A stretch of DNA of 64,000 bases from positions 1 to 64,000 of IMG/VR virus record IMGVR_UViG_3300023184_007611; one strand, 5' to 3'. Positions 1 through 64,000 of the stretch are shown here, piece after piece (positions within the stretch are counted from its first letter, which is position 1; every line of letters starts with the position of its first letter). Under the pieces are notes generated by a model. It saw nothing but the letters and a program-made list of their open reading frames with translations. It was not told where the DNA came from and made no database searches. The position numbers were made by a program, and so were the translations under genes. This DNA comes from a virus.

Positions 1-142
1 CAGTAGTGGAAGAACCAGTAGTGGAAGAACCAGTAGTGGAAGAACCAGTAGTGGAAGAACCAGTAGTGGAAGAACCAGTAGTGGAAGAACCAGTAGTGGA
101 AGAACCAGTAGTGGAAGAACCAGTAGTGGAAGAACCAGTAGT
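1..142 (+). repeat. Perfect 15-bp tandem repeat CAGTAGTGGAAGAAC (9 full copies plus a partial; runs off the window)
   Basis: Identical units start at 1, 16, ... 121. Confidence 0.97.
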
Positions 143-170
143 TACCACTACGCCTACACCAGAAGGATAA
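1..170 (+). CDS. 3' end of a gene with (PVVEE)n acidic repeat, ending PVVTTTPTPEG* (partial)
   Basis: Open frame from base 3 to TAA at 168-170, directly before the RCC1 gene start at 172. Confidence 0.8.
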   Translation, partial: VVEEPVVEEPVVEEPVVEEPVVEEPVVEEPVVEEPVVEEPVVEEPVVTTTPTPEG

Positions 171-171
171 T

Positions 172-1398
172 ATGGCAGTTACAGGAAGCATCACAACTAG
201 ATTCATAGATGAGAAAGGTGTCGATCTTGGAAAGACCTTGATCGAGAAGGACTACCTCATATCCGTATACCCAAATCTACTAAACCAATTCGATACTCCC
301 ATGCTGATGACTTGGGGAAGAAATGGTAGTGGTCAATTGGGCGATAATACCTTTACACAAAAAGATTCACCAGTACAGACAATTGCTTATGGTGCAAATT
401 GGAAACAGGTGTCTGGTGGATATGGATATATTGCAGCAATAAAAACTGATGGAACTCTTTGGTGCTGGGGGTCCAATTCATACGGACAATTAGGTGATAA
501 CACAGTAACTTCAAGATCATCTCCAGTCCAAACAGTAACTTTTGGCACAAATTGGAAAAGTGTTGCTTCTGGAAGGTTTCATACAGCAGCAATAAAAACT
601 GATGGCACTTTGTGGATGTGGGGTAGAAACTCAAATGGTAGATTAGGTGATAATACAGCAACAAATAGATCATCGCCAGTCCAAACAGTTGCTTTTGGAA
701 CAAACTGGAAACAAGTTGCTTGTGGACATTTTCATACAACATCTGTAAAAAATGACGGAACGCTTTGGCTTTGGGGAAATAATGGATATGGGCAATTAGG
801 AGACAACACAGTTACGGCAAGAAGTTCTCCAGTTCAAACAATAACTTTTGGAACTAATTGGAGTTCGGTTTCTGCTAATCATCAAACAGCAGCAGTCAAA
901 ATGGATGGAACTTTATGGCTTTGGGGTAGAAATTACCAAGGACAGCTTGGTGACAATACTGCAACAAATAAATCATCGCCAGTTCAAACGGTAGCCTTCG
1001 GCACAAATTGGAAGCAAGTTTCTTGTGGATCATCTTACACATCGTGTGTAAAAAATGATGGCACACTTTGGCTTTGGGGGTACAACAATAGTTGTCAACT
1101 AGGAGACAATACTGCGACAAATAGAAGCTCTCCAGTTCAAACAATTGCTTATGGAACAAATTGGAAACAAGTTTGTGCTACTCCTATGGGACTCTTTATA
1201 TCATTTGGATATCATACAGTAGCTACAAAGACAGATGGAACTCTTTGGACTTGGGGATATAATCCCGATGGGAGACTTGGCGACAACACAACAACAAACA
1301 GATCGTCACCAGTACAAACTATTTTATATGGACAAAACTGGAAAAGTATATCATGTGGATATGGATTTACAGCAGCAATAAAGGACGGTGACTTTTGA
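172..1398 (+). CDS. RCC1/BLIP-II-like beta-propeller repeat protein
   Basis: About seven ~51-aa repeats: IKTDGTLWxWGxNxxGQLGDNT...SSPVQT...NWKQV. Confidence 0.93.
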   Translation: MAVTGSITTRFIDEKGVDLGKTLIEKDYLISVYPNLLNQFDTPMLMTWGRNGSGQLGDNTFTQKDSPVQTIAYGANWKQVSGGYGYIAAIKTDGTLWCWGSNSYGQLGDNTVTSRSSPVQTVTFGTNWKSVASGRFHTAAIKTDGTLWMWGRNSNGRLGDNTATNRSSPVQTVAFGTNWKQVACGHFHTTSVKNDGTLWLWGNNGYGQLGDNTVTARSSPVQTITFGTNWSSVSANHQTAAVKMDGTLWLWGRNYQGQLGDNTATNKSSPVQTVAFGTNWKQVSCGSSYTSCVKNDGTLWLWGYNNSCQLGDNTATNRSSPVQTIAYGTNWKQVCATPMGLFISFGYHTVATKTDGTLWTWGYNPDGRLGDNTTTNRSSPVQTILYGQNWKSISCGYGFTAAIKDGDF

Positions 1399-1898
1399 TC
1401 ATACAGATAGAAAATTTCTACAACACGCAAAATCTATATGAAGTGGTAAAAGACCTCCAGTTCAAGGAGAACACTTACGGAGAAGAAATCGTAGACTTCA
1501 ACCTAGTTCCAGAAAACCTGCACAAAGTCTTTGGCGAAATCCTCAATCAAGAAGTTGTCATCACGAAGGATTCTGGAGTGCTGAGGAAACCATTCGAGAA
1601 CATACACTTCGAAAGTTTCAACCAGAACAGCCTTTGGGTCTGCGTCATACCACTTGAGAAGACCACATTCAAACTGCACAGACACAAGGAAAAGAACTAC
1701 TCCAATGTAATGCAGGTGCAGGAAGAACTGCAAGGATTCATAAAGGAAAACTGCTTCGACAAGGAAAAATGGAATGACTCAGCCACATTTGAACTGAATG
1801 AAGGCGACATGGTGATGTTTAAGCCTTTTTTGTGGCACTCAATTTCCAAGAATCTTGTGAAGGTTTTCTATCTGGAGGCATATGGCAACACCATTTAG
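1395..1898 (+). CDS. 2OG-Fe(II) oxygenase-like protein (DUF6445-like)
   Basis: HxE motif (IHFE) and distal LWHS in a beta-rich region; TTG start overlaps the upstream stop. Confidence 0.5.
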   Translation: MIIQIENFYNTQNLYEVVKDLQFKENTYGEEIVDFNLVPENLHKVFGEILNQEVVITKDSGVLRKPFENIHFESFNQNSLWVCVIPLEKTTFKLHRHKEKNYSNVMQVQEELQGFIKENCFDKEKWNDSATFELNEGDMVMFKPFLWHSISKNLVKVFYLEAYGNTI

Positions 1899-3051
1899 AT
1901 TCAAGAATGCCGATAATACTACAGTAGATTTCGAAGACTATTATGTTCGTGCTGATTATTTCAGAAGCGGGAATCTGTGGATTTGGGGATATAATTTTTA
2001 CGGTCAGATTGGCGATAATACAACTGCAAGCAAATCATCTCCAGTACAGACAATTGCTTGGGGATCAAACTGGAAAGAAATTTCTTCTAGTCAGTATTTC
2101 ACAGTAGCGATAAAGACAGACGGTACTTTGTGGTGTTGGGGTATTAACAACAACGGAAATCTTGGTGACAACACAATTGTAAACAAACAATCACCAGTTC
2201 AAACATGTACCTTTGGTACAAACTGGAAGGAAGTTTCCTCTACTGATTCAGTAGCAGCAGCAATAAAGACAGATGGTACTTTGTGGTGTTGGGGATATAA
2301 TGGTGGAGCAATTGGCGACAATACAACAACACCTAGATCGTCACCAGTTCAAACATGTACCTTTGGTACAAACTGGAAACAAGTTGCTTGTGGAACTCAA
2401 CATGTAACAGCTATAAAGACAGATGGTACATTGTGGTGTTGGGGAACAAATTATCCTTACGGTCAATTGGGCGACAATACAAGTATACCAAGAAGTTCAC
2501 CTGTTCAAACAATTACTTTTGGCACAAATTGGAAGCAAGTTTCTTGTGGAGTTGGAAGCACAGCAGCAATAAAGACAGATGGTACATTGTGGTGTTGGGG
2601 AAGAGGAGATTATGGTCAATTAGGCGACAATACATCAGTAAATAGATCATCTCCAGTTCAAACAATTGCAGGTGGTACAAACTGGAAACAAGTTTCTGCT
2701 GGATATGAACACACAGCAGCAATAAAAAACGATGGTACACTATGGCTTTGGGGATATAATTACAAGGGTCAACTAGGAGATAATACTACATTATTCAGAA
2801 GTTCACCAGTTCAAACAATTGCCAGAGGCACAAATTGGAAACAAGTTTCTTGTGGTGGAGCAACCACAGCAATAAAGACAGACGGAACTTTGTGGGTTTG
2901 GGGAAGAAATGCTTATGGTCAATTGGGTGACAACACAAGAACAGATAGAAGCTCTCCAGTGCAAACTATAATGTATGGAACAAACTGGCAAAAAACTACT
3001 GGTAAAGTGTATAACACAGCAGCGATACAATACCAAGATGACTATCAATAG
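1882..3051 (+). CDS. RCC1/BLIP-II-like beta-propeller repeat protein
   Basis: Same repeat consensus as 172..1398. Confidence 0.93.
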   Translation: MATPFRFKNADNTTVDFEDYYVRADYFRSGNLWIWGYNFYGQIGDNTTASKSSPVQTIAWGSNWKEISSSQYFTVAIKTDGTLWCWGINNNGNLGDNTIVNKQSPVQTCTFGTNWKEVSSTDSVAAAIKTDGTLWCWGYNGGAIGDNTTTPRSSPVQTCTFGTNWKQVACGTQHVTAIKTDGTLWCWGTNYPYGQLGDNTSIPRSSPVQTITFGTNWKQVSCGVGSTAAIKTDGTLWCWGRGDYGQLGDNTSVNRSSPVQTIAGGTNWKQVSAGYEHTAAIKNDGTLWLWGYNYKGQLGDNTTLFRSSPVQTIARGTNWKQVSCGGATTAIKTDGTLWVWGRNAYGQLGDNTRTDRSSPVQTIMYGTNWQKTTGKVYNTAAIQYQDDYQ

Positions 3052-3445
3052 GGAATGTGGAGATTGCAATGCCTGTTGCATCTGGCTAAAAGGCGAATCC
3101 TACAGCCACGAATTTGGTGGAGGAAAACCATGCCATTTCCTCAAAGGAAATTGCTCAATATACGAAACCAGACCAGAAGTCTGCAAAACCTACCAGTGTG
3201 CTTGGCTCCAAGGTCTTTTCTCCGAAAACCTCAAACCAGACAAGTCAAAAGTAATCATATCAGTCGAAAACTGGAGCAAAGGTCAATTCCTCAGAGCCAT
3301 GGAAATGGGCAAGAAAATGGATGATGATGTCCTGATAGAAATCCAAACATTCTGCCAAACACACAACTGCCCAGCAATAATCCAATATGACGGCAAAATC
3401 TTCATAAATGGACCAGATGAATTCATAAAAGAAAAAACCACATAA
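3038..3445 (+). CDS. YkgJ-like CxxCxxCC cysteine-cluster (Fe-S/Zn) protein
   Basis: CGDCNACC...PCHFL...CSIYETRPEVCKTYQC; start moved to ATG 3038. Confidence 0.8.
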   Translation: MTINRECGDCNACCIWLKGESYSHEFGGGKPCHFLKGNCSIYETRPEVCKTYQCAWLQGLFSENLKPDKSKVIISVENWSKGQFLRAMEMGKKMDDDVLIEIQTFCQTHNCPAIIQYDGKIFINGPDEFIKEKTT

Positions 3446-3521
3446 TCCATATCTCAGTCTGCCTAACATATAGACGCAAATCCAATCCATATCTCAGTCT
3501 GGCGAACATATAGAAACAAAT
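3444..3521. repeat. Two imperfect 38-bp direct repeats, 40-bp period
   Basis: aatccatatctcagtctg(cct/gcg)aacatataga(cg/aa)caaat at 3444 and 3484. Confidence 0.9.
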
Positions 3522-3551
3522 TTGCCAAAATCAACCCTCCTATCTTATAAT
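3522..3551 (+). promoter_or_regulatory. sigma70-like promoter TTGCCA-N18-TATAAT
   Basis: Upstream of the AAGGA RBS and ATG 3601. Confidence 0.5.
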
Positions 3552-3600
3552 AATAACAAGGACAATTACGAAAGAATTAGTCATTACAACAAGGACAAAT

Positions 3601-4143
3601 ATGAAGATCAATATTGGCGGTGGACTAAAAAGATTTGATGGATTCGTAAATGTAGACGCAGATCCAAACACCAAACCAGAATACCTCCACAACCTAGAAA
3701 CAGAAAAACTTCCATTCGAAGACAGCACAGTAGAGGAAGTCAAAGCACACCATATCCTAGAACATATTCATGATTTGGGTCATGTCATAAAAGAAATATA
3801 TCGAGTATGCAAAAATGGTGCAGTAGTAGACATAGCTTTCCCACACCACTTTGCAAGGAACTTCTTTGGGGATTATACCCACTGTCGTGCTTTGACTGTA
3901 GAAATGTTCAAACAATTTAGCAAGAAATACTGCCTTTGGCACCAAGAAACCTATGGAAGTTCAAGCGGACATGCCATCACTCACAATGTTGACTTTGAAG
4001 TTTTGGACTACAACTATTCAATCCATGCAGACTATGCCCAACTTGAAGCTGAAGGCAAATATGAGGAAATCGCAAGATATGCAGAACACCTTGTAAATGT
4101 TTATCAAGATGTTTTTATCAAATTAATAGTTATAAAGGAATAA
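3601..4143 (+). CDS. Class I SAM-dependent methyltransferase (type 11-like)
   Basis: KINIGGG, NVD, LPFEDSTVEE, HILEH, EIYRVCK motifs. Confidence 0.85.
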   Translation: MKINIGGGLKRFDGFVNVDADPNTKPEYLHNLETEKLPFEDSTVEEVKAHHILEHIHDLGHVIKEIYRVCKNGAVVDIAFPHHFARNFFGDYTHCRALTVEMFKQFSKKYCLWHQETYGSSSGHAITHNVDFEVLDYNYSIHADYAQLEAEGKYEEIARYAEHLVNVYQDVFIKLIVIKE

Positions 4144-4146
4144 CAC

Positions 4147-5571
4147 ATGAAAAAAGAAGAAAATGTTGGTGTTAATGATCTTGAGCCATTCGTAATGACA
4201 CTCAAGAATTTAGGTGCAAAGAGTCTTGCCAAACAAGTGCTTGATGTGTTTGCTAAAAACGCTTTCTCGTTTGAGCAACAAGATAACATCAGTAAATGCT
4301 ATTTCAAACTGCAACATTACGAAGAAGCCATAAAGCATGGTGAAAAGGCACTTGTAAACGCACACAGCCCACAACTGATGTATGTGACTAGGTTCAATCT
4401 AATAAATCTTTATAATCACAACAACGAACCCGAAAAGGCATTGACCTACATCAATGCTAATGAAAAGCTGATTCCGATGGATTATGATTTGCAACTGGAA
4501 AAAGCATATGCTCTATTCCTTTCAAACAGGAAAACAGAAGCTGAAGAAATATTACACCATGTTCTTGCTAATTATAAAGAACTTCCAGAAGAAACCGCAC
4601 TCAAAATCAAATTCAATCTTGGCACATATTACCTTTACAGAGATAAATTCCAAGAAGGATTGAGGCACTTTATTCTTGATGGTGCAAAGATGAGATTGTG
4701 GAACTGCGAGACAATTTTCTCAAGGAACAAGAAGTTAAATCTTCCTTTCTGGGAAGGTTCTCCAGATGTTAAAAATTTGGTAATTTATGCAGAAGCGGGA
4801 AGTGGAGACGAGATCATTAACATAAGGTTCATGAAGCATCTCAAGGAAAGAGGAATTAATGCTTATTGGTATGCAGTTTGGCACAAGGAAGAATGGAAGA
4901 ATGAAAGAAAAGGACTTCTTGAGATATTTAAGAATAGTGGATTCCCTGTAATTACGAATTTGGAAGAATTGAAGGATATTCCAGACTTAAAGTGGACATA
5001 TTCAATGCATCTTCCTATCTATCTAAATCTTGAGTATAAAGACCTATGGGATAAGCCCTATATTTCGTCTTCTAAGGAATACGATGATAAGTGCAAGTTA
5101 GATGGAAAGTCGCCAAAAATAGGCATCAGGTGGGCTGGTTCACCTTTATATGATCATGATTTGCATCGTTCTTATCCTGTTAAAGAGTTATATGAAGTTT
5201 TGAAAGATGTGGATGGAACATTTTATAGCTTACAGAGGGATGATAATCTTGAGCAAATCAAGGATTTCCCCAATTTGATTGATTTATCTGAAAAAATGGA
5301 TTCTTTTCAAGAGACTTTGGGCTTTATTAAAAATCTTGATTTTGTTATAACAAGTTGCACTTCTATAGCACATTTGGCAGCAAGTTTTGGGAAGGAAGTA
5401 TTTATAATGGTTCCAATTTCTGCTTATTATGTTTGGAGTCATAGTGGTGACAAGTCTCCTTGGTATGGTGACAATGTCACACTTCTGAGGCAGGAAAAGC
5501 CAAGATGTTGGAAAGCACCATTGGAGAAATTAAGGAAGATATTGATTGAGAAAAAACTTTTAAAGCAGTAA
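4147..5571 (+). CDS. TPR-repeat plus GT9-like (GT-B) glycosyltransferase
   Basis: Helical TPR N-half; EAGSGDEI, IGIRWAGS, LDFVITSCTSIAHLAA, SPWY motifs. Confidence 0.85.
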   Translation: MKKEENVGVNDLEPFVMTLKNLGAKSLAKQVLDVFAKNAFSFEQQDNISKCYFKLQHYEEAIKHGEKALVNAHSPQLMYVTRFNLINLYNHNNEPEKALTYINANEKLIPMDYDLQLEKAYALFLSNRKTEAEEILHHVLANYKELPEETALKIKFNLGTYYLYRDKFQEGLRHFILDGAKMRLWNCETIFSRNKKLNLPFWEGSPDVKNLVIYAEAGSGDEIINIRFMKHLKERGINAYWYAVWHKEEWKNERKGLLEIFKNSGFPVITNLEELKDIPDLKWTYSMHLPIYLNLEYKDLWDKPYISSSKEYDDKCKLDGKSPKIGIRWAGSPLYDHDLHRSYPVKELYEVLKDVDGTFYSLQRDDNLEQIKDFPNLIDLSEKMDSFQETLGFIKNLDFVITSCTSIAHLAASFGKEVFIMVPISAYYVWSHSGDKSPWYGDNVTLLRQEKPRCWKAPLEKLRKILIEKKLLKQ

Positions 5572-5599
5572 ATATGATATATTTACTGAAGGATTTATT

Positions 5600-7450
5600 A
5601 TGCTGATCCTAGAAAAGTTGGACAAACCATTTGAGAAAATTAAAGCTCGTGAATCAATTGTTTTCACTTGTGATTATTGTGGAGATGAGTCTAATAAAAA
5701 AAAATATAGTTATGTGAATTCTCGTAAAATAATTGAAAAAGATTGCTGTTCCAACAGAGTCTGTGTAGCAAAAAAAATTAAAGAATCTAATTTAAAAGTA
5801 CATGGTGTTGAATATAACTTTCAAAGAAAAGATATAATAAATAAAATCAAAGATACTTGCATGAAAAAATTTGGTGTTGAACATGCAAGTAAATTATCGG
5901 AAACACAAGAAAAAAAGAAACAAACAAATTTAAAAAAATATGGATACGAACATGTTTCTTCCTCACCAGAAATCAAAGAAAAAGTAAAACAAACATGCTT
6001 GGAAAGATTTGGTGTCGAATATTCTTTGCAATCACCAGAAGTTAAAGAAAAATCAAGACAAACTAATATTGAAAAATATGGACATGAACATGCCATGCAA
6101 TCCCCAGAAATATTAGAAAAAACTAGACAAACAAACATTGAAAAATATGGTGTTGAGTATCAAATAAGTTCTTTGGAAACAAGAGAAAAAATAAAGCAAA
6201 CTAATATTCAGAGATATGGTGTAGAAAATCCAAATCAACGACCAGAAATATTAGAAAAAACCAGAGAAACAAATATTGAAAGATATGGCGTTGAGTACAT
6301 TATGCAATCTTCGGAAATGAAAGAAAAAGCAAGACAAACGAGTCTTGAAAAATTCGGACACGATCATGCTTCTTCCTCACCAGAGATCCAAGAGAAAGTA
6401 AGACAAACGAACTTAGAAAGGTTTGGACATGAATACGCTTCTTCTTCACCAGAATTCAAAGAAAAAGTAAGACAGACATGTTTGGAAAGATTTGGATACG
6501 AAAACCCTTTCCTTTCGCCAGAGATTCAAGAAAAAGTAAGACAAACAAATATAGAACGCTATGGATCTGCATATCCAACACATAAATTTGGCAAGACTCA
6601 AAAAGAAATACAAGACTGGTTGAATTCTTTTGGTTTTAACTTTCAATCAGATCATACAGTTTTAGGTAGCAAAGAGATTGATTTATATGATTCTAAATTA
6701 AACTTTGCTATAGAATATTGTGGATTGCACTGGCATCATGAAAACTCACCTCAACCAAGACCAAGTAACTACCACATCAGTAAGTTTAATATTTGTAAAG
6801 AAAAAGGCATTCAACTTATAACGATTTTCGAAGATGAATGGCTGAACAATCAAGAAGTAATCAAAAGTGTAATCCTTAGTAAACTTGGAGTTTTTGAAAA
6901 AAGACTTTATGCAAGAAAGTGTATAGCAAAAGAAATAAGTAAAAAAGATTTTACTGATTTCTGTGATAAACATCATGTACAAGGTGGTAATTCTTTAGCG
7001 AAAGTATGTTTTGGTTTATATTACGAAGATGAATTAATTGGTGTAATGGATTTAGGTGTCCATCATCGCAAACAAACAAAAGGTGAAATGGTTTTAACTC
7101 GTTTATGTTTTAAGGCTGGTCATCAGATAGTTGGTGGTGCAAGTAAACTATTTTCACATTGTGTAAATTGGTGCAAGAATAATGGAATCAAGAAGATAAT
7201 AAGTTGGAGTGATAGTAGGTGGAGCAATGGTTCTATTTATAAAAATTTAAATTTTAAATTAGAAGAAGAATTAGGTTCTGATTATGCATATGTGAATATG
7301 AGCTATCCAAAAGAAAGAATAAGCAAACAGAGTCAAATGAAATGCAATACTGGCTGTCCTAAAGATATAAGTGAAAAAGAATGGGCATTACAAAATGGAT
7401 TGAGCAGGATATGGGATTGCGGTAAAGTCAGGTGGGCATTTAATGTTTGA
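5600..7450 (+). CDS. Putative homing endonuclease with Zn-finger, ~24-aa KxRQTNxExYG repeats and C-terminal nuclease region
   Basis: CDYC; about 11 repeats; EIDLY...AIEYCG, ITIFEDEW, RIWDCG. Confidence 0.75.
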   Translation: MLILEKLDKPFEKIKARESIVFTCDYCGDESNKKKYSYVNSRKIIEKDCCSNRVCVAKKIKESNLKVHGVEYNFQRKDIINKIKDTCMKKFGVEHASKLSETQEKKKQTNLKKYGYEHVSSSPEIKEKVKQTCLERFGVEYSLQSPEVKEKSRQTNIEKYGHEHAMQSPEILEKTRQTNIEKYGVEYQISSLETREKIKQTNIQRYGVENPNQRPEILEKTRETNIERYGVEYIMQSSEMKEKARQTSLEKFGHDHASSSPEIQEKVRQTNLERFGHEYASSSPEFKEKVRQTCLERFGYENPFLSPEIQEKVRQTNIERYGSAYPTHKFGKTQKEIQDWLNSFGFNFQSDHTVLGSKEIDLYDSKLNFAIEYCGLHWHHENSPQPRPSNYHISKFNICKEKGIQLITIFEDEWLNNQEVIKSVILSKLGVFEKRLYARKCIAKEISKKDFTDFCDKHHVQGGNSLAKVCFGLYYEDELIGVMDLGVHHRKQTKGEMVLTRLCFKAGHQIVGGASKLFSHCVNWCKNNGIKKIISWSDSRWSNGSIYKNLNFKLEEELGSDYAYVNMSYPKERISKQSQMKCNTGCPKDISEKEWALQNGLSRIWDCGKVRWAFNV

Positions 7451-7465
7451 CAAGAAACTTTTAAA

Positions 7466-7669
7466 ATGATAAATTCTTATTACGACTATTCTGATTTTCA
7501 ATTTAGTTTTTTTTATTTTTTGTTTTGGCTTTCTGGTAAAATTGAAAAATTAATGAAAAACGAATATTACATTTTGTTCTTGGTGATAGCAATGATTTTC
7601 GTGTTGCAAATTGGTGTTCCTTTGATTGTAGATTATTTTATAATGGAAGATAAAAATGATGATAACTGA
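7466..7669 (+). CDS. Small membrane protein (start may be further downstream)
   Basis: Hydrophobic segment YYILFLVIAMIFVLQIGVPLIV. Confidence 0.45.
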   Translation: MINSYYDYSDFQFSFFYFLFWLSGKIEKLMKNEYYILFLVIAMIFVLQIGVPLIVDYFIMEDKNDDN

Positions 7670-8720
7670 AGAAGAGCCGATGTATGTCTCGGTAGAAATG
7701 AATCTTTATTCATTCGACATCTATAAGATTGTACTTTATGGACTTGAGCTACACCCTGCTGGTAAAGAAGGAACGATGTGCCTTACCAAAATAGAGTCTA
7801 TAGACAGTAGTAGGATTTCCGAAGAAATAATTGTTGTGAAGGCATGGTCTGAAAAGTTAGAACCTGCATCTTTAGTTTCAATAGAATTGCCGATGAAGCA
7901 TTTTGATAAAATTATTTTGATGGGTTTGCAAAGATATTTTGGTAAATCTGTCTATACGGCTAATCTTGTAGGTGTATTTCATCTTGTCAATTCAATTCTT
8001 TCTTCGTATGTTTTGAAAGTAATTCTTAGGGGCGAATTAGACAAAACAGACCAAGAAAAATCTGCCTCACAAATACTTGAGATGGCTTATCCTGAATTAT
8101 CTCAAAAAGATAGAAATAATAAACTGAATGCGGAATTGGATAAAATTAAGGGAGATGAGGCATCACAAAGCGAATTTAGGGATCATGATGCATTTATTGG
8201 TAAAGAATGGAATTCAGGATTAACAGGAGTAGTAGGACATCTTGGAAAAGAAGGGGAGGCTGGAAAAAGCCCACAGCAATATATAGCTGAACTCGAAAGG
8301 GCTATGCTTGATAATAGCGAATGCAATCTTGAGATTCAAAAACATCAAAAAGAATACATTGAAGAACTTAAAAAGATTATTGACACCACTAATAATTATA
8401 ATATTGAGCTTCAATCATATCATGGTTTACTGGAGATGCTAGTCGAGCGATACGAAAAAGCGATATTAGAGCATAAAAAAGAAACGACACAGCATTGGAA
8501 AAATCTTGGAATTGATGAAGTTCAGATACCAGATTTGGAAATGAACAAAAAGCTGTGGTCAGAAATTTATAATCCAGAAATTGCAAGGACAAAAACTGTG
8601 ACCAAAGATCTAGAAAAAGAAAACGCAGATTTAAAAGTCAAATTGAAAATGGCTTTAGGATTGCTTTCCGTTAGAGAAAAAATGTTGGTAAACTTAGAAG
8701 AAAGTAGTTCGCCACATTAA
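7656..8720 (+). CDS. Hypothetical protein, coiled-coil C-terminus
   Basis: Long ORF in a co-directional run. Confidence 0.7.
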   Translation: MMITEEEPMYVSVEMNLYSFDIYKIVLYGLELHPAGKEGTMCLTKIESIDSSRISEEIIVVKAWSEKLEPASLVSIELPMKHFDKIILMGLQRYFGKSVYTANLVGVFHLVNSILSSYVLKVILRGELDKTDQEKSASQILEMAYPELSQKDRNNKLNAELDKIKGDEASQSEFRDHDAFIGKEWNSGLTGVVGHLGKEGEAGKSPQQYIAELERAMLDNSECNLEIQKHQKEYIEELKKIIDTTNNYNIELQSYHGLLEMLVERYEKAILEHKKETTQHWKNLGIDEVQIPDLEMNKKLWSEIYNPEIARTKTVTKDLEKENADLKVKLKMALGLLSVREKMLVNLEESSSPH

Positions 8721-8733
8721 AAGGAGAACGATC

Positions 8734-9006
8734 ATGACAGTAAGTGATTTAAAAAAGAAGGTTTCCAAATTGGATATTTTGATTAATTGTGTTCAATATA
8801 CACACAATCCTGCTATGGCTAACAAATTGTATAATGATGAGGTTAAATTAATATTAGAAGAGCTTCAAGAAAATATGTCAACATTAGCTTGCGATTTAGT
8901 TTTAGAAATTGCAAAAGAAGACGATGCCGATGAAGGCATACTTTGGAACGCAAAAAATATTCGTGAAGAAAGAGCGAAAAAAGCAACAGGAGAAAAGCAT
9001 GAGTGA
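8734..9006 (+). CDS. Hypothetical protein
   Basis: AAGGAG RBS. Confidence 0.75.
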   Translation: MTVSDLKKKVSKLDILINCVQYTHNPAMANKLYNDEVKLILEELQENMSTLACDLVLEIAKEDDADEGILWNAKNIREERAKKATGEKHE

Positions 9007-9190
9007 CTTGGAAATAAAAATAGACAGAGAAAAAGCATTGTTGGCACTGAGTGACGCACTGGAACTAGGTAAGGGCGACCCTGAGATAGCCCATGTAAAC
9101 GCTGATAAAGTTTTATGTGAATTGCTTACAAGTCTTGGTTTTTCAGATGTAGTTGAAGAGTTTAAAAAAGTGCCTAAGTGGTACGCATAA
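8999..9190 (+). CDS. Small phage hypothetical protein (AHVNAD...LG...KWYA type)
   Basis: AGGAG RBS before ATG 8999. Confidence 0.7.
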   Translation: MSDLEIKIDREKALLALSDALELGKGDPEIAHVNADKVLCELLTSLGFSDVVEEFKKVPKWYA

Positions 9191-9220
9191 TTCAGTCGCC
9201 AAAGCAACATGAGGAAATAA

Positions 9221-9634
9221 ATGAGTGATATAGATCAAAGACCAGTAAAAGATGAATGGAAAATTGTGACCGATCCAAATGATCCAAGTATAATGAAGAT
9301 GTTTTTAAATGGTCAAGAGTTTGAGGTTAATTCTTTCGGTCTTGGGAAGCGTAACAAAAAAGGGAAATGCGTCATGAAATTAGAGGTGCTGATTGACCTC
9401 GATCAATTAACAACAACTCATGACACAAGAGAAGGACATAGTAAAGAATGGAGAGCAGTACAGGATAAATTCGTGAGCAAGATTGAAAGTAAAAGTGGTG
9501 AGTTTGATGCACATACATTGGTTGATGATCTGAGTGGTGCAATTATATTGCAAAAGGATATGACTGGTGCGGAAGTGCTTGATGCATATTTGAATGGTGT
9601 GCATGCGATTCCTATTGATCTGAACAAGGAATAA
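9221..9634 (+). CDS. Hypothetical protein
   Basis: GAGGA RBS. Confidence 0.75.
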   Translation: MSDIDQRPVKDEWKIVTDPNDPSIMKMFLNGQEFEVNSFGLGKRNKKGKCVMKLEVLIDLDQLTTTHDTREGHSKEWRAVQDKFVSKIESKSGEFDAHTLVDDLSGAIILQKDMTGAEVLDAYLNGVHAIPIDLNKE

Positions 9635-9637
9635 AAA

Positions 9638-10111
9638 ATGATATACAGAGTAATTGAAAGAACGACAAATCTATATCGTAATCAATTCACTTATTGGGAT
9701 AATAAAGTTCTTTACTGTGGCATCAACAACACACAAGCCAGAGTGACATACCTTTCGAGTAAGCCATACGACTACAATAATGGATTTGGCGAAACCGCTT
9801 CTGAAACTGTTATAGAAGAGTTTGAAAGCTATTCTAAAGATGTTAGATCAGAAGAAGTTGTCTCTTCTGAAAAAAATGAAGTAGATGAAAAAGCAGTAAA
9901 AAAAACTATTTCTGAAATAGAAAAATTTACTTGTTCTGAGACTGTTGCAATATCGTATGTTAGGCTTTCAAAAAAAGATAACGATTTAAATGTCGAAATT
10001 AAAGTTGGCGATAATTGGATTAGCGTAATAAGAGATGAATATGAAAAAGACTTTATCCACATAGTCACAGTTTCAGACCTCTCAGAAATAAATAAGAAAT
10101 TCAGGATGTAA
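9638..10111 (+). CDS. Hypothetical protein
   Basis: AAGGA RBS, co-directional. Confidence 0.7.
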   Translation: MIYRVIERTTNLYRNQFTYWDNKVLYCGINNTQARVTYLSSKPYDYNNGFGETASETVIEEFESYSKDVRSEEVVSSEKNEVDEKAVKKTISEIEKFTCSETVAISYVRLSKKDNDLNVEIKVGDNWISVIRDEYEKDFIHIVTVSDLSEINKKFRM

Positions 10112-10211
10112 AAATGCACATGGCTTTAAATCATTTAATTTTGGCATTGCTATTTTTGGCGATATTGTTTCAAATATTAATATTACTTAGTTCAAACGAT
10201 GAGATTGAAGA

Positions 10212-10448
10212 ATGAATTTACAAGAATTGCAGCAAGAGGTTTTAGACGCTTCTTTTTCCGTTCACAAATCAAAGTTAGCCTTGCGAAATGCAAGAATTGC
10301 TACTTTGGAATCCCACAAAAGATATAATATTGTTTCAAAGAAATATCAACTTGCGTTAAAAGAGCAAGATAAAATCGCATATGAAGCAGTAGTTAGTGGT
10401 TGTGCAACATTAGCTTGCTCTGCCAGATGTATTGTGAGATTAAGATGA
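10212..10448 (+). CDS. Small hypothetical coiled-coil protein
   Basis: Stop overlaps the next start (ATGA). Confidence 0.55.
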   Translation: MNLQELQQEVLDASFSVHKSKLALRNARIATLESHKRYNIVSKKYQLALKEQDKIAYEAVVSGCATLACSARCIVRLR

Positions 10449-10801
10449 AGGCAGAAGAGTTTGACGAGAAGTTCGACAATAGAGAAGATATATTAAGTTG
10501 TTTGAATATCGGGGAAAACATGACTTTACCACAGGAAAGAACTAGGTCGATTGCACAAACAAGAAAATTCTTAGTTGATCTTGCGTTTAATTTAAAAAGA
10601 ATTCCAAAAGAAGTACGAGAAATGGCTAAGGGATGCTTGCGACATTACCCCGATGTTTCACATATTCAAGAAATGTGCGAAAAATGTCCAGAAATAATGG
10701 ATATGAAAACTACCAATTCTATGATAGAATGTTTTCGTTGGACTGGTGTTGATGATGCTGTTAAATTGAGCAAGAAAATTAAGAAAGAAAGAAAGAAGTA
10801 A
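10445..10801 (+). CDS. BPSL0761-like protein (from ATG 10520) preceded in frame by a BrnA-antitoxin-like N-terminal peptide
   Basis: MTLPQERTRSIAQTRKFL...CLRHYP; upstream MKAEEFDEKFDNREDI. Confidence 0.65.
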   Translation: MKAEEFDEKFDNREDILSCLNIGENMTLPQERTRSIAQTRKFLVDLAFNLKRIPKEVREMAKGCLRHYPDVSHIQEMCEKCPEIMDMKTTNSMIECFRWTGVDDAVKLSKKIKKERKK

Positions 10802-10802
10802 T

Positions 10803-11360
10803 ATGCCTAGGAACTCCAAACCTAAAGAATTGAACTGGGATTTTTTGAGCCAATACTTTGAAGTAGATCCTTCAAGTGTTACTGGATTGACATGGAAAGA
10901 GAGAGAAGAAAGTGTTGGTCGTTGGAATGAACAATATGCTGGAGGACAGGCTGGAACCGTATTTACAGATGAAGACGGAAGAAAATATTGCAGTGTAATG
11001 TTGACTGTAGATGGAGTTGAAAGAAGGGTTTCAACTTGGAGGGCTGTTTACATGATTTCCAAAAAAACAAATATAAAAAAGGGCTTGACCATTGGGCATA
11101 TTGATGGAAATAATTTAAACAATGACATATCCAATTTGAAAGTTTGCCCTCATGTTGAAAATCTAGTCAATTCAAAGATTCACTGTAAAAATACATCTGG
11201 AGTGAAGGGCGTTCATTGGGATCATCGCAAGCAGAGATGGATTGCACAGATAACAGTAAAATCTAAAAAAATAAAGCTTGGAGCATTTTTGACAAAACAA
11301 GAAGCAATTGATGCTAGGGCAGAGGCCGAGAAAAAATATCGAAGTCAATACGCAAGATAA
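10803..11360 (+). CDS. HNH endonuclease with AP2-like DNA-binding domain
   Basis: HIDGNNLNNDISNL; NTSGVKGVHW...WIAQI...LGAF...EAIDAR. Confidence 0.88.
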   Translation: MPRNSKPKELNWDFLSQYFEVDPSSVTGLTWKEREESVGRWNEQYAGGQAGTVFTDEDGRKYCSVMLTVDGVERRVSTWRAVYMISKKTNIKKGLTIGHIDGNNLNNDISNLKVCPHVENLVNSKIHCKNTSGVKGVHWDHRKQRWIAQITVKSKKIKLGAFLTKQEAIDARAEAEKKYRSQYAR

Positions 11361-11381
11361 CATACTTTTTTTGAGGTAGAA

Positions 11382-11759
11382 ATGAAACTTAATTCTCCAG
11401 TTATTGCGATATACATTCTTCTTGCATTGATTCCTATTTCATACTGCATCTATTTAGATACAGAGATGAAAAATAGAATTCAAGATTATGAATATTTGCA
11501 AAGCAAGGCTTTTGTTTTAGAAGACAAGGTAAACTATGAGGGGCTAACGAATTACAACACTGGGTTCAGCGATGGATACGAAAGTGCGAAAAATCAAGAA
11601 AAGTTGATTGGTTGGCAGTCTTCAATTTTGACTAAAGGATATGAAAGTGGAGTTATAAAATGTTACTATGTTTCGAGTGATGGAAAGCAGATAGAGTTTC
11701 CGCTTACGAAATGGATGAGTGTTGAATTTCCTTTAAACAAATGGATACCAAAAAAATGA
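11382..11759 (+). CDS. Hypothetical protein with N-terminal membrane anchor
   Basis: GAGGT RBS; hydrophobic N-terminus. Confidence 0.7.
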   Translation: MKLNSPVIAIYILLALIPISYCIYLDTEMKNRIQDYEYLQSKAFVLEDKVNYEGLTNYNTGFSDGYESAKNQEKLIGWQSSILTKGYESGVIKCYYVSSDGKQIEFPLTKWMSVEFPLNKWIPKK

Positions 11760-12184
11760 TAACGCTTAAGGCTTTGAAAGATATTTTATTGGAAAACGAA
11801 TATGTCCATATGCAGATAATGTTGCCAGATGGTACTTTTGTACCGCCTCATTTTCATGTAACTGAAATCGGCAAAGTTAAAAAAGATTTTGTAGATTGCG
11901 GTGGAACTCTTAGAGAGGTCACTTCTTGTTTGCTTCAGATATTAGTTGCAGATGATGTTGATCATAGACTTACTAGTACAAAATTAAAAACCATATTTGA
12001 CCATGCTAATAAACTTTTTTGTTCTGAAGATATTTTTGTGGAAATGGAATATGAACAAGAGTTTATTTCGCAGTTCCCAATAGCAGAAATAGAAATAACA
12101 CCATCTGGTTTATTGTATGTTTTAGGTAAAAAGCATACTGCTTGTCTCGCTCCAGATAAGTGTGGAATTGGAAAGTGTTGTTAA
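11756..12184 (+). CDS. DUF6428-family protein
   Basis: VPPHFHVTEIG...FVDCGG...HRL...KHTACLA...CC. Confidence 0.8.
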   Translation: MITLKALKDILLENEYVHMQIMLPDGTFVPPHFHVTEIGKVKKDFVDCGGTLREVTSCLLQILVADDVDHRLTSTKLKTIFDHANKLFCSEDIFVEMEYEQEFISQFPIAEIEITPSGLLYVLGKKHTACLAPDKCGIGKCC

Positions 12185-12412
12185 ATGATTGTATTTTTTA
12201 TATTAATGCCGATAACTATTATTGGCATTTTATTATATTTATCATATTTAACATTTAAATTATTGGTAGAAGTTGTTAAATTGAAAAAACTTCGTAAAAA
12301 TGTTGAATCTGAAAAAAGATTTCCGAAGATAAAGCTAAAAATAAATAAGGCGGTTTTAAGAAAAAAAATCAAAAAAGGAAGATTCACAAGTTTGATAAAT
12401 TCAAAAGGTTAA
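12185..12412 (+). CDS. Small membrane protein with basic tail
   Basis: N-terminal hydrophobic helix. Confidence 0.5.
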   Translation: MIVFFILMPITIIGILLYLSYLTFKLLVEVVKLKKLRKNVESEKRFPKIKLKINKAVLRKKIKKGRFTSLINSKG

Positions 12413-12414
12413 AA

Positions 12415-13317
12415 ATGACATTAGAAAATGTAGTTGGATTTTTAGCAAATACAGGAAAAACAAAACTTGCAATTGAAGTTGTTGATCACTTTTCAGAACA
12501 TTCAAAAGATTTAAACAATTACATTGAATTATCAAAAGCATATTTTTCAATTCATGAATATGATAAAGCAATAGATGTTTGTAAAAAAACACTTTCGATG
12601 ACATTTGATTATAATGTAAAAAATGAAATTTTAAATAACATGGTCAGAATTTATTTTTTTGCCAATATGAACGAAGAAGCATTGAAAATTTTAAATAATT
12701 TGCCTACCACTCCAGATGTTTTAGTCATGAAAGCCGACATATTAAACGCAATGGAACATAAAAAAGAAGTTTCTATGACTGGTTATTGGAGTTTAAAATT
12801 AGCAGAAACACATATTTTTTGTGAAGAGTTAGCAGAATGGATAAGTAATTATCTTGATAACAATAAAACACTTTATGATTTTGGATGTGGAATTGGCAGT
12901 TATTTAAAATATTTAAAAAACAAAGGATTCGTTGATTTGACTGGTTACGAAGGCGAAGTACCAAATAAAGAATTTTCAAATATATTAAAACAAGATTTAT
13001 CAGAAAGTTTTAAAGTAAATAAAAAAGGAAATGTGATTTGTTTAGAAGTTGGTGAACATATTCCAAAACAATATAAAGATGTGTTTTTAGATAATATTTG
13101 TAATGCTTGTGATAACAAGTTAATATTGTCTTGGGCTATAAGAGGTCAATATAGTTCTTCTCATATTAATTGTTTGAACAATGATGAAGTAATATCAGAG
13201 ATTGAAAAAAGAGGATTTCTTTATTTGAAAGAAGATTCTACAAAAGCAAGAAATATTATAAAGCCAGATGGGTGTAATTGGTTTTGTAATACTATTTTAA
13301 TATATGAAAAACTATAA
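12415..13317 (+). CDS. TPR-like domain plus class I SAM methyltransferase
   Basis: LYDFGCGIG, CLEVGEHIP; N-terminus resembles that of 4147..5571. Confidence 0.85.
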   Translation: MTLENVVGFLANTGKTKLAIEVVDHFSEHSKDLNNYIELSKAYFSIHEYDKAIDVCKKTLSMTFDYNVKNEILNNMVRIYFFANMNEEALKILNNLPTTPDVLVMKADILNAMEHKKEVSMTGYWSLKLAETHIFCEELAEWISNYLDNNKTLYDFGCGIGSYLKYLKNKGFVDLTGYEGEVPNKEFSNILKQDLSESFKVNKKGNVICLEVGEHIPKQYKDVFLDNICNACDNKLILSWAIRGQYSSSHINCLNNDEVISEIEKRGFLYLKEDSTKARNIIKPDGCNWFCNTILIYEKL

Positions 13318-13495
13318 AAAAGAATTTGAAGAATTAAAAGAAATTTCAATAAAACTTGCTGCAATTGCAAGAAATAATGCAGTTTACAAAAGTTCAACTA
13401 CAGACCTTTATAACAATTGTATAAAGAAGATGTTTGATCTTGGATGTTTTCCAAAAGAATTTGATCAAGAAATTCTTATAGATGATTTAAGGTAA
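13304..13495 (+). CDS. Small hypothetical protein
   Basis: Fills the gap between flanking genes. Confidence 0.5.
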   Translation: MKNYKKEFEELKEISIKLAAIARNNAVYKSSTTDLYNNCIKKMFDLGCFPKEFDQEILIDDLR

Positions 13496-13496
13496 A

Positions 13497-14174
13497 ATGG
13501 AAATATTAGAACCAACACTTAACTGGAACTATAACACAGAAGTAAGTAATTCTTATATTATCACTATCAAAGATCATAAGAATTCAGAGCTTATGGGGCA
13601 ACGATGTCTTGAGTCTTGTGGTAGGGTTGGTCAAAAAGCAGTTATATGGGATGCCTTTGATGGTACTGGTGAAAAAATTAAAGTCCCAGAACATGCTAGA
13701 AATACTAATTGGTTAAAGTGGTTAAAATTAACAAATTACAGTTTAACTAAACCAGAAATTTGTTGTTGGCTTTCTCATTTTTCTCTTTGGTGTAAGTGCA
13801 TAGAAGAAGACATGCCTTTGGTAGCACTAGAACATGATGCTATTATGCTTCAACCTTTTACGCATCACAATGTTTTCAATTCAATTGTTTATTTGGGCAG
13901 CAGCGAACAGGTTAAAAGTAATTATTGGAATCCCATACCACCACACGCACAAATGGGTCATAATTATCGTTATATTCTCAGAACACACGCTTACTCAATT
14001 GATCCATTAATCGCTAAAAATTTGGTATCTCATGCGATTGAAAGAGGAATCTACACTGCAGTTGATGTAATGATGAAGATGCAAGAGTTTTCAATAGTAT
14101 CATTTGGTATTTTTGCAGCAGACATGGCAGGAGAAACTACCATATATGAACATGATGTTCCCTTTAAGGCTTAA
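13497..14174 (+). CDS. GT25-like glycosyltransferase
   Basis: YIITI, DAFDG, EICCWLSHFSLW, LEHDA, THAYSI. Confidence 0.75.
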   Translation: MEILEPTLNWNYNTEVSNSYIITIKDHKNSELMGQRCLESCGRVGQKAVIWDAFDGTGEKIKVPEHARNTNWLKWLKLTNYSLTKPEICCWLSHFSLWCKCIEEDMPLVALEHDAIMLQPFTHHNVFNSIVYLGSSEQVKSNYWNPIPPHAQMGHNYRYILRTHAYSIDPLIAKNLVSHAIERGIYTAVDVMMKMQEFSIVSFGIFAADMAGETTIYEHDVPFKA

Positions 14175-14176
14175 CA

Positions 14177-14890
14177 ATGGAAAAACTAAAAGAAACATTA
14201 AATTTCAATTATAATACAGAAATAGAATCTGCATATATCATTACGATAAAGGATCATGAGCTTTCGGAGTCGATGTCTAGAAGATGTGCGGAAAGCTGTG
14301 AGAAAGTTGGAATGCCATATAAAGTATCAGAAGCATTCAATGGAACTACTGGAGAAATAATAGTTCCAGAAAATTTGAAAAATCAAAATTGGTTAAAGTG
14401 GGTTAAAGTTGTAAATGAAGCTTTAGCATTTACTGAAATTTGTAATGTTTTAAGTCATGTTGCACTTTGGGCACATTGTGTTGAAATAGATAGACCAATT
14501 ATTGCTTTAGAGCATGATGCAATTGTTTTGCAAAACTTCACACATCATCCAGCATTTAATGCGATTATATATTTGGGAAGCATTGAGCAGCTTCAAAATA
14601 ATTATTGGGGTAGTATTCCAATTCATGGTCAGTTGAATTGCAATTATAGATTTTGTTTAAGAACACATTCTTATTCTATTGATCCAGTGATGGCAAAACG
14701 GCTTTTATCTAGTATTGTGAAAAATGGTATTACGACATCAATTGATGTAATGCTTAGAAGTGATATTTATACAATATTACAATTTGGAATATTTGCTTAT
14801 GATCAGGCAGATGGAGTTAGCACATCACCAGAAAAAGATGACAAGAAAAAAGATCCTAGACTTATGAGGATTAATAATAAGATTTTGTAA
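14177..14890 (+). CDS. GT25-like glycosyltransferase (tandem paralog)
   Basis: Colinear similarity to 13497..14174 (LSHVALW, LEHDA, RTHSYSIDP). Confidence 0.75.
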   Translation: MEKLKETLNFNYNTEIESAYIITIKDHELSESMSRRCAESCEKVGMPYKVSEAFNGTTGEIIVPENLKNQNWLKWVKVVNEALAFTEICNVLSHVALWAHCVEIDRPIIALEHDAIVLQNFTHHPAFNAIIYLGSIEQLQNNYWGSIPIHGQLNCNYRFCLRTHSYSIDPVMAKRLLSSIVKNGITTSIDVMLRSDIYTILQFGIFAYDQADGVSTSPEKDDKKKDPRLMRINNKIL

Positions 14891-14896
14891 AATTAA

Positions 14897-15247
14897 TTAT
14901 CTGAAAGCGTTGTCAGATTGATTTTTACCAGTTGCAAATCTTTCTGCATCTGACATATTTTCTTTCTTTATTAAATTTTTTATTTTTATTTCAAGACCAA
15001 ATGCAAAGTCTGTATCGGAAGCTTTTATAATTTCATTTTTAACTGTATTATATTGTAATTTTTTAAAGCTTAGGTTTTTTCCAAAAGGATTTTCCATGAC
15101 TTTTATTGATTTGTAAAAAGAAATCAAAAGATCATCTGTTATTTTAGATGGAAGTGGTAACTTTTTTAAGTCATTAATGGTATCAGGATCAACTGTCATC
15201 CAGTTTTCAAATATATCTCTGTTTTCAACATAAATTTTAAATTTCAT
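14897..15247 (-). CDS. Hypothetical protein with MKFKIYVE leader
   Basis: ORF; shared N-terminal motif. Confidence 0.7.
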   Translation of the reverse strand: MKFKIYVENRDIFENWMTVDPDTINDLKKLPLPSKITDDLLISFYKSIKVMENPFGKNLSFKKLQYNTVKNEIIKASDTDFAFGLEIKIKNLIKKENMSDAERFATGKNQSDNAFR

Positions 15248-15285
15248 AATATTATTTATTGTTTATATTCAAAATAATATTAAGA

Positions 15286-15353
15286 TTCCCTTAATTAAAG
15301 AATATCCTTAGTTAAGGGAAAGCGGTTTGTGTGAACTAAGGAATGTTCTTAGT
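15286..15353. repeat. Two related inverted repeats (terminator or operator pair)
   Basis: ttcccttaattaaaga-ata-tccttagttaagggaa (15286-15320) and actaagga-atg-ttcttagt (15335-15353). Confidence 0.7.
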
Positions 15354-15374
15354 ACAGTAAAGTGTAGTAAGGAA

Positions 15375-15803
15375 TTATATTTCTTTGTCCAATATCTCTA
15401 AAGGACTATGTTCACTTAAGATTTTTCCTTGTTCATGCCTTGCTTCTTCATCTATTGGTTCTGCTTTACATATAAATTGTTTGTCTCCAACCCAAACAAG
15501 GAATTCATCATTAGAACCTTCTCTCTTTTTAATGGCTAATTGTAATTCAAGTTTTCCTTGTTTTGTATCTATATGAAGAAAATCAGAGCCTTCTTCGTAT
15601 AGAGATGAGCTATTCCAAACTTTTGCATTCCAGTTTGACCTGAAGTTCCAAGTTTCTTCTTTTAAAATTTTATTTCCATGATCTACATCTGCAAAAAATC
15701 TCTCTGAACAACAGAGTGGGCAAAAAGCGTTTTTTGGTAATTCTCCTTTAAAGTACCTATTATCTGTAAATGTAACTCCACAATCTTCGCAATCTCTTTC
15801 CAT
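15375..15803 (-). CDS. Zinc-ribbon-containing hypothetical protein
   Basis: CEDC...CPLC; AAGGAG RBS. Confidence 0.75.
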   Translation of the reverse strand: MERDCEDCGVTFTDNRYFKGELPKNAFCPLCCSERFFADVDHGNKILKEETWNFRSNWNAKVWNSSSLYEEGSDFLHIDTKQGKLELQLAIKKREGSNDEFLVWVGDKQFICKAEPIDEEARHEQGKILSEHSPLEILDKEI

Positions 15804-15815
15804 TGTAGTTCTCCT

Positions 15816-16250
15816 TTAGCTAGCTGTTAGTTGTTTGTATTCTTCTCGAATTTTTTCAAGATTTTCAATTACTTCTATACCATTCAGACCTAATTCCTTT
15901 ATTCTTTTTAAAACATATTCATCTTTTGTTGGTTCTCCTTTCATAAGAAACCTATGGGCAGTCGATTTAACCGCCCTAATTTCGATTATTATTTCATTGT
16001 TGCCATCTGCATCAAGTTTGTATTTCTTGACAATTTTGACTGGTTCTGCTTCGATTTCGCCAGTTTCGAGATTAACGAAATCACCACCTGCTTCAAGTAC
16101 TTTGTTAGTGACATCTATATCTCTTTCATCCATTCCAAATTCGTCTAAAGTCAATGGTATTCCCATTAAATCAGCCATTTTATCCATGGGTATGATGTAA
16201 TACCTGCTGCAATTGCAATTTAAAATGTTTTCTTCATCTTCTCGAATCAT
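15816..16250 (-). CDS. Hypothetical protein
   Basis: AAGGAG RBS. Confidence 0.75.
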   Translation of the reverse strand: MIREDEENILNCNCSRYYIIPMDKMADLMGIPLTLDEFGMDERDIDVTNKVLEAGGDFVNLETGEIEAEPVKIVKKYKLDADGNNEIIIEIRAVKSTAHRFLMKGEPTKDEYVLKRIKELGLNGIEVIENLEKIREEYKQLTAS

Positions 16251-16424
16251 TTTGATTCTCCTTTGGTTAAAGTTTTTCTTGCTATCATGTTATTCGTTTT
16301 AAATAGGAAAAGTTTCAATTAAAAATGAATATTTTCCCAAAATAAATTTTTATCTACTTATACGGGACAGGATATTGCCTATTTGTAGTGGAAAAATAAT
16401 TATTTTTTGATTATAATAATTTTT

Positions 16425-16497
16425 GCCCCTATAGCTCAGGAGATAGAGCAATAAATTTCTAATTTATTGGTCGCAGGTGCGAATCCTGCTAGGGGTA
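16425..16497 (+). tRNA. tRNA-Arg(UCU), CCA not encoded
   Basis: Acceptor GCCCCTA/TAGGGGT+A; D arm GCTC/GAGC; anticodon stem ATAAA/TTTAT with loop TT-TCT-AA; T arm GCAGG-TGCGAAT-CCTGC. Confidence 0.92.
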
Positions 16498-16500
16498 CTT

Positions 16501-16558
16501 GCCCCGATCATATGGCGAAATGGTCGAATTCCGTTGTTTTTCAGATATGATCGGGGTA
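16501..16558 (+). ncRNA. tRNA-like minihelix hairpin of unknown function
   Basis: 13-bp stem GCCCCGATCATAT/ATATGATCGGGGT+A, 3 nt after the tRNA. Confidence 0.45.
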
Positions 16559-16568
16559 ATTCACAGCA

Positions 16569-16597
16569 AACTACTAATTTTTTGCAAATTAGTAGTT
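16569..16597. terminator. Hairpin or terminator after the tRNA locus
   Basis: aactactaattt...aaattagtagtt inverted repeat. Confidence 0.6.
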
Positions 16598-16621
16598 CGT
16601 CATAATTCATAGGAAAAAATA

Positions 16622-17203
16622 GTGGATTTAGAAAAAACATATCAAGAAAAGTTTGGGAAAGAGACTGGTGTTAGGTCATTAGGATGGAGTAATGAACACA
16701 CTCAGAAAATAAGATTTAAGATATTGATGGAAATATCTGGATTGGAGATCACGGATAGTGTTTTGGATGTTGGTTGTGGTCATGGTGATTTGAGCTATCA
16801 TTTTGATGATTATCTTGGAATTGATTTGCGAAATTCTGCCATCATTACCGCTAAGCAAAAGTATGAGGATAAATGGAAGGGCTTGTTTCAAGGGAATTTC
16901 TTAAATCAATCTGTGTTTGAAACTGAAGGCGAATTTGATTGGTGTTTTGCATCTGGAATTTTTGCGTTTAAAGATAATTGGGAAGAAATAACACAAAATA
17001 CAATTCAGAAAATGTTTAGCTTATGCAAAAAAGGAATTGCTTTCAATTTGCTTTCTGATTCTTGTGAGAACAAAGATGTTGATATGAAACATTGTACAAC
17101 AGATGATGTTTCATTTTTGATGAAATTAATTACTGAAAAGTATGTAATAAGGAATGATTACTTACCAAATGATCTTACTGTTTACGCCTATAAGATTAAT
17201 TAA
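16622..17203 (+). CDS. Class I SAM methyltransferase
   Basis: SLGW...Q.IRF, SVLDVGCGHGDL, ASGIF; GTG start with AGGA RBS. Confidence 0.85.
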   Translation: MDLEKTYQEKFGKETGVRSLGWSNEHTQKIRFKILMEISGLEITDSVLDVGCGHGDLSYHFDDYLGIDLRNSAIITAKQKYEDKWKGLFQGNFLNQSVFETEGEFDWCFASGIFAFKDNWEEITQNTIQKMFSLCKKGIAFNLLSDSCENKDVDMKHCTTDDVSFLMKLITEKYVIRNDYLPNDLTVYAYKIN

Positions 17204-17961
17204 ATTAAAACATTTAATTTAATCAACCTTTCAATTGTTTTATTAATATTAACTGTATTTAATTTATTTACATTATTAAAATTAAACCATAAAGCATTTT
17301 TTGGATCAGTAAAATCATTTGTCATATATGGTTTTTGACCAATGTAACAATTTATTCCATTTGCTATACGCATAAAGTTAAACCAAATATCATCACCAGT
17401 TTCACAACATTCTGTGTAAATTTTTCTTTTAAAAATAATATCTTTTGTTTTATTAAAAAATTTAGGATGATACAAGACACCTGCTTTTCCAACATGGAAA
17501 TTAAATAGACTATTATTTGTTAAACTTGCTCTTATATCATAATCTATTTTATTTTCATTATTTTCCATCATTGTAAATCCTCTATAAGATATACAACAAT
17601 TTTTTTCTTTGTAATCATTAACATAATTTTCTATTAATGAAGGGTGATATTCAGTATCGTCATCTATTGTTATAATTAAACAATCTTCTTCTAATTTTTT
17701 TTTCAACAAAGGCAATAGTTTTCTATATGGACCTATGTTTTTACACCATTTGATTTTAAAAAGTTCATTTTTTTTTAAAAAAACACTTAAGTCCGCTTTG
17801 ATTATTTTGTTTTTAAAGCCTTCGTCTAAAAGATAAGGTTCTTCAGATAAATAAATTATGCATTGGCTTGGCTTTAATGTTTGTTTTTTTATGCTTTTTA
17901 ATGTTTTCAAAAGAATATTTTGATTTTGAAATATACTAGTTAAAGATATGTATATTTTCAT
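17200..17961 (-). CDS. GT-A fold (GT2-like) glycosyltransferase
   Basis: ISLTSI, IGPYRKLLP, IITIDDD, GDDIW. Confidence 0.8.
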   Translation of the reverse strand: MKIYISLTSIFQNQNILLKTLKSIKKQTLKPSQCIIYLSEEPYLLDEGFKNKIIKADLSVFLKKNELFKIKWCKNIGPYRKLLPLLKKKLEEDCLIITIDDDTEYHPSLIENYVNDYKEKNCCISYRGFTMMENNENKIDYDIRASLTNNSLFNFHVGKAGVLYHPKFFNKTKDIIFKRKIYTECCETGDDIWFNFMRIANGINCYIGQKPYMTNDFTDPKNALWFNFNNVNKLNTVNINKTIERLIKLNVLI

Positions 17962-18569
17962 AATACCTCTAAAAATCTATGTTTATATTTTTCACATTCT
18001 ACTTTAGAGAAAACATATTCTTTCACAGCTTTTTCATGTATGTAAAATTCACACAAATTATTTATATCTTGCAAATTTGTATCATCCATAATGATTACGC
18101 TTTTTGAATTGCATAAGCTTAAGCAAAAATTCAAATCTTTTTCTGCTTGTTTTACATTGTGATCTCCATCTATATGGATTATATCGAATTTTAATTTCAT
18201 TTCAATTAATTCTGGCAATGCTATTGTTGAGTTTTTTAATATAAGTTTTATATTTTTGTAATCCTTGCATATTTGCTTGTAACATGGTATTACATAAGAG
18301 TGACTATTTATGTCTATACAAGTCATGTTTATTTCTGGATCAATTATTTTCATTAGCAATGTCGAGAAACCAGCATTGAATCCTATTTCTAATATATTTT
18401 TAGGTTTAAGTAATTCTATAAGATTTACAATGTTTTTTTGCTTGTAAAACATTGCAGGTTCTTTTGTTTTTTTTAAATGACTAGAGTAAAAATTACCTTC
18501 AAGAGGATCATTAATTAAATTAAGTAAGTTTTTTTCTATGTATTCTTGCCAAGTATTTATAAAATTCAT
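17958..18569 (-). CDS. Methyltransferase (Methyltransf_24-like)
   Basis: ILEIGFNAGFS, FDIIHIDGDH, IIMDD. Confidence 0.85.
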   Translation of the reverse strand: MNFINTWQEYIEKNLLNLINDPLEGNFYSSHLKKTKEPAMFYKQKNIVNLIELLKPKNILEIGFNAGFSTLLMKIIDPEINMTCIDINSHSYVIPCYKQICKDYKNIKLILKNSTIALPELIEMKLKFDIIHIDGDHNVKQAEKDLNFCLSLCNSKSVIIMDDTNLQDINNLCEFYIHEKAVKEYVFSKVECEKYKHRFLEVL

Positions 18570-18584
18570 ATAATTTTCTTATAA

Positions 18585-18923
18585 TTAGCAGCGACATTTC
18601 CAAACCCTTAAAGCTGCATTAATTTTGCTATTTGGGTCATTAGCAGTTTCTGCTGATGTATTTTTCTTTTTGTGACCGCACATTCTGGCACAGAATGATT
18701 TTCTTCTTGCTTTTGTTTTTTTTGACATTTTATCAACGCCACCTTTTTTTTCGGCTTCACGCTTAGTTTCTATTCCTGCGTGGATACCTAATTTTTTGGC
18801 GTAGGATGGTTTGAGTCCACCTTCTGGATGGTTTTTTTCTTTGTTGAAATTTTTGAATGGTTTTTTAGTTTCATCCAACATTTCAGGATCACGATTTTGC
18901 AGCCATTCTTTAAAGTTTTGCAT
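18585..18923 (-). CDS. Basic phage protein (DUF6321-like) with MQNFKEWL leader
   Basis: GGL...RRKSFCARM...DPNSKINAALRVWKC. Confidence 0.75.
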   Translation of the reverse strand: MQNFKEWLQNRDPEMLDETKKPFKNFNKEKNHPEGGLKPSYAKKLGIHAGIETKREAEKKGGVDKMSKKTKARRKSFCARMCGHKKKNTSAETANDPNSKINAALRVWKCRC

Positions 18924-18974
18924 AATATTTATATATATTAAAACAATGTAATTTTAATACAAATAAGGTTTGAA

Positions 18975-19715
18975 ATGTTAATTTCTTATTGTACAACATG
19001 TTGCAACAGATTATGGCAATTAGCTTTATCTTTACCAGATAATTTTAAAAGATTAAATAAAAACGAAGAATTAATATTAGTAAATTATGGAAGTACAGAT
19101 AATTTAACTCGTTACATAGAATCAAGTTATGTATGTAGAAAATTAATGGATAAAAATATATTTAAATACATAGATGTTTTAGATGTAAGTAAATATCATT
19201 GTTCAAAAGCAAAAAACATAGCACATAGATTTGCAAGTGGTAAATTTTTAATTAATCTTGATGCTGACAATACTAATTATCTAATTAATAAAAGCATTTT
19301 AAGTACTAAAAATAGAAATAAAGCATTGGTTCATTTATGTTCAAATGTTTATCCAAATGGAACTTATGGAAAGATATGCATACCTAAACATATTTTTTAT
19401 AAATTAGGAGGATACGATGAGTCTCTTCTTCCAACTGCGTACCAAGATGGAGATATCATGGAAAGAGCAAGAGCTATGAATTTTGAAATTATTAGCAAGC
19501 CAATATTAGTAGATGCAATACCAAATACAATGGAAGAAAAAGTTAATCAAACAGGATTAAAAGATTGGGGTGAATGCTGGCATGCTAATAAAGCTAAATC
19601 AGATTTTAATATTTCAAAAAATAATCTAATTGCAAATAAAGATACTGGATGGGGATATGCAAAAGCAAGAATAAATTTTGGAGAATTGCAAGAATTCAAA
19701 GAAATATTTCCATAA
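18975..19715 (+). CDS. GT2/GT7C-like glycosyltransferase
   Basis: ISYCTT, VNYGSTD, AKNIAH, NLDAD, LGGYDE, YQDGD. Confidence 0.85.
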   Translation: MLISYCTTCCNRLWQLALSLPDNFKRLNKNEELILVNYGSTDNLTRYIESSYVCRKLMDKNIFKYIDVLDVSKYHCSKAKNIAHRFASGKFLINLDADNTNYLINKSILSTKNRNKALVHLCSNVYPNGTYGKICIPKHIFYKLGGYDESLLPTAYQDGDIMERARAMNFEIISKPILVDAIPNTMEEKVNQTGLKDWGECWHANKAKSDFNISKNNLIANKDTGWGYAKARINFGELQEFKEIFP

Positions 19716-19759
19716 TATTACAAGTTTTAAATAAGTATAATTTATGTTATAATAAAAAT

Positions 19760-19828
19760 ATGATTAGACATGCAAAATCAGAAGATTTTGATTACCATGG
19801 TTTGAATGCGGTTTATATGGTGAAATAA
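19760..19828 (+). pseudogene. Internally deleted 22-codon copy of GNAT gene 20996..21448
   Basis: MIRHAKSEDFD|YHGLNAVYMVK* matches both termini of the GNAT (MIRYAKPEDFD...YYGLNAVYMVKT). Confidence 0.85.
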
Positions 19829-19831
19829 TGA

Positions 19832-19867
19832 AAAAGTCTTGAATGCTAATAGACATTCAAGACTTTT
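19832..19867. terminator. Bidirectional intrinsic terminator
   Basis: aaaagtcttgaatg-N8-cattcaagactttt between convergent ORFs. Confidence 0.85.
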
Positions 19868-19876
19868 GATAATTGA

Positions 19877-20053
19877 CTAAGAAAGTTTTTTCAGTTCTTC
19901 AATAGCCTTATCAAGCAAGGCTTGTTTCTTGAAGCTGAGTTTTGTGATAGATCCGTCTTCGTTTTTGCCAGATACCCTGTAACTGACATTGATATCGTTT
20001 AAAATAACATCAAATTGATCAACCTTGCTGGTTGGTACATCTAGTATAAACAT
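19877..20053 (-). CDS. 58-aa hypothetical protein (not in ORF track)
   Basis: AAGGAG RBS; MFILDVPTSKVDQFDV...EELKKLS*. Confidence 0.75.
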   Translation of the reverse strand: MFILDVPTSKVDQFDVILNDINVSYRVSGKNEDGSITKLSFKKQALLDKAIEELKKLS

Positions 20054-20068
20054 TGTTTTCTCCTTGAA

Positions 20069-20929
20069 TTAAGAATTTAAAATAGATCTTAGAAGGTGAT
20101 TCCAACCACCATCATCACCGCCAAGAGGCAGTGCGTTATACCAATCCCAACCAAGAACATAAACAAAGCCATCACCATATGGCATCTTGGCTACAACTGT
20201 TTGATTGGCTCCATCTCCAGTATAGATGCTTACAGAATTAACTGGAAGGGTAGTTGTGTCGAGTGAATCAGTTGCACTCAAATCAGGAAGGTTAGCACTT
20301 TCATCTGGGAAAAGAATAGCTCCAGCCTCAGTAATATCAATAGGCTCAGATACTCCATTTGTTTCAAGTGACCACCCGAACAGTTCATTCAAGACATCTA
20401 TTACATCGCCATTATCTGGCTCAAACATGATGAGAGTTCCGCCACCATCGACAAAATTGGTGATTGCATTTCTAGCATCAGAGGTTAACGATGGAAGGAG
20501 ATCGTTTTCTTCAAGTTCTGGAATAATGAGCTTATCCATGTTGTCAAGATATGAAAATGTTTTGCCATCAATATCCGTGAATTTTTTATATACAATTCCA
20601 GATTCATCAAACATGGCAATTAAATTGCTTGCTTCGTGAGAACTAAAGGTTGTTTCTTCAACATAGTCAACAAAGTTGTCATTGACGAATATGTAGTTAT
20701 CACCAATGGTCTTGGTAATTCCCAGAACATCACCAAGTCTTTGTGGTTTTGAGTTGAAGGTGGTTCCATCTATAAGTTTTAGAGTTTTGGTATTTCCATA
20801 TCCGTCTACAGTTGTAATGTAACCAGTTCTCTGAATTGAGTTACTATTTAGCAAAGAAGTGTCGAGTGATCCTTCTCCGCCCTCGTTTGGTGTATTTGTT
20901 GGACTTAATTCTAATTTGTAGTTTAGCAT
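20069..20929 (-). CDS. Acidic protein: ~75-aa N-domain plus class I glutamine-amidotransferase-like (ThuA/DUF4350-like) domain
   Basis: Start at ATG 20929 with AAGGA RBS; LIIPE, AITNFVDGGGTLI, YGDGFVYVLGWDW; N-domain similar to 31919..32146. Confidence 0.7.
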   Translation of the reverse strand: MLNYKLELSPTNTPNEGGEGSLDTSLLNSNSIQRTGYITTVDGYGNTKTLKLIDGTTFNSKPQRLGDVLGITKTIGDNYIFVNDNFVDYVEETTFSSHEASNLIAMFDESGIVYKKFTDIDGKTFSYLDNMDKLIIPELEENDLLPSLTSDARNAITNFVDGGGTLIMFEPDNGDVIDVLNELFGWSLETNGVSEPIDITEAGAILFPDESANLPDLSATDSLDTTTLPVNSVSIYTGDGANQTVVAKMPYGDGFVYVLGWDWYNALPLGGDDGGWNHLLRSILNS

Positions 20930-20995
20930 AGTTCTTCCTTTACATAATTTAAAGTTTCTGCATATCAATATATATAAACAAGCTATAATAAATTT

Positions 20996-21448
20996 ATGAT
21001 TAGATATGCAAAACCAGAAGATTTTGATTTTATAGATCACATTGGAACAAGTAGTTATCCCGATAATTACTATGAGGGAAGTGAATCTTTTCGTTCTAAG
21101 ATATTGGGATATCCAGAAGGTTGTTTCGTTTGTGAGATCAACAAGGAAATAGTAGGATATATTATTTCTTTTCCTTATACTTTATGGGAATATTACCCAA
21201 TAAACGAGAATTATAAAAAAGTCGAAGATCCTGATTGTCATTACATTCATGATCTTTGTGTAGAAAAGACACATCGAGGAAAGGGATATGGAATTGCTTT
21301 GGTTGATCAAGTTTTAAGAATAAAATCAAATCCAAAAGTTCTTATGTCTGTTCTTGAATCTGAAAACTTTTGGAATAAGTTTGGATTTAAAAATCAAAAA
21401 ACGATTGATTATTATGGTTTAAATGCAGTTTACATGGTGAAAACATGA
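20996..21448 (+). CDS. GNAT-family acetyltransferase
   Basis: IVGYI, YIHDLCV...HRGKGYG, FWNKFGF. Confidence 0.9.
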   Translation: MIRYAKPEDFDFIDHIGTSSYPDNYYEGSESFRSKILGYPEGCFVCEINKEIVGYIISFPYTLWEYYPINENYKKVEDPDCHYIHDLCVEKTHRGKGYGIALVDQVLRIKSNPKVLMSVLESENFWNKFGFKNQKTIDYYGLNAVYMVKT

Positions 21449-22239
21449 AAAAATCTATATTTTTCCTTAGTGGGTTGCCAAGAAGTGGATCAACGCTACT
21501 TGGTTCTATTTTAGGTCAAAATTCAAAAATAACAGTTACACCAACAAGTCCTTTGCTGGACTTATTATGCTTGAATAACGAGGCTTTTTCTAAATTGAAC
21601 TCTAATTACACTTTTGATGTAGAAAGCGTATCTAATGGTGTTTATGGAGCTATAATTGATTCCTATTATAATCAATTTAAAACGGATATAGTATTTGATA
21701 AGCATAGAGGCTGGCCAAGAAACATAATTCCAGCAAAAATGTTTGTAAGTTCCAATCCAAAGATAATTTGTACTATCAGACCAATTAGCGAAGTTATAAC
21801 ATCGTATATAAAATTGATTATAAACAACAAGCAAGAAGATAATTTCGTTGATAACACATTGAGAAGTAAAAGATTACATATTAGCACAGAAAATAGAGCA
21901 AAGGTATTATGGGAAGAATATATTTCCGATCCATATCAAAGCACCATTCATGGAATAAAAAATCATCCAGAATGTTTGCATTTGGTTAAATATGACGATT
22001 TGGTAAAAAGCCCAATTGAAACAATGGAAAAGATATATGATTTCATTGGTTTAGATGAATATAAAAATTACAACTTCAATAATATTGATAATGTTTGTGC
22101 AGAAACTAAAGATAAAGCATGGGGCTTAGATAATCTTCATAATATCAGAAGTAAATTAGAAAAAACTAGTACAAATCCCAAAGAAATTTTGGGAGAATAT
22201 TTAACAAATTATTATAATAAATTTAACATTAACATTTAA
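21445..22239 (+). CDS. Sulfotransferase family protein
   Basis: PAPS-binding SGLPRSGSTLL; KIICTIRP; VKYDDLV. Confidence 0.88.
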   Translation: MKKSIFFLSGLPRSGSTLLGSILGQNSKITVTPTSPLLDLLCLNNEAFSKLNSNYTFDVESVSNGVYGAIIDSYYNQFKTDIVFDKHRGWPRNIIPAKMFVSSNPKIICTIRPISEVITSYIKLIINNKQEDNFVDNTLRSKRLHISTENRAKVLWEEYISDPYQSTIHGIKNHPECLHLVKYDDLVKSPIETMEKIYDFIGLDEYKNYNFNNIDNVCAETKDKAWGLDNLHNIRSKLEKTSTNPKEILGEYLTNYYNKFNINI

Positions 22240-22249
22240 AGGTTTAAAA

Positions 22250-22642
22250 ATGAGTATTATAGAAAACTTCCAATTATATTTGATTAGAAATAAAAAATTA
22301 ACAGAGCTTGACAATCAATGGAAAAATCTATTGAATTCTGGATGGAATTCTGGCCAAGGTTTTAGTATTGGCATATCTGCAAATGATATTGCATTATTAT
22401 CTGGAGCTTATGCATTGGCAAAGGAAGCTTATAATTTAGGATTACCTTTGCCAAAAATAATTGCAATTGATGATTCTATAATAACTTTTAATTCTCTGCA
22501 AGAAATGACAGCATTGATGTTGAATTATGGGAATGCAAGATCAATACTAGCAAGTTCATTTGCCACTAAAAGAAAAGCAATTCAAAATGCTGTAGTGTTA
22601 GAAGAATTAATAGCAATTGATACAAACTTGTCTATTGTTTAA
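22250..22642 (+). CDS. DUF4376-like tail-fibre-associated small protein
   Basis: Helical; C-terminal KRKAIQNA...EELIAI pattern. Confidence 0.45.
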   Translation: MSIIENFQLYLIRNKKLTELDNQWKNLLNSGWNSGQGFSIGISANDIALLSGAYALAKEAYNLGLPLPKIIAIDDSIITFNSLQEMTALMLNYGNARSILASSFATKRKAIQNAVVLEELIAIDTNLSIV

Positions 22643-24977
22643 GTTTATCTTTTAAATAACCAAGGTTCTTTAAAATTCTATCTTTTTGATTTTCTGGTAT
22701 TTTAGTTAATAATTTTTCAGTTATTTCGTATCCTTCTTTATAATGTCCAGTCCAATAACTTGAAATACTATATTCATCATCTCTGCCATAATCCCATATC
22801 CAATTTTCTGAAAATAATCCAATTTTATTTACAGGCATTGACAATGCATATGTTGCTAACATGAACGCTTGATTGTTTCTATTATTTTTTCTGCAAAAAC
22901 TAATTGCACCATGAAGTGCTTCAATTCTTTCTGGACAAATTTCATGTGCTCTTAAATAACTTTGAACAATATCATCTTCTGGATATTCAAGTTGTTCTTT
23001 TAATTTTGCAACTTGATATAAAGAAATATAAACTTCTTGATTCCAAAGTCCTAATTTAGATCTTTGATTATACCAATAAATTGCTTTTTCTTTTTCAAGC
23101 GAATCACGATAAGATTGAGCAAGATAAAATGTATATCTAGAAATCATAAATGGATCAATTTCAGTTTTTAAAGCTTCTTCAAGTAATGCACTATCATGTT
23201 GATATTTTTCTATGTTTTGATTTCTTGCAGAATCTTGTAAAGGAATATTACAAACTCTTTTTATAGTATCTCTTGTTTTAATTGGCTCATTACATTCTAA
23301 AAACTCATGTACAACACCTTTGTAATAATAAGGCATATCATTCTTTGTAATTGATGTTCTTGCGTATTCTATATTTCCAAGTTTGCAATTTATATTGTAA
23401 AGATCACAAGTTAAGTTTTCTTTTGTTTTATTAAAGTCAATGTTTTCATCATATATAAGAATTTCATCTGCATCAATCATTAATGCATAGTCAACATCTT
23501 TTATTTTTCTAATAGTTTCTAATGCTAAGCTTCTGTTGTAAGCAAAATTAATCCAAGGCTCACATGTCACCTTACCAGAAATGTTATTGTTTTTACACCA
23601 ATCATTAATAATTTGAATTGTATTATCTGTTGATCCAGTATCTGTAATACAAACATAATCAATTAATGGTTTTACGCTATTTAAGCATCTTTCAATTATT
23701 TTGCTTTCGTTTTTAACGATCATGCATAAGCCAATTTTTTTATTTTTTGAAACTTCAAAATTTAATTCTTTTGTGCCATTAGCTGTTTTTTTTGTTAAAA
23801 CACATTGTTCATCATATTCTTTTAAAGTAAAAGAATGATTATCATTTACGAATTCTTTAATTGCTTTTTCGACACCTTCGCAGTTTTTCCATTTATAATC
23901 ATCGAATAACATTTTTCCATTATCGACCATAATTGGAGCAAAATAATCTAATGTGGCTTTTGTGCCAGCATAAGTATCAGTGTCACTATGAACAAATGAA
24001 AATTTTTCATTTCCTTCGTTAAATGTATTGGGAAAAGTTCCAACTTTATAAACAATGTTATTTTCACCTAATAAATCTTTAACATCATTCAAACCACATG
24101 AGAATTCTCCATTTTTATGAAAATCTATATTAGAATCTGAAAGATCTATTCCTTTAAATGTATCGTAGCAATAATGAGTTTTATGTTTACATAATTCATG
24201 TATTAGCTTAGATGTATGACCTTTATACACTCCAATTTCTGCCGTGTGTCCTTCTAGTTCGAAAGTATCAAGTAACTCTTCGTAGACTATTTTTGTTTTA
24301 TCTAAACCATTGAAGCTATGGTGGCTCATTGAATCCCATATTTCATGAAATGTTTTTTTGTTTTTATCATTCGGTTTTTCTAACATAAACCAATCGTCTG
24401 CTTTAACTTGTTTAATGTAAGTGTATCCTTTGCTTTTTAGTAGATCCTTAATATGTGTTCGCCTTGGCTCTTCATAATTGTGTTCTAAAGAAATGCATCC
24501 AAATTTATACCTATCAAAAGGAAAAGTTCTTAATACTTCTAGTTCTACTCCTTCGATATCAATATTTAAATATTCAATAAAACTAGGTGCATTATTTGCA
24601 TCTAATATTTCATGCAGTAATTGTGTTTTAACCTTGATTATTTTGTCTACATATGGCTCCCATCCAGTATAAGCTGCCGTTCCTTTCTTTCCAAGATAGT
24701 CAGTTATGCCACTGATTTCTGGAGCTTTTGATATTGTAAAATCTAATTCTAAATCTTTTATTCCATGCAATGCAGCTTCAACAACTTTAGAGTTTGGTCT
24801 TCTGTCGAAATTTTTAGGAAATACATCTATACATATGCCATTCCATCCTAATTTTTCAAGTTTGTAAGTATTGCTTATGTGTTCACCATCGCAACATCCA
24901 GCATCGACAAAATATCCTTTTTCATAATGACTTAAAACCCAGTCATCTGCTCCTAATTGACTTATTGTTTCATTCAT
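22632..24977 (-). CDS. Multidomain FkbM methyltransferase / TylF-MycF O-methyltransferase / GT2 / TPR fusion
   Basis: FVDAG..DG...IDIEG; EIGVYKG..DTFKG..VHSDTDTY..FDDY; LCMIVKNE..DTGSTD..IDADE..GVVHE; FYLAQSY TPRs. Confidence 0.9.
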   Translation of the reverse strand: MNETISQLGADDWVLSHYEKGYFVDAGCCDGEHISNTYKLEKLGWNGICIDVFPKNFDRRPNSKVVEAALHGIKDLELDFTISKAPEISGITDYLGKKGTAAYTGWEPYVDKIIKVKTQLLHEILDANNAPSFIEYLNIDIEGVELEVLRTFPFDRYKFGCISLEHNYEEPRRTHIKDLLKSKGYTYIKQVKADDWFMLEKPNDKNKKTFHEIWDSMSHHSFNGLDKTKIVYEELLDTFELEGHTAEIGVYKGHTSKLIHELCKHKTHYCYDTFKGIDLSDSNIDFHKNGEFSCGLNDVKDLLGENNIVYKVGTFPNTFNEGNEKFSFVHSDTDTYAGTKATLDYFAPIMVDNGKMLFDDYKWKNCEGVEKAIKEFVNDNHSFTLKEYDEQCVLTKKTANGTKELNFEVSKNKKIGLCMIVKNESKIIERCLNSVKPLIDYVCITDTGSTDNTIQIINDWCKNNNISGKVTCEPWINFAYNRSLALETIRKIKDVDYALMIDADEILIYDENIDFNKTKENLTCDLYNINCKLGNIEYARTSITKNDMPYYYKGVVHEFLECNEPIKTRDTIKRVCNIPLQDSARNQNIEKYQHDSALLEEALKTEIDPFMISRYTFYLAQSYRDSLEKEKAIYWYNQRSKLGLWNQEVYISLYQVAKLKEQLEYPEDDIVQSYLRAHEICPERIEALHGAISFCRKNNRNNQAFMLATYALSMPVNKIGLFSENWIWDYGRDDEYSISSYWTGHYKEGYEITEKLLTKIPENQKDRILKNLGYLKDKLKQ

Positions 24978-25855
24978 AATTTAATTTTATCAAACACCAT
25001 TTCTGGTGTTATACCTTTCATACATGCATGTTGTGGGTTTTCGTAGGTTTGATTTTGCGGATTGTCACATAATCCCAATGAAACTCTACTCATTTTAGGA
25101 TTTTCTTTAAAGCATGGTTGACAGGTTAGTCCTAATGATATATTTTCATTGTGTAGATATCCGCTTGCTTCTGCTTGTGTAGAGCCGAAAAGTATAATAC
25201 TTTTTGTTTTGCCTTTATTACGCCAATTTATATTAGTTGTATGATTGAAAACTGAATCTAATCCAATATGTAATTTAGCCCAAGCTTGAGCAGAAACATT
25301 ATCTTCAAAAGAATCTCCGCAAAAACTTCCATCTATATTTTTTATTTGCGGATCATTTGGTCCACCAATTTGGTAAATTTCAATGTCTGGTCTTTTATAT
25401 TTTATTAAATCAATTAATTCTTGCCATCCCCACCATTCTTTGTAAAAAGACCAACCAGTTTTATTTTGAAAAGTAATATATCTTGGACTATTTCTATTTT
25501 TAATTTTTTTTGGGAAATGTGGTAAATCTAAAACAAAACTATCAAAGTCAAAATTTGTTCCCATTTCATTTGAGAAATATTGAAGTAAATGTTTTTCCAT
25601 TTTTTTATGTGGATAACCTTCATTAATTGGATACCCAATTAAATTTATAGTTTCATCAAATTGTTCTTTTTTATAATCTTCAAGAATGTGAAAGTTAACA
25701 ATTTTATTTATTTTTATAAAGTTATTTAAAATATTAAAACTATTACGGTGACAAAAATAATAAACTTCATTACTTTCTTTTAACTTTTCAATGAAGTTAA
25801 AAGTCATCATAATATCACCTAATGCACCTGGTCTAATTAAAGCTATTTTCTTCAT
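24974..25855 (-). CDS. GT9-like (heptosyltransferase-type) glycosyltransferase
   Basis: RPGALGDI, HIGLDSVFNH, ILFGST, CQPC...CMKGI. Confidence 0.82.
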   Translation of the reverse strand: MKKIALIRPGALGDIMMTFNFIEKLKESNEVYYFCHRNSFNILNNFIKINKIVNFHILEDYKKEQFDETINLIGYPINEGYPHKKMEKHLLQYFSNEMGTNFDFDSFVLDLPHFPKKIKNRNSPRYITFQNKTGWSFYKEWWGWQELIDLIKYKRPDIEIYQIGGPNDPQIKNIDGSFCGDSFEDNVSAQAWAKLHIGLDSVFNHTTNINWRNKGKTKSIILFGSTQAEASGYLHNENISLGLTCQPCFKENPKMSRVSLGLCDNPQNQTYENPQHACMKGITPEMVFDKIKL

Positions 25856-25905
25856 TTAATTTATTATAGTCAAAATTAAAATTTAATTAATTGATATATA
25901 AAATC

Positions 25906-27234
25906 ATGGAATTTAAATTATGGTTAGAATATAAAGAATCTTACGCAGAAACAGAAATTGATGTTTTCATCAAAAAAATAAAAAATATTGTTATGTCTTC
26001 TATGAATATAAAAGAAAATTATGCATCATTTTCCTTTCCTAAAAATTATGAAATTCTAATTGGATCTTTTCCAAGTAAAATGCGTCAACCTTTGTTAGCT
26101 GCCCATACTCAATATAATGGTGCCGTTATAAAAGAAGGAGAAAGAGAACCAAAAGGCAAGGGGGCGTATGAAGCTGGAGTCGAACAAGGATTAATTGTTC
26201 CTTTTGATTCACCAAAAGATGTTGATGTATTTCAAAAAGTTATTACTGATAATATTAGATTCGTAGCCAGAGACATGGGATATTTATTTGAAATAGATAC
26301 ATTCTTATATCTCCTTCAAAAGAACTTAAAAAATATATCATCTAATACTGAAGATATTAAGTTTAAAAAACAAAAATATTCTAAAAACATAGAAGGAAGA
26401 ATAAAAAACAAAATAGTTTACAATAAATTAATAGAACTAATATCTGGACATGCAGAAGATTTAGCAAGTCAAATTTACAACAGAGCAACATCAGCAGAAA
26501 TATGCAATGGTAAAATAGATCAAGTTGAATTCCTTGGTGGCGGTAGTTACGGTAGTGGAGCAAATCATGATATAGCAGATATTAAAATTGGTTGTGGCTT
26601 AGATAAAATGGGATTCTCAGTCAAATTTACTTCTGAGGCTAAAGTACCATATAGACATTTAAGTTTAATGACAACATATAAAATGCTTGGTGGTAATGAT
26701 CCTGATCAATTCGAATTCGAAGTCAAAAAAGCAGGGAAAGAAGCAGAAATTGTTATACTTCAAAATTTATATGATTTAGTAAAAAATTATAATGTAGAAG
26801 ATTTTATAAATTTATTAAACAATATATTAACATCTAACAGCTATACTTTCCCAGCAGTTAGAAATTATTTTAGAGGGGCTGGCGGTGCTCAATGGTCTGT
26901 TGGTATGCAGAGGGATTTTAATACTTCTGATACTCCTAAAACTCCTTTATCTGCCAAAGAAGGTGCTACAATTAATGTTATTGTAAACAAAACTTATGTT
27001 AAGCTTTTATATAAATTAAAAGGCGGATCTAAAAATGGCACATATATAACTTTTCATCCATATACTAGTTATAATAGTGAATCTGAAGAGCCTTTAGGTG
27101 ATAATTGGGATGTAGATCCTTGGGATGTAGATGCAAAGGCTTCAAGTAATTCATTGTCAAATTTTTCTATTGAAGTGCATGTAAATAATATAGCAACTGA
27201 TAGATTTTACAGATTTGATAAACTTAAAAAATAA
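25906..27234 (+). CDS. Hypothetical protein, possible PD-(D/E)xK nuclease, with MEFKLWLE leader
   Basis: GYLFE...ADIKI...GFSVK motif spacing; start moved to ATG 25906. Confidence 0.55.
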   Translation: MEFKLWLEYKESYAETEIDVFIKKIKNIVMSSMNIKENYASFSFPKNYEILIGSFPSKMRQPLLAAHTQYNGAVIKEGEREPKGKGAYEAGVEQGLIVPFDSPKDVDVFQKVITDNIRFVARDMGYLFEIDTFLYLLQKNLKNISSNTEDIKFKKQKYSKNIEGRIKNKIVYNKLIELISGHAEDLASQIYNRATSAEICNGKIDQVEFLGGGSYGSGANHDIADIKIGCGLDKMGFSVKFTSEAKVPYRHLSLMTTYKMLGGNDPDQFEFEVKKAGKEAEIVILQNLYDLVKNYNVEDFINLLNNILTSNSYTFPAVRNYFRGAGGAQWSVGMQRDFNTSDTPKTPLSAKEGATINVIVNKTYVKLLYKLKGGSKNGTYITFHPYTSYNSESEEPLGDNWDVDPWDVDAKASSNSLSNFSIEVHVNNIATDRFYRFDKLKK

Positions 27235-27300
27235 AATATAAACAAATAATTATTAATTTTAATAAATAATATTATAAACTATTTCTATTAAAGGAAAAAT

Positions 27301-28680
27301 ATGCAACTACAACCAAAAATCACATTCAAAGTAAAAACAATTAATTATGAGGAGCTTTACAGTACATTTTCTCCTGATGAAAACTTTAATAATATTTTGA
27401 ATAATTTAAGAAATCAAACTGTTTGGATTGAAGGTGTTGATTATTCTTTAAAGGATGGAGATGAATTCACATTATATGGTAAAGAAGCTATGTATGTTTA
27501 CAACCTTTATGTAGCTAATCAAGTGCAACCAAATATAACTTTAGAAATAATATATTTTGGACCTCCTACACCTTCTGTAATTCCTGTCACACCAATTATT
27601 GGAACAGTATGGGGCGTTGGGAACAATGGTAACGGAGAACTTGGTGACGATACAACAGATGACAGATCATCTCCAGTACAGACAATTTGCGGTGGCAGCA
27701 ATTGGGTTGAAATCAATTGTGGCTACTACAATATCGCTGGTTTGAAAGATGATGGAACGCTTTGGACTTGGGGTCAGAATGGCGATGGTGGTTTGGGAGA
27801 TAACACAACTGATGATAAATCATCACCAGTACAAACCATTTGTGGCGGAACTGATTGGAAAACAATGGTGGTCGGAACTTACTATGAACATTGTGCTGCC
27901 ATAAAGAATGATGGTACATTATGGCTTTGGGGTTATAATGAACATGGTGAAATAGGTGACGAAACAACTGATGATAGATCATCACCAGTTCAAACAGTAT
28001 GCGGTGGAACTGATTGGAAACAGATTGCTTCTGGTGGCAATCACACGGCAGCAATAAAGAACAATGGAACTCTTTGGATTTGGGGTAGGAATGGTGATGG
28101 TCAATTAGGTGATGATACAGACGAAGACAAATCATCACCTATTCAAACAGTTTGTGGCGGAACTGATTGGAAATCCGTTTCTTGTGGAGAAAAATTTACC
28201 GCAGCAATAAAAAACAATGGAACTCTTTGGACTTGGGGCGAGAACAATAATGGTCAATTGGGCGATGAAACATCTGACAACAAATCTTCTCCAATTCAAA
28301 CAATCGCTGGCGGAACTGATTGGAAGCAAATTTCTTGTGGTGACAATCACATGATTGCGATCAAGAACGATGGAACATGCTGGACTTGGGGCGAGAATAA
28401 TAATGGTCAATTAGGTGACGAAACAACAGACGATAAATCTTCACCAGTTCAAACGGTTGCATATGGAACTGATTGGAAGCAAGTTGACGGTGGACAGGAT
28501 CATTCCGCTGCAATAAAGAATGATGGAACATGTTGGGTTTGGGGCGACAATGGCAGTGGTCGATTGGGAGTAGATGATAACGACAATAGATCATCACCAG
28601 TTCAAACCATTATGGCAGACACCAACTGGTTATATGTTTCCGCTGGATATGAAACCACCTTTGGAATCAGGAAGGCTTAA
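27301..28680 (+). CDS. ~85-aa N-domain, Pro/Thr linker and acidic RCC1 beta-propeller
   Basis: Repeats GxLGDxTxDDxSSPVQT; N-domain similar to 34431..34730; AAGGA RBS. Confidence 0.92.
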   Translation: MQLQPKITFKVKTINYEELYSTFSPDENFNNILNNLRNQTVWIEGVDYSLKDGDEFTLYGKEAMYVYNLYVANQVQPNITLEIIYFGPPTPSVIPVTPIIGTVWGVGNNGNGELGDDTTDDRSSPVQTICGGSNWVEINCGYYNIAGLKDDGTLWTWGQNGDGGLGDNTTDDKSSPVQTICGGTDWKTMVVGTYYEHCAAIKNDGTLWLWGYNEHGEIGDETTDDRSSPVQTVCGGTDWKQIASGGNHTAAIKNNGTLWIWGRNGDGQLGDDTDEDKSSPIQTVCGGTDWKSVSCGEKFTAAIKNNGTLWTWGENNNGQLGDETSDNKSSPIQTIAGGTDWKQISCGDNHMIAIKNDGTCWTWGENNNGQLGDETTDDKSSPVQTVAYGTDWKQVDGGQDHSAAIKNDGTCWVWGDNGSGRLGVDDNDNRSSPVQTIMADTNWLYVSAGYETTFGIRKA

Positions 28681-29558
28681 TTTGGTTCTATATCTGGGAT
28701 ATCAGTAAGACTAGAGAACTTTTCTAATAAATCTGAATAAACGGCTAGGGCTTGGTTCCTAGCCGTATTTATTACTGGTTCTGGTTGTGTCTTAGAAAAG
28801 AAATTAATTACTGCTTGTGGATTTTTACCTGTTTCATAAAAAGCAATTAAATAATTATAAATTTTATCTTCTAAAGTACATGTATAAGTAATAGGTTTAC
28901 TTCTTAAAAATCTGTGTATCCATCCTAAAGCTGAATGACAATATACTTTACCGCCATTGTTTCTTACTTTTTCATGGATATAACCTTCTTCACCAGCAAA
29001 TCCGCTAAAGTTATTACTAAACTTTGGCCAATATTCTTTTTTCATTAAAAACATTGCAGTGCCATGCATTGGAATTTCAAAAACTTTTTGTAAAGGATTT
29101 TTAATTCTCCAAACACCAAAGAAATCTCCACGCCACTTTGCTTCCATATGAGTTGCAATAACATCTTTATTTTCATTTAAAAGTGGGCCACACCACATAT
29201 CTTTTTTAATTGTATTATTGTTAATTCCTTTTGAAATATAATCTATAGCACCATTTTGAAGAATAACATGGCTATCTAACAATAAGACATATTCACCATC
29301 TGCATGTTCAAAAACAGAGTTTTTAGCATGTGCTGGTCCTTTTCCTTTAGGCTGATGAACATATTTGCCTCCAACAATATTAACTAAATTATTTAAACCT
29401 TCTGTTTTTTTTGGATAATCATCTATTACTAGTATTTGAACATCGCTTCTGATTCTTGAATTTCCTAAATGATAAAGTCTTAGGGCACTAGCAGTCCAAA
29501 AGCTACCTTCTGCATCATCATGACAAGCCCAACCAATAGTTAATTTTATTTTTGACAT
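28677..29558 (-). CDS. GT2-like glycosyltransferase
   Basis: ILVIDD, GPAHAKN, LLLDSH, GFAGEEG. Confidence 0.8.
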   Translation of the reverse strand: MSKIKLTIGWACHDDAEGSFWTASALRLYHLGNSRIRSDVQILVIDDYPKKTEGLNNLVNIVGGKYVHQPKGKGPAHAKNSVFEHADGEYVLLLDSHVILQNGAIDYISKGINNNTIKKDMWCGPLLNENKDVIATHMEAKWRGDFFGVWRIKNPLQKVFEIPMHGTAMFLMKKEYWPKFSNNFSGFAGEEGYIHEKVRNNGGKVYCHSALGWIHRFLRSKPITYTCTLEDKIYNYLIAFYETGKNPQAVINFFSKTQPEPVINTARNQALAVYSDLLEKFSSLTDIPDIEPN

Positions 29559-29719
29559 AATTCCTTCTTAATAAGTTTATAATTATATTTTATCATTTTT
29601 AAAGATAAAATTCAAATATGTTGTAGATTCCTACTTTGTCAAATGTTATTTAAATTAATTTATTTGTATTTAATATAATATAATGTAAACAATCAAACAA
29701 ATGAAAGGTATTTTAAATT

Positions 29720-30676
29720 ATGTTTATTAAAAAAACCCATAAAGGATTTACATTAATAGAACTTTTAGTTGTAATTGCAATAATCGCAATTTTAATTGGA
29801 TTATTACTACCAGCAGTACAAAAAGTCCGTGAGGCTGCTGCCAAAATGCAATGTGCAAATAATTTAAAACAAATTGGACTTGCTATTCATTCTTATGTTT
29901 CAGCAAACAATGAAACTTTTCCAACTAGTACAAGGCCAGGCGGAGTTACAACATCACCAAGAATAAGCTGGGCAGTTGCAGTTTTACCATTTTTAGAACA
30001 AGACAATTTAGTTAAAACTTATGATTTTAAAACAAATTGGAGTTCTGCAACTAATTTACCAATTACAAAACAAGCAATTAAAATATTTCAATGCCCTGTA
30101 GCTCCTGATTCATCAAGGCTTGATGGTGATCCTCAAAATGGAACATGGGATATTGTTGCTACAACAGATTATGCAGCAATTACAGGAGTAAGTCCAATTG
30201 CTACAAATGTAAATACTTCAGGATTTGCAATACCTGGAATTATGGAAAAGAACAAAACAGTAAAAATATCATCTGTAATGGATGGTCTATCTAACACATT
30301 AGCTATTGTAGAATCTTCTGGTCGCCCTTTTTTATATAGAAAAGGTGTTAAAATTGGATCTGTTCCAGCAGTCAAAGTAAATGGTGGAGGTTGGTGTAGA
30401 CCTGCATCAGATTTAGACTTCATATCTTCTGATGCTACTGGAGCAACTTATCCTGGCAGTTGTGCTGTTAATTGTACAAATGGTTTTGATTATACATCTT
30501 ATAATATGGTTCCATTCGGAACTGAAGGTACTGGTCAACCTTATTCATTTCATACTAATGCTATAAATGCATTAATGGGAGATGGATCTGCAAGGACAAT
30601 TAATAGCAATATATTAATTAATATATTTGCTGCATTAGTTACAAGGGCAAATGGCGAAGTTATTGGTGATTTTTAA
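29720..30676 (+). CDS. DUF1559 Planctomycete-type prepilin-like protein
   Basis: KG|FTLIELLVVIAIIAILIGLLLPAVQKVREAA..C.NNLKQIGLA; C-terminal H-X9-DG (HTNAINALMGDG). Confidence 0.95.
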   Translation: MFIKKTHKGFTLIELLVVIAIIAILIGLLLPAVQKVREAAAKMQCANNLKQIGLAIHSYVSANNETFPTSTRPGGVTTSPRISWAVAVLPFLEQDNLVKTYDFKTNWSSATNLPITKQAIKIFQCPVAPDSSRLDGDPQNGTWDIVATTDYAAITGVSPIATNVNTSGFAIPGIMEKNKTVKISSVMDGLSNTLAIVESSGRPFLYRKGVKIGSVPAVKVNGGGWCRPASDLDFISSDATGATYPGSCAVNCTNGFDYTSYNMVPFGTEGTGQPYSFHTNAINALMGDGSARTINSNILINIFAALVTRANGEVIGDF

Positions 30677-30785
30677 GATTTAATTTCATAAAATTCAAAT
30701 AAAATATGATTTACTATTGTTAAATAAAATTTTTATGATATAAAAGGTTTAGTGTTTATTATCTTAGTATAAAGGAGAATATGCT

Positions 30786-31865
30786 ATGCAAGCTATGTTT
30801 ATGTTTTTAAGTCTAATAATTGGAACGGATACATTTTTAGATGAGGAACAAAAGAATGAAATTATTTCAATTCTTCCAAAGATTCAAGATTCAATTATAA
30901 ACTCTAGAATTAAGTCTGATTCTGTTTATTTTTATTCTGATAAAACTATGCCAAAAGCATATCAAGATTTTGAAGGAGCTTTGCGAGGCATTCATAGCCC
31001 TTCTTATAATATTTCAGCTAATTACAGTGAACCTTTTGGCAATGGAAATGTTGAATTTCCTTGGGGTAAACCTGCTGGAATGCATAGAGTAAAAAGCTTT
31101 TCAGAATTAAAATTTATTAATTTGCCTAATAATAAAAAAATTGAATATGAAAAAAATAATGATGGAAGTTATAACTGGGAATTTCCAGAAGACACTTTAA
31201 TTGGAGAGATTTTATTTGTTAAGCTTAAGGATGAACCAATTGTATTTGAAATTAGAACTAGAAGAAAGTTAGATGGAAAATGGAGGCCAAATGTTTTCAG
31301 GCCATTTCCAACTGTAGATGACTTGATTGATACTATTAAAAATCGTTGGCCTAATTATTCTGAGCTTGAAGATTTGAAAAAATTAATTGATCATCTTAAA
31401 AATAATGATTCTACAGTTACTCTTAAGCTAGAAGATGATCAACCTAATAAAGTATTTTCTTCAACAGCAGATATAGATTACTTGCCTAAAATTAACGATG
31501 AAAATGTATTTTTCTTACTTAAAAATACAACTTTTAAATCTTGCGTAGATAAATTTTGGAGAAATACTAAAAATCCTTCTGCTGCTCCTAGCACAAAGGA
31601 AGATTTTCATATAGTTCCTAAGAATTATGATGGTGCATTTATTAATGTAGATTCAAAAAGTTGTATGAAATGTCACGAAAATACAAATGATCATGTTAAT
31701 AAATTTGATTCTGGCAGGGATTGGTATGGTAGAATTCGTGGCAATGATGGAATATTTAGCTTTCATATTTTCGATAAAGATTGCATAAGCTATCAAGGAA
31801 CAGGAAGAGGAGTCAAGATAAATCAAAAGTTAATTGACTTAGATTTAATTAATCTGAAGCGATAG
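30786..31865 (+). CDS. Putative exported protein with a single CxxCH heme-binding motif
   Basis: Hydrophobic N-terminus; SCMKCH; AAGGAG RBS. Confidence 0.65.
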   Translation: MQAMFMFLSLIIGTDTFLDEEQKNEIISILPKIQDSIINSRIKSDSVYFYSDKTMPKAYQDFEGALRGIHSPSYNISANYSEPFGNGNVEFPWGKPAGMHRVKSFSELKFINLPNNKKIEYEKNNDGSYNWEFPEDTLIGEILFVKLKDEPIVFEIRTRRKLDGKWRPNVFRPFPTVDDLIDTIKNRWPNYSELEDLKKLIDHLKNNDSTVTLKLEDDQPNKVFSSTADIDYLPKINDENVFFLLKNTTFKSCVDKFWRNTKNPSAAPSTKEDFHIVPKNYDGAFINVDSKSCMKCHENTNDHVNKFDSGRDWYGRIRGNDGIFSFHIFDKDCISYQGTGRGVKINQKLIDLDLINLKR

Positions 31866-31873
31866 TACAAATA

Positions 31874-31904
31874 GAAAAAGGCCTCTAAATAAGAGGCCTT
31901 TTTC
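31874..31904. terminator. Bidirectional intrinsic terminator
   Basis: gaaaaaggcctct-aaata-agaggcctttttc between convergent genes. Confidence 0.9.
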
Positions 31905-31918
31905 AAATATTCAACAAT

Positions 31919-32146
31919 TTAATCGTCAATAATGCCAGCAACATTTAACAATGTTTCTGGTGTATCAGTAAAAGATCCACCATCAGCTACTGCTACATGC
32001 ATTACACTAACACCGCCACTATTAACAGTATTGACAACATTAACAGTGCGTTGTTTGGAAAGTCCATTAGAAACAGAAGTATCTAAGTAACTTTCGGTTC
32101 CGATATTGATTTCATCTGGAACAAGCTTTACTATAAAACTAGCCAT
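31919..32146 (-). CDS. 75-aa stand-alone domain, homolog of the N-terminus of 20069..20929
   Basis: LDTS..N..S.QRT and DG..F...P motifs shared; AAGGAG RBS. Confidence 0.8.
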   Translation of the reverse strand: MASFIVKLVPDEINIGTESYLDTSVSNGLSKQRTVNVVNTVNSGGVSVMHVAVADGGSFTDTPETLLNVAGIIDD

Positions 32147-32263
32147 AATTTCTCCTTTGTTTATAAACAGTTTAATTTAACCTTTGTTAACCAAGGTTAA
32201 GATTTATCTATTTAAAATAAATCTTACAATTATATATATTAATATAAATTTAAAAATATGATA

Positions 32264-32692
32264 TTATTTTAGCTTATCATTCCATATTTTTGAGTCTTCA
32301 ATAACATTAGGATTAAATTTATTCCAGTTTAATAAATGTCCGAATATAAAATGACAGTTCATTGTTTTATTTTGACATAATGGTATAAGATTATTTGGAT
32401 CTAGTTCTTTATTTTTATCTATATGAAAAGGAATTATATGATGGGCAGTTAAATTTTCTTTGCTTCCACATACTTTACAACATGGATTTCCTTCTAAAAA
32501 ATTATTTCTAACTGAACGCCATTTACCACTCCTCATAGAAAGAATAGTCTTTGCTTCAGCAATGTTAAATTTTATCATTTTTTTAGATGATAATAAATTC
32601 CATATTTCTGTAATTAAAGCATTAAAAAAGTTTGAAATTTTTAATATTATATAGATTAAAATAGCTTTTGTAAAATTAATTATTTTTTTCAT
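32264..32692 (-). CDS. HNH endonuclease
   Basis: CKVCG..LTAHHIIP..NLIPLC..CHFIFGH. Confidence 0.85.
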   Translation of the reverse strand: MKKIINFTKAILIYIILKISNFFNALITEIWNLLSSKKMIKFNIAEAKTILSMRSGKWRSVRNNFLEGNPCCKVCGSKENLTAHHIIPFHIDKNKELDPNNLIPLCQNKTMNCHFIFGHLLNWNKFNPNVIEDSKIWNDKLK

Positions 32693-32744
32693 GGTTCCTT
32701 TATAAATATATATTAGTTAATATTTTTAAAAAGGTTGAAATTAA

Positions 32745-32993
32745 ATGGATAATATAAATTTCAAGGATTGGTTGATAATGAAAGAAAATAAAAGAAAATT
32801 AATAAATTTAGATAAGACACCTAAAGCTCCAAAAGGTAAAAATGTAATTATTAAATTGGGAAAAGTTCAACCTGATACATTATTTAGTGATAGGGGACAT
32901 ATACATATAAAAAACGGTGGGGCACATGAAAAAACCCATACTAGAGGCGAAGAAAAGATAAAATGGAATAAAGATCAAGACTATTTAAAGTAA
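32745..32993 (+). CDS. Small basic protein with INFKDWL leader
   Basis: AAGG RBS; TATAAATA at 32701. Confidence 0.65.
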   Translation: MDNINFKDWLIMKENKRKLINLDKTPKAPKGKNVIIKLGKVQPDTLFSDRGHIHIKNGGAHEKTHTRGEEKIKWNKDQDYLK

Positions 32994-33601
32994 TAAATTT
33001 TTGCATCGCTTACAGACCAACTGCAAGGAACTTTGATTTCTTTAGTTCTTTTTACTTTTGAAAAATCGCAATTTTCAGGAAAACTAGTAAGAACAATAAT
33101 TGCATTTAAGTTTCTATTATTTGATATTTTATCCCATATTTTCACCATTGTTTTTTCATCAAAACAAGTTGATGCACTGTAAAAAATTGTACCATGCGAC
33201 ATGTCTAGATTTTTATTTAAAAAATTAAATCTGTAAAAATTTAATCTATTAGCTGTTACTTCATTTTTTTTAATTTTTTCTTTTATTTTTTCTGCTTGTG
33301 AAAATCTTGTTGTTGAAAATTCAACTCCATTAGATGATTTTACACATGTTTGATAATAAAATTGAGTTACTACTTTTCCACAACCACAGCCTAAATCAAA
33401 AAAAACATCATTTTTATCTATGAAAATATTATTAATAATATTAGAAACTCCTACTGGAAGAATTTCTCCATAAGTTGAAACAACATCATTTTTGTTTTTA
33501 AATTTATGTAAATTATTGTATGGATCATCAGCATCTAAAGAATAAGAGTTAATTCCTCTATATATAGATTTTATTTTTTTAATTGCTTGTTCTTTGTTCA
33601 T
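32981..33601 (-). CDS. DOT1-like SAM-dependent methyltransferase
   Basis: TYGE, DVFFDLGCGCGKVV, GVEF, STCF. Confidence 0.7.
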   Translation of the reverse strand: MNKEQAIKKIKSIYRGINSYSLDADDPYNNLHKFKNKNDVVSTYGEILPVGVSNIINNIFIDKNDVFFDLGCGCGKVVTQFYYQTCVKSSNGVEFSTTRFSQAEKIKEKIKKNEVTANRLNFYRFNFLNKNLDMSHGTIFYSASTCFDEKTMVKIWDKISNNRNLNAIIVLTSFPENCDFSKVKRTKEIKVPCSWSVSDAKIYYFK

Positions 33602-33612
33602 ATGTTCCTAAT

Positions 33613-34287
33613 TTAAATATTATAATTTTGAATGTTAGTATAACCACAATGGTTTTTTTGAATACAGATATCATCTATAGTTCCAAATATTTTTACTTCT
33701 TTTATATTTTTTGACATAAAATGATCTAATTGAATTTCTATTTTTTTGTGTATTTCTAAAAGCTTATTTGCTCCAAAGTTACTTAACAAATAAGCATGAG
33801 ATAATTGATGCGATGTTGGTATTAACAGGTCTTCATTAAAAGTTAAATAATTAGAAGTTGCTTGCCATCCAAGTAGAATTACTCCCCATTCAGCATTTAT
33901 TTTTTTTACGATATTAGCTGTGGTTTCAAGTAAGTTTTTTGGCACTGATGAATCATCTTCTAAAATAAGACAATAATCATCTTTTGATTTGGACTCTCTT
34001 AAAAATCTTTTCCAACATTTTAAGTGACTTAAATAGCAACCAATAGCACCTTCTGTAAGATCTTCGTGGAATTTTCTTTTTTTGTTCTTTATTGTTTCTT
34101 TTAATTCTTTAATTGTTTTTTTAGAAAGATGCTGTTTGTAATTTTTCCACAAATGCAATCTAGTATCAATCGCTTTTACAATAATAATTTTATCATCAAT
34201 ATTATTCCATTCTTTCAGAAATTCTTTTTTTCTGTCTGTGTTTTCTTCAAGATTAATTACATAAGCACCAGTATAATTAGCAATCAT
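33613..34287 (-). CDS. GT25-family glycosyltransferase
   Basis: YVINL...DRK, GAIGCYLSH, LILEDD, HAYLLS. Confidence 0.88.
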   Translation of the reverse strand: MIANYTGAYVINLEENTDRKKEFLKEWNNIDDKIIIVKAIDTRLHLWKNYKQHLSKKTIKELKETIKNKKRKFHEDLTEGAIGCYLSHLKCWKRFLRESKSKDDYCLILEDDSSVPKNLLETTANIVKKINAEWGVILLGWQATSNYLTFNEDLLIPTSHQLSHAYLLSNFGANKLLEIHKKIEIQLDHFMSKNIKEVKIFGTIDDICIQKNHCGYTNIQNYNI

Positions 34288-34430
34288 ATTATAATATATG
34301 CAGCATAATTACTTTTTTAGAATATAAAATAATTTAAATTTTAATGATTTTTTAGTATAAAAAAATTATTAATTGCAAGTAACTGCTAAACCTGATAAAT
34401 TTAACATAAGCGAAATTTAATTAAAAAATT

Positions 34431-34730
34431 TCATATATCATTTACACTTTCAATTTTAACAATTTCTAGTGTTTTAGGATTTTTACCAATATACATTTTT
34501 TTAATTTTTTCTGCTTCGATGCCAATTAAAATAAATTCATCCCCATGCTTTAAAGCTTGTTTAACATAAGGTATATGAATAGTTTTTTCTTTTAATTGTT
34601 TTTCTATATTATTAAAGTTTGAATCTGGAAGCATATTAGAATATATTTCAGTGTAATCAATAGTATTTACTCTGAAAGTTATTTTAGGTGTTGAGTTATA
34701 AATTAATCTTTTCAAAAATGCATCATTCAT
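34431..34730 (-). CDS. Stand-alone homolog of the N-domain of RCC1 protein 27301..28680
   Basis: PKITF.V.TI.Y.E.YS...PD.NFNNI; LK.GDEF.L.G.EA; TLEI shared. Confidence 0.8.
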   Translation of the reverse strand: MNDAFLKRLIYNSTPKITFRVNTIDYTEIYSNMLPDSNFNNIEKQLKEKTIHIPYVKQALKHGDEFILIGIEAEKIKKMYIGKNPKTLEIVKIESVNDI

Positions 34731-35374
34731 TATATTTTCTCATTTGAAATTGTTATAATTGATTCATCTATGTTATTTAACATTGAGTCTTTAAAAATTA
34801 TAGTGTGTTTTACAGGCCATTTAAAATTATTATAATCGGGGAAATTAATTTCTTGGAAGTCTGGGTTATCATGATTTTTATTTATTGTATTTATGAAATA
34901 AATCCAGTTATTTTTTTCATCTTTTATTTGACCGTCTATACTTAAAATTAATTTATTTTTCTTTTTATAATAATAAAGAAAAACATTTAAATAAAAATTT
35001 GGAATTAATTTAACTAGCATAAAATTATTACTTTTAAATCCAATTTCAAAATCTTTATAATGGCAGCTATAACAATAGTGATATCCATATGTCTTTCTCA
35101 TGTTTATAGGGACTACTATGTTTCTGTAATTAAATTTAACATACAGTTTTGGATATGTAAAAAAAGAATCGTAGTGCAGTTTATTTTTTAAATATATGCA
35201 CTTGTTGTTAATGACATCTACATACTTTTCTATCGCAACTATACTATCAATTTTTTCTAATATTATATCTGTTTTTTCTTTTTTTATTTTTTCATTTTCT
35301 TTTTCTAAGATATTTATTTTATCTTGTAAATCTTTATTTGTTAAAATTTCTTTTTTTTTATTATTATCTTGCAT
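34730..35374 (-). CDS. Hypothetical protein
   Basis: ORF with AAGGA RBS. Confidence 0.6.
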   Translation of the reverse strand: MQDNNKKKEILTNKDLQDKINILEKENEKIKKEKTDIILEKIDSIVAIEKYVDVINNKCIYLKNKLHYDSFFTYPKLYVKFNYRNIVVPINMRKTYGYHYCYSCHYKDFEIGFKSNNFMLVKLIPNFYLNVFLYYYKKKNKLILSIDGQIKDEKNNWIYFINTINKNHDNPDFQEINFPDYNNFKWPVKHTIIFKDSMLNNIDESIITISNEKI

Positions 35375-35383
35375 TTTAAATCC

Positions 35384-35800
35384 TTAATTAAATATTATTT
35401 TTACGCTGGCATTTCCTTTTTTTTCGGCAATCTCATAAAAACAACAATTTATAACAAGTGAATTTTTTTCTTTTAAGCTTTTAATTAAATAATATTTAAC
35501 TTTTAAGTTTGTATTTTCTTCTACTGTGGTTTCTAAGCTAAAATCTTTATTCTTTTTTTCGTGGTTAGCGAAAAAACAAATCCCAACTTTTTTCTCATTT
35601 ATTACAAAAAAACTCAATCCTATTGCTATTTTTTTAATTGGAATGTTGAGTATTTTGAATTTTTCTAAATTTTCAAATTCGGAATAATAATAAAAAGAAT
35701 TTATTTTATGATTTAATTTACTTTTTACCAATCTAAATTTAAAATCATTAATTTCTATATCAAAAAAATTTTTTATAAATTTCTTAATCATACTTAGCAT
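35384..35800 (-). CDS. Hypothetical protein
   Basis: ORF in a co-directional run. Confidence 0.55.
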   Translation of the reverse strand: MLSMIKKFIKNFFDIEINDFKFRLVKSKLNHKINSFYYYSEFENLEKFKILNIPIKKIAIGLSFFVINEKKVGICFFANHEKKNKDFSLETTVEENTNLKVKYYLIKSLKEKNSLVINCCFYEIAEKKGNASVKIIFN

Positions 35801-36030
35801 TGCTTTCTTAATATTTCTCTTTTGGTTATTTATTTAAAATTCTTAAATTTTACTAATAATTAATAAAATCTATGTAATAAATTAGCTATTCTAATTAAAT
35901 TATAAATTAATCGTTAAAACATTTAAATTACATTTTAATAAAAATTTTTTAAATTAAGTAAATTGCTTCGATAATTAAGTTGCATTATTTTTATTTTTTT
36001 ATATTTTGATAAGCAACAAGGAGTTTAATT

Positions 36031-36891
36031 ATGAATGATGCAGGAAATAGTTCGGAAATTAAATATTTAGAAATGCTTAAAAAAATCATGGAAGAGGGAG
36101 TGTTGTGTCATAATAGAACTGGCATAGATACGCTTGCAATACCTCATGTTTTATTCCAACATGATATGAGTCAGGGATTTCCATTATTTACAACAAAGAA
36201 AATGCATTTTAATTCAGTGAAAGTAGAGTTAGAGTTTTTTATAAAAGGAATGCATGATAAACAATGGTTACAAGATCGCAAATGCAATATTTGGAATGAA
36301 TGGTGTTCACCAAAATTAATTCCACAAGGATTAAATGAAGAGCAAAGAAAAGAATATCAATTAAAAGAAAGAGAGTTAGGACCAATTTATGGTGTTCAAT
36401 GGCGTAATTTTAATAATGAAGGATATGATCAACTAAAGAAAATAGTCGATACTTTAAAAAACAATCCAGATGACCGAAGAATGATTTGTTCAGCTTGGAA
36501 TCCCTTGCAAATTGATTCAATGGCATTACCACCATGTCATTTTGTTTGGGTTCTAACCAAAATAGGTAAAAAAATTAATTTATCCTTTCATATGCGTAGC
36601 GTAGATACATTTCTTGGCTTGCCATTCAATATTGCTTCTTATGCTTTATTGTTACATTTATTGGCTAAAGAAAGCGGTTTAGAAGAAGGAATTGTTTCTG
36701 GATACTTAGACAATGTTCATTTGTATACTAACCATTTGGAAGCAGTTAAAAAACAGGTTTCTAGAATTCCATATAAATATCCAAAAATTGAAACTAGTAA
36801 TTTTAAATCAATTTTTGATTGGTCATATGAAGATACATTTTTAAACGATTACATCCACCATGATCCTATTAGAGCACAGGTTGCCATATGA
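36031..36891 (+). CDS. thyA: Thymidylate synthase
   Basis: NRTG, FPLFTTKK, LGPIYGVQWR, RRMICSAWNP, MALPPCH, RSVD.FLGLPFN, HLY.NH. Confidence 0.98.
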   Translation: MNDAGNSSEIKYLEMLKKIMEEGVLCHNRTGIDTLAIPHVLFQHDMSQGFPLFTTKKMHFNSVKVELEFFIKGMHDKQWLQDRKCNIWNEWCSPKLIPQGLNEEQRKEYQLKERELGPIYGVQWRNFNNEGYDQLKKIVDTLKNNPDDRRMICSAWNPLQIDSMALPPCHFVWVLTKIGKKINLSFHMRSVDTFLGLPFNIASYALLLHLLAKESGLEEGIVSGYLDNVHLYTNHLEAVKKQVSRIPYKYPKIETSNFKSIFDWSYEDTFLNDYIHHDPIRAQVAI

Positions 36892-37349
36892 ATAAATTAT
36901 TTAATATTATTGCTGCGATGGATTTTAATCATGGCATTGGATATAAAGGAAAATTACCTTGGGATATTAAAGGTGATTTAAAGTTTTTCAAGGAAATAAC
37001 TAAAACCAACCCTTTGATAATGGGAAGAAAAACTTGGGAATCTCTACCAGTAAAACCTTTGCCAAATAGAGAAAATATAGTTATTTCAAAAAGTTACAAA
37101 ATAAATTCTCTTCAAAAGGCTCTGGATTATTGTTGGGATAAAAACCAAATTCCTTTTATTATTGGTGGTTCATCAATTTACCAAGAAGCAATAAATCATC
37201 CAAGTTTAGATGGTTTGTTTTTAACTTTAATTCATGGATGTCACAAAGCAGATGTATTTTTTCCAGTAATACCAGAGAATTTAAAAATAATGTCTGGAGA
37301 ACATTATTTTAGGTATTCTATATTTACTTTTGTTAACAAAATCAATTAA
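36888..37349 (+). CDS. folA: Dihydrofolate reductase
   Basis: GIG..GKLPW...DLKFFK, IMGRKTWES, PLPNRENIVIS, IIGG. Confidence 0.96.
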   Translation: MNKLFNIIAAMDFNHGIGYKGKLPWDIKGDLKFFKEITKTNPLIMGRKTWESLPVKPLPNRENIVISKSYKINSLQKALDYCWDKNQIPFIIGGSSIYQEAINHPSLDGLFLTLIHGCHKADVFFPVIPENLKIMSGEHYFRYSIFTFVNKIN

Positions 37350-37358
37350 ATTTTTTAA

Positions 37359-39089
37359 TTAAGTTTTTATAGCAAAAGTCGTATAACCTTCAAAAGATGC
37401 AGTACATTGAACCCAATTAGAACCGCTTGCTATTAATTGAACAGGAGAAGAACATTTATACCCAGAATAACTTCCATTTTGATTTTGCCCTAATTCACCG
37501 AAAAGATTTCTTCCCCAACTCCATAATGTTCCATCTTTTTTTATTCCAATTGTATAAGTAGCACCACATGAAACTTGCAACCAATTATTTCCAATTGCCT
37601 TTACAGGTGAGTAATTAAATTCTTGATTACTTGTTTGATTGTTTCCAAATTGTCCAAAGCCATTAGTGCCCCAACACCAAAGTGTTCCATTTTTTTTAAT
37701 CGCTGCTGTATGAGTTTTACCTAAAGATATTTGGTCCCAGCCTGTTCCAATTTGGCGAATTTTAGGATTGCCATCATCTTCGCCTTTTTGATAGTTTAAA
37801 CCCCAAGTCCAAAGTGTTCCATTTTTTTTAATCGCTGCTATTTTGTTGTAACCACAGAAAACCTTATCCCAATCATTTCCACCAATTTTTGTTTGAAATG
37901 GTGCTCCTAATGATTGTATTCCTGAATTAGTCCACAAGAATCCTGATAAATTAGATCCCCATACCCAAAGTGTACCATTTGTTTTAACTGCTGTTGTTAT
38001 GTAATGGCCACAAGATACTTGCTTCCAGTTATTACCAAATGCTACAGTTTGAGTTGGAGATGATCTTCCAGTCCTATAATCATTCCAACCATTTCCTAAT
38101 TCCCCATATAAATTTAACCCCCAAGTCCAAAGTGTTCCATTTTTTTTAATGCCTGCTGTGTGGTAGCTTCCACAAGAAATTTGCTCCCAGTTAAAATCTT
38201 TGTCGCAAGTTTGAACTGGCTCTTTTACAAAATTATCTTTATCTGGCTTATTTATATCAACACTTTTATTATCTCCAAGTTGATTGTATAAAAATGACCC
38301 CCAACACCACAATGTTCCGTTTGTTTTAATTCCTGCTGTATGTTGAACTCCACATGATACTTCTTTCCATTTATCTGTTCCAATTATAGTTTGAATAGGA
38401 GAACTTTTATCAATTGAATTACCGTTTCCTAATTGATATGAATCGTTTCTTCCGAATCCCCATAATGTACCATAAGAAGTTGGAGTTGGTGCTTCTGGAG
38501 GCAAAGGACGACTTATTATTTGTGATTTTTCGGCAATTACATATCCTGGCTTTTTCCAAGTGCAATAATTATCTTCTGGACTATAAATATATATTTTACA
38601 AGTCCTTATAAATTCAAATTTTTTAAGTCTTCTATTGTAATAATAAAAGTTTATATCTCTTTTTATTGGAAATTTAATGTCTTTACATTTTGAAATTCCG
38701 TAATATGATGAATTTTTTAAATCTTTTGAATAAAAATAACTTTCTGGCACTGGATCTTTAGTTTCTATGGTTATTTTAATTGAATACTTAATCCAAGGAA
38801 GTCCAATTTTGCATTTAGAATTATTGCATTTTCCTAAACTTACTGTTACTCCAACATTATAGTCTGTATAGTCACTTTTAATAGGCAATCGTAATCCTTG
38901 GATTATATAATTTTTATAATCTCTATGCATAATAAATCCGTCCCAATTACTAAGCTCATTAGTCTCTGGTTTTAATGAAAAAATATGATTTCCAAACTTT
39001 GGGTTCTCAATTAGAACATTTAAAAGTTTTCCTTTTTTTAAATTATCTCCTCTAAGACAATCAAACCAAGGTGTATTCTTAGATGCCAT
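37359..39089 (-). CDS. ~195-aa N-domain, Pro linker and Lys-rich RCC1 beta-propeller
   Basis: PLPPEAPTPT linker followed by IKKNGTLWxWG repeats. Confidence 0.9.
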   Translation of the reverse strand: MASKNTPWFDCLRGDNLKKGKLLNVLIENPKFGNHIFSLKPETNELSNWDGFIMHRDYKNYIIQGLRLPIKSDYTDYNVGVTVSLGKCNNSKCKIGLPWIKYSIKITIETKDPVPESYFYSKDLKNSSYYGISKCKDIKFPIKRDINFYYYNRRLKKFEFIRTCKIYIYSPEDNYCTWKKPGYVIAEKSQIISRPLPPEAPTPTSYGTLWGFGRNDSYQLGNGNSIDKSSPIQTIIGTDKWKEVSCGVQHTAGIKTNGTLWCWGSFLYNQLGDNKSVDINKPDKDNFVKEPVQTCDKDFNWEQISCGSYHTAGIKKNGTLWTWGLNLYGELGNGWNDYRTGRSSPTQTVAFGNNWKQVSCGHYITTAVKTNGTLWVWGSNLSGFLWTNSGIQSLGAPFQTKIGGNDWDKVFCGYNKIAAIKKNGTLWTWGLNYQKGEDDGNPKIRQIGTGWDQISLGKTHTAAIKKNGTLWCWGTNGFGQFGNNQTSNQEFNYSPVKAIGNNWLQVSCGATYTIGIKKDGTLWSWGRNLFGELGQNQNGSYSGYKCSSPVQLIASGSNWVQCTASFEGYTTFAIKT

Positions 39090-39228
39090 TTATTTCCTTT
39101 TATTTTTTAAAAAATTATAAATACTCTTAGATAAACAAATATTACTTTAATTATTTATTAAACTTACAAATTTTTAAAAAATAATAATACATATGCAATA
39201 CAAGCAATTAATTATTACGGAGCATAAA

Positions 39229-42102
<2,874 letters not shown>

Positions 42103-42120
42103 AATAAATGTTATATTTTA

Positions 42121-42163
42121 AATAAAAAAAGCCATCTTAATTAAAAAGATGGCTTTTTTATTT
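42121..42163. terminator. Bidirectional intrinsic terminator
   Basis: aaaaaagccatctt-N7-aagatggctttttt between convergent genes. Confidence 0.9.
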
Positions 42164-42183
42164 ACTTTTATTTGGTTTAATAT

Positions 42184-42528
42184 TTATAAATTAAAGCTGC
42201 TTCCGCAACCACAAGTTGATTTTGCACTTGGATTAACTACTTTAAATCCTCTTTCGTTCATATCATCAAGATAATCAATAGTCGCACCATTAATGTACAT
42301 CACGCTTCTCTTATCTATAATTACACCAACTTCATTTATTTCATAAGATTCATCTAACTTATCGTTTATTTCTTCATCAATTGTGAGTTTGTATTGAAAT
42401 CCAGAGCATCCACCTCCAACAACACGAACTCTTAGGTATTGTTTTTTATCATTATTATTATCATTTTTTTGTTCTTCAACAATACGCTTTATTTCACTTT
42501 TCGCTCTTTCGGTAATTAATATTGACAT
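42184..42528 (-). CDS. iscA: A-type Fe-S cluster carrier (IscA/HesB family)
   Basis: LRVRVVGGGCSGFQY; NP...TCGCGSSF. Confidence 0.93.
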   Translation of the reverse strand: MSILITERAKSEIKRIVEEQKNDNNNDKKQYLRVRVVGGGCSGFQYKLTIDEEINDKLDESYEINEVGVIIDKRSVMYINGATIDYLDDMNERGFKVVNPSAKSTCGCGSSFNL

Positions 42529-42556
42529 AGTTAATCCTTTCTTTTGATTAATTAAT

Positions 42557-43462
42557 TTAGTTACTATGTTTGATTCTTTTAATTAAATCTAGTATGGCTA
42601 AGTCTTTGCCTTTTAATTCTACATCAAACATAATATTTTTACCATGAGAATTTGGTATTTCTTTTGCCATTTCTGCATGTGCTTTAGTGCCGTCTTTTGA
42701 TTCACTATAATGAAAAAGAGGTTGGCAATTCCAAGTTTTGTATGCCAGATCAAAGGCTTCTTTTTCTGATAAATTATCAGCAAGAAATTTATGATGTAAG
42801 CAATCAAAAGTAATAGGAATGTTATATCTTTGGTAAAATATTTCAACTAATTTTTTAGTACTCCAAACACCTTTAACATTATCATTGTTTTCTAGCACCA
42901 ATCTTTTTCTTACGCCATCAGATAATTTTTGAAAATTTTTCATGAATTCCTTAGACAATTCTTCTTCATTGCCATCTTTTCTAATATGGATATTTAGAGG
43001 TGACAGGTAATTCAAAGGTAATTCAAGTCTGTTAAATATATCGGCATGTAATTCAAGGTCATTAATTGAATTAGAAATTGTACTTGGGTTTTCAGAAGTA
43101 AGACTTATGTACTCACTTGGATGAGCAGAAATTCTTATTCCATTTGATTTAATGAAGTATTTAATTTGATTTAACAAAAAATTTATATCTTTTACATTTG
43201 GTAAATCATCAATTTTCATACATATATCAGGATGATTAAGCAAAGGAAATAAATCGCTACTAATTCTATAACCAGAAATGCCAATATTTACACATTGTTT
43301 TATTGTTTTAAAACAAACTTCTAGATTATGCAAAGAAATAAGTCCTATTTTATTAATTGCTTCATTTTTACTTATACTAGAAAAGCTTTTATAAGTAATT
43401 CTTCTGAATCTAGTGCCTTCTTTGGCTAAGATATTAGAAATACAACAAAGTGATAAATTCAT
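42557..43462 (-). CDS. uvsE: UV-damage endonuclease (UvsE/UVDE family)
   Basis: YRISSDLFP, RISAHP, NIH, RLVLEN.D, ITFDCLHH, FHYSE, DVELKGKD; start at ATG 43462. Confidence 0.92.
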   Translation of the reverse strand: MNLSLCCISNILAKEGTRFRRITYKSFSSISKNEAINKIGLISLHNLEVCFKTIKQCVNIGISGYRISSDLFPLLNHPDICMKIDDLPNVKDINFLLNQIKYFIKSNGIRISAHPSEYISLTSENPSTISNSINDLELHADIFNRLELPLNYLSPLNIHIRKDGNEEELSKEFMKNFQKLSDGVRKRLVLENNDNVKGVWSTKKLVEIFYQRYNIPITFDCLHHKFLADNLSEKEAFDLAYKTWNCQPLFHYSESKDGTKAHAEMAKEIPNSHGKNIMFDVELKGKDLAILDLIKRIKHSN

Positions 43463-43613
43463 AATAATTTCTATTTTGTTAGATATACAAAAAACAACTT
43501 TCCACAAGGTAAATATAATTAATTTTTTAAATAAGTCAATAATAATTCATGTTAATAAATAAAATGTTAGTATGTTAATGTAATATAAAGATGCAATTTT
43601 TAACAAGGATACA

Positions 43614-44228
43614 ATGCTTTTAGATTTAATAGGATTAATTAAAAAATACAACATGAAAATAAAAGGTGTTATTCATATTGGATCACATCATGGTCAAGAA
43701 AATAATTTATACAACTTAATTGGTATTAATAATAGAATTTTTTTTGAACCTCTAGCTTCTAATTTTTCAGTATTAGAAAAAAACATAGGATCTGAATATA
43801 CATTAGTTAAAAAAGCTTTGGGCAATGAAAATAAAAAAGTCAGCATGTATGTAGAAAAAGCAAATTCAGGACAATCAAGTTCAATATTAAAACCAATGCT
43901 TCATTTGAAGCAATATCCAAATATAGTTTTTAACGATACTGAAATTGTTGATATGATAAGACTAGATTCTTTTGAAGAAGACTTAACAAACTATAATTTT
44001 ATAGTTATTGATGTTCAAGGGTACGAATTAGAAGTTTTTAAAGGGGCAAAAAATACTCTTGAGAACATTGATTATATAATATCTGAGATAAATAGAGATG
44101 AATTATATGAAAACTGTGCTAAAATAGAACAACTAATTGAATTTTTGAGTAATTATGGATTTGAATTTATTGAACATAATTGGGTTGGGGGAACATGGGG
44201 AGACGGACTTTTTATAAAAAGTAAATAA
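43614..44228 (+). CDS. FkbM-family methyltransferase
   Basis: GVIHIGSH, FFEP, SSSIL, IDVQGYELEVFKG. Confidence 0.9.
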   Translation: MLLDLIGLIKKYNMKIKGVIHIGSHHGQENNLYNLIGINNRIFFEPLASNFSVLEKNIGSEYTLVKKALGNENKKVSMYVEKANSGQSSSILKPMLHLKQYPNIVFNDTEIVDMIRLDSFEEDLTNYNFIVIDVQGYELEVFKGAKNTLENIDYIISEINRDELYENCAKIEQLIEFLSNYGFEFIEHNWVGGTWGDGLFIKSK

Positions 44229-44231
44229 CTT

Positions 44232-45035
44232 ATGATAAGCATATTAAATTTTGGAAACATGGTAAGACTAGGAAATCAAATTTTTCAATTTGCTTTAATG
44301 TTTGCAATTAATAAAGATAAGAAATATTCTATATCTCTTCCTAAAGGGAAAAACAATAAGGGAGAAGATATTCAATTTTGGAAATGTTTTGATATTCAAA
44401 ATATAAAAATACATAATTTTAAAGAAGATGATTTTGATTATTACATTCAAGAAGATAATGGATGTTATAATTTTGATAAAGATATTTTGCAGCAAGAAGA
44501 TGATTTAATTTTTGATGGTTGTTTTCAATCGTATCTTTATTTTGATAAATATAAAAAAGAATTAATAAAATGTTTAAAATTTAAAAATAATATTATTAAA
44601 AAAGGCAATGATAAGTTATCAAAATATAAAACTCCACTTACCAGTATTCATGTTAGAAGAACAGATTATTTAAATCATCCTTGCTGGGGAGATTTAATCA
44701 AAGAAGGATATTATGAAAAAGCGATTGAAAACATAAAAGACAATGAAGAAGTTTTAGTATTTTCAGATGATGTTAATTTTGTTAAAGATTATTTTAAAAA
44801 TAAGAAAAATTTTAATATTATTGACGAAGACGAATATATTTCTTTGTACATGATGACAAAATGTGAAAAGCATATAATTGCCAATAGTAGTTTTTCATGG
44901 ATGGGTGCATATTTAAGTGGAAAAGAAAATATCACTTGTCCCAATCCTTGGTTTCCTTCTTTTTTCCCAAAGCCAAATAACATTCAAAAAGATATAACTA
45001 AACCAAATTGGAGAAAAATAAATGTCTTTAAATAA
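44232..45035 (+). CDS. GT11 alpha-1,2-fucosyltransferase-like glycosyltransferase
   Basis: RLGNQIFQ, GCFQS, IHVRRTDY, VFSDD, IIANSSFSW.GAYL. Confidence 0.92.
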   Translation: MISILNFGNMVRLGNQIFQFALMFAINKDKKYSISLPKGKNNKGEDIQFWKCFDIQNIKIHNFKEDDFDYYIQEDNGCYNFDKDILQQEDDLIFDGCFQSYLYFDKYKKELIKCLKFKNNIIKKGNDKLSKYKTPLTSIHVRRTDYLNHPCWGDLIKEGYYEKAIENIKDNEEVLVFSDDVNFVKDYFKNKKNFNIIDEDEYISLYMMTKCEKHIIANSSFSWMGAYLSGKENITCPNPWFPSFFPKPNNIQKDITKPNWRKINVFK

Positions 45036-46005
45036 AAAAGCATTAGTTTTAGGAGCAGGGGGATTCATTGGATCTCATTTGGTAAAAAATCTAAAAATAA
45101 AAGGCTATTATGTAAAAGGCGTTGACATAAAACATCCTGAATTTTCAAGTAGTTTGGCTGATGAATTTATGATTGGTGATTTAAAACAACAATGGTTTTG
45201 TGATAAGGTATTTAATGAAAGATTCAATGAAGTATATCAACTTGCAGCAGACATGGGAGGTGCTGGTTATATTTTTACTGGCGATAATGATGCTAATATT
45301 ATGACTAACTCAGCATTAATTAATTTAAATGTTATAGAAAGATGTGTTAGCACACAAGTTGGAAAAGTTTTCTATTCTTCTTCTGCGTGTATTTATCCTG
45401 CTTATAATCAAGTAGATCCAGAAAATCCAAAATGCTCAGAAGATTCAGCTTATCCAGCTGAACCAGACAGTGAATATGGATGGGAAAAACTATTCAGTGA
45501 AAGGCTTTATCTTTCTTATCATAAAAATTATAACTTAAATGTAAGAATAGCAAGGCTTCATAACATTTTTGGCCCTGAAGGAAGTTGGAATAATGGAAAA
45601 GAAAAAGCCCCAGCAGCATTATGTAGAAAAATAGCAGAAGCAGATTCTATTGTTGATGTTTGGGGCGATGGCAAACAAACTCGGTCTTTTCTTTATATTG
45701 ATGAATGTTTAGAAGCTATCGAAAGATTTATTGAATCTGATTTTACTGGTCCTGTTAACATTGGTTCAGAAGAAATGATTTCAATAAATGATTTAACTAA
45801 TATGATTATTAGCATATCAGGTAAAAATTTAACTATAAATAATATAAAAGGTCCTACTGGAGTTAGAGGAAGAAATTCAGACAATAAATTATATTTTAAA
45901 AATATTGGTTGGAAACCAGATTGCAAATTAAAAGATGGAATAGAAAAAACATTTAATTGGATTAGTAACCAGCTAAAAAAATCTATTAATCAGAAAATAT
46001 CTTAG
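45022..46005 (+). CDS. GDP-mannose 3,5-epimerase-like NAD-dependent epimerase
   Basis: GAGGFIG, QLAADMGG.G, SSSACIYP, YGWEK, EKAPAA, GVRGRNSDN. Confidence 0.9.
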   Translation: MSLNKKALVLGAGGFIGSHLVKNLKIKGYYVKGVDIKHPEFSSSLADEFMIGDLKQQWFCDKVFNERFNEVYQLAADMGGAGYIFTGDNDANIMTNSALINLNVIERCVSTQVGKVFYSSSACIYPAYNQVDPENPKCSEDSAYPAEPDSEYGWEKLFSERLYLSYHKNYNLNVRIARLHNIFGPEGSWNNGKEKAPAALCRKIAEADSIVDVWGDGKQTRSFLYIDECLEAIERFIESDFTGPVNIGSEEMISINDLTNMIISISGKNLTINNIKGPTGVRGRNSDNKLYFKNIGWKPDCKLKDGIEKTFNWISNQLKKSINQKIS

Positions 46006-46414
46006 AATTTTTTTTTAAAATAAGAACAATTGCTTCAAGCATTACATAATAACAAACTGTGTTTACTTCTTTTTTTACTTTTCTTGTTTTTACAATTGGC
46101 ATTTTTTCTATTATGTCTTTCATTTTCTTGTTATTTTTAAATTTTTCTTTTACAAACTCAAGTAAATCCTTGTCTTCAAATTTTTTAAACATAGAAAGTA
46201 GTTCTTTTGATAAAGAAACTTGTCCTTCGTACATAGCTGGATTGTTATTTTTTAAAGTAACATAGTTTTCAACACCTGTGTAATTATAAAGTAGGCCATT
46301 GTAGCATTTTACATATTTATCTGCGTCAAAATTATCCCCAAAAGCTTCATTTATAACACTTAACATTCTATCTCTAAATAGCTTGTAAAATTTATTTATT
46401 TTATCTATATTCAT
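45986..46414 (-). CDS. Hypothetical protein
   Basis: AAGGA RBS. Confidence 0.6.
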   Translation of the reverse strand: MNIDKINKFYKLFRDRMLSVINEAFGDNFDADKYVKCYNGLLYNYTGVENYVTLKNNNPAMYEGQVSLSKELLSMFKKFEDKDLLEFVKEKFKNNKKMKDIIEKMPIVKTRKVKKEVNTVCYYVMLEAIVLILKKNSKIFSD

Positions 46415-46516
46415 AAAGTTCCTTAATTTTATTGTTAATTTATTTAGTTTTTTTTAAACAATATAGATATTTTATTTTGTATTAAATTAAAATATTATTT
46501 TCAAAGGTGTGTTGTT

Positions 46517-47071
46517 ATGAATATCATTAAAAAAATCATCGAATCAGTTAGTGGCTTTAAAAAGAATAATATAATTAATAAAATAGAGCCTAAAAAACAA
46601 AACTATTCTCATTTAGAAAAATTTATTAATAACAGCAAGGAAGCTTTTAATTCTATGAATTTTTCTTTATCAAAATTAAATGATGCTTCTAAAATACCAA
46701 ATGGATGTCCTAAAAAAAACAATGAAGCAATTGCTAATCAAATAAAAGCATTAAAAAACATCACTTTGATATTTAAAAAAATTATGATTAACATTAGCGA
46801 AACAAAAAATTTCTTAAATATTAATGAACCAATAAAAGAAATTGAAATATTAAATAATGATTTTATTATTATTGAAAAAATTAATTTGTTTTTAGGAAGT
46901 GTAAAAGACGATGAATCTTTAATAGGAAAACTACTTTATGCAAAACAAGAAAAAGACATAAAAAGAAAAAAATATGTTTTGAGAAATCAAATAAATAGAC
47001 TTAAAAATAAATTAAACAATTTAAATGAAATAATTAAAAGAATAGAAAAAATTTACATTGATAAAATTTGA
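46517..47071 (+). CDS. Hypothetical basic coiled-coil protein
   Basis: AAGGTG RBS. Confidence 0.6.
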   Translation: MNIIKKIIESVSGFKKNNIINKIEPKKQNYSHLEKFINNSKEAFNSMNFSLSKLNDASKIPNGCPKKNNEAIANQIKALKNITLIFKKIMINISETKNFLNINEPIKEIEILNNDFIIIEKINLFLGSVKDDESLIGKLLYAKQEKDIKRKKYVLRNQINRLKNKLNNLNEIIKRIEKIYIDKI

Positions 47072-47073
47072 TG

Positions 47074-47715
47074 TTAAGGACATGGAAATTTTTTCTTACC
47101 ACAAGATGCTTCTATTGCTGCAATTCTAGCAACAAGAGCATCAATTGCTTCTTGACATTTCTCAAGATCTTTTATATCTTTGTTTTTTATATTTTTAGCA
47201 CTTTTTAAATTAGCTTCTGCGTTTGACAGTGTTCCCTCTAGAGTTAAATTGGTTTTTTTTATTGATTCTATTTCAGAAATTCTTTTCAATATTTGTTGAT
47301 TAATTTTATTTTGACATCTTTCTATTGCTCCTGGTCCAGCTTGTGAAGCACTTTGAACACATAAATTTCTTTCTTCTTCAAGAGTTTTTATGCTGTTGTT
47401 TTTTTCTTTAATTGTTGCTTTATTACTTTCAATACTAGCATTTATTCCATCTAACACTTTCTGAGCATTGTCTATAGCTTTATCATATTTATTTGCTGTA
47501 ATCCTCGATTGAATATTATTTTTTGTTGTTTCTTTGCTTGCTTTTTGTGAAAGCAAATGAGGAATACTGCAGAATGTATCTTTTGTGCATTCTGGAGTAG
47601 TAGTAGGTTTCTTAGTAGTTGTAGGCTTAACAGTAGTGCTAGGTTCTGTTGTTGTGGAAGATGCAAAATTTAAGCCTATGATTTTTCTATTAATATTTTT
47701 ATGTATTTTTTTCAT
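47074..47715 (-). CDS. Thr-rich linker plus Cys-bracketed coiled-coil protein
   Basis: TTTEPSTTVKPTTTKKPTTTPEC...; same architecture as 61518..62342. Confidence 0.75.
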   Translation of the reverse strand: MKKIHKNINRKIIGLNFASSTTTEPSTTVKPTTTKKPTTTPECTKDTFCSIPHLLSQKASKETTKNNIQSRITANKYDKAIDNAQKVLDGINASIESNKATIKEKNNSIKTLEEERNLCVQSASQAGPGAIERCQNKINQQILKRISEIESIKKTNLTLEGTLSNAEANLKSAKNIKNKDIKDLEKCQEAIDALVARIAAIEASCGKKKFPCP

Positions 47716-47794
47716 TTTATCCTAATTTTAAATTTTATAATTAAATTATATATTATTGAATAAATAAATTTATCATTTTTAAAATATATAAGAT

Positions 47795-48307
47795 ATGATA
47801 AATATTGCATTTTTAATTATGATTAAGTATAATATTTATTTGCAAGAAATTAAATACAAAAAAGAAATTGAAGAAATTCACATTAATTGTCAACTAAGAT
47901 TCCCAAATGATAAAGATAAATGTTCTATCGAAAGTCTTATAAGTGAATACTTAGAATCTAAAATAAATAATTATCCAGTTATGAGTCATGCTTATCATTT
48001 TGGTTATATAGGAAGATGCTGCACTAGAGAAATATTAGTATTCAATCAAAGTTATCAATCATATTGTAAATATAAAATAGAAACTGGCAATCAATATGAA
48101 ATAAATTTTTACTCAAATGCTTTAAGAGAAGCACAAGAACTTTATAAATGCTACGATTTATTAGATGATTCTTTTTGTGATGGGTTTTCTATGATAAGAA
48201 GAAGAAGATCTCTTAATGATTTAAAAAAATTAATTGGGGAAGAAAGTTTTTATAAAGGAATACTTCCTCCATCAATTCCAATTTGGCGTTTTAAAATAGT
48301 TGAATAA
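47795..48307 (+). CDS. Hypothetical protein
   Basis: ORF. Confidence 0.6.
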   Translation: MINIAFLIMIKYNIYLQEIKYKKEIEEIHINCQLRFPNDKDKCSIESLISEYLESKINNYPVMSHAYHFGYIGRCCTREILVFNQSYQSYCKYKIETGNQYEINFYSNALREAQELYKCYDLLDDSFCDGFSMIRRRRSLNDLKKLIGEESFYKGILPPSIPIWRFKIVE

Positions 48308-48315
48308 ACTAATCT

Positions 48316-48966
48316 TTAAACATTTTGTGGAGTTAGCCTATAATCAATTATTTTCATTAATAAATTAAATTCTCTCGTGCCATATAAGTAGAAATCACCA
48401 CACTTGTTACTACCATGAAAACTTACTGGTAACTCTATGTAATTTATATCTTCAAATCTCAAGTGTCTTTTTAATTTACTATTTCTAAATTCATTAGATT
48501 TTTTTGTATTAGTATAAAGATTAACGCCAAATAATTTTTCTTGCTGTTTAATCAAAATATCAATTCCATGTACAGTATCTAATTTCATGTCATATATAAC
48601 ATTTTGATATAGACCACTTTCCTTTAACATTAAAGAAAAATGCAAATCTCTTACCAAAGAAGGATAAGTTCTAAATATCCTTGCTTTAAGTCCTGAGATA
48701 ATATCATTTGAAAGCTTTTGTTGCTTAAGCCATTCTAAGTTTAACTTAACATAAGCATTTGCGAAATCATTTTGATCTAAAACTTTTTGGTTAATCAAAA
48801 TGTTTTCATAAAAACAATTTAAAAACATTGGAAACTGAATTTTATGTTCTACATCATGATTCCTGCACTGCATAAAACTTAATTTATAATTTTTAATTGT
48901 CTCTTCAATATCATTTGATGTTAAGTAAATCTTATCTAATAAGTTGTCAAATTCATTGATATCCAT
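48316..48966 (-). CDS. Restriction-endonuclease-like protein (TaqI-like)
   Basis: GLKARIFRTY...LD..HGIDILI; AGGAG RBS. Confidence 0.5.
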   Translation of the reverse strand: MDINEFDNLLDKIYLTSNDIEETIKNYKLSFMQCRNHDVEHKIQFPMFLNCFYENILINQKVLDQNDFANAYVKLNLEWLKQQKLSNDIISGLKARIFRTYPSLVRDLHFSLMLKESGLYQNVIYDMKLDTVHGIDILIKQQEKLFGVNLYTNTKKSNEFRNSKLKRHLRFEDINYIELPVSFHGSNKCGDFYLYGTREFNLLMKIIDYRLTPQNV

Positions 48967-48989
48967 AGAATCTCCTAGTTAATGGAATT

Positions 48990-49074
48990 ATTATAATATT
49001 TAATTTTGGTAATTGCAAGATAATATTATAAATCACTTTATTTTATTGACATTAGATTGATTGTGTTTTATAAA
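48990..49074. promoter_or_regulatory. Divergent sigma70-like promoters
   Basis: Minus strand TTGCAA-N17-TATAAT (49018-48990); plus strand TTGACA-N17-TATAAA (49046-49074). Confidence 0.7.
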
Positions 49075-49112
49075 ACAATTGAATAAAAATTAAGTTTAAA
49101 AAAGGAATAACA

Positions 49113-49937
49113 ATGATTATTGTACATGATGGAAGAGCACACGAAGATGATTTCCTAGCTACTTGTGTTTTGATTTATAAAACAAATCAAAGGGCTTTAA
49201 GAACTAAATTTACTTCAGAACACTTGGAAAATTCAGAATATTGGGTTGTTGATCAAGGATTATCTTTTAATACACAATTACATAATTTTGATCATCATCA
49301 CATAAAGGAAGAAATTTGTGGGTTTACTATGGTTCTAGATTATTTTTATGGGAAAACCTATAGAGAAGATTTTCCCCAGCTTAGATTTGTTGAGATATAT
49401 GATAGCTATGGTTCAAAATCAGCAGCAAAATTTGCCAAAGTATCAGAAGAAAGTTTAAGTGTAATTCATAGTCCTATTCGTAATTCTATTATCTCAGTGT
49501 TCTCTAAAATAAATGGGGAAATTAATGATCCAATGTATTCAGTAATGAAGGAAATTGGAAAATCTATTTGCGAAGAAATTGAGAATTGTAAGAAATTAAT
49601 GCAAATGATTGAAAATGGCGTACAATATTATTCTTTTGAAAACATTAAGATATTGGATGTTACTAATTGCAAATTAGATGAAGGTTTTAAAATTGAGAAC
49701 TTACCTACTAGAAAATATTGCAAGGATAAAAAAATTGAAGTCGATGTCGTTCTCACCATAGATAGCAGAAATTCAAACGGTGGATATAGAATGGTTAGTA
49801 ACAATATTGATGTAATTAAATTTCTTCCTAATGAAAAATCTTATTTCTGTCATAATAGCGGGTTTTTAATAGCATTTAATAATCTTGATGATTACAAGGA
49901 AATAATCATGAATTATATTGAGAAATCGAAAAACTGA
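49113..49937 (+). CDS. MYG1/UPF0160-like DHH-superfamily hydrolase
   Basis: HDG.AH.DD, VVDQG, FDHH, FCHNSGF. Confidence 0.8.
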   Translation: MIIVHDGRAHEDDFLATCVLIYKTNQRALRTKFTSEHLENSEYWVVDQGLSFNTQLHNFDHHHIKEEICGFTMVLDYFYGKTYREDFPQLRFVEIYDSYGSKSAAKFAKVSEESLSVIHSPIRNSIISVFSKINGEINDPMYSVMKEIGKSICEEIENCKKLMQMIENGVQYYSFENIKILDVTNCKLDEGFKIENLPTRKYCKDKKIEVDVVLTIDSRNSNGGYRMVSNNIDVIKFLPNEKSYFCHNSGFLIAFNNLDDYKEIIMNYIEKSKN

Positions 49938-49998
49938 TGATTTATGTAAATATTTTAAATGGTAGGTAATAATTATATATTTATATAATACATAATTC

Positions 49999-50364
49999 AT
50001 GTACACAGCAATAGTTTTAGACGAAGAATCTAAAAATAAACTTAAAGATAAATTTCATTCTTTTTTCAATGACGATTGGAAAATAATTTGCCATCACATG
50101 ACTATCAACATGGGTAAAGCTTCTGAAGACATTAAAAACATGATAGGACAAAGGGTTAAATTAGAAGCAGTCACGCTTGCTTTTGACGATCAAGTAGTAG
50201 CTGTTGGAGTAATTACAGATGTCCCTTCAGATAATAAAGTAAAACATATTACTGTAGCAGTTAATTACAATAATGGTGGCAAACCATATCTTAGTAATAA
50301 ATTAACAAATTGGGAGACAATACCAAATATTAAATTGTCTGGGACAATTGAAGAAGTTGGTTAA
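49999..50364 (+). CDS. 2H phosphoesterase
   Basis: Two HxT motifs (HHMTI, KHITVA). Confidence 0.82.
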   Translation: MYTAIVLDEESKNKLKDKFHSFFNDDWKIICHHMTINMGKASEDIKNMIGQRVKLEAVTLAFDDQVVAVGVITDVPSDNKVKHITVAVNYNNGGKPYLSNKLTNWETIPNIKLSGTIEEVG

Positions 50365-50371
50365 ATAAACT

Positions 50372-51232
50372 ATGAGAAAAATAATTGTAATTTTTTTGTT
50401 TTTCATAATTGCTTCTACTTCTCAAGCTCAAAAATATAGAAGTATTTTACCGCCAAGCCCTCCATTTCCTCCTCCGTTAAACAATACAGTTCAAGCCCAA
50501 ATTGCCAATCAAAACATTAATTTTAATACTGGAAGTAGTTCTAGTGGTATTGGTGGTTTTGGCGGTGGATTCCAACAAAATATAGGCGGTATTCAAGGTA
50601 CTGCTCAATACACACAAAATAATACTCCAGGCATGCAAATTTCGCAACTTTATCAAATTCCACTTTCTACAGGTGGTGGTGGATTTGGTCAAGGTGGTGG
50701 TGGATTCGGTCAAGGCGGTGGTGGATTCGGTCAAGGCGGTGGTGTCAATACAACTTTTGGTGGCGGATTTGGACAAGGTGGCGGATTTGGACAAGGTGGC
50801 GGATTTGGACAAAGCGGTGGTGGATTCGGTCAAGGTAGTGGTGTCAATACAACTTTTGGTGGCGGATTTGGACAAGGTGGCGGATTTGGACAAAGCGGTG
50901 GTGGATTCGGTCAAGGTAGTGGTGTCAATACAACTTTTGGTGGCGGATTTGGACAAGGTGGCGGATTTGGACAAAGCGGTGGAGTTCAAGCAATTGGTGT
51001 GAATAATCTTTTTTATTCTATGGCAATGCAAGGTATTATGTCTGGTGTTGGTGGTTCAGCATTTCAGAGTGGCGGTGGTGGCAATATGGGCGGTCAAAAT
51101 ATGCGTGGCGGTCAATTTGGTGGTGGTAACATGGGTGGTCAAAATATAGGTGTTTTTGGTGGTGGCAATATGGGTGGTGGTGGATTTGGTCAATTTGGAG
51201 GTGGATTTAACAATGGTGATAATGGTCTATAG
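50372..51232 (+). CDS. Secreted Gly-rich repeat protein
   Basis: Signal peptide MRKIIVIFLFFIIASTSQA; GGFGQ(G/S)G and GVNTTFGG repeats. Confidence 0.8.
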   Translation: MRKIIVIFLFFIIASTSQAQKYRSILPPSPPFPPPLNNTVQAQIANQNINFNTGSSSSGIGGFGGGFQQNIGGIQGTAQYTQNNTPGMQISQLYQIPLSTGGGGFGQGGGGFGQGGGGFGQGGGVNTTFGGGFGQGGGFGQGGGFGQSGGGFGQGSGVNTTFGGGFGQGGGFGQSGGGFGQGSGVNTTFGGGFGQGGGFGQSGGVQAIGVNNLFYSMAMQGIMSGVGGSAFQSGGGGNMGGQNMRGGQFGGGNMGGQNIGVFGGGNMGGGGFGQFGGGFNNGDNGL

Positions 51233-51259
51233 ACATATATTGCCAAGAAAGATATTTCA

Positions 51260-51538
51260 ATGAAATCATTTAATTCATGGATGCATAAAAAAGAAAAAAA
51301 ATACAACTTTGATGATGTACTCAGATTGGCTAAATTAGCTAATGTAGATAAAAAAGAACTAAATAAATATGAAGAAAAACAATTAATTGATGGTATTAAT
51401 TCAGAAAAAGAACATGCAATCGGTAAATTTAATGTAATTGGTAAAAACGAAGAAAAAATACTTAAAATTGCTTTAGCTCACCTTGAAGAAGATAAAGAAT
51501 ATTATTCTAAGCTTAAAAATTGCGTAGAAAAGAAATGA
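51260..51538 (+). CDS. DUF5661-like protein with MKSFNSWM leader
   Basis: GINSEKEH...KIALAHLEEDKEYYSKL. Confidence 0.75.
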   Translation: MKSFNSWMHKKEKKYNFDDVLRLAKLANVDKKELNKYEEKQLIDGINSEKEHAIGKFNVIGKNEEKILKIALAHLEEDKEYYSKLKNCVEKK

Positions 51539-51550
51539 AATTTAATAGAC

Positions 51551-51703
51551 ATGCAAGAAAACATAGACTTTTATTACGATGACAATGGATTAATGGTGCT
51601 TACTAAGGAATTTTTATTAAAAAGAGGAAAATGTTGTAAAAGTGGCTGTAAAAATTGTCCTTATGACTTACATGAAGAAAATATAAATTTAAACAAAAGT
51701 TAA
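51551..51703 (+). CDS. DUF5522-like Cys-rich small protein (not in ORF track)
   Basis: FYYDDNGLMVLTKEFLLKRGKCCKSGCKNCPY. Confidence 0.8.
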   Translation: MQENIDFYYDDNGLMVLTKEFLLKRGKCCKSGCKNCPYDLHEENINLNKS

Positions 51704-51760
51704 TAATTTATTTGCTCAATAATGAATAAATAAAGTATAATTCTTCACATGAGGTGTAAT

Positions 51761-52264
51761 ATGGCAACAAGATGGATTGCTCAAAAAAACAAATCATCAT
51801 GTGGTCCAGTTGCTATATTAAATATATTGAAATGGCTAGAAGTAGAAATTAATTATAATAAAGATTATTGCAAATATAAAAGAAAATGTAAATGTACAAA
51901 AGAAGGAACACATCAGCCATATTTTGAAAAAAGCCTAAATAGTATTGTTGGAATTGATGTAAAAAGCAAAAATTTGCCAACTATAAAAGAAATAGAAGAT
52001 GCTTTAAATTCAAATTATATAATAATAATGAAATCAACATTTATGTTTGATTTTAAGAAAATAGAAGGACATTTTTTTATAATAAGTGAAATGACAGAAG
52101 AAAGTTTATTTTGCATAAATGACATTTATGGTCAACATACATGGTACAACAAACATATATTTGCACAGTATTATTTACAATATCACAAAGGATATTGTGA
52201 GGAATGTGGTACTTCTAAATTATGCGGAATATCGCCATATGCTTGGTTTGTTAAAAAAAAATAG
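51761..52264 (+). CDS. Peptidase C39-like papain-fold protein
   Basis: QKNKSSCGP, GHFFII, IND; GAGGTG RBS. Confidence 0.7.
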   Translation: MATRWIAQKNKSSCGPVAILNILKWLEVEINYNKDYCKYKRKCKCTKEGTHQPYFEKSLNSIVGIDVKSKNLPTIKEIEDALNSNYIIIMKSTFMFDFKKIEGHFFIISEMTEESLFCINDIYGQHTWYNKHIFAQYYLQYHKGYCEECGTSKLCGISPYAWFVKKK

Positions 52265-52283
52265 TTTAATTTAAAGCATGGTT

Positions 52284-52841
52284 TTAAACCTCTTTTTTTT
52301 TAAATAATTCATAAAGCTGTTCATAGTTCAAGGAATGGCAAAAATAATTCTTCAAGTGATATTCTATGTTTTTATTGTTAATATGAAACTGACCTTCACC
52401 TACACCACCTTTTTGTTGTTTATCACAATATGAAATACCACATCCTATATCATTTGATTTCATATTAAATATTAATATTTGATCTTCAAAAAATAACCCA
52501 TAATAAATTCTATCAAACTCTGCTGGTTTAACATGATTCATACTGCAATCAAAATTGTTGTTTGCATGATCTTTGAAAGCAATTATTTTATTGCCATCAA
52601 AAGAATTCTCAATGCATTCTATAACATTATCTTCTTTCAATAATGTTTTCCACTTTTCTCTTACAATTGAAAACTTTATTTCTATTCGATGACTAGAATT
52701 GCTATCAAATAAATCATGGTAATTGTTAATTGGAGAAGAATAGCTAAATAGTTTATTGATCATAATTTGACATAAAGTGCCAAATCTTTTATGAGGTAAT
52801 TGAAATATTCCTTTTTTAAAATCTTCTAAATTCATTTTCAA
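52284..52841 (-). CDS. PD-(D/E)xK nuclease-like protein
   Basis: HDLFD...RIEIKF. Confidence 0.5.
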   Translation of the reverse strand: MKMNLEDFKKGIFQLPHKRFGTLCQIMINKLFSYSSPINNYHDLFDSNSSHRIEIKFSIVREKWKTLLKEDNVIECIENSFDGNKIIAFKDHANNNFDCSMNHVKPAEFDRIYYGLFFEDQILIFNMKSNDIGCGISYCDKQQKGGVGEGQFHINNKNIEYHLKNYFCHSLNYEQLYELFKKKEV

Positions 52842-52915
52842 TTATATATTAAAAGTTATTTTTAAATTTTTAAAATTATGATATATATAAAATATATTAA
52901 CAAAAGGAACATATT

Positions 52916-53596
52916 ATGAAAAGTTTTGAAATTTATTTAATTGAACAAGATTTAATTCAAACCATCGGCATCTCAAGAAAACAATTGTATTGTGAAAGTT
53001 TATTAAAAGAAAATTTTCAAGTAAATGAATTTCTAAGTTTATTGCCATCTATGCTTGGTTTACTCGGATCAAGCAAACCTAAAGATGTTGAAAGTGAAGT
53101 AAAACAAAAAGATAAAAAATCATTTGTTATAGAATTTTTAAAAAGTGCTGTTAAAAAATTGGGATTGTTAGTTGTTATTGGTGCATTACTTTACTTAGGT
53201 GTAAAAACTGGAATAATAGCACAGTTATTAGGCTGGGCTGGGACTATAATTAAAAATATAGTTATGTGGATACTTTCTTTTGCTGGGGATAAAATTAAAG
53301 CAATGCTAGAAAAAGCTTATGTAGAATTCAATGGTTTTGTAGTTGATACTGCATCACAAATTAATGATAAAACTGGAGAAGCTGGAGAATATCTAAAAGA
53401 TCTATTCAAAAAAGGCACTGGAACATTTGGAAATCCAGATGTTGGTAATGCTTGGAAGAATCCACAAGAAACAGATTTTCTAGGAAGAGGCAGAACTATT
53501 TTAACTCCAAAAGAAGATCCCAAGCCAATAGATTGGGATGGAATAAATGATTTCTTTAGAGATAAAAAATTAATTGATCCAGGTTTGTTAAAATAA
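52916..53596 (+). CDS. Membrane-associated protein with MKSFEIYLIE leader
   Basis: Hydrophobic LGLLVVIGALLYLGV; paralog of 58133..58600. Confidence 0.75.
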   Translation: MKSFEIYLIEQDLIQTIGISRKQLYCESLLKENFQVNEFLSLLPSMLGLLGSSKPKDVESEVKQKDKKSFVIEFLKSAVKKLGLLVVIGALLYLGVKTGIIAQLLGWAGTIIKNIVMWILSFAGDKIKAMLEKAYVEFNGFVVDTASQINDKTGEAGEYLKDLFKKGTGTFGNPDVGNAWKNPQETDFLGRGRTILTPKEDPKPIDWDGINDFFRDKKLIDPGLLK

Positions 53597-53736
53597 TGAA
53601 TTTAAAATCATTTGTATCTTCAAAAGGATTTAAGAAAATAATATTAATATTATTTTCTATGTTTGTGCTATATTTTACATTGAAGTTTTTATTAGCAGAC
53701 TTAATAAATAATTGTAATTGTCTAGAGCATTAAATT

Positions 53737-54123
53737 ATGAAATTTAAACTTTGGTTTGAAGCTGTCAATCAAAATGTATATGATTTTATAAATTATTTTA
53801 ATAGACTTGGAAATCCCAATCCTTTAAGCGATGAAGCACATTATATAATAGACAATAGAACTTTAATAAAATACACATTAACTACATCTATAGAACCAAA
53901 TACAGTTTACTTTGATTCTCTTATTGTAATACCACAGAAAACAGGTGCTGGTACTAATTTCATGAATAAGATAATACAAAAGGCAGATGAGTTAAAAGTT
54001 AATATTTCTTTACATGCAATACCATTGCCAACAAAAGATGAATTAAGTAAAGCAAATTTGTATAAATTCTACAGAAAATTTGGTTTCAAAGGAACTGAAT
54101 ATATGACTAGAAAACACAATTAA
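53737..54123 (+). CDS. GNAT-like acetyltransferase with MKFKLWFE leader
   Basis: QKTGAGT.FM, ISLHA, LYKFYRKFGF. Confidence 0.72.
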   Translation: MKFKLWFEAVNQNVYDFINYFNRLGNPNPLSDEAHYIIDNRTLIKYTLTTSIEPNTVYFDSLIVIPQKTGAGTNFMNKIIQKADELKVNISLHAIPLPTKDELSKANLYKFYRKFGFKGTEYMTRKHN

Positions 54124-54428
54124 ATTTTATCATTTTGCTCATCTGTATCTAAAAAATAAAACATTATAAATGTAAGACCGTAAACTCCTGAAATATACGA
54201 AAAAATATAAGAGTTAAAAATTAATATTTCTAATGCACTTATAATATTAACAAAAGGAAAAGTAACGAATAAAAACAATGATATAAAATGAAGAATTTTA
54301 TCATATATTTTTAAATTTAATAATTCATGTTTGGATGTTAATATCCCAATCATGAATTTAAATGAATATATTCCAAGTAAAAAACTAGAAGCAGCAATGA
54401 TGTAGTTCATAAAAATAATTCCTTTCAA
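54120..54428 (-). CDS. Small multi-pass membrane protein
   Basis: Three hydrophobic segments. Confidence 0.6.
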   Translation of the reverse strand: MKGIIFMNYIIAASSFLLGIYSFKFMIGILTSKHELLNLKIYDKILHFISLFLFVTFPFVNIISALEILIFNSYIFSYISGVYGLTFIMFYFLDTDEQNDKI

Positions 54429-54513
54429 TTTTTACTATTCTCATATACTAATGAAAATAATTATGTTGTGCAACAACAATTTTAAAAATAAATTTAAAAT
54501 GATAGATATTATT

Positions 54514-54900
54514 ATGAGTTATTCACCTACTAATAATCAATCTTGGCTAGACCCTTCTGGAAATTTTCATCCTATTGATAGGAAAGATTCTGGAGATGGT
54601 TTTTTAACGCACGAACAATGGGCTAAAAATAAGGGATATAAATTAAAAGGATTATATAAAAAGGGATGGCTTAGAATTAAAAAATATGGTGATACATTGT
54701 GGGCGAGTAACGCTGAGAAAGTACCACCTAATTACAAACAAGAAAGAGAATTACAGAACTGGGCTAGTGAAAATCCAGTTTTTAAAAAAATTTCTTTTGA
54801 TAATGGAGAAAAAGAAATAATTATTTGGTCTAGATTATCAGAATATTACGAAGTAAATTTCAAAGAATGGTTTGATTCTAAAGAAAAAATAATTAATTAA
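54514..54900 (+). CDS. Hypothetical phage protein (WLDPSG..H..W..GWLR type)
   Basis: ORF, start uncertain (54451, 54499 or 54514); ends VNFKEWFDSKE. Confidence 0.65.
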   Translation: MSYSPTNNQSWLDPSGNFHPIDRKDSGDGFLTHEQWAKNKGYKLKGLYKKGWLRIKKYGDTLWASNAEKVPPNYKQERELQNWASENPVFKKISFDNGEKEIIIWSRLSEYYEVNFKEWFDSKEKIIN

Positions 54901-57245
54901 ATCTTATAATCCCTTGCTTCTCTTGTAGAATCTCCTCTGTATGCTTTATCAATCTGTTCTGGAGATGCTTGTTGCTGTTGCTGTTGTTCTGGGAATATAG
55001 ATTTATAACCTTCTTCTCCAACTTTATCTTTTATTAAATCTCTTGTAGTTCTTGGTATCTTTTCGTTTCCAATTGTATCTACAATAAATTTGATAGTTGA
55101 AATTGCATCATTATCTATTTTTTCAAAAGACCACTTTAATATTTTTGCAAATAAATTTATACTAGTATTTTCATGATTTTGACTTATATCAGAATGATGA
55201 GTATCTTTTTCATAACGATCAATATCTCTGGCATCGTCTAATTTTGAAGCAAAATTCTGAAAGAATCTTCTGAACATAACAATGTATTTAGAACTACCAC
55301 CAAGATAGCCTCTCATCTTTTGAATTAGATCTGGTATGCTATTAATTGGCATTTTATTTGAATAGCTGCTTAAAACATGCAATAAATTTATAATTTTAAC
55401 TTTGTCATCGTGAAATTGATAAAATTTGCTCTTCATACTATCATGGTTACTTAATATATCATCTATTAAAACTTGACATTTTGAACTTGATCTTAAAAAA
55501 TCAGTCAAAAATTTAACATTGTTTTTGTTTTTCTGTTTTAAAATTTCAGATATAAAATCAGAATTTTTACAAGTAATTAAATTTTTTATTTCATCCGTAA
55601 ATTCTAAGCTTGGATTTTCTTCATATTTTCTAAAAAAACTATAAGAAGTTGATATGACATCTTTAAAATAACCTTTAAATAATGTTTTGAATTCTGCTTT
55701 CTTATCTTCTGGAAGATTAAGATAATCATCTAACTTTATATAATTATATTTATCGTGATTACTATTATTTGGTGATATAAATCTAGTACCATCACCTTTA
55801 AACAAGGTTTTAATTTCTGTTTTTTTATCTTCTGGGAAATTTAAATAATCTTCAAGTTTTATTGAATTGCTTAACATTAAATTTGAAACATCATTTTTAA
55901 ACAAGGTTTTAATTTCTGTTTTTTTATCTTCTGGAAGATTTAAATAATCTTCAATTTTCATATTGCCATGTGATATATAATCTTTAATTTTATCGCCATA
56001 TTTTTCTGCCAACTCTTGTTTGTATTTTGGTGGCATGGCTAAATATTCTTGTGCTCCTAGCTGTTTATTTGGTAGGCCATTCATTCTTGCGTTAAGATAA
56101 TTTAATTTTAAATCTTTAAAATAAGGATTGTTAAGAACAAGGTTCAATTGCTTACCATGCAAAATTATACCAAGTGATACATGTATTTTTAAAAGTGGCT
56201 CAGATCTAGTTGTAACTAGAAAATTGAATTGTTCATCTGAAAGGGCGTGTCCTCTACTAAGATAATTCTTTCTTTCTTCATATGTTAAAGATTTGAACCA
56301 TTCTAAGTCAAGATTGCTGTTACCTAATTTTTCATGTTCTGATTCTTCTTTTGGTGTTTTTGGTTCATTTTTAAAGACAGTGGTATCAACGCCTTTTTCT
56401 TTTAAATATTTAAAATATAAATCTGGGTCTGATGTTATTCTTTTTGGTGTAGTTTCATATGGATCTTGCATGAAACCATTTGTTTGATTTTGTCCATCAG
56501 TAATTTCAATACCGTTTCTCGTAGCATCAACTACAACGACTTTAAGATCATCCCCAAGATTTCTTGTATTATCATAAACAAAGTAGAAAGTTGAATCTTT
56601 GGTATTCCTGTAACCATGAAATTGTGAATTGCCAGGTTGAGATATGCAAAACCTTTGGCCTCTACCAAGAATAATACACTTGTCAACTGCGTTAGCTTTA
56701 TAAACCTTTATCTTTTCATCTGGTGATTTTGCAATTAATTCTTGATCGCTTACATCCCCTGTGGTTTTTTGTAAGGTTTGGTGGAATTTCTTTTTTTCTT
56801 CATCTTCATTTTCGCTATTTTTAGAATGTACAGCAGATGCCCAATCAATATAATTTGAATATGGATTTCCTGTATCTTTGGGTTTCCCTATAATATAGTT
56901 CCCAGTTACAACTCCATTATCATCAAATGATAAAATAGGAAGTTGGTTTGCTATTACAAATTTATAATAGTCTTTTAAATCTTGAGAGAATTCTCCTTCG
57001 CCAACTGATGGGTTTGTTTTGTACACATAAGCTGCTGTTGGATAAATGTTTTTTTGTTGTGCTTCAGGAATGCCAGAAGCGGTAAATATCTTATTGAATT
57101 CATTTGTTGTTTTTATAATATTAGGATCAGTACTAAGAACAGGCTTGCCAGCATTATCAACTGTATTACCAAGTATTTTAAAAGCCAAAGCCTTTGGTTT
57201 TAATTCTTCTAATATTAATAGCCATTCTTGAAAATTAAAGTTCAT
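54897..57245 (-). CDS. Large protein with MNFNFQEWL leader, PcfJ-like segment and three internal 20-aa repeats
   Basis: KCIILG...FCIS...FYFVYD; DYLN(L/F)PEDKK(T/A)E(I/F)KTLFK x3. Confidence 0.7.
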   Translation of the reverse strand: MNFNFQEWLLILEELKPKALAFKILGNTVDNAGKPVLSTDPNIIKTTNEFNKIFTASGIPEAQQKNIYPTAAYVYKTNPSVGEGEFSQDLKDYYKFVIANQLPILSFDDNGVVTGNYIIGKPKDTGNPYSNYIDWASAVHSKNSENEDEEKKKFHQTLQKTTGDVSDQELIAKSPDEKIKVYKANAVDKCIILGRGQRFCISQPGNSQFHGYRNTKDSTFYFVYDNTRNLGDDLKVVVVDATRNGIEITDGQNQTNGFMQDPYETTPKRITSDPDLYFKYLKEKGVDTTVFKNEPKTPKEESEHEKLGNSNLDLEWFKSLTYEERKNYLSRGHALSDEQFNFLVTTRSEPLLKIHVSLGIILHGKQLNLVLNNPYFKDLKLNYLNARMNGLPNKQLGAQEYLAMPPKYKQELAEKYGDKIKDYISHGNMKIEDYLNLPEDKKTEIKTLFKNDVSNLMLSNSIKLEDYLNFPEDKKTEIKTLFKGDGTRFISPNNSNHDKYNYIKLDDYLNLPEDKKAEFKTLFKGYFKDVISTSYSFFRKYEENPSLEFTDEIKNLITCKNSDFISEILKQKNKNNVKFLTDFLRSSSKCQVLIDDILSNHDSMKSKFYQFHDDKVKIINLLHVLSSYSNKMPINSIPDLIQKMRGYLGGSSKYIVMFRRFFQNFASKLDDARDIDRYEKDTHHSDISQNHENTSINLFAKILKWSFEKIDNDAISTIKFIVDTIGNEKIPRTTRDLIKDKVGEEGYKSIFPEQQQQQQASPEQIDKAYRGDSTREARDYKI

Positions 57246-57949
57246 AAATTATATAGTGTTTTATAATAAAATGTATCTTCAAAAACAGGCAAATTAATAT
57301 ATTCGATTGCGGTTTTATAAAATTTATTATAAATTTCCATGTATAGAATAAATCTATCTTTTAAAGATTTCAAATGCCACTTATAATATTCATTATTTAA
57401 ATAAATTAATTCTACTTGGTCAAGGCAGTAATTTAAATTTTTATTGTTTGTTAATATTATTAATTTAAACCAATTGTTAGTTTTTTCTTTTATTAAATTA
57501 ATCATTTCTAATACTTTTATATCAACATTAGTGAATGTAATGAATATAATTTTGTTTTTTAATTCCAAACATTCTTTAAAATTTTTTATTTTAGTGTTGA
57601 AGCTATCAACTATAAATTCATAATTTATAATTTTATAGTCTTGCAAAGCATAGTCATGGTTAAATTTAAAATTATACTTTTTATTAACTAAATTTTCTTC
57701 GTCAGGCAAATAATTATATTCTTTTAGATAACTATGAAATTCAATTATTTTAATGCCATTGAAAAATAAATTTGATTTACTGTATATTTCTTCATAGTTT
57801 GATTCTTTTAAATATTCTAGTATATCATTAAAATTAAAAACCCCAAGTTGAAATAATTGCTTGTCTTTAATATTAAGAATATCATTGATTATGATGCCAG
57901 ATGCACAATCATTTCCAAAATGAACTAATCTTGTTTTTTTATCAATCAT
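57242..57949 (-). CDS. Hypothetical protein, possibly DUF1796 papain-like
   Basis: N-terminal HFGNDC and later FNHDY. Confidence 0.45.
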   Translation of the reverse strand: MIDKKTRLVHFGNDCASGIIINDILNIKDKQLFQLGVFNFNDILEYLKESNYEEIYSKSNLFFNGIKIIEFHSYLKEYNYLPDEENLVNKKYNFKFNHDYALQDYKIINYEFIVDSFNTKIKNFKECLELKNKIIFITFTNVDIKVLEMINLIKEKTNNWFKLIILTNNKNLNYCLDQVELIYLNNEYYKWHLKSLKDRFILYMEIYNKFYKTAIEYINLPVFEDTFYYKTLYNL

Positions 57950-57966
57950 AATAAATATATATAATT

Positions 57967-58146
57967 ATGGAAGAAATGATTGATTGTTATGAGTGTTCAT
58001 TTTGTAAATTAAAATTCAATTGTAATAGTTATTGGAAAGGCCAAGGAAATCCAAATAAATGCCCTGAATGTAACTGTGAACAATTAATTTATAAATATTG
58101 TGCAATAATATATTTAAATTCTAGGACTCCTAATGAAAACATTTGA
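57967..58146 (+). CDS. 59-aa zinc-ribbon protein (not in ORF track)
   Basis: YECSFC...KCPEC. Confidence 0.6.
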   Translation: MEEMIDCYECSFCKLKFNCNSYWKGQGNPNKCPECNCEQLIYKYCAIIYLNSRTPNENI

Positions 58147-58600
58147 AATTTACATGATTGAAGAAGATTTTTTAAGAACATATAATTTAAAAAGAAATGA
58201 ACTTTTTTTAGAAATTTTTGGGTTTTTTGATATAGCACCATCACAAGGACCAGCATATTCAAGAGAATTCGCAAGCAGGAAAAATACAAACCCAAGGAAG
58301 GTATTCATTTCTGATGATGATACCTTGTTTGATAAATTTATTCAAAGTGCAATGAAAAAAATAGGAACACTTGCGGTTGCTGGTGCTTTGCTTTTTCTTA
58401 AGTTTTCATATAAATCAATTTATCACATTCTTAGATTTGCTGGAAAAATATTGATAAAAATATTAAAATATTTAGGTGCAATAAGTGCAAATGTATTAAA
58501 CAATTTATATATTTCACTTAAAGATTATCTTAAAAAAAGCAACGATTTTACAGTTGAAGAAAAACAAAAAATAGAAGAAAAATTAAATAAAAATAAATAA
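58133..58600 (+). CDS. Paralog of 52916..53596 with MKTFEIYMIE leader
   Basis: FIQSAMKKIGTLAVAGALLFL versus FLKSAVKKLGLLVVIGALLYL. Confidence 0.75.
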   Translation: MKTFEIYMIEEDFLRTYNLKRNELFLEIFGFFDIAPSQGPAYSREFASRKNTNPRKVFISDDDTLFDKFIQSAMKKIGTLAVAGALLFLKFSYKSIYHILRFAGKILIKILKYLGAISANVLNNLYISLKDYLKKSNDFTVEEKQKIEEKLNKNK

Positions 58601-58616
58601 CTTAAAAGATATTAAT

Positions 58617-59273
58617 ATGACTCAATGTAGACCTGATGAAATTCAAGAAGATTCTTTGTATTTTGACATAGGAGCAAATGTAGGCAATTGGTCTTTGGCA
58701 AACATTGAAAGATGTGAAAAAATAATTGCTGTAGAACCATCAATAAAAAATTACGAAATATTGAGTAAAAAATGCGAAAATACAAATATTACATGTTTAA
58801 ACTATGCAGTAAGCAATGAAGATAAAAAAGAAGTTGATTTTTATGAATGCAAAAGCGATTATTGTCTATCAACAATAAATAAAGATTGGCTGTGCTCTGA
58901 AAATTCTAGATTCTACGGCAAAGAATACACTAAGATAACTTGCCAAACAATAAGCTTAGACAAACTAATAGAACAATATGGAGTGCCAGACTTAATTAAA
59001 ATAGATGTAGAAGGGGCAGAGCATTTGGTGATTTCATCTTTAACACAAAAAGTAAAAACCTTGTGTTTTGAATGGGCACAAGAATTTTATTTTGTAACAA
59101 AACATAGCATTAATCATTTAACAAAAATTGGATTCACTAAATTTCATGTTCAATTTTACGACAATTATATTTATATACCAAAAGAAGAAGAATACACAGA
59201 AGATTTAAAAATTATAGAAGAGAAACTAAACAAAGAAACAAATAATAATTGGGGCATGGTTTGGGCTATGTAA
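58617..59273 (+). CDS. FkbM-family methyltransferase
   Basis: FDIGANVG, AVEP, NYAVS, LIKIDVEGAE. Confidence 0.92.
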   Translation: MTQCRPDEIQEDSLYFDIGANVGNWSLANIERCEKIIAVEPSIKNYEILSKKCENTNITCLNYAVSNEDKKEVDFYECKSDYCLSTINKDWLCSENSRFYGKEYTKITCQTISLDKLIEQYGVPDLIKIDVEGAEHLVISSLTQKVKTLCFEWAQEFYFVTKHSINHLTKIGFTKFHVQFYDNYIYIPKEEEYTEDLKIIEEKLNKETNNNWGMVWAM

Positions 59274-59279
59274 ATTTAA

Positions 59280-60485
59280 TTACATAGCAATTATTTCTTT
59301 TCTGAAAGTTGAAAAAGTAGGAAATTGTATCCATTCCCCTTTGAAAAACTGCTCTTTTCCTAATAAATGATACATTATGACTATTGTTGAAAAATCATTA
59401 TTAAATAAGTAAGAATTATTTTCGTACTTATCATAAAATGATCTTAATATATTTTTAAAGTTTTTCCAAGAATCATCGCTGCAAATATCTTTAAATTCTA
59501 TTCTATCACTTAATATCTTATTCTTTAATGAAAACTCTGGTGTGCCTTGAAACCCAGCTAATAATGAACTCTTGCATATTATCTTTTTTCCAACTACCTC
59601 AAATGGAAAATAAAAATATCTCATTAATATTTTATCATACCTCTGATTTTTTAAAAGAGGAAATTCAAAAGACTTTAAAGCATTGCTTTTAATCTTATTA
59701 TCTATTTCATATGTTAATGGCATGTAACAACATAAAAGATGTTGATTACCACTAAATCCACAAAAATCAAAATGTGTATGCGAAAAAAATTCAGATAATG
59801 CATCCATCTTTATGTGATCTAACTCAGCATTTAGAAAACTTAAATTAAAACTCTTTATTTCCTTTTCTGAAAATATCCTTTCTGAAATCCTATCTAAAGA
59901 ATGTTTTGTTAAATAAATCTCATATTTATCTCCTTCTGCATTTATCTCTTTTAAATGCTTAAACAAAGTTCCATTTTCCGTTTTTAAAGATTCAATCTTT
60001 AAAAACTTAATATAAACTTGGTTGTTTAAAAAGCCTAATGTAAAAAAATAATAAGGAAAAAAATTCTTAAAGTTGCTATTCTTCAGCAAGTAACTAGTAA
60101 TACATGATGTTGTTAATTGCAACATAGCAAACAAGAATTTCCTAGTGTCAAATTTATAATCAGCTTTAAATTCTATTAATAATTTTTGAATAACTTGTTT
60201 CTCTAAGATTTTAATTGTTGTGTGACTACTAGGGCCGAAATTAGGATCAAAGTTACTTAATCTTATGATTTTTAAAAATTCATAAACTACCTTCTCATGG
60301 CTAGTTTTATCCTTTTTTTCACTTAACTCAACGAGCATTTTTCTATATGTTTTTTTAAAAACAACAGCTATGTTTAGGGGTGCTTTATCTTCTGAAAATA
60401 ATTCTAAAGAACAAAATTTATTGAAAAAATCCTTCTCCAATAAATCTTTTTTTAATTTCTGTTTCCTTTTCATCTCTTTTGACAT
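59280..60485 (-). CDS. Hypothetical protein
   Basis: Start moved to ATG 60485 with AAGGAG RBS. Confidence 0.65.
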   Translation of the reverse strand: MSKEMKRKQKLKKDLLEKDFFNKFCSLELFSEDKAPLNIAVVFKKTYRKMLVELSEKKDKTSHEKVVYEFLKIIRLSNFDPNFGPSSHTTIKILEKQVIQKLLIEFKADYKFDTRKFLFAMLQLTTSCITSYLLKNSNFKNFFPYYFFTLGFLNNQVYIKFLKIESLKTENGTLFKHLKEINAEGDKYEIYLTKHSLDRISERIFSEKEIKSFNLSFLNAELDHIKMDALSEFFSHTHFDFCGFSGNQHLLCCYMPLTYEIDNKIKSNALKSFEFPLLKNQRYDKILMRYFYFPFEVVGKKIICKSSLLAGFQGTPEFSLKNKILSDRIEFKDICSDDSWKNFKNILRSFYDKYENNSYLFNNDFSTIVIMYHLLGKEQFFKGEWIQFPTFSTFRKEIIAM

Positions 60486-60692
60486 GGCAAACTCCTTTAC
60501 CAAAGTAATATTTATTATTATTATGATTGTGCATGACAAAGACAAGATTTAAATTTTTTTTTTAAGTATATAATTTAAATATTAACTTAATCCAAGGGAT
60601 ATATTTAAAATTAATCTTCAATTAATTTTACTTAATATTTAATTGAAACATAAAATTTAAAAATTAGATATATTTTTTATTTTTTCTAAATT

Positions 60693-61401
60693 CTAAAATT
60701 TTTCTAAATCTGCATATTGATAGTTTTCAAAACTAAAATTAAAAAGTTCTATGTCTTTTGCATGTATTTTCTCTACTAATTCTATTGTTTTGTCATCATA
60801 GTAAGTTTTGAAAAATTCATGCTTTTCTTCGTGTATATTTTTTTGATCTTTTTCTTTTACTTTGTTTAAATCTTCTGTTCTGTTACTTATTTTTTTTATT
60901 AATTCAAAATCATTGTTTAAATTGTGTAAATTGATTATATAATCAACTCCAATTTTATCATTTAGATTTATATAATTATAATAGCTATTATTTTTAATTA
61001 ATTTTTCTAGATCACTTTCCTCATATAGATGCAAAATCCAATCTTTAAAAGTATATTTCTTTTCTATAATTCCAATCCAATACTTAATTCCTTCTGGATT
61101 TATTGGGTTTTTCATAGTTAAGATCTGTTTTCTTGTTCTATAATTAAATTCTGAAAGAATTCTCTCCCAAGGATTTCTAAATATTACAAACTTAAAATAA
61201 TCCTCAAAAGGAATAGATTGATATATCTTTTTCTTATCATAAAATTCTCTTTTTATATCTGCTAACATGCGATGGCCAGTTTTTTTACCTGTGATCAGGA
61301 ATATCTGAATAACCAAAATAGGTTTTTACTGTTCCTCCACCTGTCTTTGGTATATGTACAAATAACAATGGTGTTTTATTTTTTCTTGGATTTTGTATCA
61401 T
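60693..61401 (-). pseudogene. Sulfotransferase family 2 gene split by a frameshift
   Basis: 61401-61285 encodes FVHIPKTGG then TAA; the rest (FRNPWERILS...DIELF) is in the +1 frame. Confidence 0.8.
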
Positions 61402-61517
61402 TAAAAAATTTCCTTTTTATTAACACATAAATTTTTTGTTAACATGTAATTTATATACAGTCAATAAATAAAAAATTTTACTACAGTAATACATAATAAA
61501 AAAGGAGATTTGCTAAC

Positions 61518-62342
61518 ATGAGGAAAATATTTAAAAATCTATCTGGTGAAGGTTCATCTACGCCACCGCCTGCGACAACATCAGAGCCAACTACAACTGC
61601 TTCACCTACGACAACATTAGAGCCAACTACAACTGCTTCACCTACGACAACATTAGAGCCTACTACAACACCACCTACTACAACACCACCTACTACAACT
61701 GCTTCACCTACGACAAAACCTCCTACTACTACTAAAAAACCTACAACAACTACAACAACTACTACTCCAAATTGTGTTGCTGACCTTAAAACATATAAGT
61801 CGTATTGTTCGCAAGAAACTACAGACTTAGCAAGTAAAAAAGATAAAATAGCTTCACGCAAAACTAAATTATCAGATAAAAAAACTAAAGAAGGCGAATT
61901 GAAAACAGCACAACAAAATTATAAAGAAAATGTAAGTGCCTACAAAAAAGCTTTAGCAGCCAGAAACAAAGATATTGAAAACATTGCTGCACAAAAAAAA
62001 ATAATTGCAGCAAAAACTAAAATAATTAATGATCCAAACTCAACTAAAAAAGCTAAAAATGATGCAATAATAGCAAAGAAAAATGCTATTGCTGCAAATG
62101 TAAAAAACCAAGCAAGTTATGATAAACATACAGCAACATATGAAAAAGCATTTAAAGATGCAAGTTTTTATGATAAATTGAAAAATTCTTTGGAAAGTTC
62201 AATTGCAAGTCTAACAAAACAAATTAATGCTTTAGATAAACAAATACAAGCCCTAACTGATAGCTTATCAGCACTTAATCAATCTAAGTCAGATTTAAGA
62301 AATACTATGGTTGATAGAGGATGCAATGAGCCTTCTTGCTAA
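61518..62342 (+). CDS. Mucin-like Thr/Pro linker plus Cys-bracketed Lys/Ala-rich coiled coil
   Basis: EPTTTASPTTT repeats, TTTKKPTTT, PNC...C...GCNEPSC; AAGGAG RBS. Confidence 0.82.
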   Translation: MRKIFKNLSGEGSSTPPPATTSEPTTTASPTTTLEPTTTASPTTTLEPTTTPPTTTPPTTTASPTTKPPTTTKKPTTTTTTTTPNCVADLKTYKSYCSQETTDLASKKDKIASRKTKLSDKKTKEGELKTAQQNYKENVSAYKKALAARNKDIENIAAQKKIIAAKTKIINDPNSTKKAKNDAIIAKKNAIAANVKNQASYDKHTATYEKAFKDASFYDKLKNSLESSIASLTKQINALDKQIQALTDSLSALNQSKSDLRNTMVDRGCNEPSC

Positions 62343-62382
62343 TAAATGATCATCATAAGCAATAAAATATATAAATAAATCT

Positions 62383-64000
62383 ATGGACTTTAAAAAATGG
62401 TTATTATTAATTGAAACAGATGTTAAGAACTGGGAAAATGAAATAAAATCTTCTTCTTACAGTAGATCTTTTGCATTTGAAAATTGGTTTCCTACAGAAG
62501 GCAGAGTTTATATTCCATTTGAATCAGAAGAATCAGAAGATTCAAAAATTGATAAAGATATAGAAAACTATTTTAAAGACCATGAAAAGTATGAAATATT
62601 AGATTATCCTAAAGGATTAGCTGCTGATAAAATTTCAAAAAGACCAATGAAAATTGGAAAAATATTAGAAATGGAAGCTAAAAAAGAAGAAAATAAAATA
62701 AAATCATCTTATGAAAACAAACAAATTTCAGATATTAAATATCAAGACGAATTAAAATGGCATAAAGAATACTACAAAGGCCTTTTATCTACATTCACTT
62801 CGTCTAAGTATAGAGTTGGAGTTAAATCTACATCACCATATATGATAGTCTTCAGTAGCATTCCTGAAGATATTGCTGCAATGTCTACTAATCGTAATTG
62901 GACATCATGTATGAATCTTCAAGGTGGAGCAAACAGAGAAAGCGTATTTTGTGAAATAAAAAATGGTGGATTTATAGCTTATCTTTGTCTTAAAGATGAT
63001 AAAAATATTGAAAAACCATTAGCAAGAGTGCTTATCCGTAGATTTGATAATAAAGCAGGTAAATCAATAGCAGTATTAGAAGAAAGTGTTTATGGAAATT
63101 CTTTAGATGGATTCGAACAACAAGTTCAAAAATGGATTGATTCAAAACAAGGTAAAATAAAACCAGCTAAATATATTCGCAAAGGTGGCTGGCATTCAGA
63201 TACATTTGGAACTGCTGACCCTGATGATAGTGTTCAACGACAACGCAGAGATATGACAAAAATATTTTATCCCAAAACAGCTGATGGTCTGTTTAAAATG
63301 CTAGAGAAAAAAAGAGAACCAGAAGTCACAAGAGACATATTACAAAAGTTACTTGATCCAAATTTAGTACTTGATGAAGAAAACAAAACTAAACTTATTA
63401 ATTTAATAAACTCTGAATGGACTATCAATACTTTTGTATACAATCTTTACGCTGCTGATTTCAAAAGAAAATTATTTTTAAAATATCCTGAACTTTTAAA
63501 TAACCAAGAATTTTCTAATTTAAGAACTTATGATCGAGAAAAATTAGCTAGAAATAATCCAAAATTTAAAGAACTTCAAAAAGATTTAGCAATTAATGCA
63601 ATATTATCTTTTGACCCAAGCAATCCATCTTTAAAAATACACAATCCTGAATATGGTAGACCAGAAGCTTACAGTCAAATTACTGATATTGTTTTAGATT
63701 TTTCTGGTACAGGCAAATTAACAGAACCTTTAATTCGTAAATTAGTTGAAATTTCAGAATACTTTTTAAAAATATATGAAGCTGAAAAAGATAAAAGTTG
63801 GGGAGGGCCATTTGGAATCATCAAACATATCCTTGGTTTTTTAAGCAATGGAGATGCAGATACACCTACTGTCATAAAATTTTACAGTCGTTTATTACCA
63901 TATTTTAACGATGATTTATTTATGGATGGATTAGGAACTGCATTGGCTCGATTAGGAGAAAATGGCAGACAATTTTTGCCATTTTTACAACAAAAATTAC
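62383..64000 (+). CDS. Large protein with MDFKKWLLLIE leader (partial; not in ORF track)
   Basis: Frame appears open from ATG 62383 to the window end; AMSTNRNWTSCM, FIAYL, PLARV motifs. Confidence 0.85.
   Translation, partial: MDFKKWLLLIETDVKNWENEIKSSSYSRSFAFENWFPTEGRVYIPFESEESEDSKIDKDIENYFKDHEKYEILDYPKGLAADKISKRPMKIGKILEMEAKKEENKIKSSYENKQISDIKYQDELKWHKEYYKGLLSTFTSSKYRVGVKSTSPYMIVFSSIPEDIAAMSTNRNWTSCMNLQGGANRESVFCEIKNGGFIAYLCLKDDKNIEKPLARVLIRRFDNKAGKSIAVLEESVYGNSLDGFEQQVQKWIDSKQGKIKPAKYIRKGGWHSDTFGTADPDDSVQRQRRDMTKIFYPKTADGLFKMLEKKREPEVTRDILQKLLDPNLVLDEENKTKLINLINSEWTINTFVYNLYAADFKRKLFLKYPELLNNQEFSNLRTYDREKLARNNPKFKELQKDLAINAILSFDPSNPSLKIHNPEYGRPEAYSQITDIVLDFSGTGKLTEPLIRKLVEISEYFLKIYEAEKDKSWGGPFGIIKHILGFLSNGDADTPTVIKFYSRLLPYFNDDLFMDGLGTALARLGENGRQFLPFLQQKL

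Follow-up and report, generated by a model that had tools for sequence, protein, structure and literature searches.

Comparison with known systems

In BclA of the Bacillus exosporium and in Mimivirus, cytoplasmic O-glycosylation attaches methylated or unusual sugars to collagen-like Gly-X-Thr repeats or to fibrils. Among phages, virion O-glycosylation has been measured in Che8-type mycobacteriophages, whose capsid and tail-tube subunits are modified at their C-termini (Freeman 2023, as cited in PMC12619734). T4-like aquatic myophages such as P-SSM2, S-SCSM2R and S-SRM01 carry a large hypervariable region that adjoins the tail fibre genes and encodes many glycosyltransferases and sugar epimerases, and these pelagimyophage and cyanomyophage clusters have been read as modifying the host O-chain or cell wall, not the virion (PMC7029224; PMC12801897).

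The DNA analyzed here, referred to as the window, comprises 64,000 nt of the IMG/VR record IMGVR_UViG_3300023184_007611 (positions 1 to 64,000). A very large T4-like freshwater myophage is the source, and the window is its variable region for host recognition, with the tail-fibre genes immediately upstream. The element is a phage: a capsid protein of the T4 gp23 type is encoded by relatives that share this module. It resembles the aquatic myophages in the hypervariable region just described, and the likeness to the cultured cyanophage S-SRM01 extends to a common order of fibre, RCC1, TPR protein, sulfotransferase, glycosyltransferase and epimerase genes whose proteins are 37-60% identical. The full S-SRM01 order is baseplate wedge, long tail fibre, RCC1, RCC1, TPR homologue, RCC1, sulfotransferase, glycosyltransferase, epimerase. 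The present lineage is, however, much larger (CheckV estimates imply a genome of 330-480 kb) and also has Thr tracts of mucin scale, (G-X-T)n collagen fibres and enzymes in which methyltransferase and glycosyltransferase are fused. With the Che8-type mycobacteriophages it would share phage-encoded glycosyltransferases that act within the infected cell, with structural proteins of the phage itself as proposed acceptors (PMC12619734). The glycans were measured there, whereas fibre, RCC1 and mucin-like proteins are the candidate acceptors here; the enzyme families are different, and sulfation is an addition of the present phage. A Planctomycete is a plausible host, as the earlier note had suggested, judging from a DUF1559 prepilin that is 60-66% identical to Gemmataceae proteins. 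Late-promoter-like motifs (TATAAATA) were not enriched, with 17 observed vs 15.5 expected, a point against the fibre-glycosylation reading proposed below.

A conserved enzyme core linked to fibre genes

Near the left end of the window, a gene for a small class-I SAM methyltransferase (3601-4143, +; Pfam Methyltransf_11) lies directly 5' of a gene whose product joins a TPR domain to a GT9-fold GT-B glycosyltransferase (4147-5571, +; TPR-GT9), as identified from TPR matches in Pfam and the predicted structure. The top NCBIfam match of the methyltransferase, a weak one, was the oligosaccharide methyltransferase MftM (E 1e-5). No glycosyltransferase family of Pfam matched 4147-5571, and at the sequence level, Pfam and NCBIfam included, it belonged to neither GT9 nor GT41. 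Its AF2 model (pLDDT 88.9) has a TPR domain and a GT9-fold GT-B domain, and the best Foldseek matches were Xanthomonas OGT, SPINDLY and human OGT, in which an N-terminal TPR superhelix likewise precedes a GT-B catalytic domain. The architecture is OGT/SPINDLY-like. Its catalytic domain lies nearer to GT9 heptosyltransferases (Z 15-17) than to GT41, the family of OGT and SPINDLY, with Z-scores of 17.3 for the GT9 protein 3tov, 16.5 for WaaF, 15.4 for the protein heptosyltransferase TibC and 15.3 for WaaC; TibC, in turn, has no TPR domain. As modelled, TPR-GT9 appears to resemble protein glycosyltransferases, with the proviso that nearest-neighbour comparisons in the PDB are biased to such well-studied enzymes. 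More than 1,488 proteins belong to the family.

Homologues of TPR-GT9 were found in 28 de-replicated IMG/VR lineages; that of relative G004 is 99.6% identical to 4147-5571. The small methyltransferase gene was directly upstream in 22/28 lineages and an RCC1 gene was upstream on the same strand in 20/28, while a sulfotransferase and a GT25 gene lay within 10 kb in 19/28 and 11/28, respectively. Most lineages keep the same-strand order fibre, RCC1, methyltransferase, TPR-GT9. The enzyme cassette is physically linked to virion fibre genes in many IMG/VR lineages as well as in S-SRM01. It may also be observed that such a linkage could reflect only a shared hypervariable host-interaction island.

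Glycosyltransferases and tailoring enzymes

Ten or so glycosyltransferases had been counted in the earlier note; seven are firm, passing Pfam thresholds, and three are probable. The firm ones are the GT25 enzymes at 13497-14174 (+; PF01755, E 9e-14), 14177-14890 (+; a tandem paralogue; PF01755, E 6e-11) and 33613-34287 (-; PF01755, E 4e-24), the GT2 enzymes at 18975-19715 (+; Pfam Glyco_tranf_2_2, E 2e-9, and Glycos_transf_2), 28677-29558 (-; Glycos_transf_2, E 1.3e-8) and within 22632-24977 (-), and a GT11 enzyme of the alpha-1,2-fucosyltransferase family (44232-45035, +; PF01531, E 4e-16). The probable ones are TPR-GT9, by its modelled fold, a GT2-like protein below threshold (17200-17961, -; Glycos_transf_2, E 7e-4, 19.9 bits vs a cut-off of 23.3) and a GT9-like protein (24974-25855, -). 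The last is a language-model lead only, from ESM Atlas viral clusters partly annotated Glyco_transf_9; it had no sequence match in Pfam, NCBIfam or the PDB, and its fold prediction reached a pLDDT of 43. The GT25 pair 13497/14177 is kept in relatives G001-G005. The nearest solved relatives of the third GT25 enzyme, 33613 (-), are Mimivirus R655 (E 7e-6) and procollagen galactosyltransferase 1 (E 2e-3), and 18975-19715 weakly matched GalT1 of the Fap1 adhesin pathway in the PDB (E 0.0055).

The GT2 domain within 22632-24977 (-) is part of a 781-aa protein that, according to Pfam, consists of an FkbM methyltransferase, a TylF-type methyltransferase, the GT2 domain and a C-terminal helical region. 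Huge phages carry homologues of it. In the PDB search this domain was closest to flagellin and peptide glycosyltransferases, in agreement with what had been proposed for the toolkit: GmaR, the Listeria flagellin O-GlcNAc transferase (E 1.7e-8), SunS (E 1.8e-6) and a ThuS-like enzyme, the matches to this group spanning E 1.7e-8 to 5e-6. The two N-terminal methyltransferase domains are absent from GmaR and SunS/ThuS, and the protein falls far below the NCBIfam equivalog cut-off for SunS (E 5e-10, 38.7 bits vs 350).

The methyltransferases, sulfotransferases and epimerase named beforehand were recovered, a TylF/Methyltransf_24 domain among them. Besides the 781-aa enzyme, FkbM methyltransferases are encoded at 43614-44228 (+; PF05050, E 3e-18; TIGR01444 above cut-off) and 58617-59273 (+; PF05050, E 3e-17; TIGR01444, 90 bits), and an O-methyltransferase similar to CmcI and rhamnosyl-O-methyltransferases at 17958-18569 (-; Methyltransf_24, E 7e-11, Methyltransf_3 and RMNT_CmcI). 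Further SAM methyltransferases are found at 16622-17203 (+; Methyltransf_31/25) and 32981-33601 (-; DOT1-like, E 1e-12), and possibly at 12415-13317 (+), a weak match below cut-off (Methyltransf_23, E 2.4e-5). A GNAT acetyltransferase gene (20996-21448, +; Acetyltransf_1, E 4e-12) overlaps that of the sulfotransferase belonging to the conserved module (21445-22239, +; Sulfotransfer_1/3, E 1e-15), which shares 49% identity with the sulfotransferase that adjoins an RCC1 gene in S-SRM01. The second sulfotransferase (60693-61316, -; Sulfotransfer_2, PF03567, E 1e-10) is the divergent neighbour of a Thr-tract gene. The NAD-dependent sugar epimerase/reductase (45022-46005, +; Epimerase, E 3e-40) best matched GDP-L-fucose synthase (NCBIfam Fcl, E 7e-31), though with a score short of the equivalog cut-off.

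LPS, O-antigen and capsule pathways are the typical home of the GT9, GT25, GT11, GT2, FkbM and sulfotransferase families. With the Fcl-like epimerase, these enzymes are standard parts of surface-polysaccharide synthesis, so the cassette might instead alter the LPS, O-chain, capsule or glycoprotein surface of the host, for instance so that superinfection is blocked or progeny do not stick to debris, the Thr tracts being unmodified spacers. This is a strong rival explanation, and published analyses read equivalent host-recognition clusters in this way (PMC7029224; PMC12801897), yet we regard it as less likely than glycosylation of the phage's own fibres. In the contig, which covers about 30% of the genome, there was no polyprenyl-phosphate initiating transferase, flippase, polymerase, ligase or Wzx/Wzy-like polytopic protein, and none of the transferases has predicted membrane segments, although the host could supply such functions. 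The TPR fusion and the affinities to GmaR and SunS indicate that the acceptors would be proteins or peptides, and the tight same-strand order of fibre, RCC1, methyltransferase and TPR-GT9 genes exceeds a loose co-location.

T4-type phages glycosylate hydroxymethylcytosine, and a protein with a predicted Mom-like domain (5600-7450) indicates that the present phage does modify DNA. Diverse viral glycosyltransferases are also stated to hypermodify DNA (Pyle 2024, as cited in PMC12619734), so that some or all of the enzymes could decorate modified bases and evade restriction. Such a role is very improbable here. The thymidylate synthase is of the canonical type (TIGR03284, 269 bits vs a cut-off of 108) and paired with DHFR, and a hydroxymethylase did not turn up in 101 kb. 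GT25, GT11, TPR fusions, FkbM/TylF and sulfotransferases are foreign to the known DNA-glycosylation families, and the partners in the conserved linkage are fibre genes and not genes of nucleotide metabolism.

RCC1, collagen-like and threonine-rich proteins

Four RCC1 beta-propeller proteins are encoded in the window. The first (172-1398, +; RCC1/WD40_RLD, E 6e-74) is 56-60% identical to RCC1 proteins encoded downstream of the long-tail-fibre gene of S-SRM01 and is probably a tail-fibre accessory or receptor-binding part. The second (1882-3051, +; RCC1/WD40_RLD, E 2e-70) is syntenic with RCC1 genes of G003, G004, G006 and S-SRM01. The other two have an N-terminal domain followed by the expected Pro/Thr linker, which is short, about 13 aa: residues 87-100 in 27301-28680 (+; RCC1, E 2.5e-86) and residues 194-206, after a 195-aa domain, in the strain-specific 37359-39089 (-; RCC1), a gene missing at the syntenic site of G003.

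Immediately to the left of the equivalent of the window start, G004 and G006 encode three kinds of fibre genes: collagen-like (G-X-T)n fibres, a poly-Thr-linker protein, and a fibre combining collagen repeats, RCC1 propellers and a Peptidase_S74 chaperone. Thr occupies 96-99% of the collagen Y positions in close relatives, a likeness to BclA, as the R655 match of 33613 (-) is to Mimivirus. The likeness comes without demonstrated fibre homology, the collagen-like fibres lie just outside the window, in relatives, and in a more distant lineage that encodes the same enzymes the collagen is Gly-X-Gln, with Gln and not Thr at Y.

Three Thr-tract proteins had been described in the window, and all are present. 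The largest (39193-42102, +; 969 aa) begins with a 7-bladed lactonase-type propeller (residues 1-345; PF10282, E 3e-44), followed by a mucin-like stalk of about 540 aa made of some 71 PTTTT(K/T/V)K heptads, after which come an uninterrupted run of about 30 Thr residues and a Cys-rich module. Tandem Repeats Finder gave 70.8 copies of a 21-nt unit with 83% matches; the array is therefore real and no product of recent slippage. Homologues of the propeller are N-terminal domains of tail-fibre-like proteins of 1,300-1,660 aa, some with a phage tail-collar domain, and the product is probably a virion fibre. The two others (47074-47715, -, without a Pfam family; 61518-62342, +), recognized from sequence features, both combine a short basic N-terminus with a Thr/Pro tract and a Cys-flanked coiled coil. 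A fourth Thr-rich protein of 798 aa is encoded just beyond the window (contig 77439-79835), and its modules are 46% identical to the Cys module of 39193-42102. None of the four has a hydrophobic signal peptide. Their Cys-flanked modules suggest an extracellular location, and they are presumably present in the virion.

The mucin-like genes are strain-specific. The gene 39193-42102 is missing from G003-G006, no relatives of 47074-47715 (-) or 61518-62342 (+) were found in IMG/VR, and the latter has no counterpart at the syntenic site of G003. Nor was the proposed pairing of these three proteins with the toolkit supported: G003 and G004 retain the enzyme core without those genes, and two complete relatives with the core module have no poly-Thr ORF. 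Since the core also occurs beside Gly-X-Gln collagen, Thr tracts are not a required acceptor, and any fibre glycosylation is not specifically that of the three named proteins. The retention of the core in genomes without poly-Thr genes also favours host-surface remodelling.

The block 43614-48307, with no counterpart in G003 and G004, is a single strain-specific insertion in which the FkbM, GT11 and epimerase genes travel with the Thr-tract gene 47074-47715 (-). Gene content is mosaic among relatives 75-99% identical, and G009 and G010 have the core alone. These observations would fit a division of targets, in which the methyltransferase, TPR-GT9, sulfotransferase and GT25 core acts on RCC1 proteins or fibres and the variable GT2, GT11 and FkbM cassettes act on host glycans, strain-specific mucin-like proteins or small molecules. 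We find this arrangement, a combination of the virion-fibre and host-remodelling readings, quite unlikely.

Proposed function

The best, though tentative, reading (probability about 0.45) is that the phage enzymes glycosylate the phage's own virion fibres. It rests on the tie between cassette and fibre genes and on the resemblance to protein glycosyltransferases, and does not single out the three Thr-tract proteins of the earlier proposal. We infer that the acceptors are proteins and not host glycans, and the chemical details likewise. Soluble phage glycosyltransferases would build O-linked glycans on fibre proteins in the host cytoplasm, with RCC1 and collagen-like (Gly-X-Thr)n fibres as candidate acceptors, joined in this strain by the Thr-tract proteins, including the stalk of about 540 residues. 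TPR-GT9 (4147) and the FkbM-TylF-GT2 enzyme (22632-24977, -) would be the likely protein-directed initiators, and the GT25, GT11 and other GT2 enzymes could extend the glycans. The fused and neighbouring methyltransferases and the sulfotransferases may then tailor these glycans before the fibre joins the virion.

Origin of the contig and its relatives

The window opens a 101-kb linear IMG/VR contig whose completeness was put at 30% by CheckV, so the entire genome would be roughly 330 kb in size. The contig has a G+C content of about 30%, short genes on both strands and one tRNA-Arg gene. No capsid, portal or terminase genes, nor other structural hallmarks, were found in the 101 kb, and no T4 gp23 was found either there or in the related contigs G001 to G004. 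A T4 gp23-type capsid protein is encoded by three more distant relatives that carry the enzyme module described below, G007, G009 (complete, 363.5 kb) and G010 (complete, 194.6 kb). The enzyme cassette is common to the closer relatives G001 to G006, with protein identities of 75-99%, and S-SRM01, a cultured freshwater cyanomyovirus of the Kyanoviridae, has homologues of TPR-GT9 (the TPR-containing glycosyltransferase), of the RCC1 proteins and of the sulfotransferase at 37-60% identity. Because of the gp23 genes of the module-bearing relatives and of these identities to S-SRM01, the source of the contig is taken, from its relatives, to be a huge T4-like phage and not a giant virus. The latter origin was considered and rejected, as no NCLDV capsid match was obtained.

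A link to Planctomycetes, put forward in the earlier note, is plausible as regards the host because the product of the DUF1559 gene at 29720-30676, in which the prepilin N-terminal methylation motif is intact, shares 60-66% identity with proteins named from Gemmataceae (Planctomycetota). This hint conflicts with the affinity of the fibre module to cyanophages, and the phage DNA has only about 30% G+C.

A conserved module next to the tail fibre genes

The left end of the window falls within an array of RCC1 genes, which in G003, G004 and G006 is preceded by collagen/RCC1/S74 fibre genes. The G004 sequence, whose TPR-GT9 is 99.6% identical to that of the window, reaches 22 kb past the window's left end and encodes there a 946-aa collagen-like fibre with 215 of 216 triplets of the form G-X-T, a 623-aa protein with (T9-AAP)n linkers and a 2,445-aa fibre in which collagen repeats alternate with four RCC1 propellers before a terminal endosialidase-type chaperone. 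The counterpart of this last fibre in G006 (L038:8510-11863) shows the Pfam domains Collagen, RCC1 and Peptidase_S74. The tail fibres of both phages fuse collagen triple-helix repeats, with Thr at nearly every Y position, to one to four RCC1 propellers and a Peptidase_S74 chaperone. Downstream of the fibres, G004 carries RCC1 genes, a DUF4376 gene, the small methyltransferase gene and the TPR-GT9 gene, which is the order at the window start (3601-4143 and 4147-5571, both +, for the last two). The order in S-SRM01 is baseplate wedge, long tail fibre, RCC1, RCC1, TPR protein, RCC1, sulfotransferase, glycosyltransferase and epimerase.

A profile search of IMG/VR for TPR-GT9 homologues returned 47 loci, 45 of which were analyzed and grouped into 28 lineages at 90% identity. 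In 22 of the 28 lineages the gene immediately upstream of TPR-GT9 is that of the small methyltransferase, and 20 have RCC1 upstream in the same orientation as TPR-GT9; a sulfotransferase gene is found within 10 kb in 19 lineages and a GT25 gene in 11. A large environmental protein collection contains more than 1,488 members of the TPR-GT9 family. Co-regulation of the cassette from late promoters was dropped, as the late-promoter-like motif TATAAATA is not enriched (17 occurrences against 15.5 expected).

Since it adjoins tail fibre genes and is hypervariable, the region corresponds to the host recognition cluster of pelagimyophages and cyanomyophages, a hypervariable stretch of about 35-45 kb with tail fibre genes and many glycosyltransferases (PMC7029224). 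Relatives whose shared proteins are 75-99% identical differ by whole blocks, for example 37359-42102 and 43614-48307. Genes for HNH or HNH-AP2 homing endonucleases, some in tandem paralogous copies, are located at 10803-11360 and 32264-32692 and at 85590-88623 of the contig, which fits the region's mosaic gene content.

Several other genes deserve mention. The coiled-coil protein encoded downstream of TPR-GT9 (7656-8720) is a length-variable repeat protein of the module, and in its G001 and G002 homologues a block of TPP and (GEATNTK)n repeats is inserted, which the copies of the window and G003 lack. The 50372-51232 product, kept in G003 and G004, carries a clear signal peptide, after which glycine repeats of the GGGFGQ type (36% Gly) extend over about 200 residues. 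A leader of the form M-(N/E/D)-F-K-x-W-L-L opens many otherwise unrelated proteins (25891-27234, 62383-63999 and, in the contig, 68897-77246), and a small Peptidase_C39-like protein of papain fold is encoded at 51749-52264 with no obvious partner.

Enzymes and their probable acceptors

Every Thr-rich protein and enzyme listed in the earlier note was found to be present. Seven of its approximately ten glycosyltransferases exceed the Pfam thresholds, one is sub-threshold, one (TPR-GT9) is supported by structure and one is a lead only; the methyltransferases, the two sulfotransferases and the epimerase, which is Fcl-like, were also confirmed. No glycosyltransferase match (Pfam at E ≤ 1; PDB) was obtained for 59280-60545 (-) and its neighbours by the Thr-tract genes.

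The predicted model of TPR-GT9 is a confident one, with a pLDDT of 88.9. Its residues 13-180 form helical repeats that match Pfam TPR entries and align to TPR structures with Z-scores of 13-14. The Foldseek search ranked Xanthomonas OGT, Arabidopsis SPINDLY and human OGT at the top, owing to the combined TPR and GT-B architecture. TPR-GT9 shares the N-terminal TPR superhelix with these GT41 enzymes, yet it has no PF13844 match and aligns to OGT with an rmsd of about 16-17 Å, as opposed to 3-4 Å for GT9 structures. In a second structural alignment over about 240 residues, from which these rmsd values come, the catalytic domain gave Z-scores of 17.3 with 3tov (a Veillonella GT9 protein), 16.5 with WaaF (1psw), 15.4 with TibC (4rap) and 15.3 with WaaC (2h1f). 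TibC is a protein heptosyltransferase. The model thus assigns the catalytic domain to the GT-B fold, GT9 type; it shares the fold of the GT9 heptosyltransferases but not their sequence profile, as no GT9 match was found in Pfam (PF01075) or NCBIfam at E ≤ 0.01 for this protein or for that encoded at 24974-25855. For both, the ESM Atlas gave leads only, and the model of the second, built from a five-sequence alignment, reached a pLDDT of 43.

The 781-aa enzyme (22632-24977, -) combines FkbM, TylF-type methyltransferase and GT2 domains. A phmmer search of the PDB with its GT2 domain returned GmaR (1.7e-8), SunS (1.8e-6) and 7msk (2.2e-6), with a ThuS-like enzyme among these nearest structures and no other solved GT2 structure at E ≤ 0.01. 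The enzyme stays below the SunS equivalog level (TIGR04195, 38.7 bits against a cut-off of 350). GmaR acts on flagellin, and SunS and ThuS on peptides. One GT25 of the window has Mimivirus R655 and procollagen galactosyltransferase as its nearest solved relatives. No prolyl or lysyl hydroxylase for a collagen-type modification was found in the window. A weak match to WelO5, of the 2OG-oxygenase family, lies inside the fibre module of G006 (L038:7808-8431), and gp339 of S-SRM01, adjoining the TPR protein, is annotated as a 2OG-Fe(II) oxygenase; protein hydroxylation by these oxygenases is possible.

Protein acceptors are favoured by the OGT/SPINDLY-, TibC-, GmaR/SunS- and procollagen glycosyltransferase-like affinities, together with the lack of membrane segments in any transferase and of any flippase- or polymerase-like protein. 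This reading is tempered by the PDB neighbours being a biased sample and by the same families also building LPS, which speaks for the published view that such enzymes alter the host surface. The glycosyltransferases of the host recognition cluster were read by the authors as modifying the host O-chain (PMC7029224), and a cyanomyovirus with 13 glycosyltransferases was discussed likewise (PMC12801897). For the window we regard this remodelling of host glycans as a strong rival, if somewhat less probable than glycosylation of the fibres.

Glycosylation of the phage DNA itself is unlikely. The sole TS-fold enzyme is a canonical thymidylate synthase paired with a DHFR, no hydroxymethylase was found in the 101-kb contig (about 30% of the genome) and the enzyme module is linked to fibre genes. 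On the other side, some 70% of the genome is unseen and a Mom-like protein points to some DNA modification. This 616-aa protein (5600-7450), whose gene is inserted between TPR-GT9 and the next conserved gene, has three DUF7487 repeats and a Mom-like/GNAT domain and is probably a DNA-modification enzyme; G004 and G005 have it too, but it is absent at the corresponding site in G003.

Thr-rich proteins as strain-specific additions

The largest Thr-rich protein of the window (39193-42102, +; 969 aa, 39% Thr overall) has a seven-bladed lactonase-type propeller, followed in turn by about 71 PTTTT(K/T/V)K heptads, a stretch of some 30 Thr residues and a Cys module. The heptad array consists of 70.8 copies of a 21-nt unit with 83% matches. 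The GC skew falls sharply to -0.33 at 40001-44000; this is no replication feature but arises because the Thr/Pro codons of the array are rich in C on the coding strand. Two further proteins (47074-47715, -; 61518-62342, +) are basic at the N-terminus and contain a Thr/Pro tract along with a coiled coil flanked by Cys residues. Outside the window, a 798-aa Thr-rich relative is encoded at 77439-79835 of the contig; two of its modules share 46% identity with the Cys module of the 969-aa protein, so that the Thr-rich proteins form a modular family. Thr tracts are abundant in the proteins of the contig and of the G004 stretch. The 969-aa protein resembles mucin-type PTS domain proteins in its long tandem Pro/Thr/Ser-type repeats, whereas a secretory signal peptide is absent: no N-terminal hydrophobic segment was found in any Thr-rich protein of the contig, including the three that the earlier note had described as lacking a signal peptide. 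A pattern-based search of IMG/VR gave no close relatives of the mucin-like propeller or of either Thr-tract coiled-coil domain, and the C-terminal part of the 798-aa protein had no tblastn match among cultured phages. Fibre homology and synteny suggest that the Thr-tract proteins may belong to the virion.

If these proteins were the substrates of the enzymes, as the earlier note proposed, their genes would be expected to co-occur with those of the TPR glycosyltransferases. This fails for the named genes, as the enzymes persist in relatives that lack them. G003 keeps synteny almost throughout the region yet lacks 37359-42102, 43614-48307 and the gene at 61518, and the propeller-mucin gene is absent from G004, G005 and G006. 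The complete genomes G009 and G010 have RCC1, sulfotransferase, methyltransferase and TPR-GT9 genes and no poly-Thr ORF, and a lineage at 58% identity has collagen G-X-Q instead of G-X-T beside the same enzymes. Being absent from enzyme-bearing relatives, the mucin-like proteins are strain-specific additions rather than the conserved acceptor. The FkbM, GT11 and Fcl-like epimerase genes form, with the Thr-tract gene at 47074 (-), a single block missing in G003 and G004, a single case that hints at a local link between enzymes and tract.

The interpretation in the earlier note is thus supported in part. The proposal that the phage enzymes glycosylate the phage's own fibres is the best-supported mechanism, with a probability of roughly 0.45, given a module tied to fibre genes; the RCC1 and collagen-like fibres, rather than the three Thr-tract proteins, are the most probable conserved acceptors. 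More tentatively, and with some doubt, a widespread T4-like freshwater lineage might make a true phage glycocalyx. The small methyltransferase, TPR-GT9, sulfotransferase and GT25 would then constitute a dedicated machine for glycosylation, methylation and sulfation of fibre proteins, acting on the RCC1 and collagen-like tail fibres. Strains like that of the window would extend the system with mucin-scale stalks, one example being a cationic (PTTTTKK)n stalk that would measure roughly 130-160 nm in the extended state and bear a propeller head. Mimicry of sulfated glycans is speculation.

Significance of the fibre-linked module

The kind of system is already known, both from glycosyltransferase-rich host-recognition clusters and from the glycosylation of mycobacteriophage virions, a precedent as cited in PMC12619734. 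The mycobacteriophage-type virion O-glycosylation shares phage-encoded glycosyltransferases with the window. What is new here is that a conserved TPR-GT9 module is tied to RCC1 fibres and that a stalk reaches mucin scale. Abundant aquatic T4-like phages commonly have glycosyltransferase-rich islands beside their tail fibre genes, which, to our knowledge, are labelled as host LPS genes by default, with no test of that function. With TPR-GT9 conserved and S-SRM01 in culture, the question can be tested directly. If the enzymes decorate the phage's own fibres, the view of host range, adsorption and the stickiness of phage particles in water would change, as would the reading of these island genes as auxiliary metabolic genes. 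The range of virion glycosylation would then widen from one actinophage group to a major environmental lineage and come to include sulfation and methylation.

Follow-up and report, generated by a model that had tools for sequence, protein, structure and literature searches.

Described systems

In phage T4, a capsid targeting sequence (CTS) is carried by the internal proteins IPII and IPIII, and by IPI, and is removed by the prohead protease gp21 (Mullaney & Black 1996, as reviewed in PMC9958956, PMC3012670 and PMC5694885). Alt and gp24 have short propeptides, likewise removed by gp21 (same reviews). The leader of IPII/IPIII, taken here from the T4 genome sequence (NC_000866), is given as the CTS in bioRxiv 10.1101/2021.01.19.427310. 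In phiKZ-like giant phages, propeptides of ejection and inner-body proteins are cut by the proteases phiKZ gp175 and SPN3US gp245 (PMC5694885, PMC7411985). These propeptides are mostly longer than 100 aa and are cut at A/S/G-x-E (PMC5694885). No paper describing tag systems such as the one reported here was found for giant phages.

Comparison of the locus with described systems

The window is the whole stretch of 64,000 nucleotides analysed, positions 1 to 64,000 of IMGVR_UViG_3300023184_007611 (whole contig 101,045 bp). The contig is a fragment, about 30%, of the genome of an uncultivated giant T4-like phage, with a G + C content of 30%. Unrelated proteins encoded on it share a short N-terminal tag. 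The tag is likely a T4-type capsid-targeting propeptide, greatly expanded, which would load proteins into the prohead and then be clipped. It probably marks a large set of candidate proteins injected with the DNA.

Shared with T4 are a leader of about 10 residues common to unrelated proteins, with the pattern M-(K)-x-aromatic-x-x-aromatic-aliphatic-x-E, and its hydrophobic-x-Glu ending; the leaders of the proteins at 52916 and 58133 fit the 10-residue pattern. Also shared are gp21, gp23 and gp20 homologs (present in the clade), small basic tagged proteins and a diverse, fast-changing candidate cargo. Different from T4 in scale, with 17 of 128 ORFs tagged here versus 5 broad matches among the 261 of T4, where cargo status is known for IPII and IPIII only; in consensus, F-K-x-W-L-L..E here versus Y-Q-E-F-I-A-E; in length, with Glu at residues 8–14 here versus a fixed residue 10; in candidate cargo, which here includes proteins of 340–780 aa with repeat, Zn-ribbon/nuclease-like and GNAT domains; and in layout, the genes here being scattered over both strands and individually preceded by a box. 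The T4 system is known experimentally, the present tag from sequence comparison.

With phiKZ-like phages the locus has in common many proteins (here candidates) packaged with DNA and a T4-related prohead protease cutting after Glu (here encoded by relatives, with predicted cleavage). Propeptides in those phages are long and have no shared short tag, whereas here the tag is shared, has about 10 residues and, as in T4, a hydrophobic-x-E ending. A long propeptide of phiKZ type was rejected: conservation here ends after about 12 residues, and P3 is hydrophobic rather than A/S/G.

Definition and enrichment of the tag

ORFs were called independently on the whole contig (128 ORFs). The strict motif is that of the original prediction: M, 1–4 residues, F-x-x-[WY]-[LMVFI], and E/D within the next 6. 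It is found at the N-termini of 17 of the 128 ORFs; 0.38 are expected by shuffling (maximum 3 in 2000 shuffles) and 0.22 by genome composition. The N-terminal enrichment over background that the original prediction had set as one of its tests is thus very large. Internal Met positions of the ORFs fit the motif once in 440. A broader version of the motif matches 23 of 872 ATGs (six frames, at least 30 codons following), and 17 of these 23 are called gene starts (17/128 gene starts versus 6/744 other ATGs). Consensus: M, 1–4 residues, F-K-x-[WYF]-[LI], first Glu at residue 8–12.

Description of the tagged genes

Ten tagged ORFs lie in the window:

14897..15247 (−), 116 aa, basic, pI 9.0; leader is the first 8 residues, ending in Y-V-E; no family match.
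18585..18923 (−), 112 aa, pI 10.0; leader is the first 12 or so residues; DUF6321-like domain from residue 33, beyond the tag.
25906..27234 (+), 442 aa, no assigned function; leader is the first 8–11 residues.
32745..32993 (+), 82 aa, pI 9.8; leader 4 residues after Met, ending in M-K-E at residue 14.
51260..51538 (+), 92 aa, pI 9.1; DUF5661 domain from residue 23, beyond the tag.
52916..53596 (+), 226 aa; 10-residue T4-type leader, M-K-S-F-x-x-Y-L-I-E.
53737..54123 (+), 128 aa, predicted mini-GNAT acetyltransferase with a Q-x-x-G-x-G motif.
54897..57245 (−), 782 aa, virus-only helical-repeat protein with a tagged start.
58133..58600 (+), 155 aa, pI 9.5; 10-residue leader.
62383..64000 (+), continuing past the window to 64101, 572 aa; leader is the first 11 residues, ending in L-I-E; no family match.

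All ten were confirmed at the coordinates, on the strands and with the starts quoted in the original prediction. Its description of them as unrelated apart from one paralog pair is true of the window, where only 52916 and 58133 match after the first 16 residues (distant paralogs, 27% identity once these are removed). On the whole contig, three paralog pairs are the only tagged proteins with similarity beyond residue 16. At 73232, beyond the window, lies a tagged ankyrin protein of which the protein at 54897..57245 is a paralog (42% identity). Both DUF assignments hold, DUF5661 over and DUF6321 just under the Pfam cut-off. The GNAT assignment of 53737 is supported by its motif, by homologs named GNAT by JGI and by fold matches, every one of which is a GNAT; the best, to the anti-CRISPR acetyltransferase AcrVA5, is weak. 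The proposed membrane proteins were not borne out, since a hydrophobic segment is found in just 1 of the 17 tagged proteins, 52916. No nuclease was recognised among the tagged proteins of the window, where one had been proposed; the nuclease-like tagged proteins, 68897 and 70320, lie outside it. Recognisable enzymes lack the tag, as had been claimed: GT2, GT11, sulfotransferase, FkbM methyltransferase, epimerase, ThyA and HNH endonucleases are all untagged, as are RCC1 proteins, a 2OG oxygenase and an AAA ATPase.

Seven more tagged genes lie just beyond the window, six in tandem at 68897–77246 and one at 83623. The 17 tagged proteins of the contig belong to at least 13 unrelated families. Candidate cargo comprises small basic proteins, Zn-ribbon/nuclease-like proteins, ankyrin-type repeat proteins and the AcrVA5-like mini-GNAT. 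Some tagged proteins are large, up to 782 aa, which was counted against their being capsid cargo. Nuclease-like cargo beside the phage's own DNA is a further difficulty that needs explaining; it is eased by the packaging of staphylococcal nuclease in T4 via the CTS (PMC3012670).

Sec and Tat signal peptides have a positively charged n-region, a hydrophobic h-region of at least 7–15 residues and a cleavage site of small-x-small type. A signal of this type was rejected: the tags are 8–14 residues long, have no more than 3–4 consecutive hydrophobic residues and end in Glu, and 16 of the 17 tagged proteins are without a hydrophobic segment.

Conservation of the tag as a peptide

The tag is a peptide-level add-on attached to unrelated proteins, virus-specific and N-terminal only. 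In the DUF4379 family it is carried by the 18 phage homologs that are closest. Another 102 homologs are more distant, begin directly in the domain and have no tag; all those with bacterial names are among them. Both DUF5661 and DUF6321 start downstream of it. Orthologs of 25906, at 43–45% identity, have the leader intact, one of them in a 436-kb record of 48% GC. The tagged protein at 74948 and its homolog in a complete 511-kb relative (G001) are 32% identical overall and identical at 9 of 11 positions within the tag. The tag recurs in viral contigs from AT-rich to 48% GC and up to 511 kb in size, always at ORF starts. Exact pattern matches number 31 in viral contigs, every one at an ORF start; prokaryote genomes (596 Gb) have just 6, and four of these are clearly due to chance. 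One tagged protein has no match among 50,697 phage records, and no cultured relative with the tag was found.

Likeness to the T4 leader extends to individual residues. One leader of G001 has 6 identical and 3 conservative residues of 10 in comparison with that of IPII/IPIII; the leader of 58133 has 4 identical and 3 conservative. T4 gp24 and Alt have the same hydrophobic-x-x-hydrophobic-hydrophobic-x-E pattern. Judged by residue pattern, the tag mostly ends like a T4 gp21 site, with hydrophobic-x-Glu at residues 8–12. The first acidic residue falls at residues 8–12 in 157 of 171 unique tags, and P3 is hydrophobic in 146 of 171. Where the search pattern leaves P3 free, it is hydrophobic in 28 of 48, a modest excess over the 39% background. 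Several leaders have an acidic end with a non-hydrophobic P3, e.g. K-K-E and N-R-D; these were counted against a T4-type propeptide.

Relatives and head modules

No protease, capsid, portal or terminase gene was found on the contig (101 kb, about 30% complete), probably because it is such a fragment. The link of the tag to a head protease therefore runs only through relatives, with whose protease-bearing contigs the present contig shares genes at 42–60% identity. The T4-like head genes looked for under the original prediction are thus missing from the contig itself; they are present in tag-bearing relatives that have a gp23-type capsid gene of normal strength. The complete relative G001 has 19 strict and 35 broad tags, versus 1.3 and 4.5 expected. 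Peptidase_S77 is over the Pfam cut-off in tag-bearing G001, G003, G004 and G006. The clade protease has 30% identity with T4 gp21, and its residues H85 and S140 do not vary; its tblastn matches are T4-type phages. The clade capsid protein is homologous to gp23 (29% identity, E 6e-39; Pfam Gp23 match), and the portal is of T4 gp20 type. Every relative with a normal-strength gp23-type capsid gene also has the gp21-type protease and gp20-type portal. The scaffold was assigned by position only. Tag-bearing G002 (381 kb, 79% complete) has no detectable S77 protease and has its terminase 4.4 kb short of the contig end. The tag-bearing G010 (436 kb, 85% complete) has no detectable S77 protease or terminase and only a divergent gp23-like gene. 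Incompleteness is a plausible cause of the missing protease in both.

The tag is also found on proteins of the head modules. In 80 loci, the 1175 ORFs lying no more than 10 kb from the protease have 65 strict tags, versus 2.5 expected. A protein of 104–112 aa, encoded at a constant distance of 2.3 kb from the protease gene, has the tag in all 20 members, with leaders M-K-T-F-x-x-[YF]-[IMV]-E. A 72-aa family of the head module is tagged in 11 of 11. The head-module leaders are nearly identical to the T4 CTS. The N-terminus of the clade capsid protein has a conserved [FY]-L-N-E-A at residues 7–11 in 70 of the 80 loci.

Proposed mechanism and alternatives

Tagged genes would be expressed late. 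The short amphipathic leader would dock each protein on the scaffolding core during prohead assembly, and a gp21-type (Peptidase_S77) prohead protease would cut after Glu. Mature proteins would remain beside the DNA inside the head, and infection would bring them into the host. The packaging tag put forward in the original prediction is the reading best supported by comparative evidence, namely the enrichment, the head genes of relatives and the tagged head-module proteins.

A recognition or processing leader whose destination or partner is not the capsid interior is unlikely. It would be a propeptide holding enzymes inactive pending its removal by a phage protease, or a docking peptide for some other late assembly or chaperone, and the proteins would act within the producing cell, uninjected. 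The tag is shared, conserved and modular, yet mute on where the proteins end up, and much of the candidate cargo is large or enzyme-like. Flavobacterium phage immuto (cultured, T4-like) has a close protease, 43% identical, yet no tag enrichment; the protease alone is therefore no predictor of the tag. Against a non-capsid role stand the closeness of the leader to the one peptide known for capsid targeting, the invariable tagging of the small head-module proteins and the same ending at the capsid protein N-terminus; nor was an alternative partner gene found to co-occur with the tag.

A DNA or RNA element, i.e. a portable promoter and translation-start cassette for late mRNAs without a Shine-Dalgarno sequence (SD), possibly leaderless, which incidentally encodes a peptide, is improbable. 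It would account for the SD being present in 3 of 17 tagged versus 55 of 111 other genes, for the TATA(A/T)A-type box ending 3–6 nt before ATG in 11 of 17 versus 20 of 111, for 33 identical nucleotides at the start of two unrelated genes and for some codon bias within the tag (AAC, CTA, AAA, ACA). However, the conserved residues are encoded by every synonymous codon available (Leu by all six, and Phe, Lys and Glu by both, in a set of 175 distinct tag DNAs), conservative swaps (W/Y/F, L/I/M) need multiple base changes, the offset of the motif from ATG varies by 1–4 codons, a genome of 48% GC retains the tag, and in the head modules tagged genes have a normal SD, with the box far off. Such a cassette may well help the tag to spread, yet leaves conservation of the peptide unexplained.

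Highly improbable is a recognition leader for a modifying enzyme (radical-SAM/SPASM type, RiPP-like), since Radical_SAM (PF04055) is absent from the contig, from complete 511-kb G001 and from G003, G004 and G006, with controls positive in 14 of 14 genomes. Chance, with AT-rich codons (K, N, F, I) at gene starts imitating a motif, fits a genome of 30% GC in which starts rich in K/N/F are common, and is already refuted by 17 observed tags versus 0.2–0.4 in shuffles and composition models, by Trp at 59% of second aromatic positions versus 1.5% of residues overall, and by retention of the motif in orthologs and higher-GC genomes.

Possible spread of the tag as a cassette

With a capsid-targeting propeptide as the preferred reading, a tentative extension is that the tag and its abutting TATA-type box form a portable cassette, 'express late, load into head'. 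Placed before any gene by recombination, it might give phages of 350–500 kb a large, fast-reshuffled set of injected effectors, including nuclease-like proteins and the AcrVA5-like acetyltransferase. If true, the injected arsenal of uncultivated giant phages could be readable directly from sequence. Tagged transcripts may also be leaderless. In T4-type phages, genes are shuffled as modules at conserved junction sequences (PeSL cassettes). Similar here are conserved stop-to-start junctions and identical tag-coding DNA before unrelated genes; the shared junction and tag DNA could serve as recombination sites moving cargo genes. Unlike in PeSL cassettes, the shared sequence here reaches into the coding region and encodes the tag.

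Occurrence of the tag on the contig

The tag is an N-terminal leader of about 10 residues, composed of M, one to four residues and F-K-x-[WYF]-[LI], with the first Glu at residue 8–12. All ten window ORFs to which the original prediction ascribed it exist where they had been placed, with N-termini identical to those quoted. Over the full record, a single 101,045-bp contig of 30% GC whose first 64 kb form the window, 128 ORFs were called. The motif first proposed (strict motif: M, 1–4 residues, F-x-x-[WY]-[LMVFI], E/D within 6) is matched by 17 N-termini, and the suspected N-terminal enrichment holds against each control. Matches average 0.38 in shuffled N-termini, with 3 the maximum over 2000 trials, and number 0.22 under a composition model; internal Met positions fit once in 440. 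Six-frame ATGs followed by at least 30 codons (n = 872) fit the broadened motif in 23 cases, 17 of which are called gene starts. Seven of the 17 tagged genes lie directly past the window end:

68897–77246, six tandem tagged genes with nearly identical leaders, beyond the window
83623, single tagged gene, beyond the window

The carriers had been described as unrelated apart from one paralog pair. After removal of the first 16 residues, one pair is found in the window and three contig-wide. Recognisable enzymes lack the tag, as had also been noticed: GT2, GT11, sulfotransferase, FkbM methyltransferase, epimerase and ThyA are untagged, likewise the HNH endonucleases, RCC1 proteins, 2OG oxygenase and AAA ATPase. 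An untagged array is present at contig positions 85590–88856 (fetched locus L002:8590–11856), with four to five paralogous genes of about 180 aa with near-identical N-termini and, interspersed, two copies of an untagged gene of about 80 aa.

CheckV completeness of the IMG/VR record is 30%. Head-assembly genes, sought elsewhere on the contig, were not found: PHROGs run on 20 large ORFs and a contig-wide search for Peptidase_S77 gave neither capsid, portal or terminase genes nor tail or protease genes. Of the untagged genes, half have a Shine-Dalgarno sequence of AAGGAG type. It follows that a far larger tailed phage is represented here by a stretch of accessory genes, on which the missing head genes carry no weight either way. 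At the contig end (window 1–110), the first 50 bases are repeated 60 bases on and the first 20 at offset 30, forming a short tandem repeat within a reading frame left open at the contig start.

The tag as a modular peptide

The tag is joined to unrelated domains. Pfam places the start of the DUF5661 and DUF6321 domains downstream of it. In the DUF4379 Zn-ribbon/nuclease-like family, the leader is carried by the 18 closest homologs, all metagenomic and 41–90% identical; the remaining 102 listed homologs begin directly with the domain, and these leaderless proteins include the only organism-named ones listed (Butyrivibrio, Peribacillus). Untagged 81165 of the same contig has the C-terminal domain common to tagged 68897 and 70320. 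Orthologs of 25906 at only 43–45% identity retain the first eight residues except position 2; one lies in a 436-kb record of 48% GC, where additional tagged genes adjoin.

In a profile of 171 unique tags, the anchor position is F in 94% and the following residue K in 51%. Anchor +3 is W, Y or F in 59, 22 and 19%, followed by L in 66%. In 157 of the 171, positions 8–12 hold the first acidic residue. The residue two positions ahead of it is hydrophobic in 146/171, a count partly imposed by the search pattern; where the pattern does not impose it, the figure is 28/48 against a background of 39%, a modest signal.

Distribution

Searched as a degenerate DNA pattern, the commonest tag form gave 31 matches in 19 viral contigs of 8.7–511 kb, all 31 at ORF starts and mostly preceded by an ATAAATA-like box. 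In 27 loci fetched around these matches, 86 of 323 ORFs are tagged. The same pattern gave six matches in prokaryote genomes (596 Gb), four of them clearly by chance; the remaining two begin short ORFs of 43 and 33 aa, one in a Gemmatales MAG contig (63% GC) and one in a Cohnella genome, the latter with an ATAAATA-like box ahead. The Gemmatales ORF, from a Planctomycete bin, begins with the full tag (L162: JBBSDR010000737.1, 4462–4494, 63% GC); together with a DUF1559 prepilin gene at window 29720–30676 it gives a faint hint of the host. A tagged protein had no match in 50,697 phage records.

T4-type head genes in tag-bearing relatives

Four tag-bearing records (G001, G003, G004, G006) have a hit to Peptidase_S77, to which T4 gp21 belongs, that clears the Pfam cut-off by a wide margin. 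G001 is 511 kb long, has terminal repeats and is 100% complete. Its protease (ORF at 164128–164814) is 30% identical to T4 gp21 (from NC_000866), with the catalytic His and Ser (H85 and S140) invariant. By tblastn it matches 2504 phage records; those listed and tallied are T4-type phages of enterobacteria, cyanobacteria and others, with an uncultured phage (595 kb) and Flavobacterium phage immuto matching best. Neighbours of the protease gene are a gp23-type capsid gene, the large terminase and a T4-type portal. The capsid protein of the relatives is 29% identical to T4 gp23 (E 6e-39; Pfam Gp23). Also adjoining the protease is a presumed scaffold gene, assigned by position only. These head genes and the Shine-Dalgarno sequences point to a tailed phage, and a giant eukaryotic virus was rejected; a search without positive control gave no NCLDV capsid in four relatives.

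Tags are enriched in G001 (878 ORFs: strict motif 19 against 1.3 expected, broad motif 35 against 4.5). G001 has only 10 of the contig's 128 proteins in common with it, and several protease-bearing contigs share genes with the contig at 42–60% identity. Tagged 74948 and its tagged G001 homolog are 32% identical overall and 9/11 within the tag.

Tags also occur inside the head modules. A protease profile of the clade detected 191 relatives in viral contigs, and 80 loci were analysed with flanks of up to 10 kb either side. Strict tags number 65 in their 1175 ORFs, where 2.5 would be expected. The genes run in the order portal, 80-aa gene, 104–112-aa gene (opposite strand), 612-aa gene, protease, scaffold, capsid protein. 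The tag is present in 20/20 members of the 104–112-aa gene, in the form M-K-T-F-x-x-[YF]-[IMV]-E, and in 11/11 of a 72-aa family close by. The capsid protein has a conserved [FY]-L-N-E-A at residues 7–11 in 70 of the 80 loci, which ends as the tags do and resembles the 10-residue propeptide of T4 gp24.

No S77 protease was detected in two large tag-bearing records, G002 (381 kb) and G010 (436 kb, 48% GC). The G002 terminase is encoded 4.4 kb short of the contig end, where the remaining head block may have been cut off. In G010 a terminase was not detected, and the only head genes are weak gp23-like and portal-like pieces among replication genes (G010:C1:52688–55988, L172:8688–11988: a short divergent gp23-like ORF of 369 aa and a portal-like fragment in a 256-aa ORF); its principal head module may have diverged strongly or be missing from the assembly. 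Explanation of both cases by truncation is suggestive, not conclusive.

Comparison with T4

In T4, a leader of roughly 10 residues, the capsid targeting sequence (CTS), is removed by a single gp21 cut; it is the sole conserved part of diverse internal proteins and is sufficient for packaging of foreign proteins (PMC9958956, PMC3012670, PMC5694885). In the T4 genome the published CTS is found at the start of IPII and IPIII, and gp24 and Alt have leaders of the same shape, hydrophobic-x-x-hydrophobic-hydrophobic-x-E. The broad motif fits 5 of 261 T4 ORFs against 1.4 expected. The window leaders of 52916 and 58133 match the T4 decapeptide pattern at each position, and in one G001 leader 6 positions are identical and 3 conservative. 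T4 gene 61.1, which is uncharacterised (54 aa; NC_000866 18966–19130, minus strand; L159), also has a closely CTS-like leader.

By this likeness, packaging of the tagged proteins, their cleavage by a gp21-type prohead protease and their injection are predicted. One caveat is immuto, the closest cultured protease-bearing phage, in which the protease is similar and tags are not enriched. A leader that directs proteins to a destination other than the capsid is improbable; neither a signal peptide nor a phiKZ-type long propeptide fits the tag.

DNA context of the tag

A purely nucleotide-level element is unlikely. Shine-Dalgarno sequences are present at 3/17 tagged against 55/111 untagged genes, a TATA(A/T)A-type box ends 3–6 nt before the ATG in 11/17 against 20/111, and two unrelated genes are identical over 33 nucleotides at the start, all of which favour such an element. 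The variable offset of the tag from the ATG, its conservative amino-acid substitutions and its codon diversity stand against it: at the conserved positions of 175 distinct tag-coding DNAs, each of the six Leu codons occurs, as do both codons for Phe, for Lys and for Glu, with usage near background and a moderate bias toward AAC, CTA, AAA and ACA. The elements are:

Window 15248–15270, 18924–18945, 25880–25905, 57246–57270 and 62355–62382, stretches before tagged starts with TATA(A/T)A- or ATAAATA-type boxes
Locus L001, boxes of the same types upstream of the six tandem genes
Contig 68897–68929 and 73232–73264 (L001:6897–6929 and 11232–11264), 33-nt identity from the ATG, synonymous sites included

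The 33-nt identity suggests recombination or gene conversion between tags, and the stop-to-start junctions before the tandem genes are likewise conserved. Spread of a combined promoter-and-tag cassette through recombination is plausible and would agree with capsid targeting. By analogy, T4 late-promoter spacing would put the transcript start at or beside the ATG, which suggests that leaderless late mRNAs are possible. In the 80 loci the capsid and protease genes have ordinary Shine-Dalgarno sequences, and no such box was detected ahead of them; the label 'late promoter' is therefore unproven. In G001 (L035–L060) about 58 genes have the conserved motif TTAGTTATCCATA in the 30 nt ahead of the start codon, a strong enrichment; it probably serves as promoter for a different temporal class.

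A radical-SAM-linked leader is excluded, as no radical-SAM enzyme was found in the contig, complete G001 or three other relatives, with controls positive.

Significance and candidate cargo

Effectors injected in the first minute of infection are hard to find and are often anti-defence factors. If the tag acts as the T4 CTS does, the packed and injected proteins of uncultivated giant phages could be listed from sequence alone, the targeting and clipping system would be conserved over a very wide branch of T4-type phages, and natural tag variants would be available for loading phage heads with foreign proteins. The principle is the T4 CTS, known since 1996; the advance is breadth and scale, with no new mechanism. 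New with respect to the publications found are the divergent consensus, the share of genes (about 13% of those on the fragment would be cargo, well above T4's handful), large enzyme-like cargo and the spread over uncultivated phages of 350–530 kb. The tag strings were not found in the literature searched, nor the phrase 'capsid targeting' in the top-ranked jumbo- and huge-phage papers.

Hydrophobic segments are absent from 16 of the 17 tagged proteins, and the five shorter than 130 aa are all basic (pI 9.0–10.0). PHROGs added nothing on the in-window cargo. An ART-like label for 76221 and a kinase-like label for 83623 were unsupported by Pfam and PDB sequence searches. A 782-aa tagged protein has only virus-only helical-repeat neighbours in the protein atlas. 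Candidate cargo would include an anti-CRISPR-like mini-acetyltransferase and Zn-ribbon/nuclease-like proteins. The former, 53737 (window 53737–54123, 128 aa), is a mini-GNAT: its homologs carry the JGI name GNAT, the Q-x-x-G-x-G motif is present, and the fold of its AlphaFold model (pLDDT 77) matches almost only GNATs. Its best PDB match by sequence (E 0.03) and Foldseek (E 1e-3) is the anti-CRISPR acetyltransferase AcrVA5 (6iuf), a weak match (TM 0.41/0.52), the remaining ones being ordinary GNATs. Zn-ribbon repeats occur in tagged 68897 and 70320 along with a C-terminus that is weakly nuclease-like; the repeats of 73232 are of the ankyrin type.
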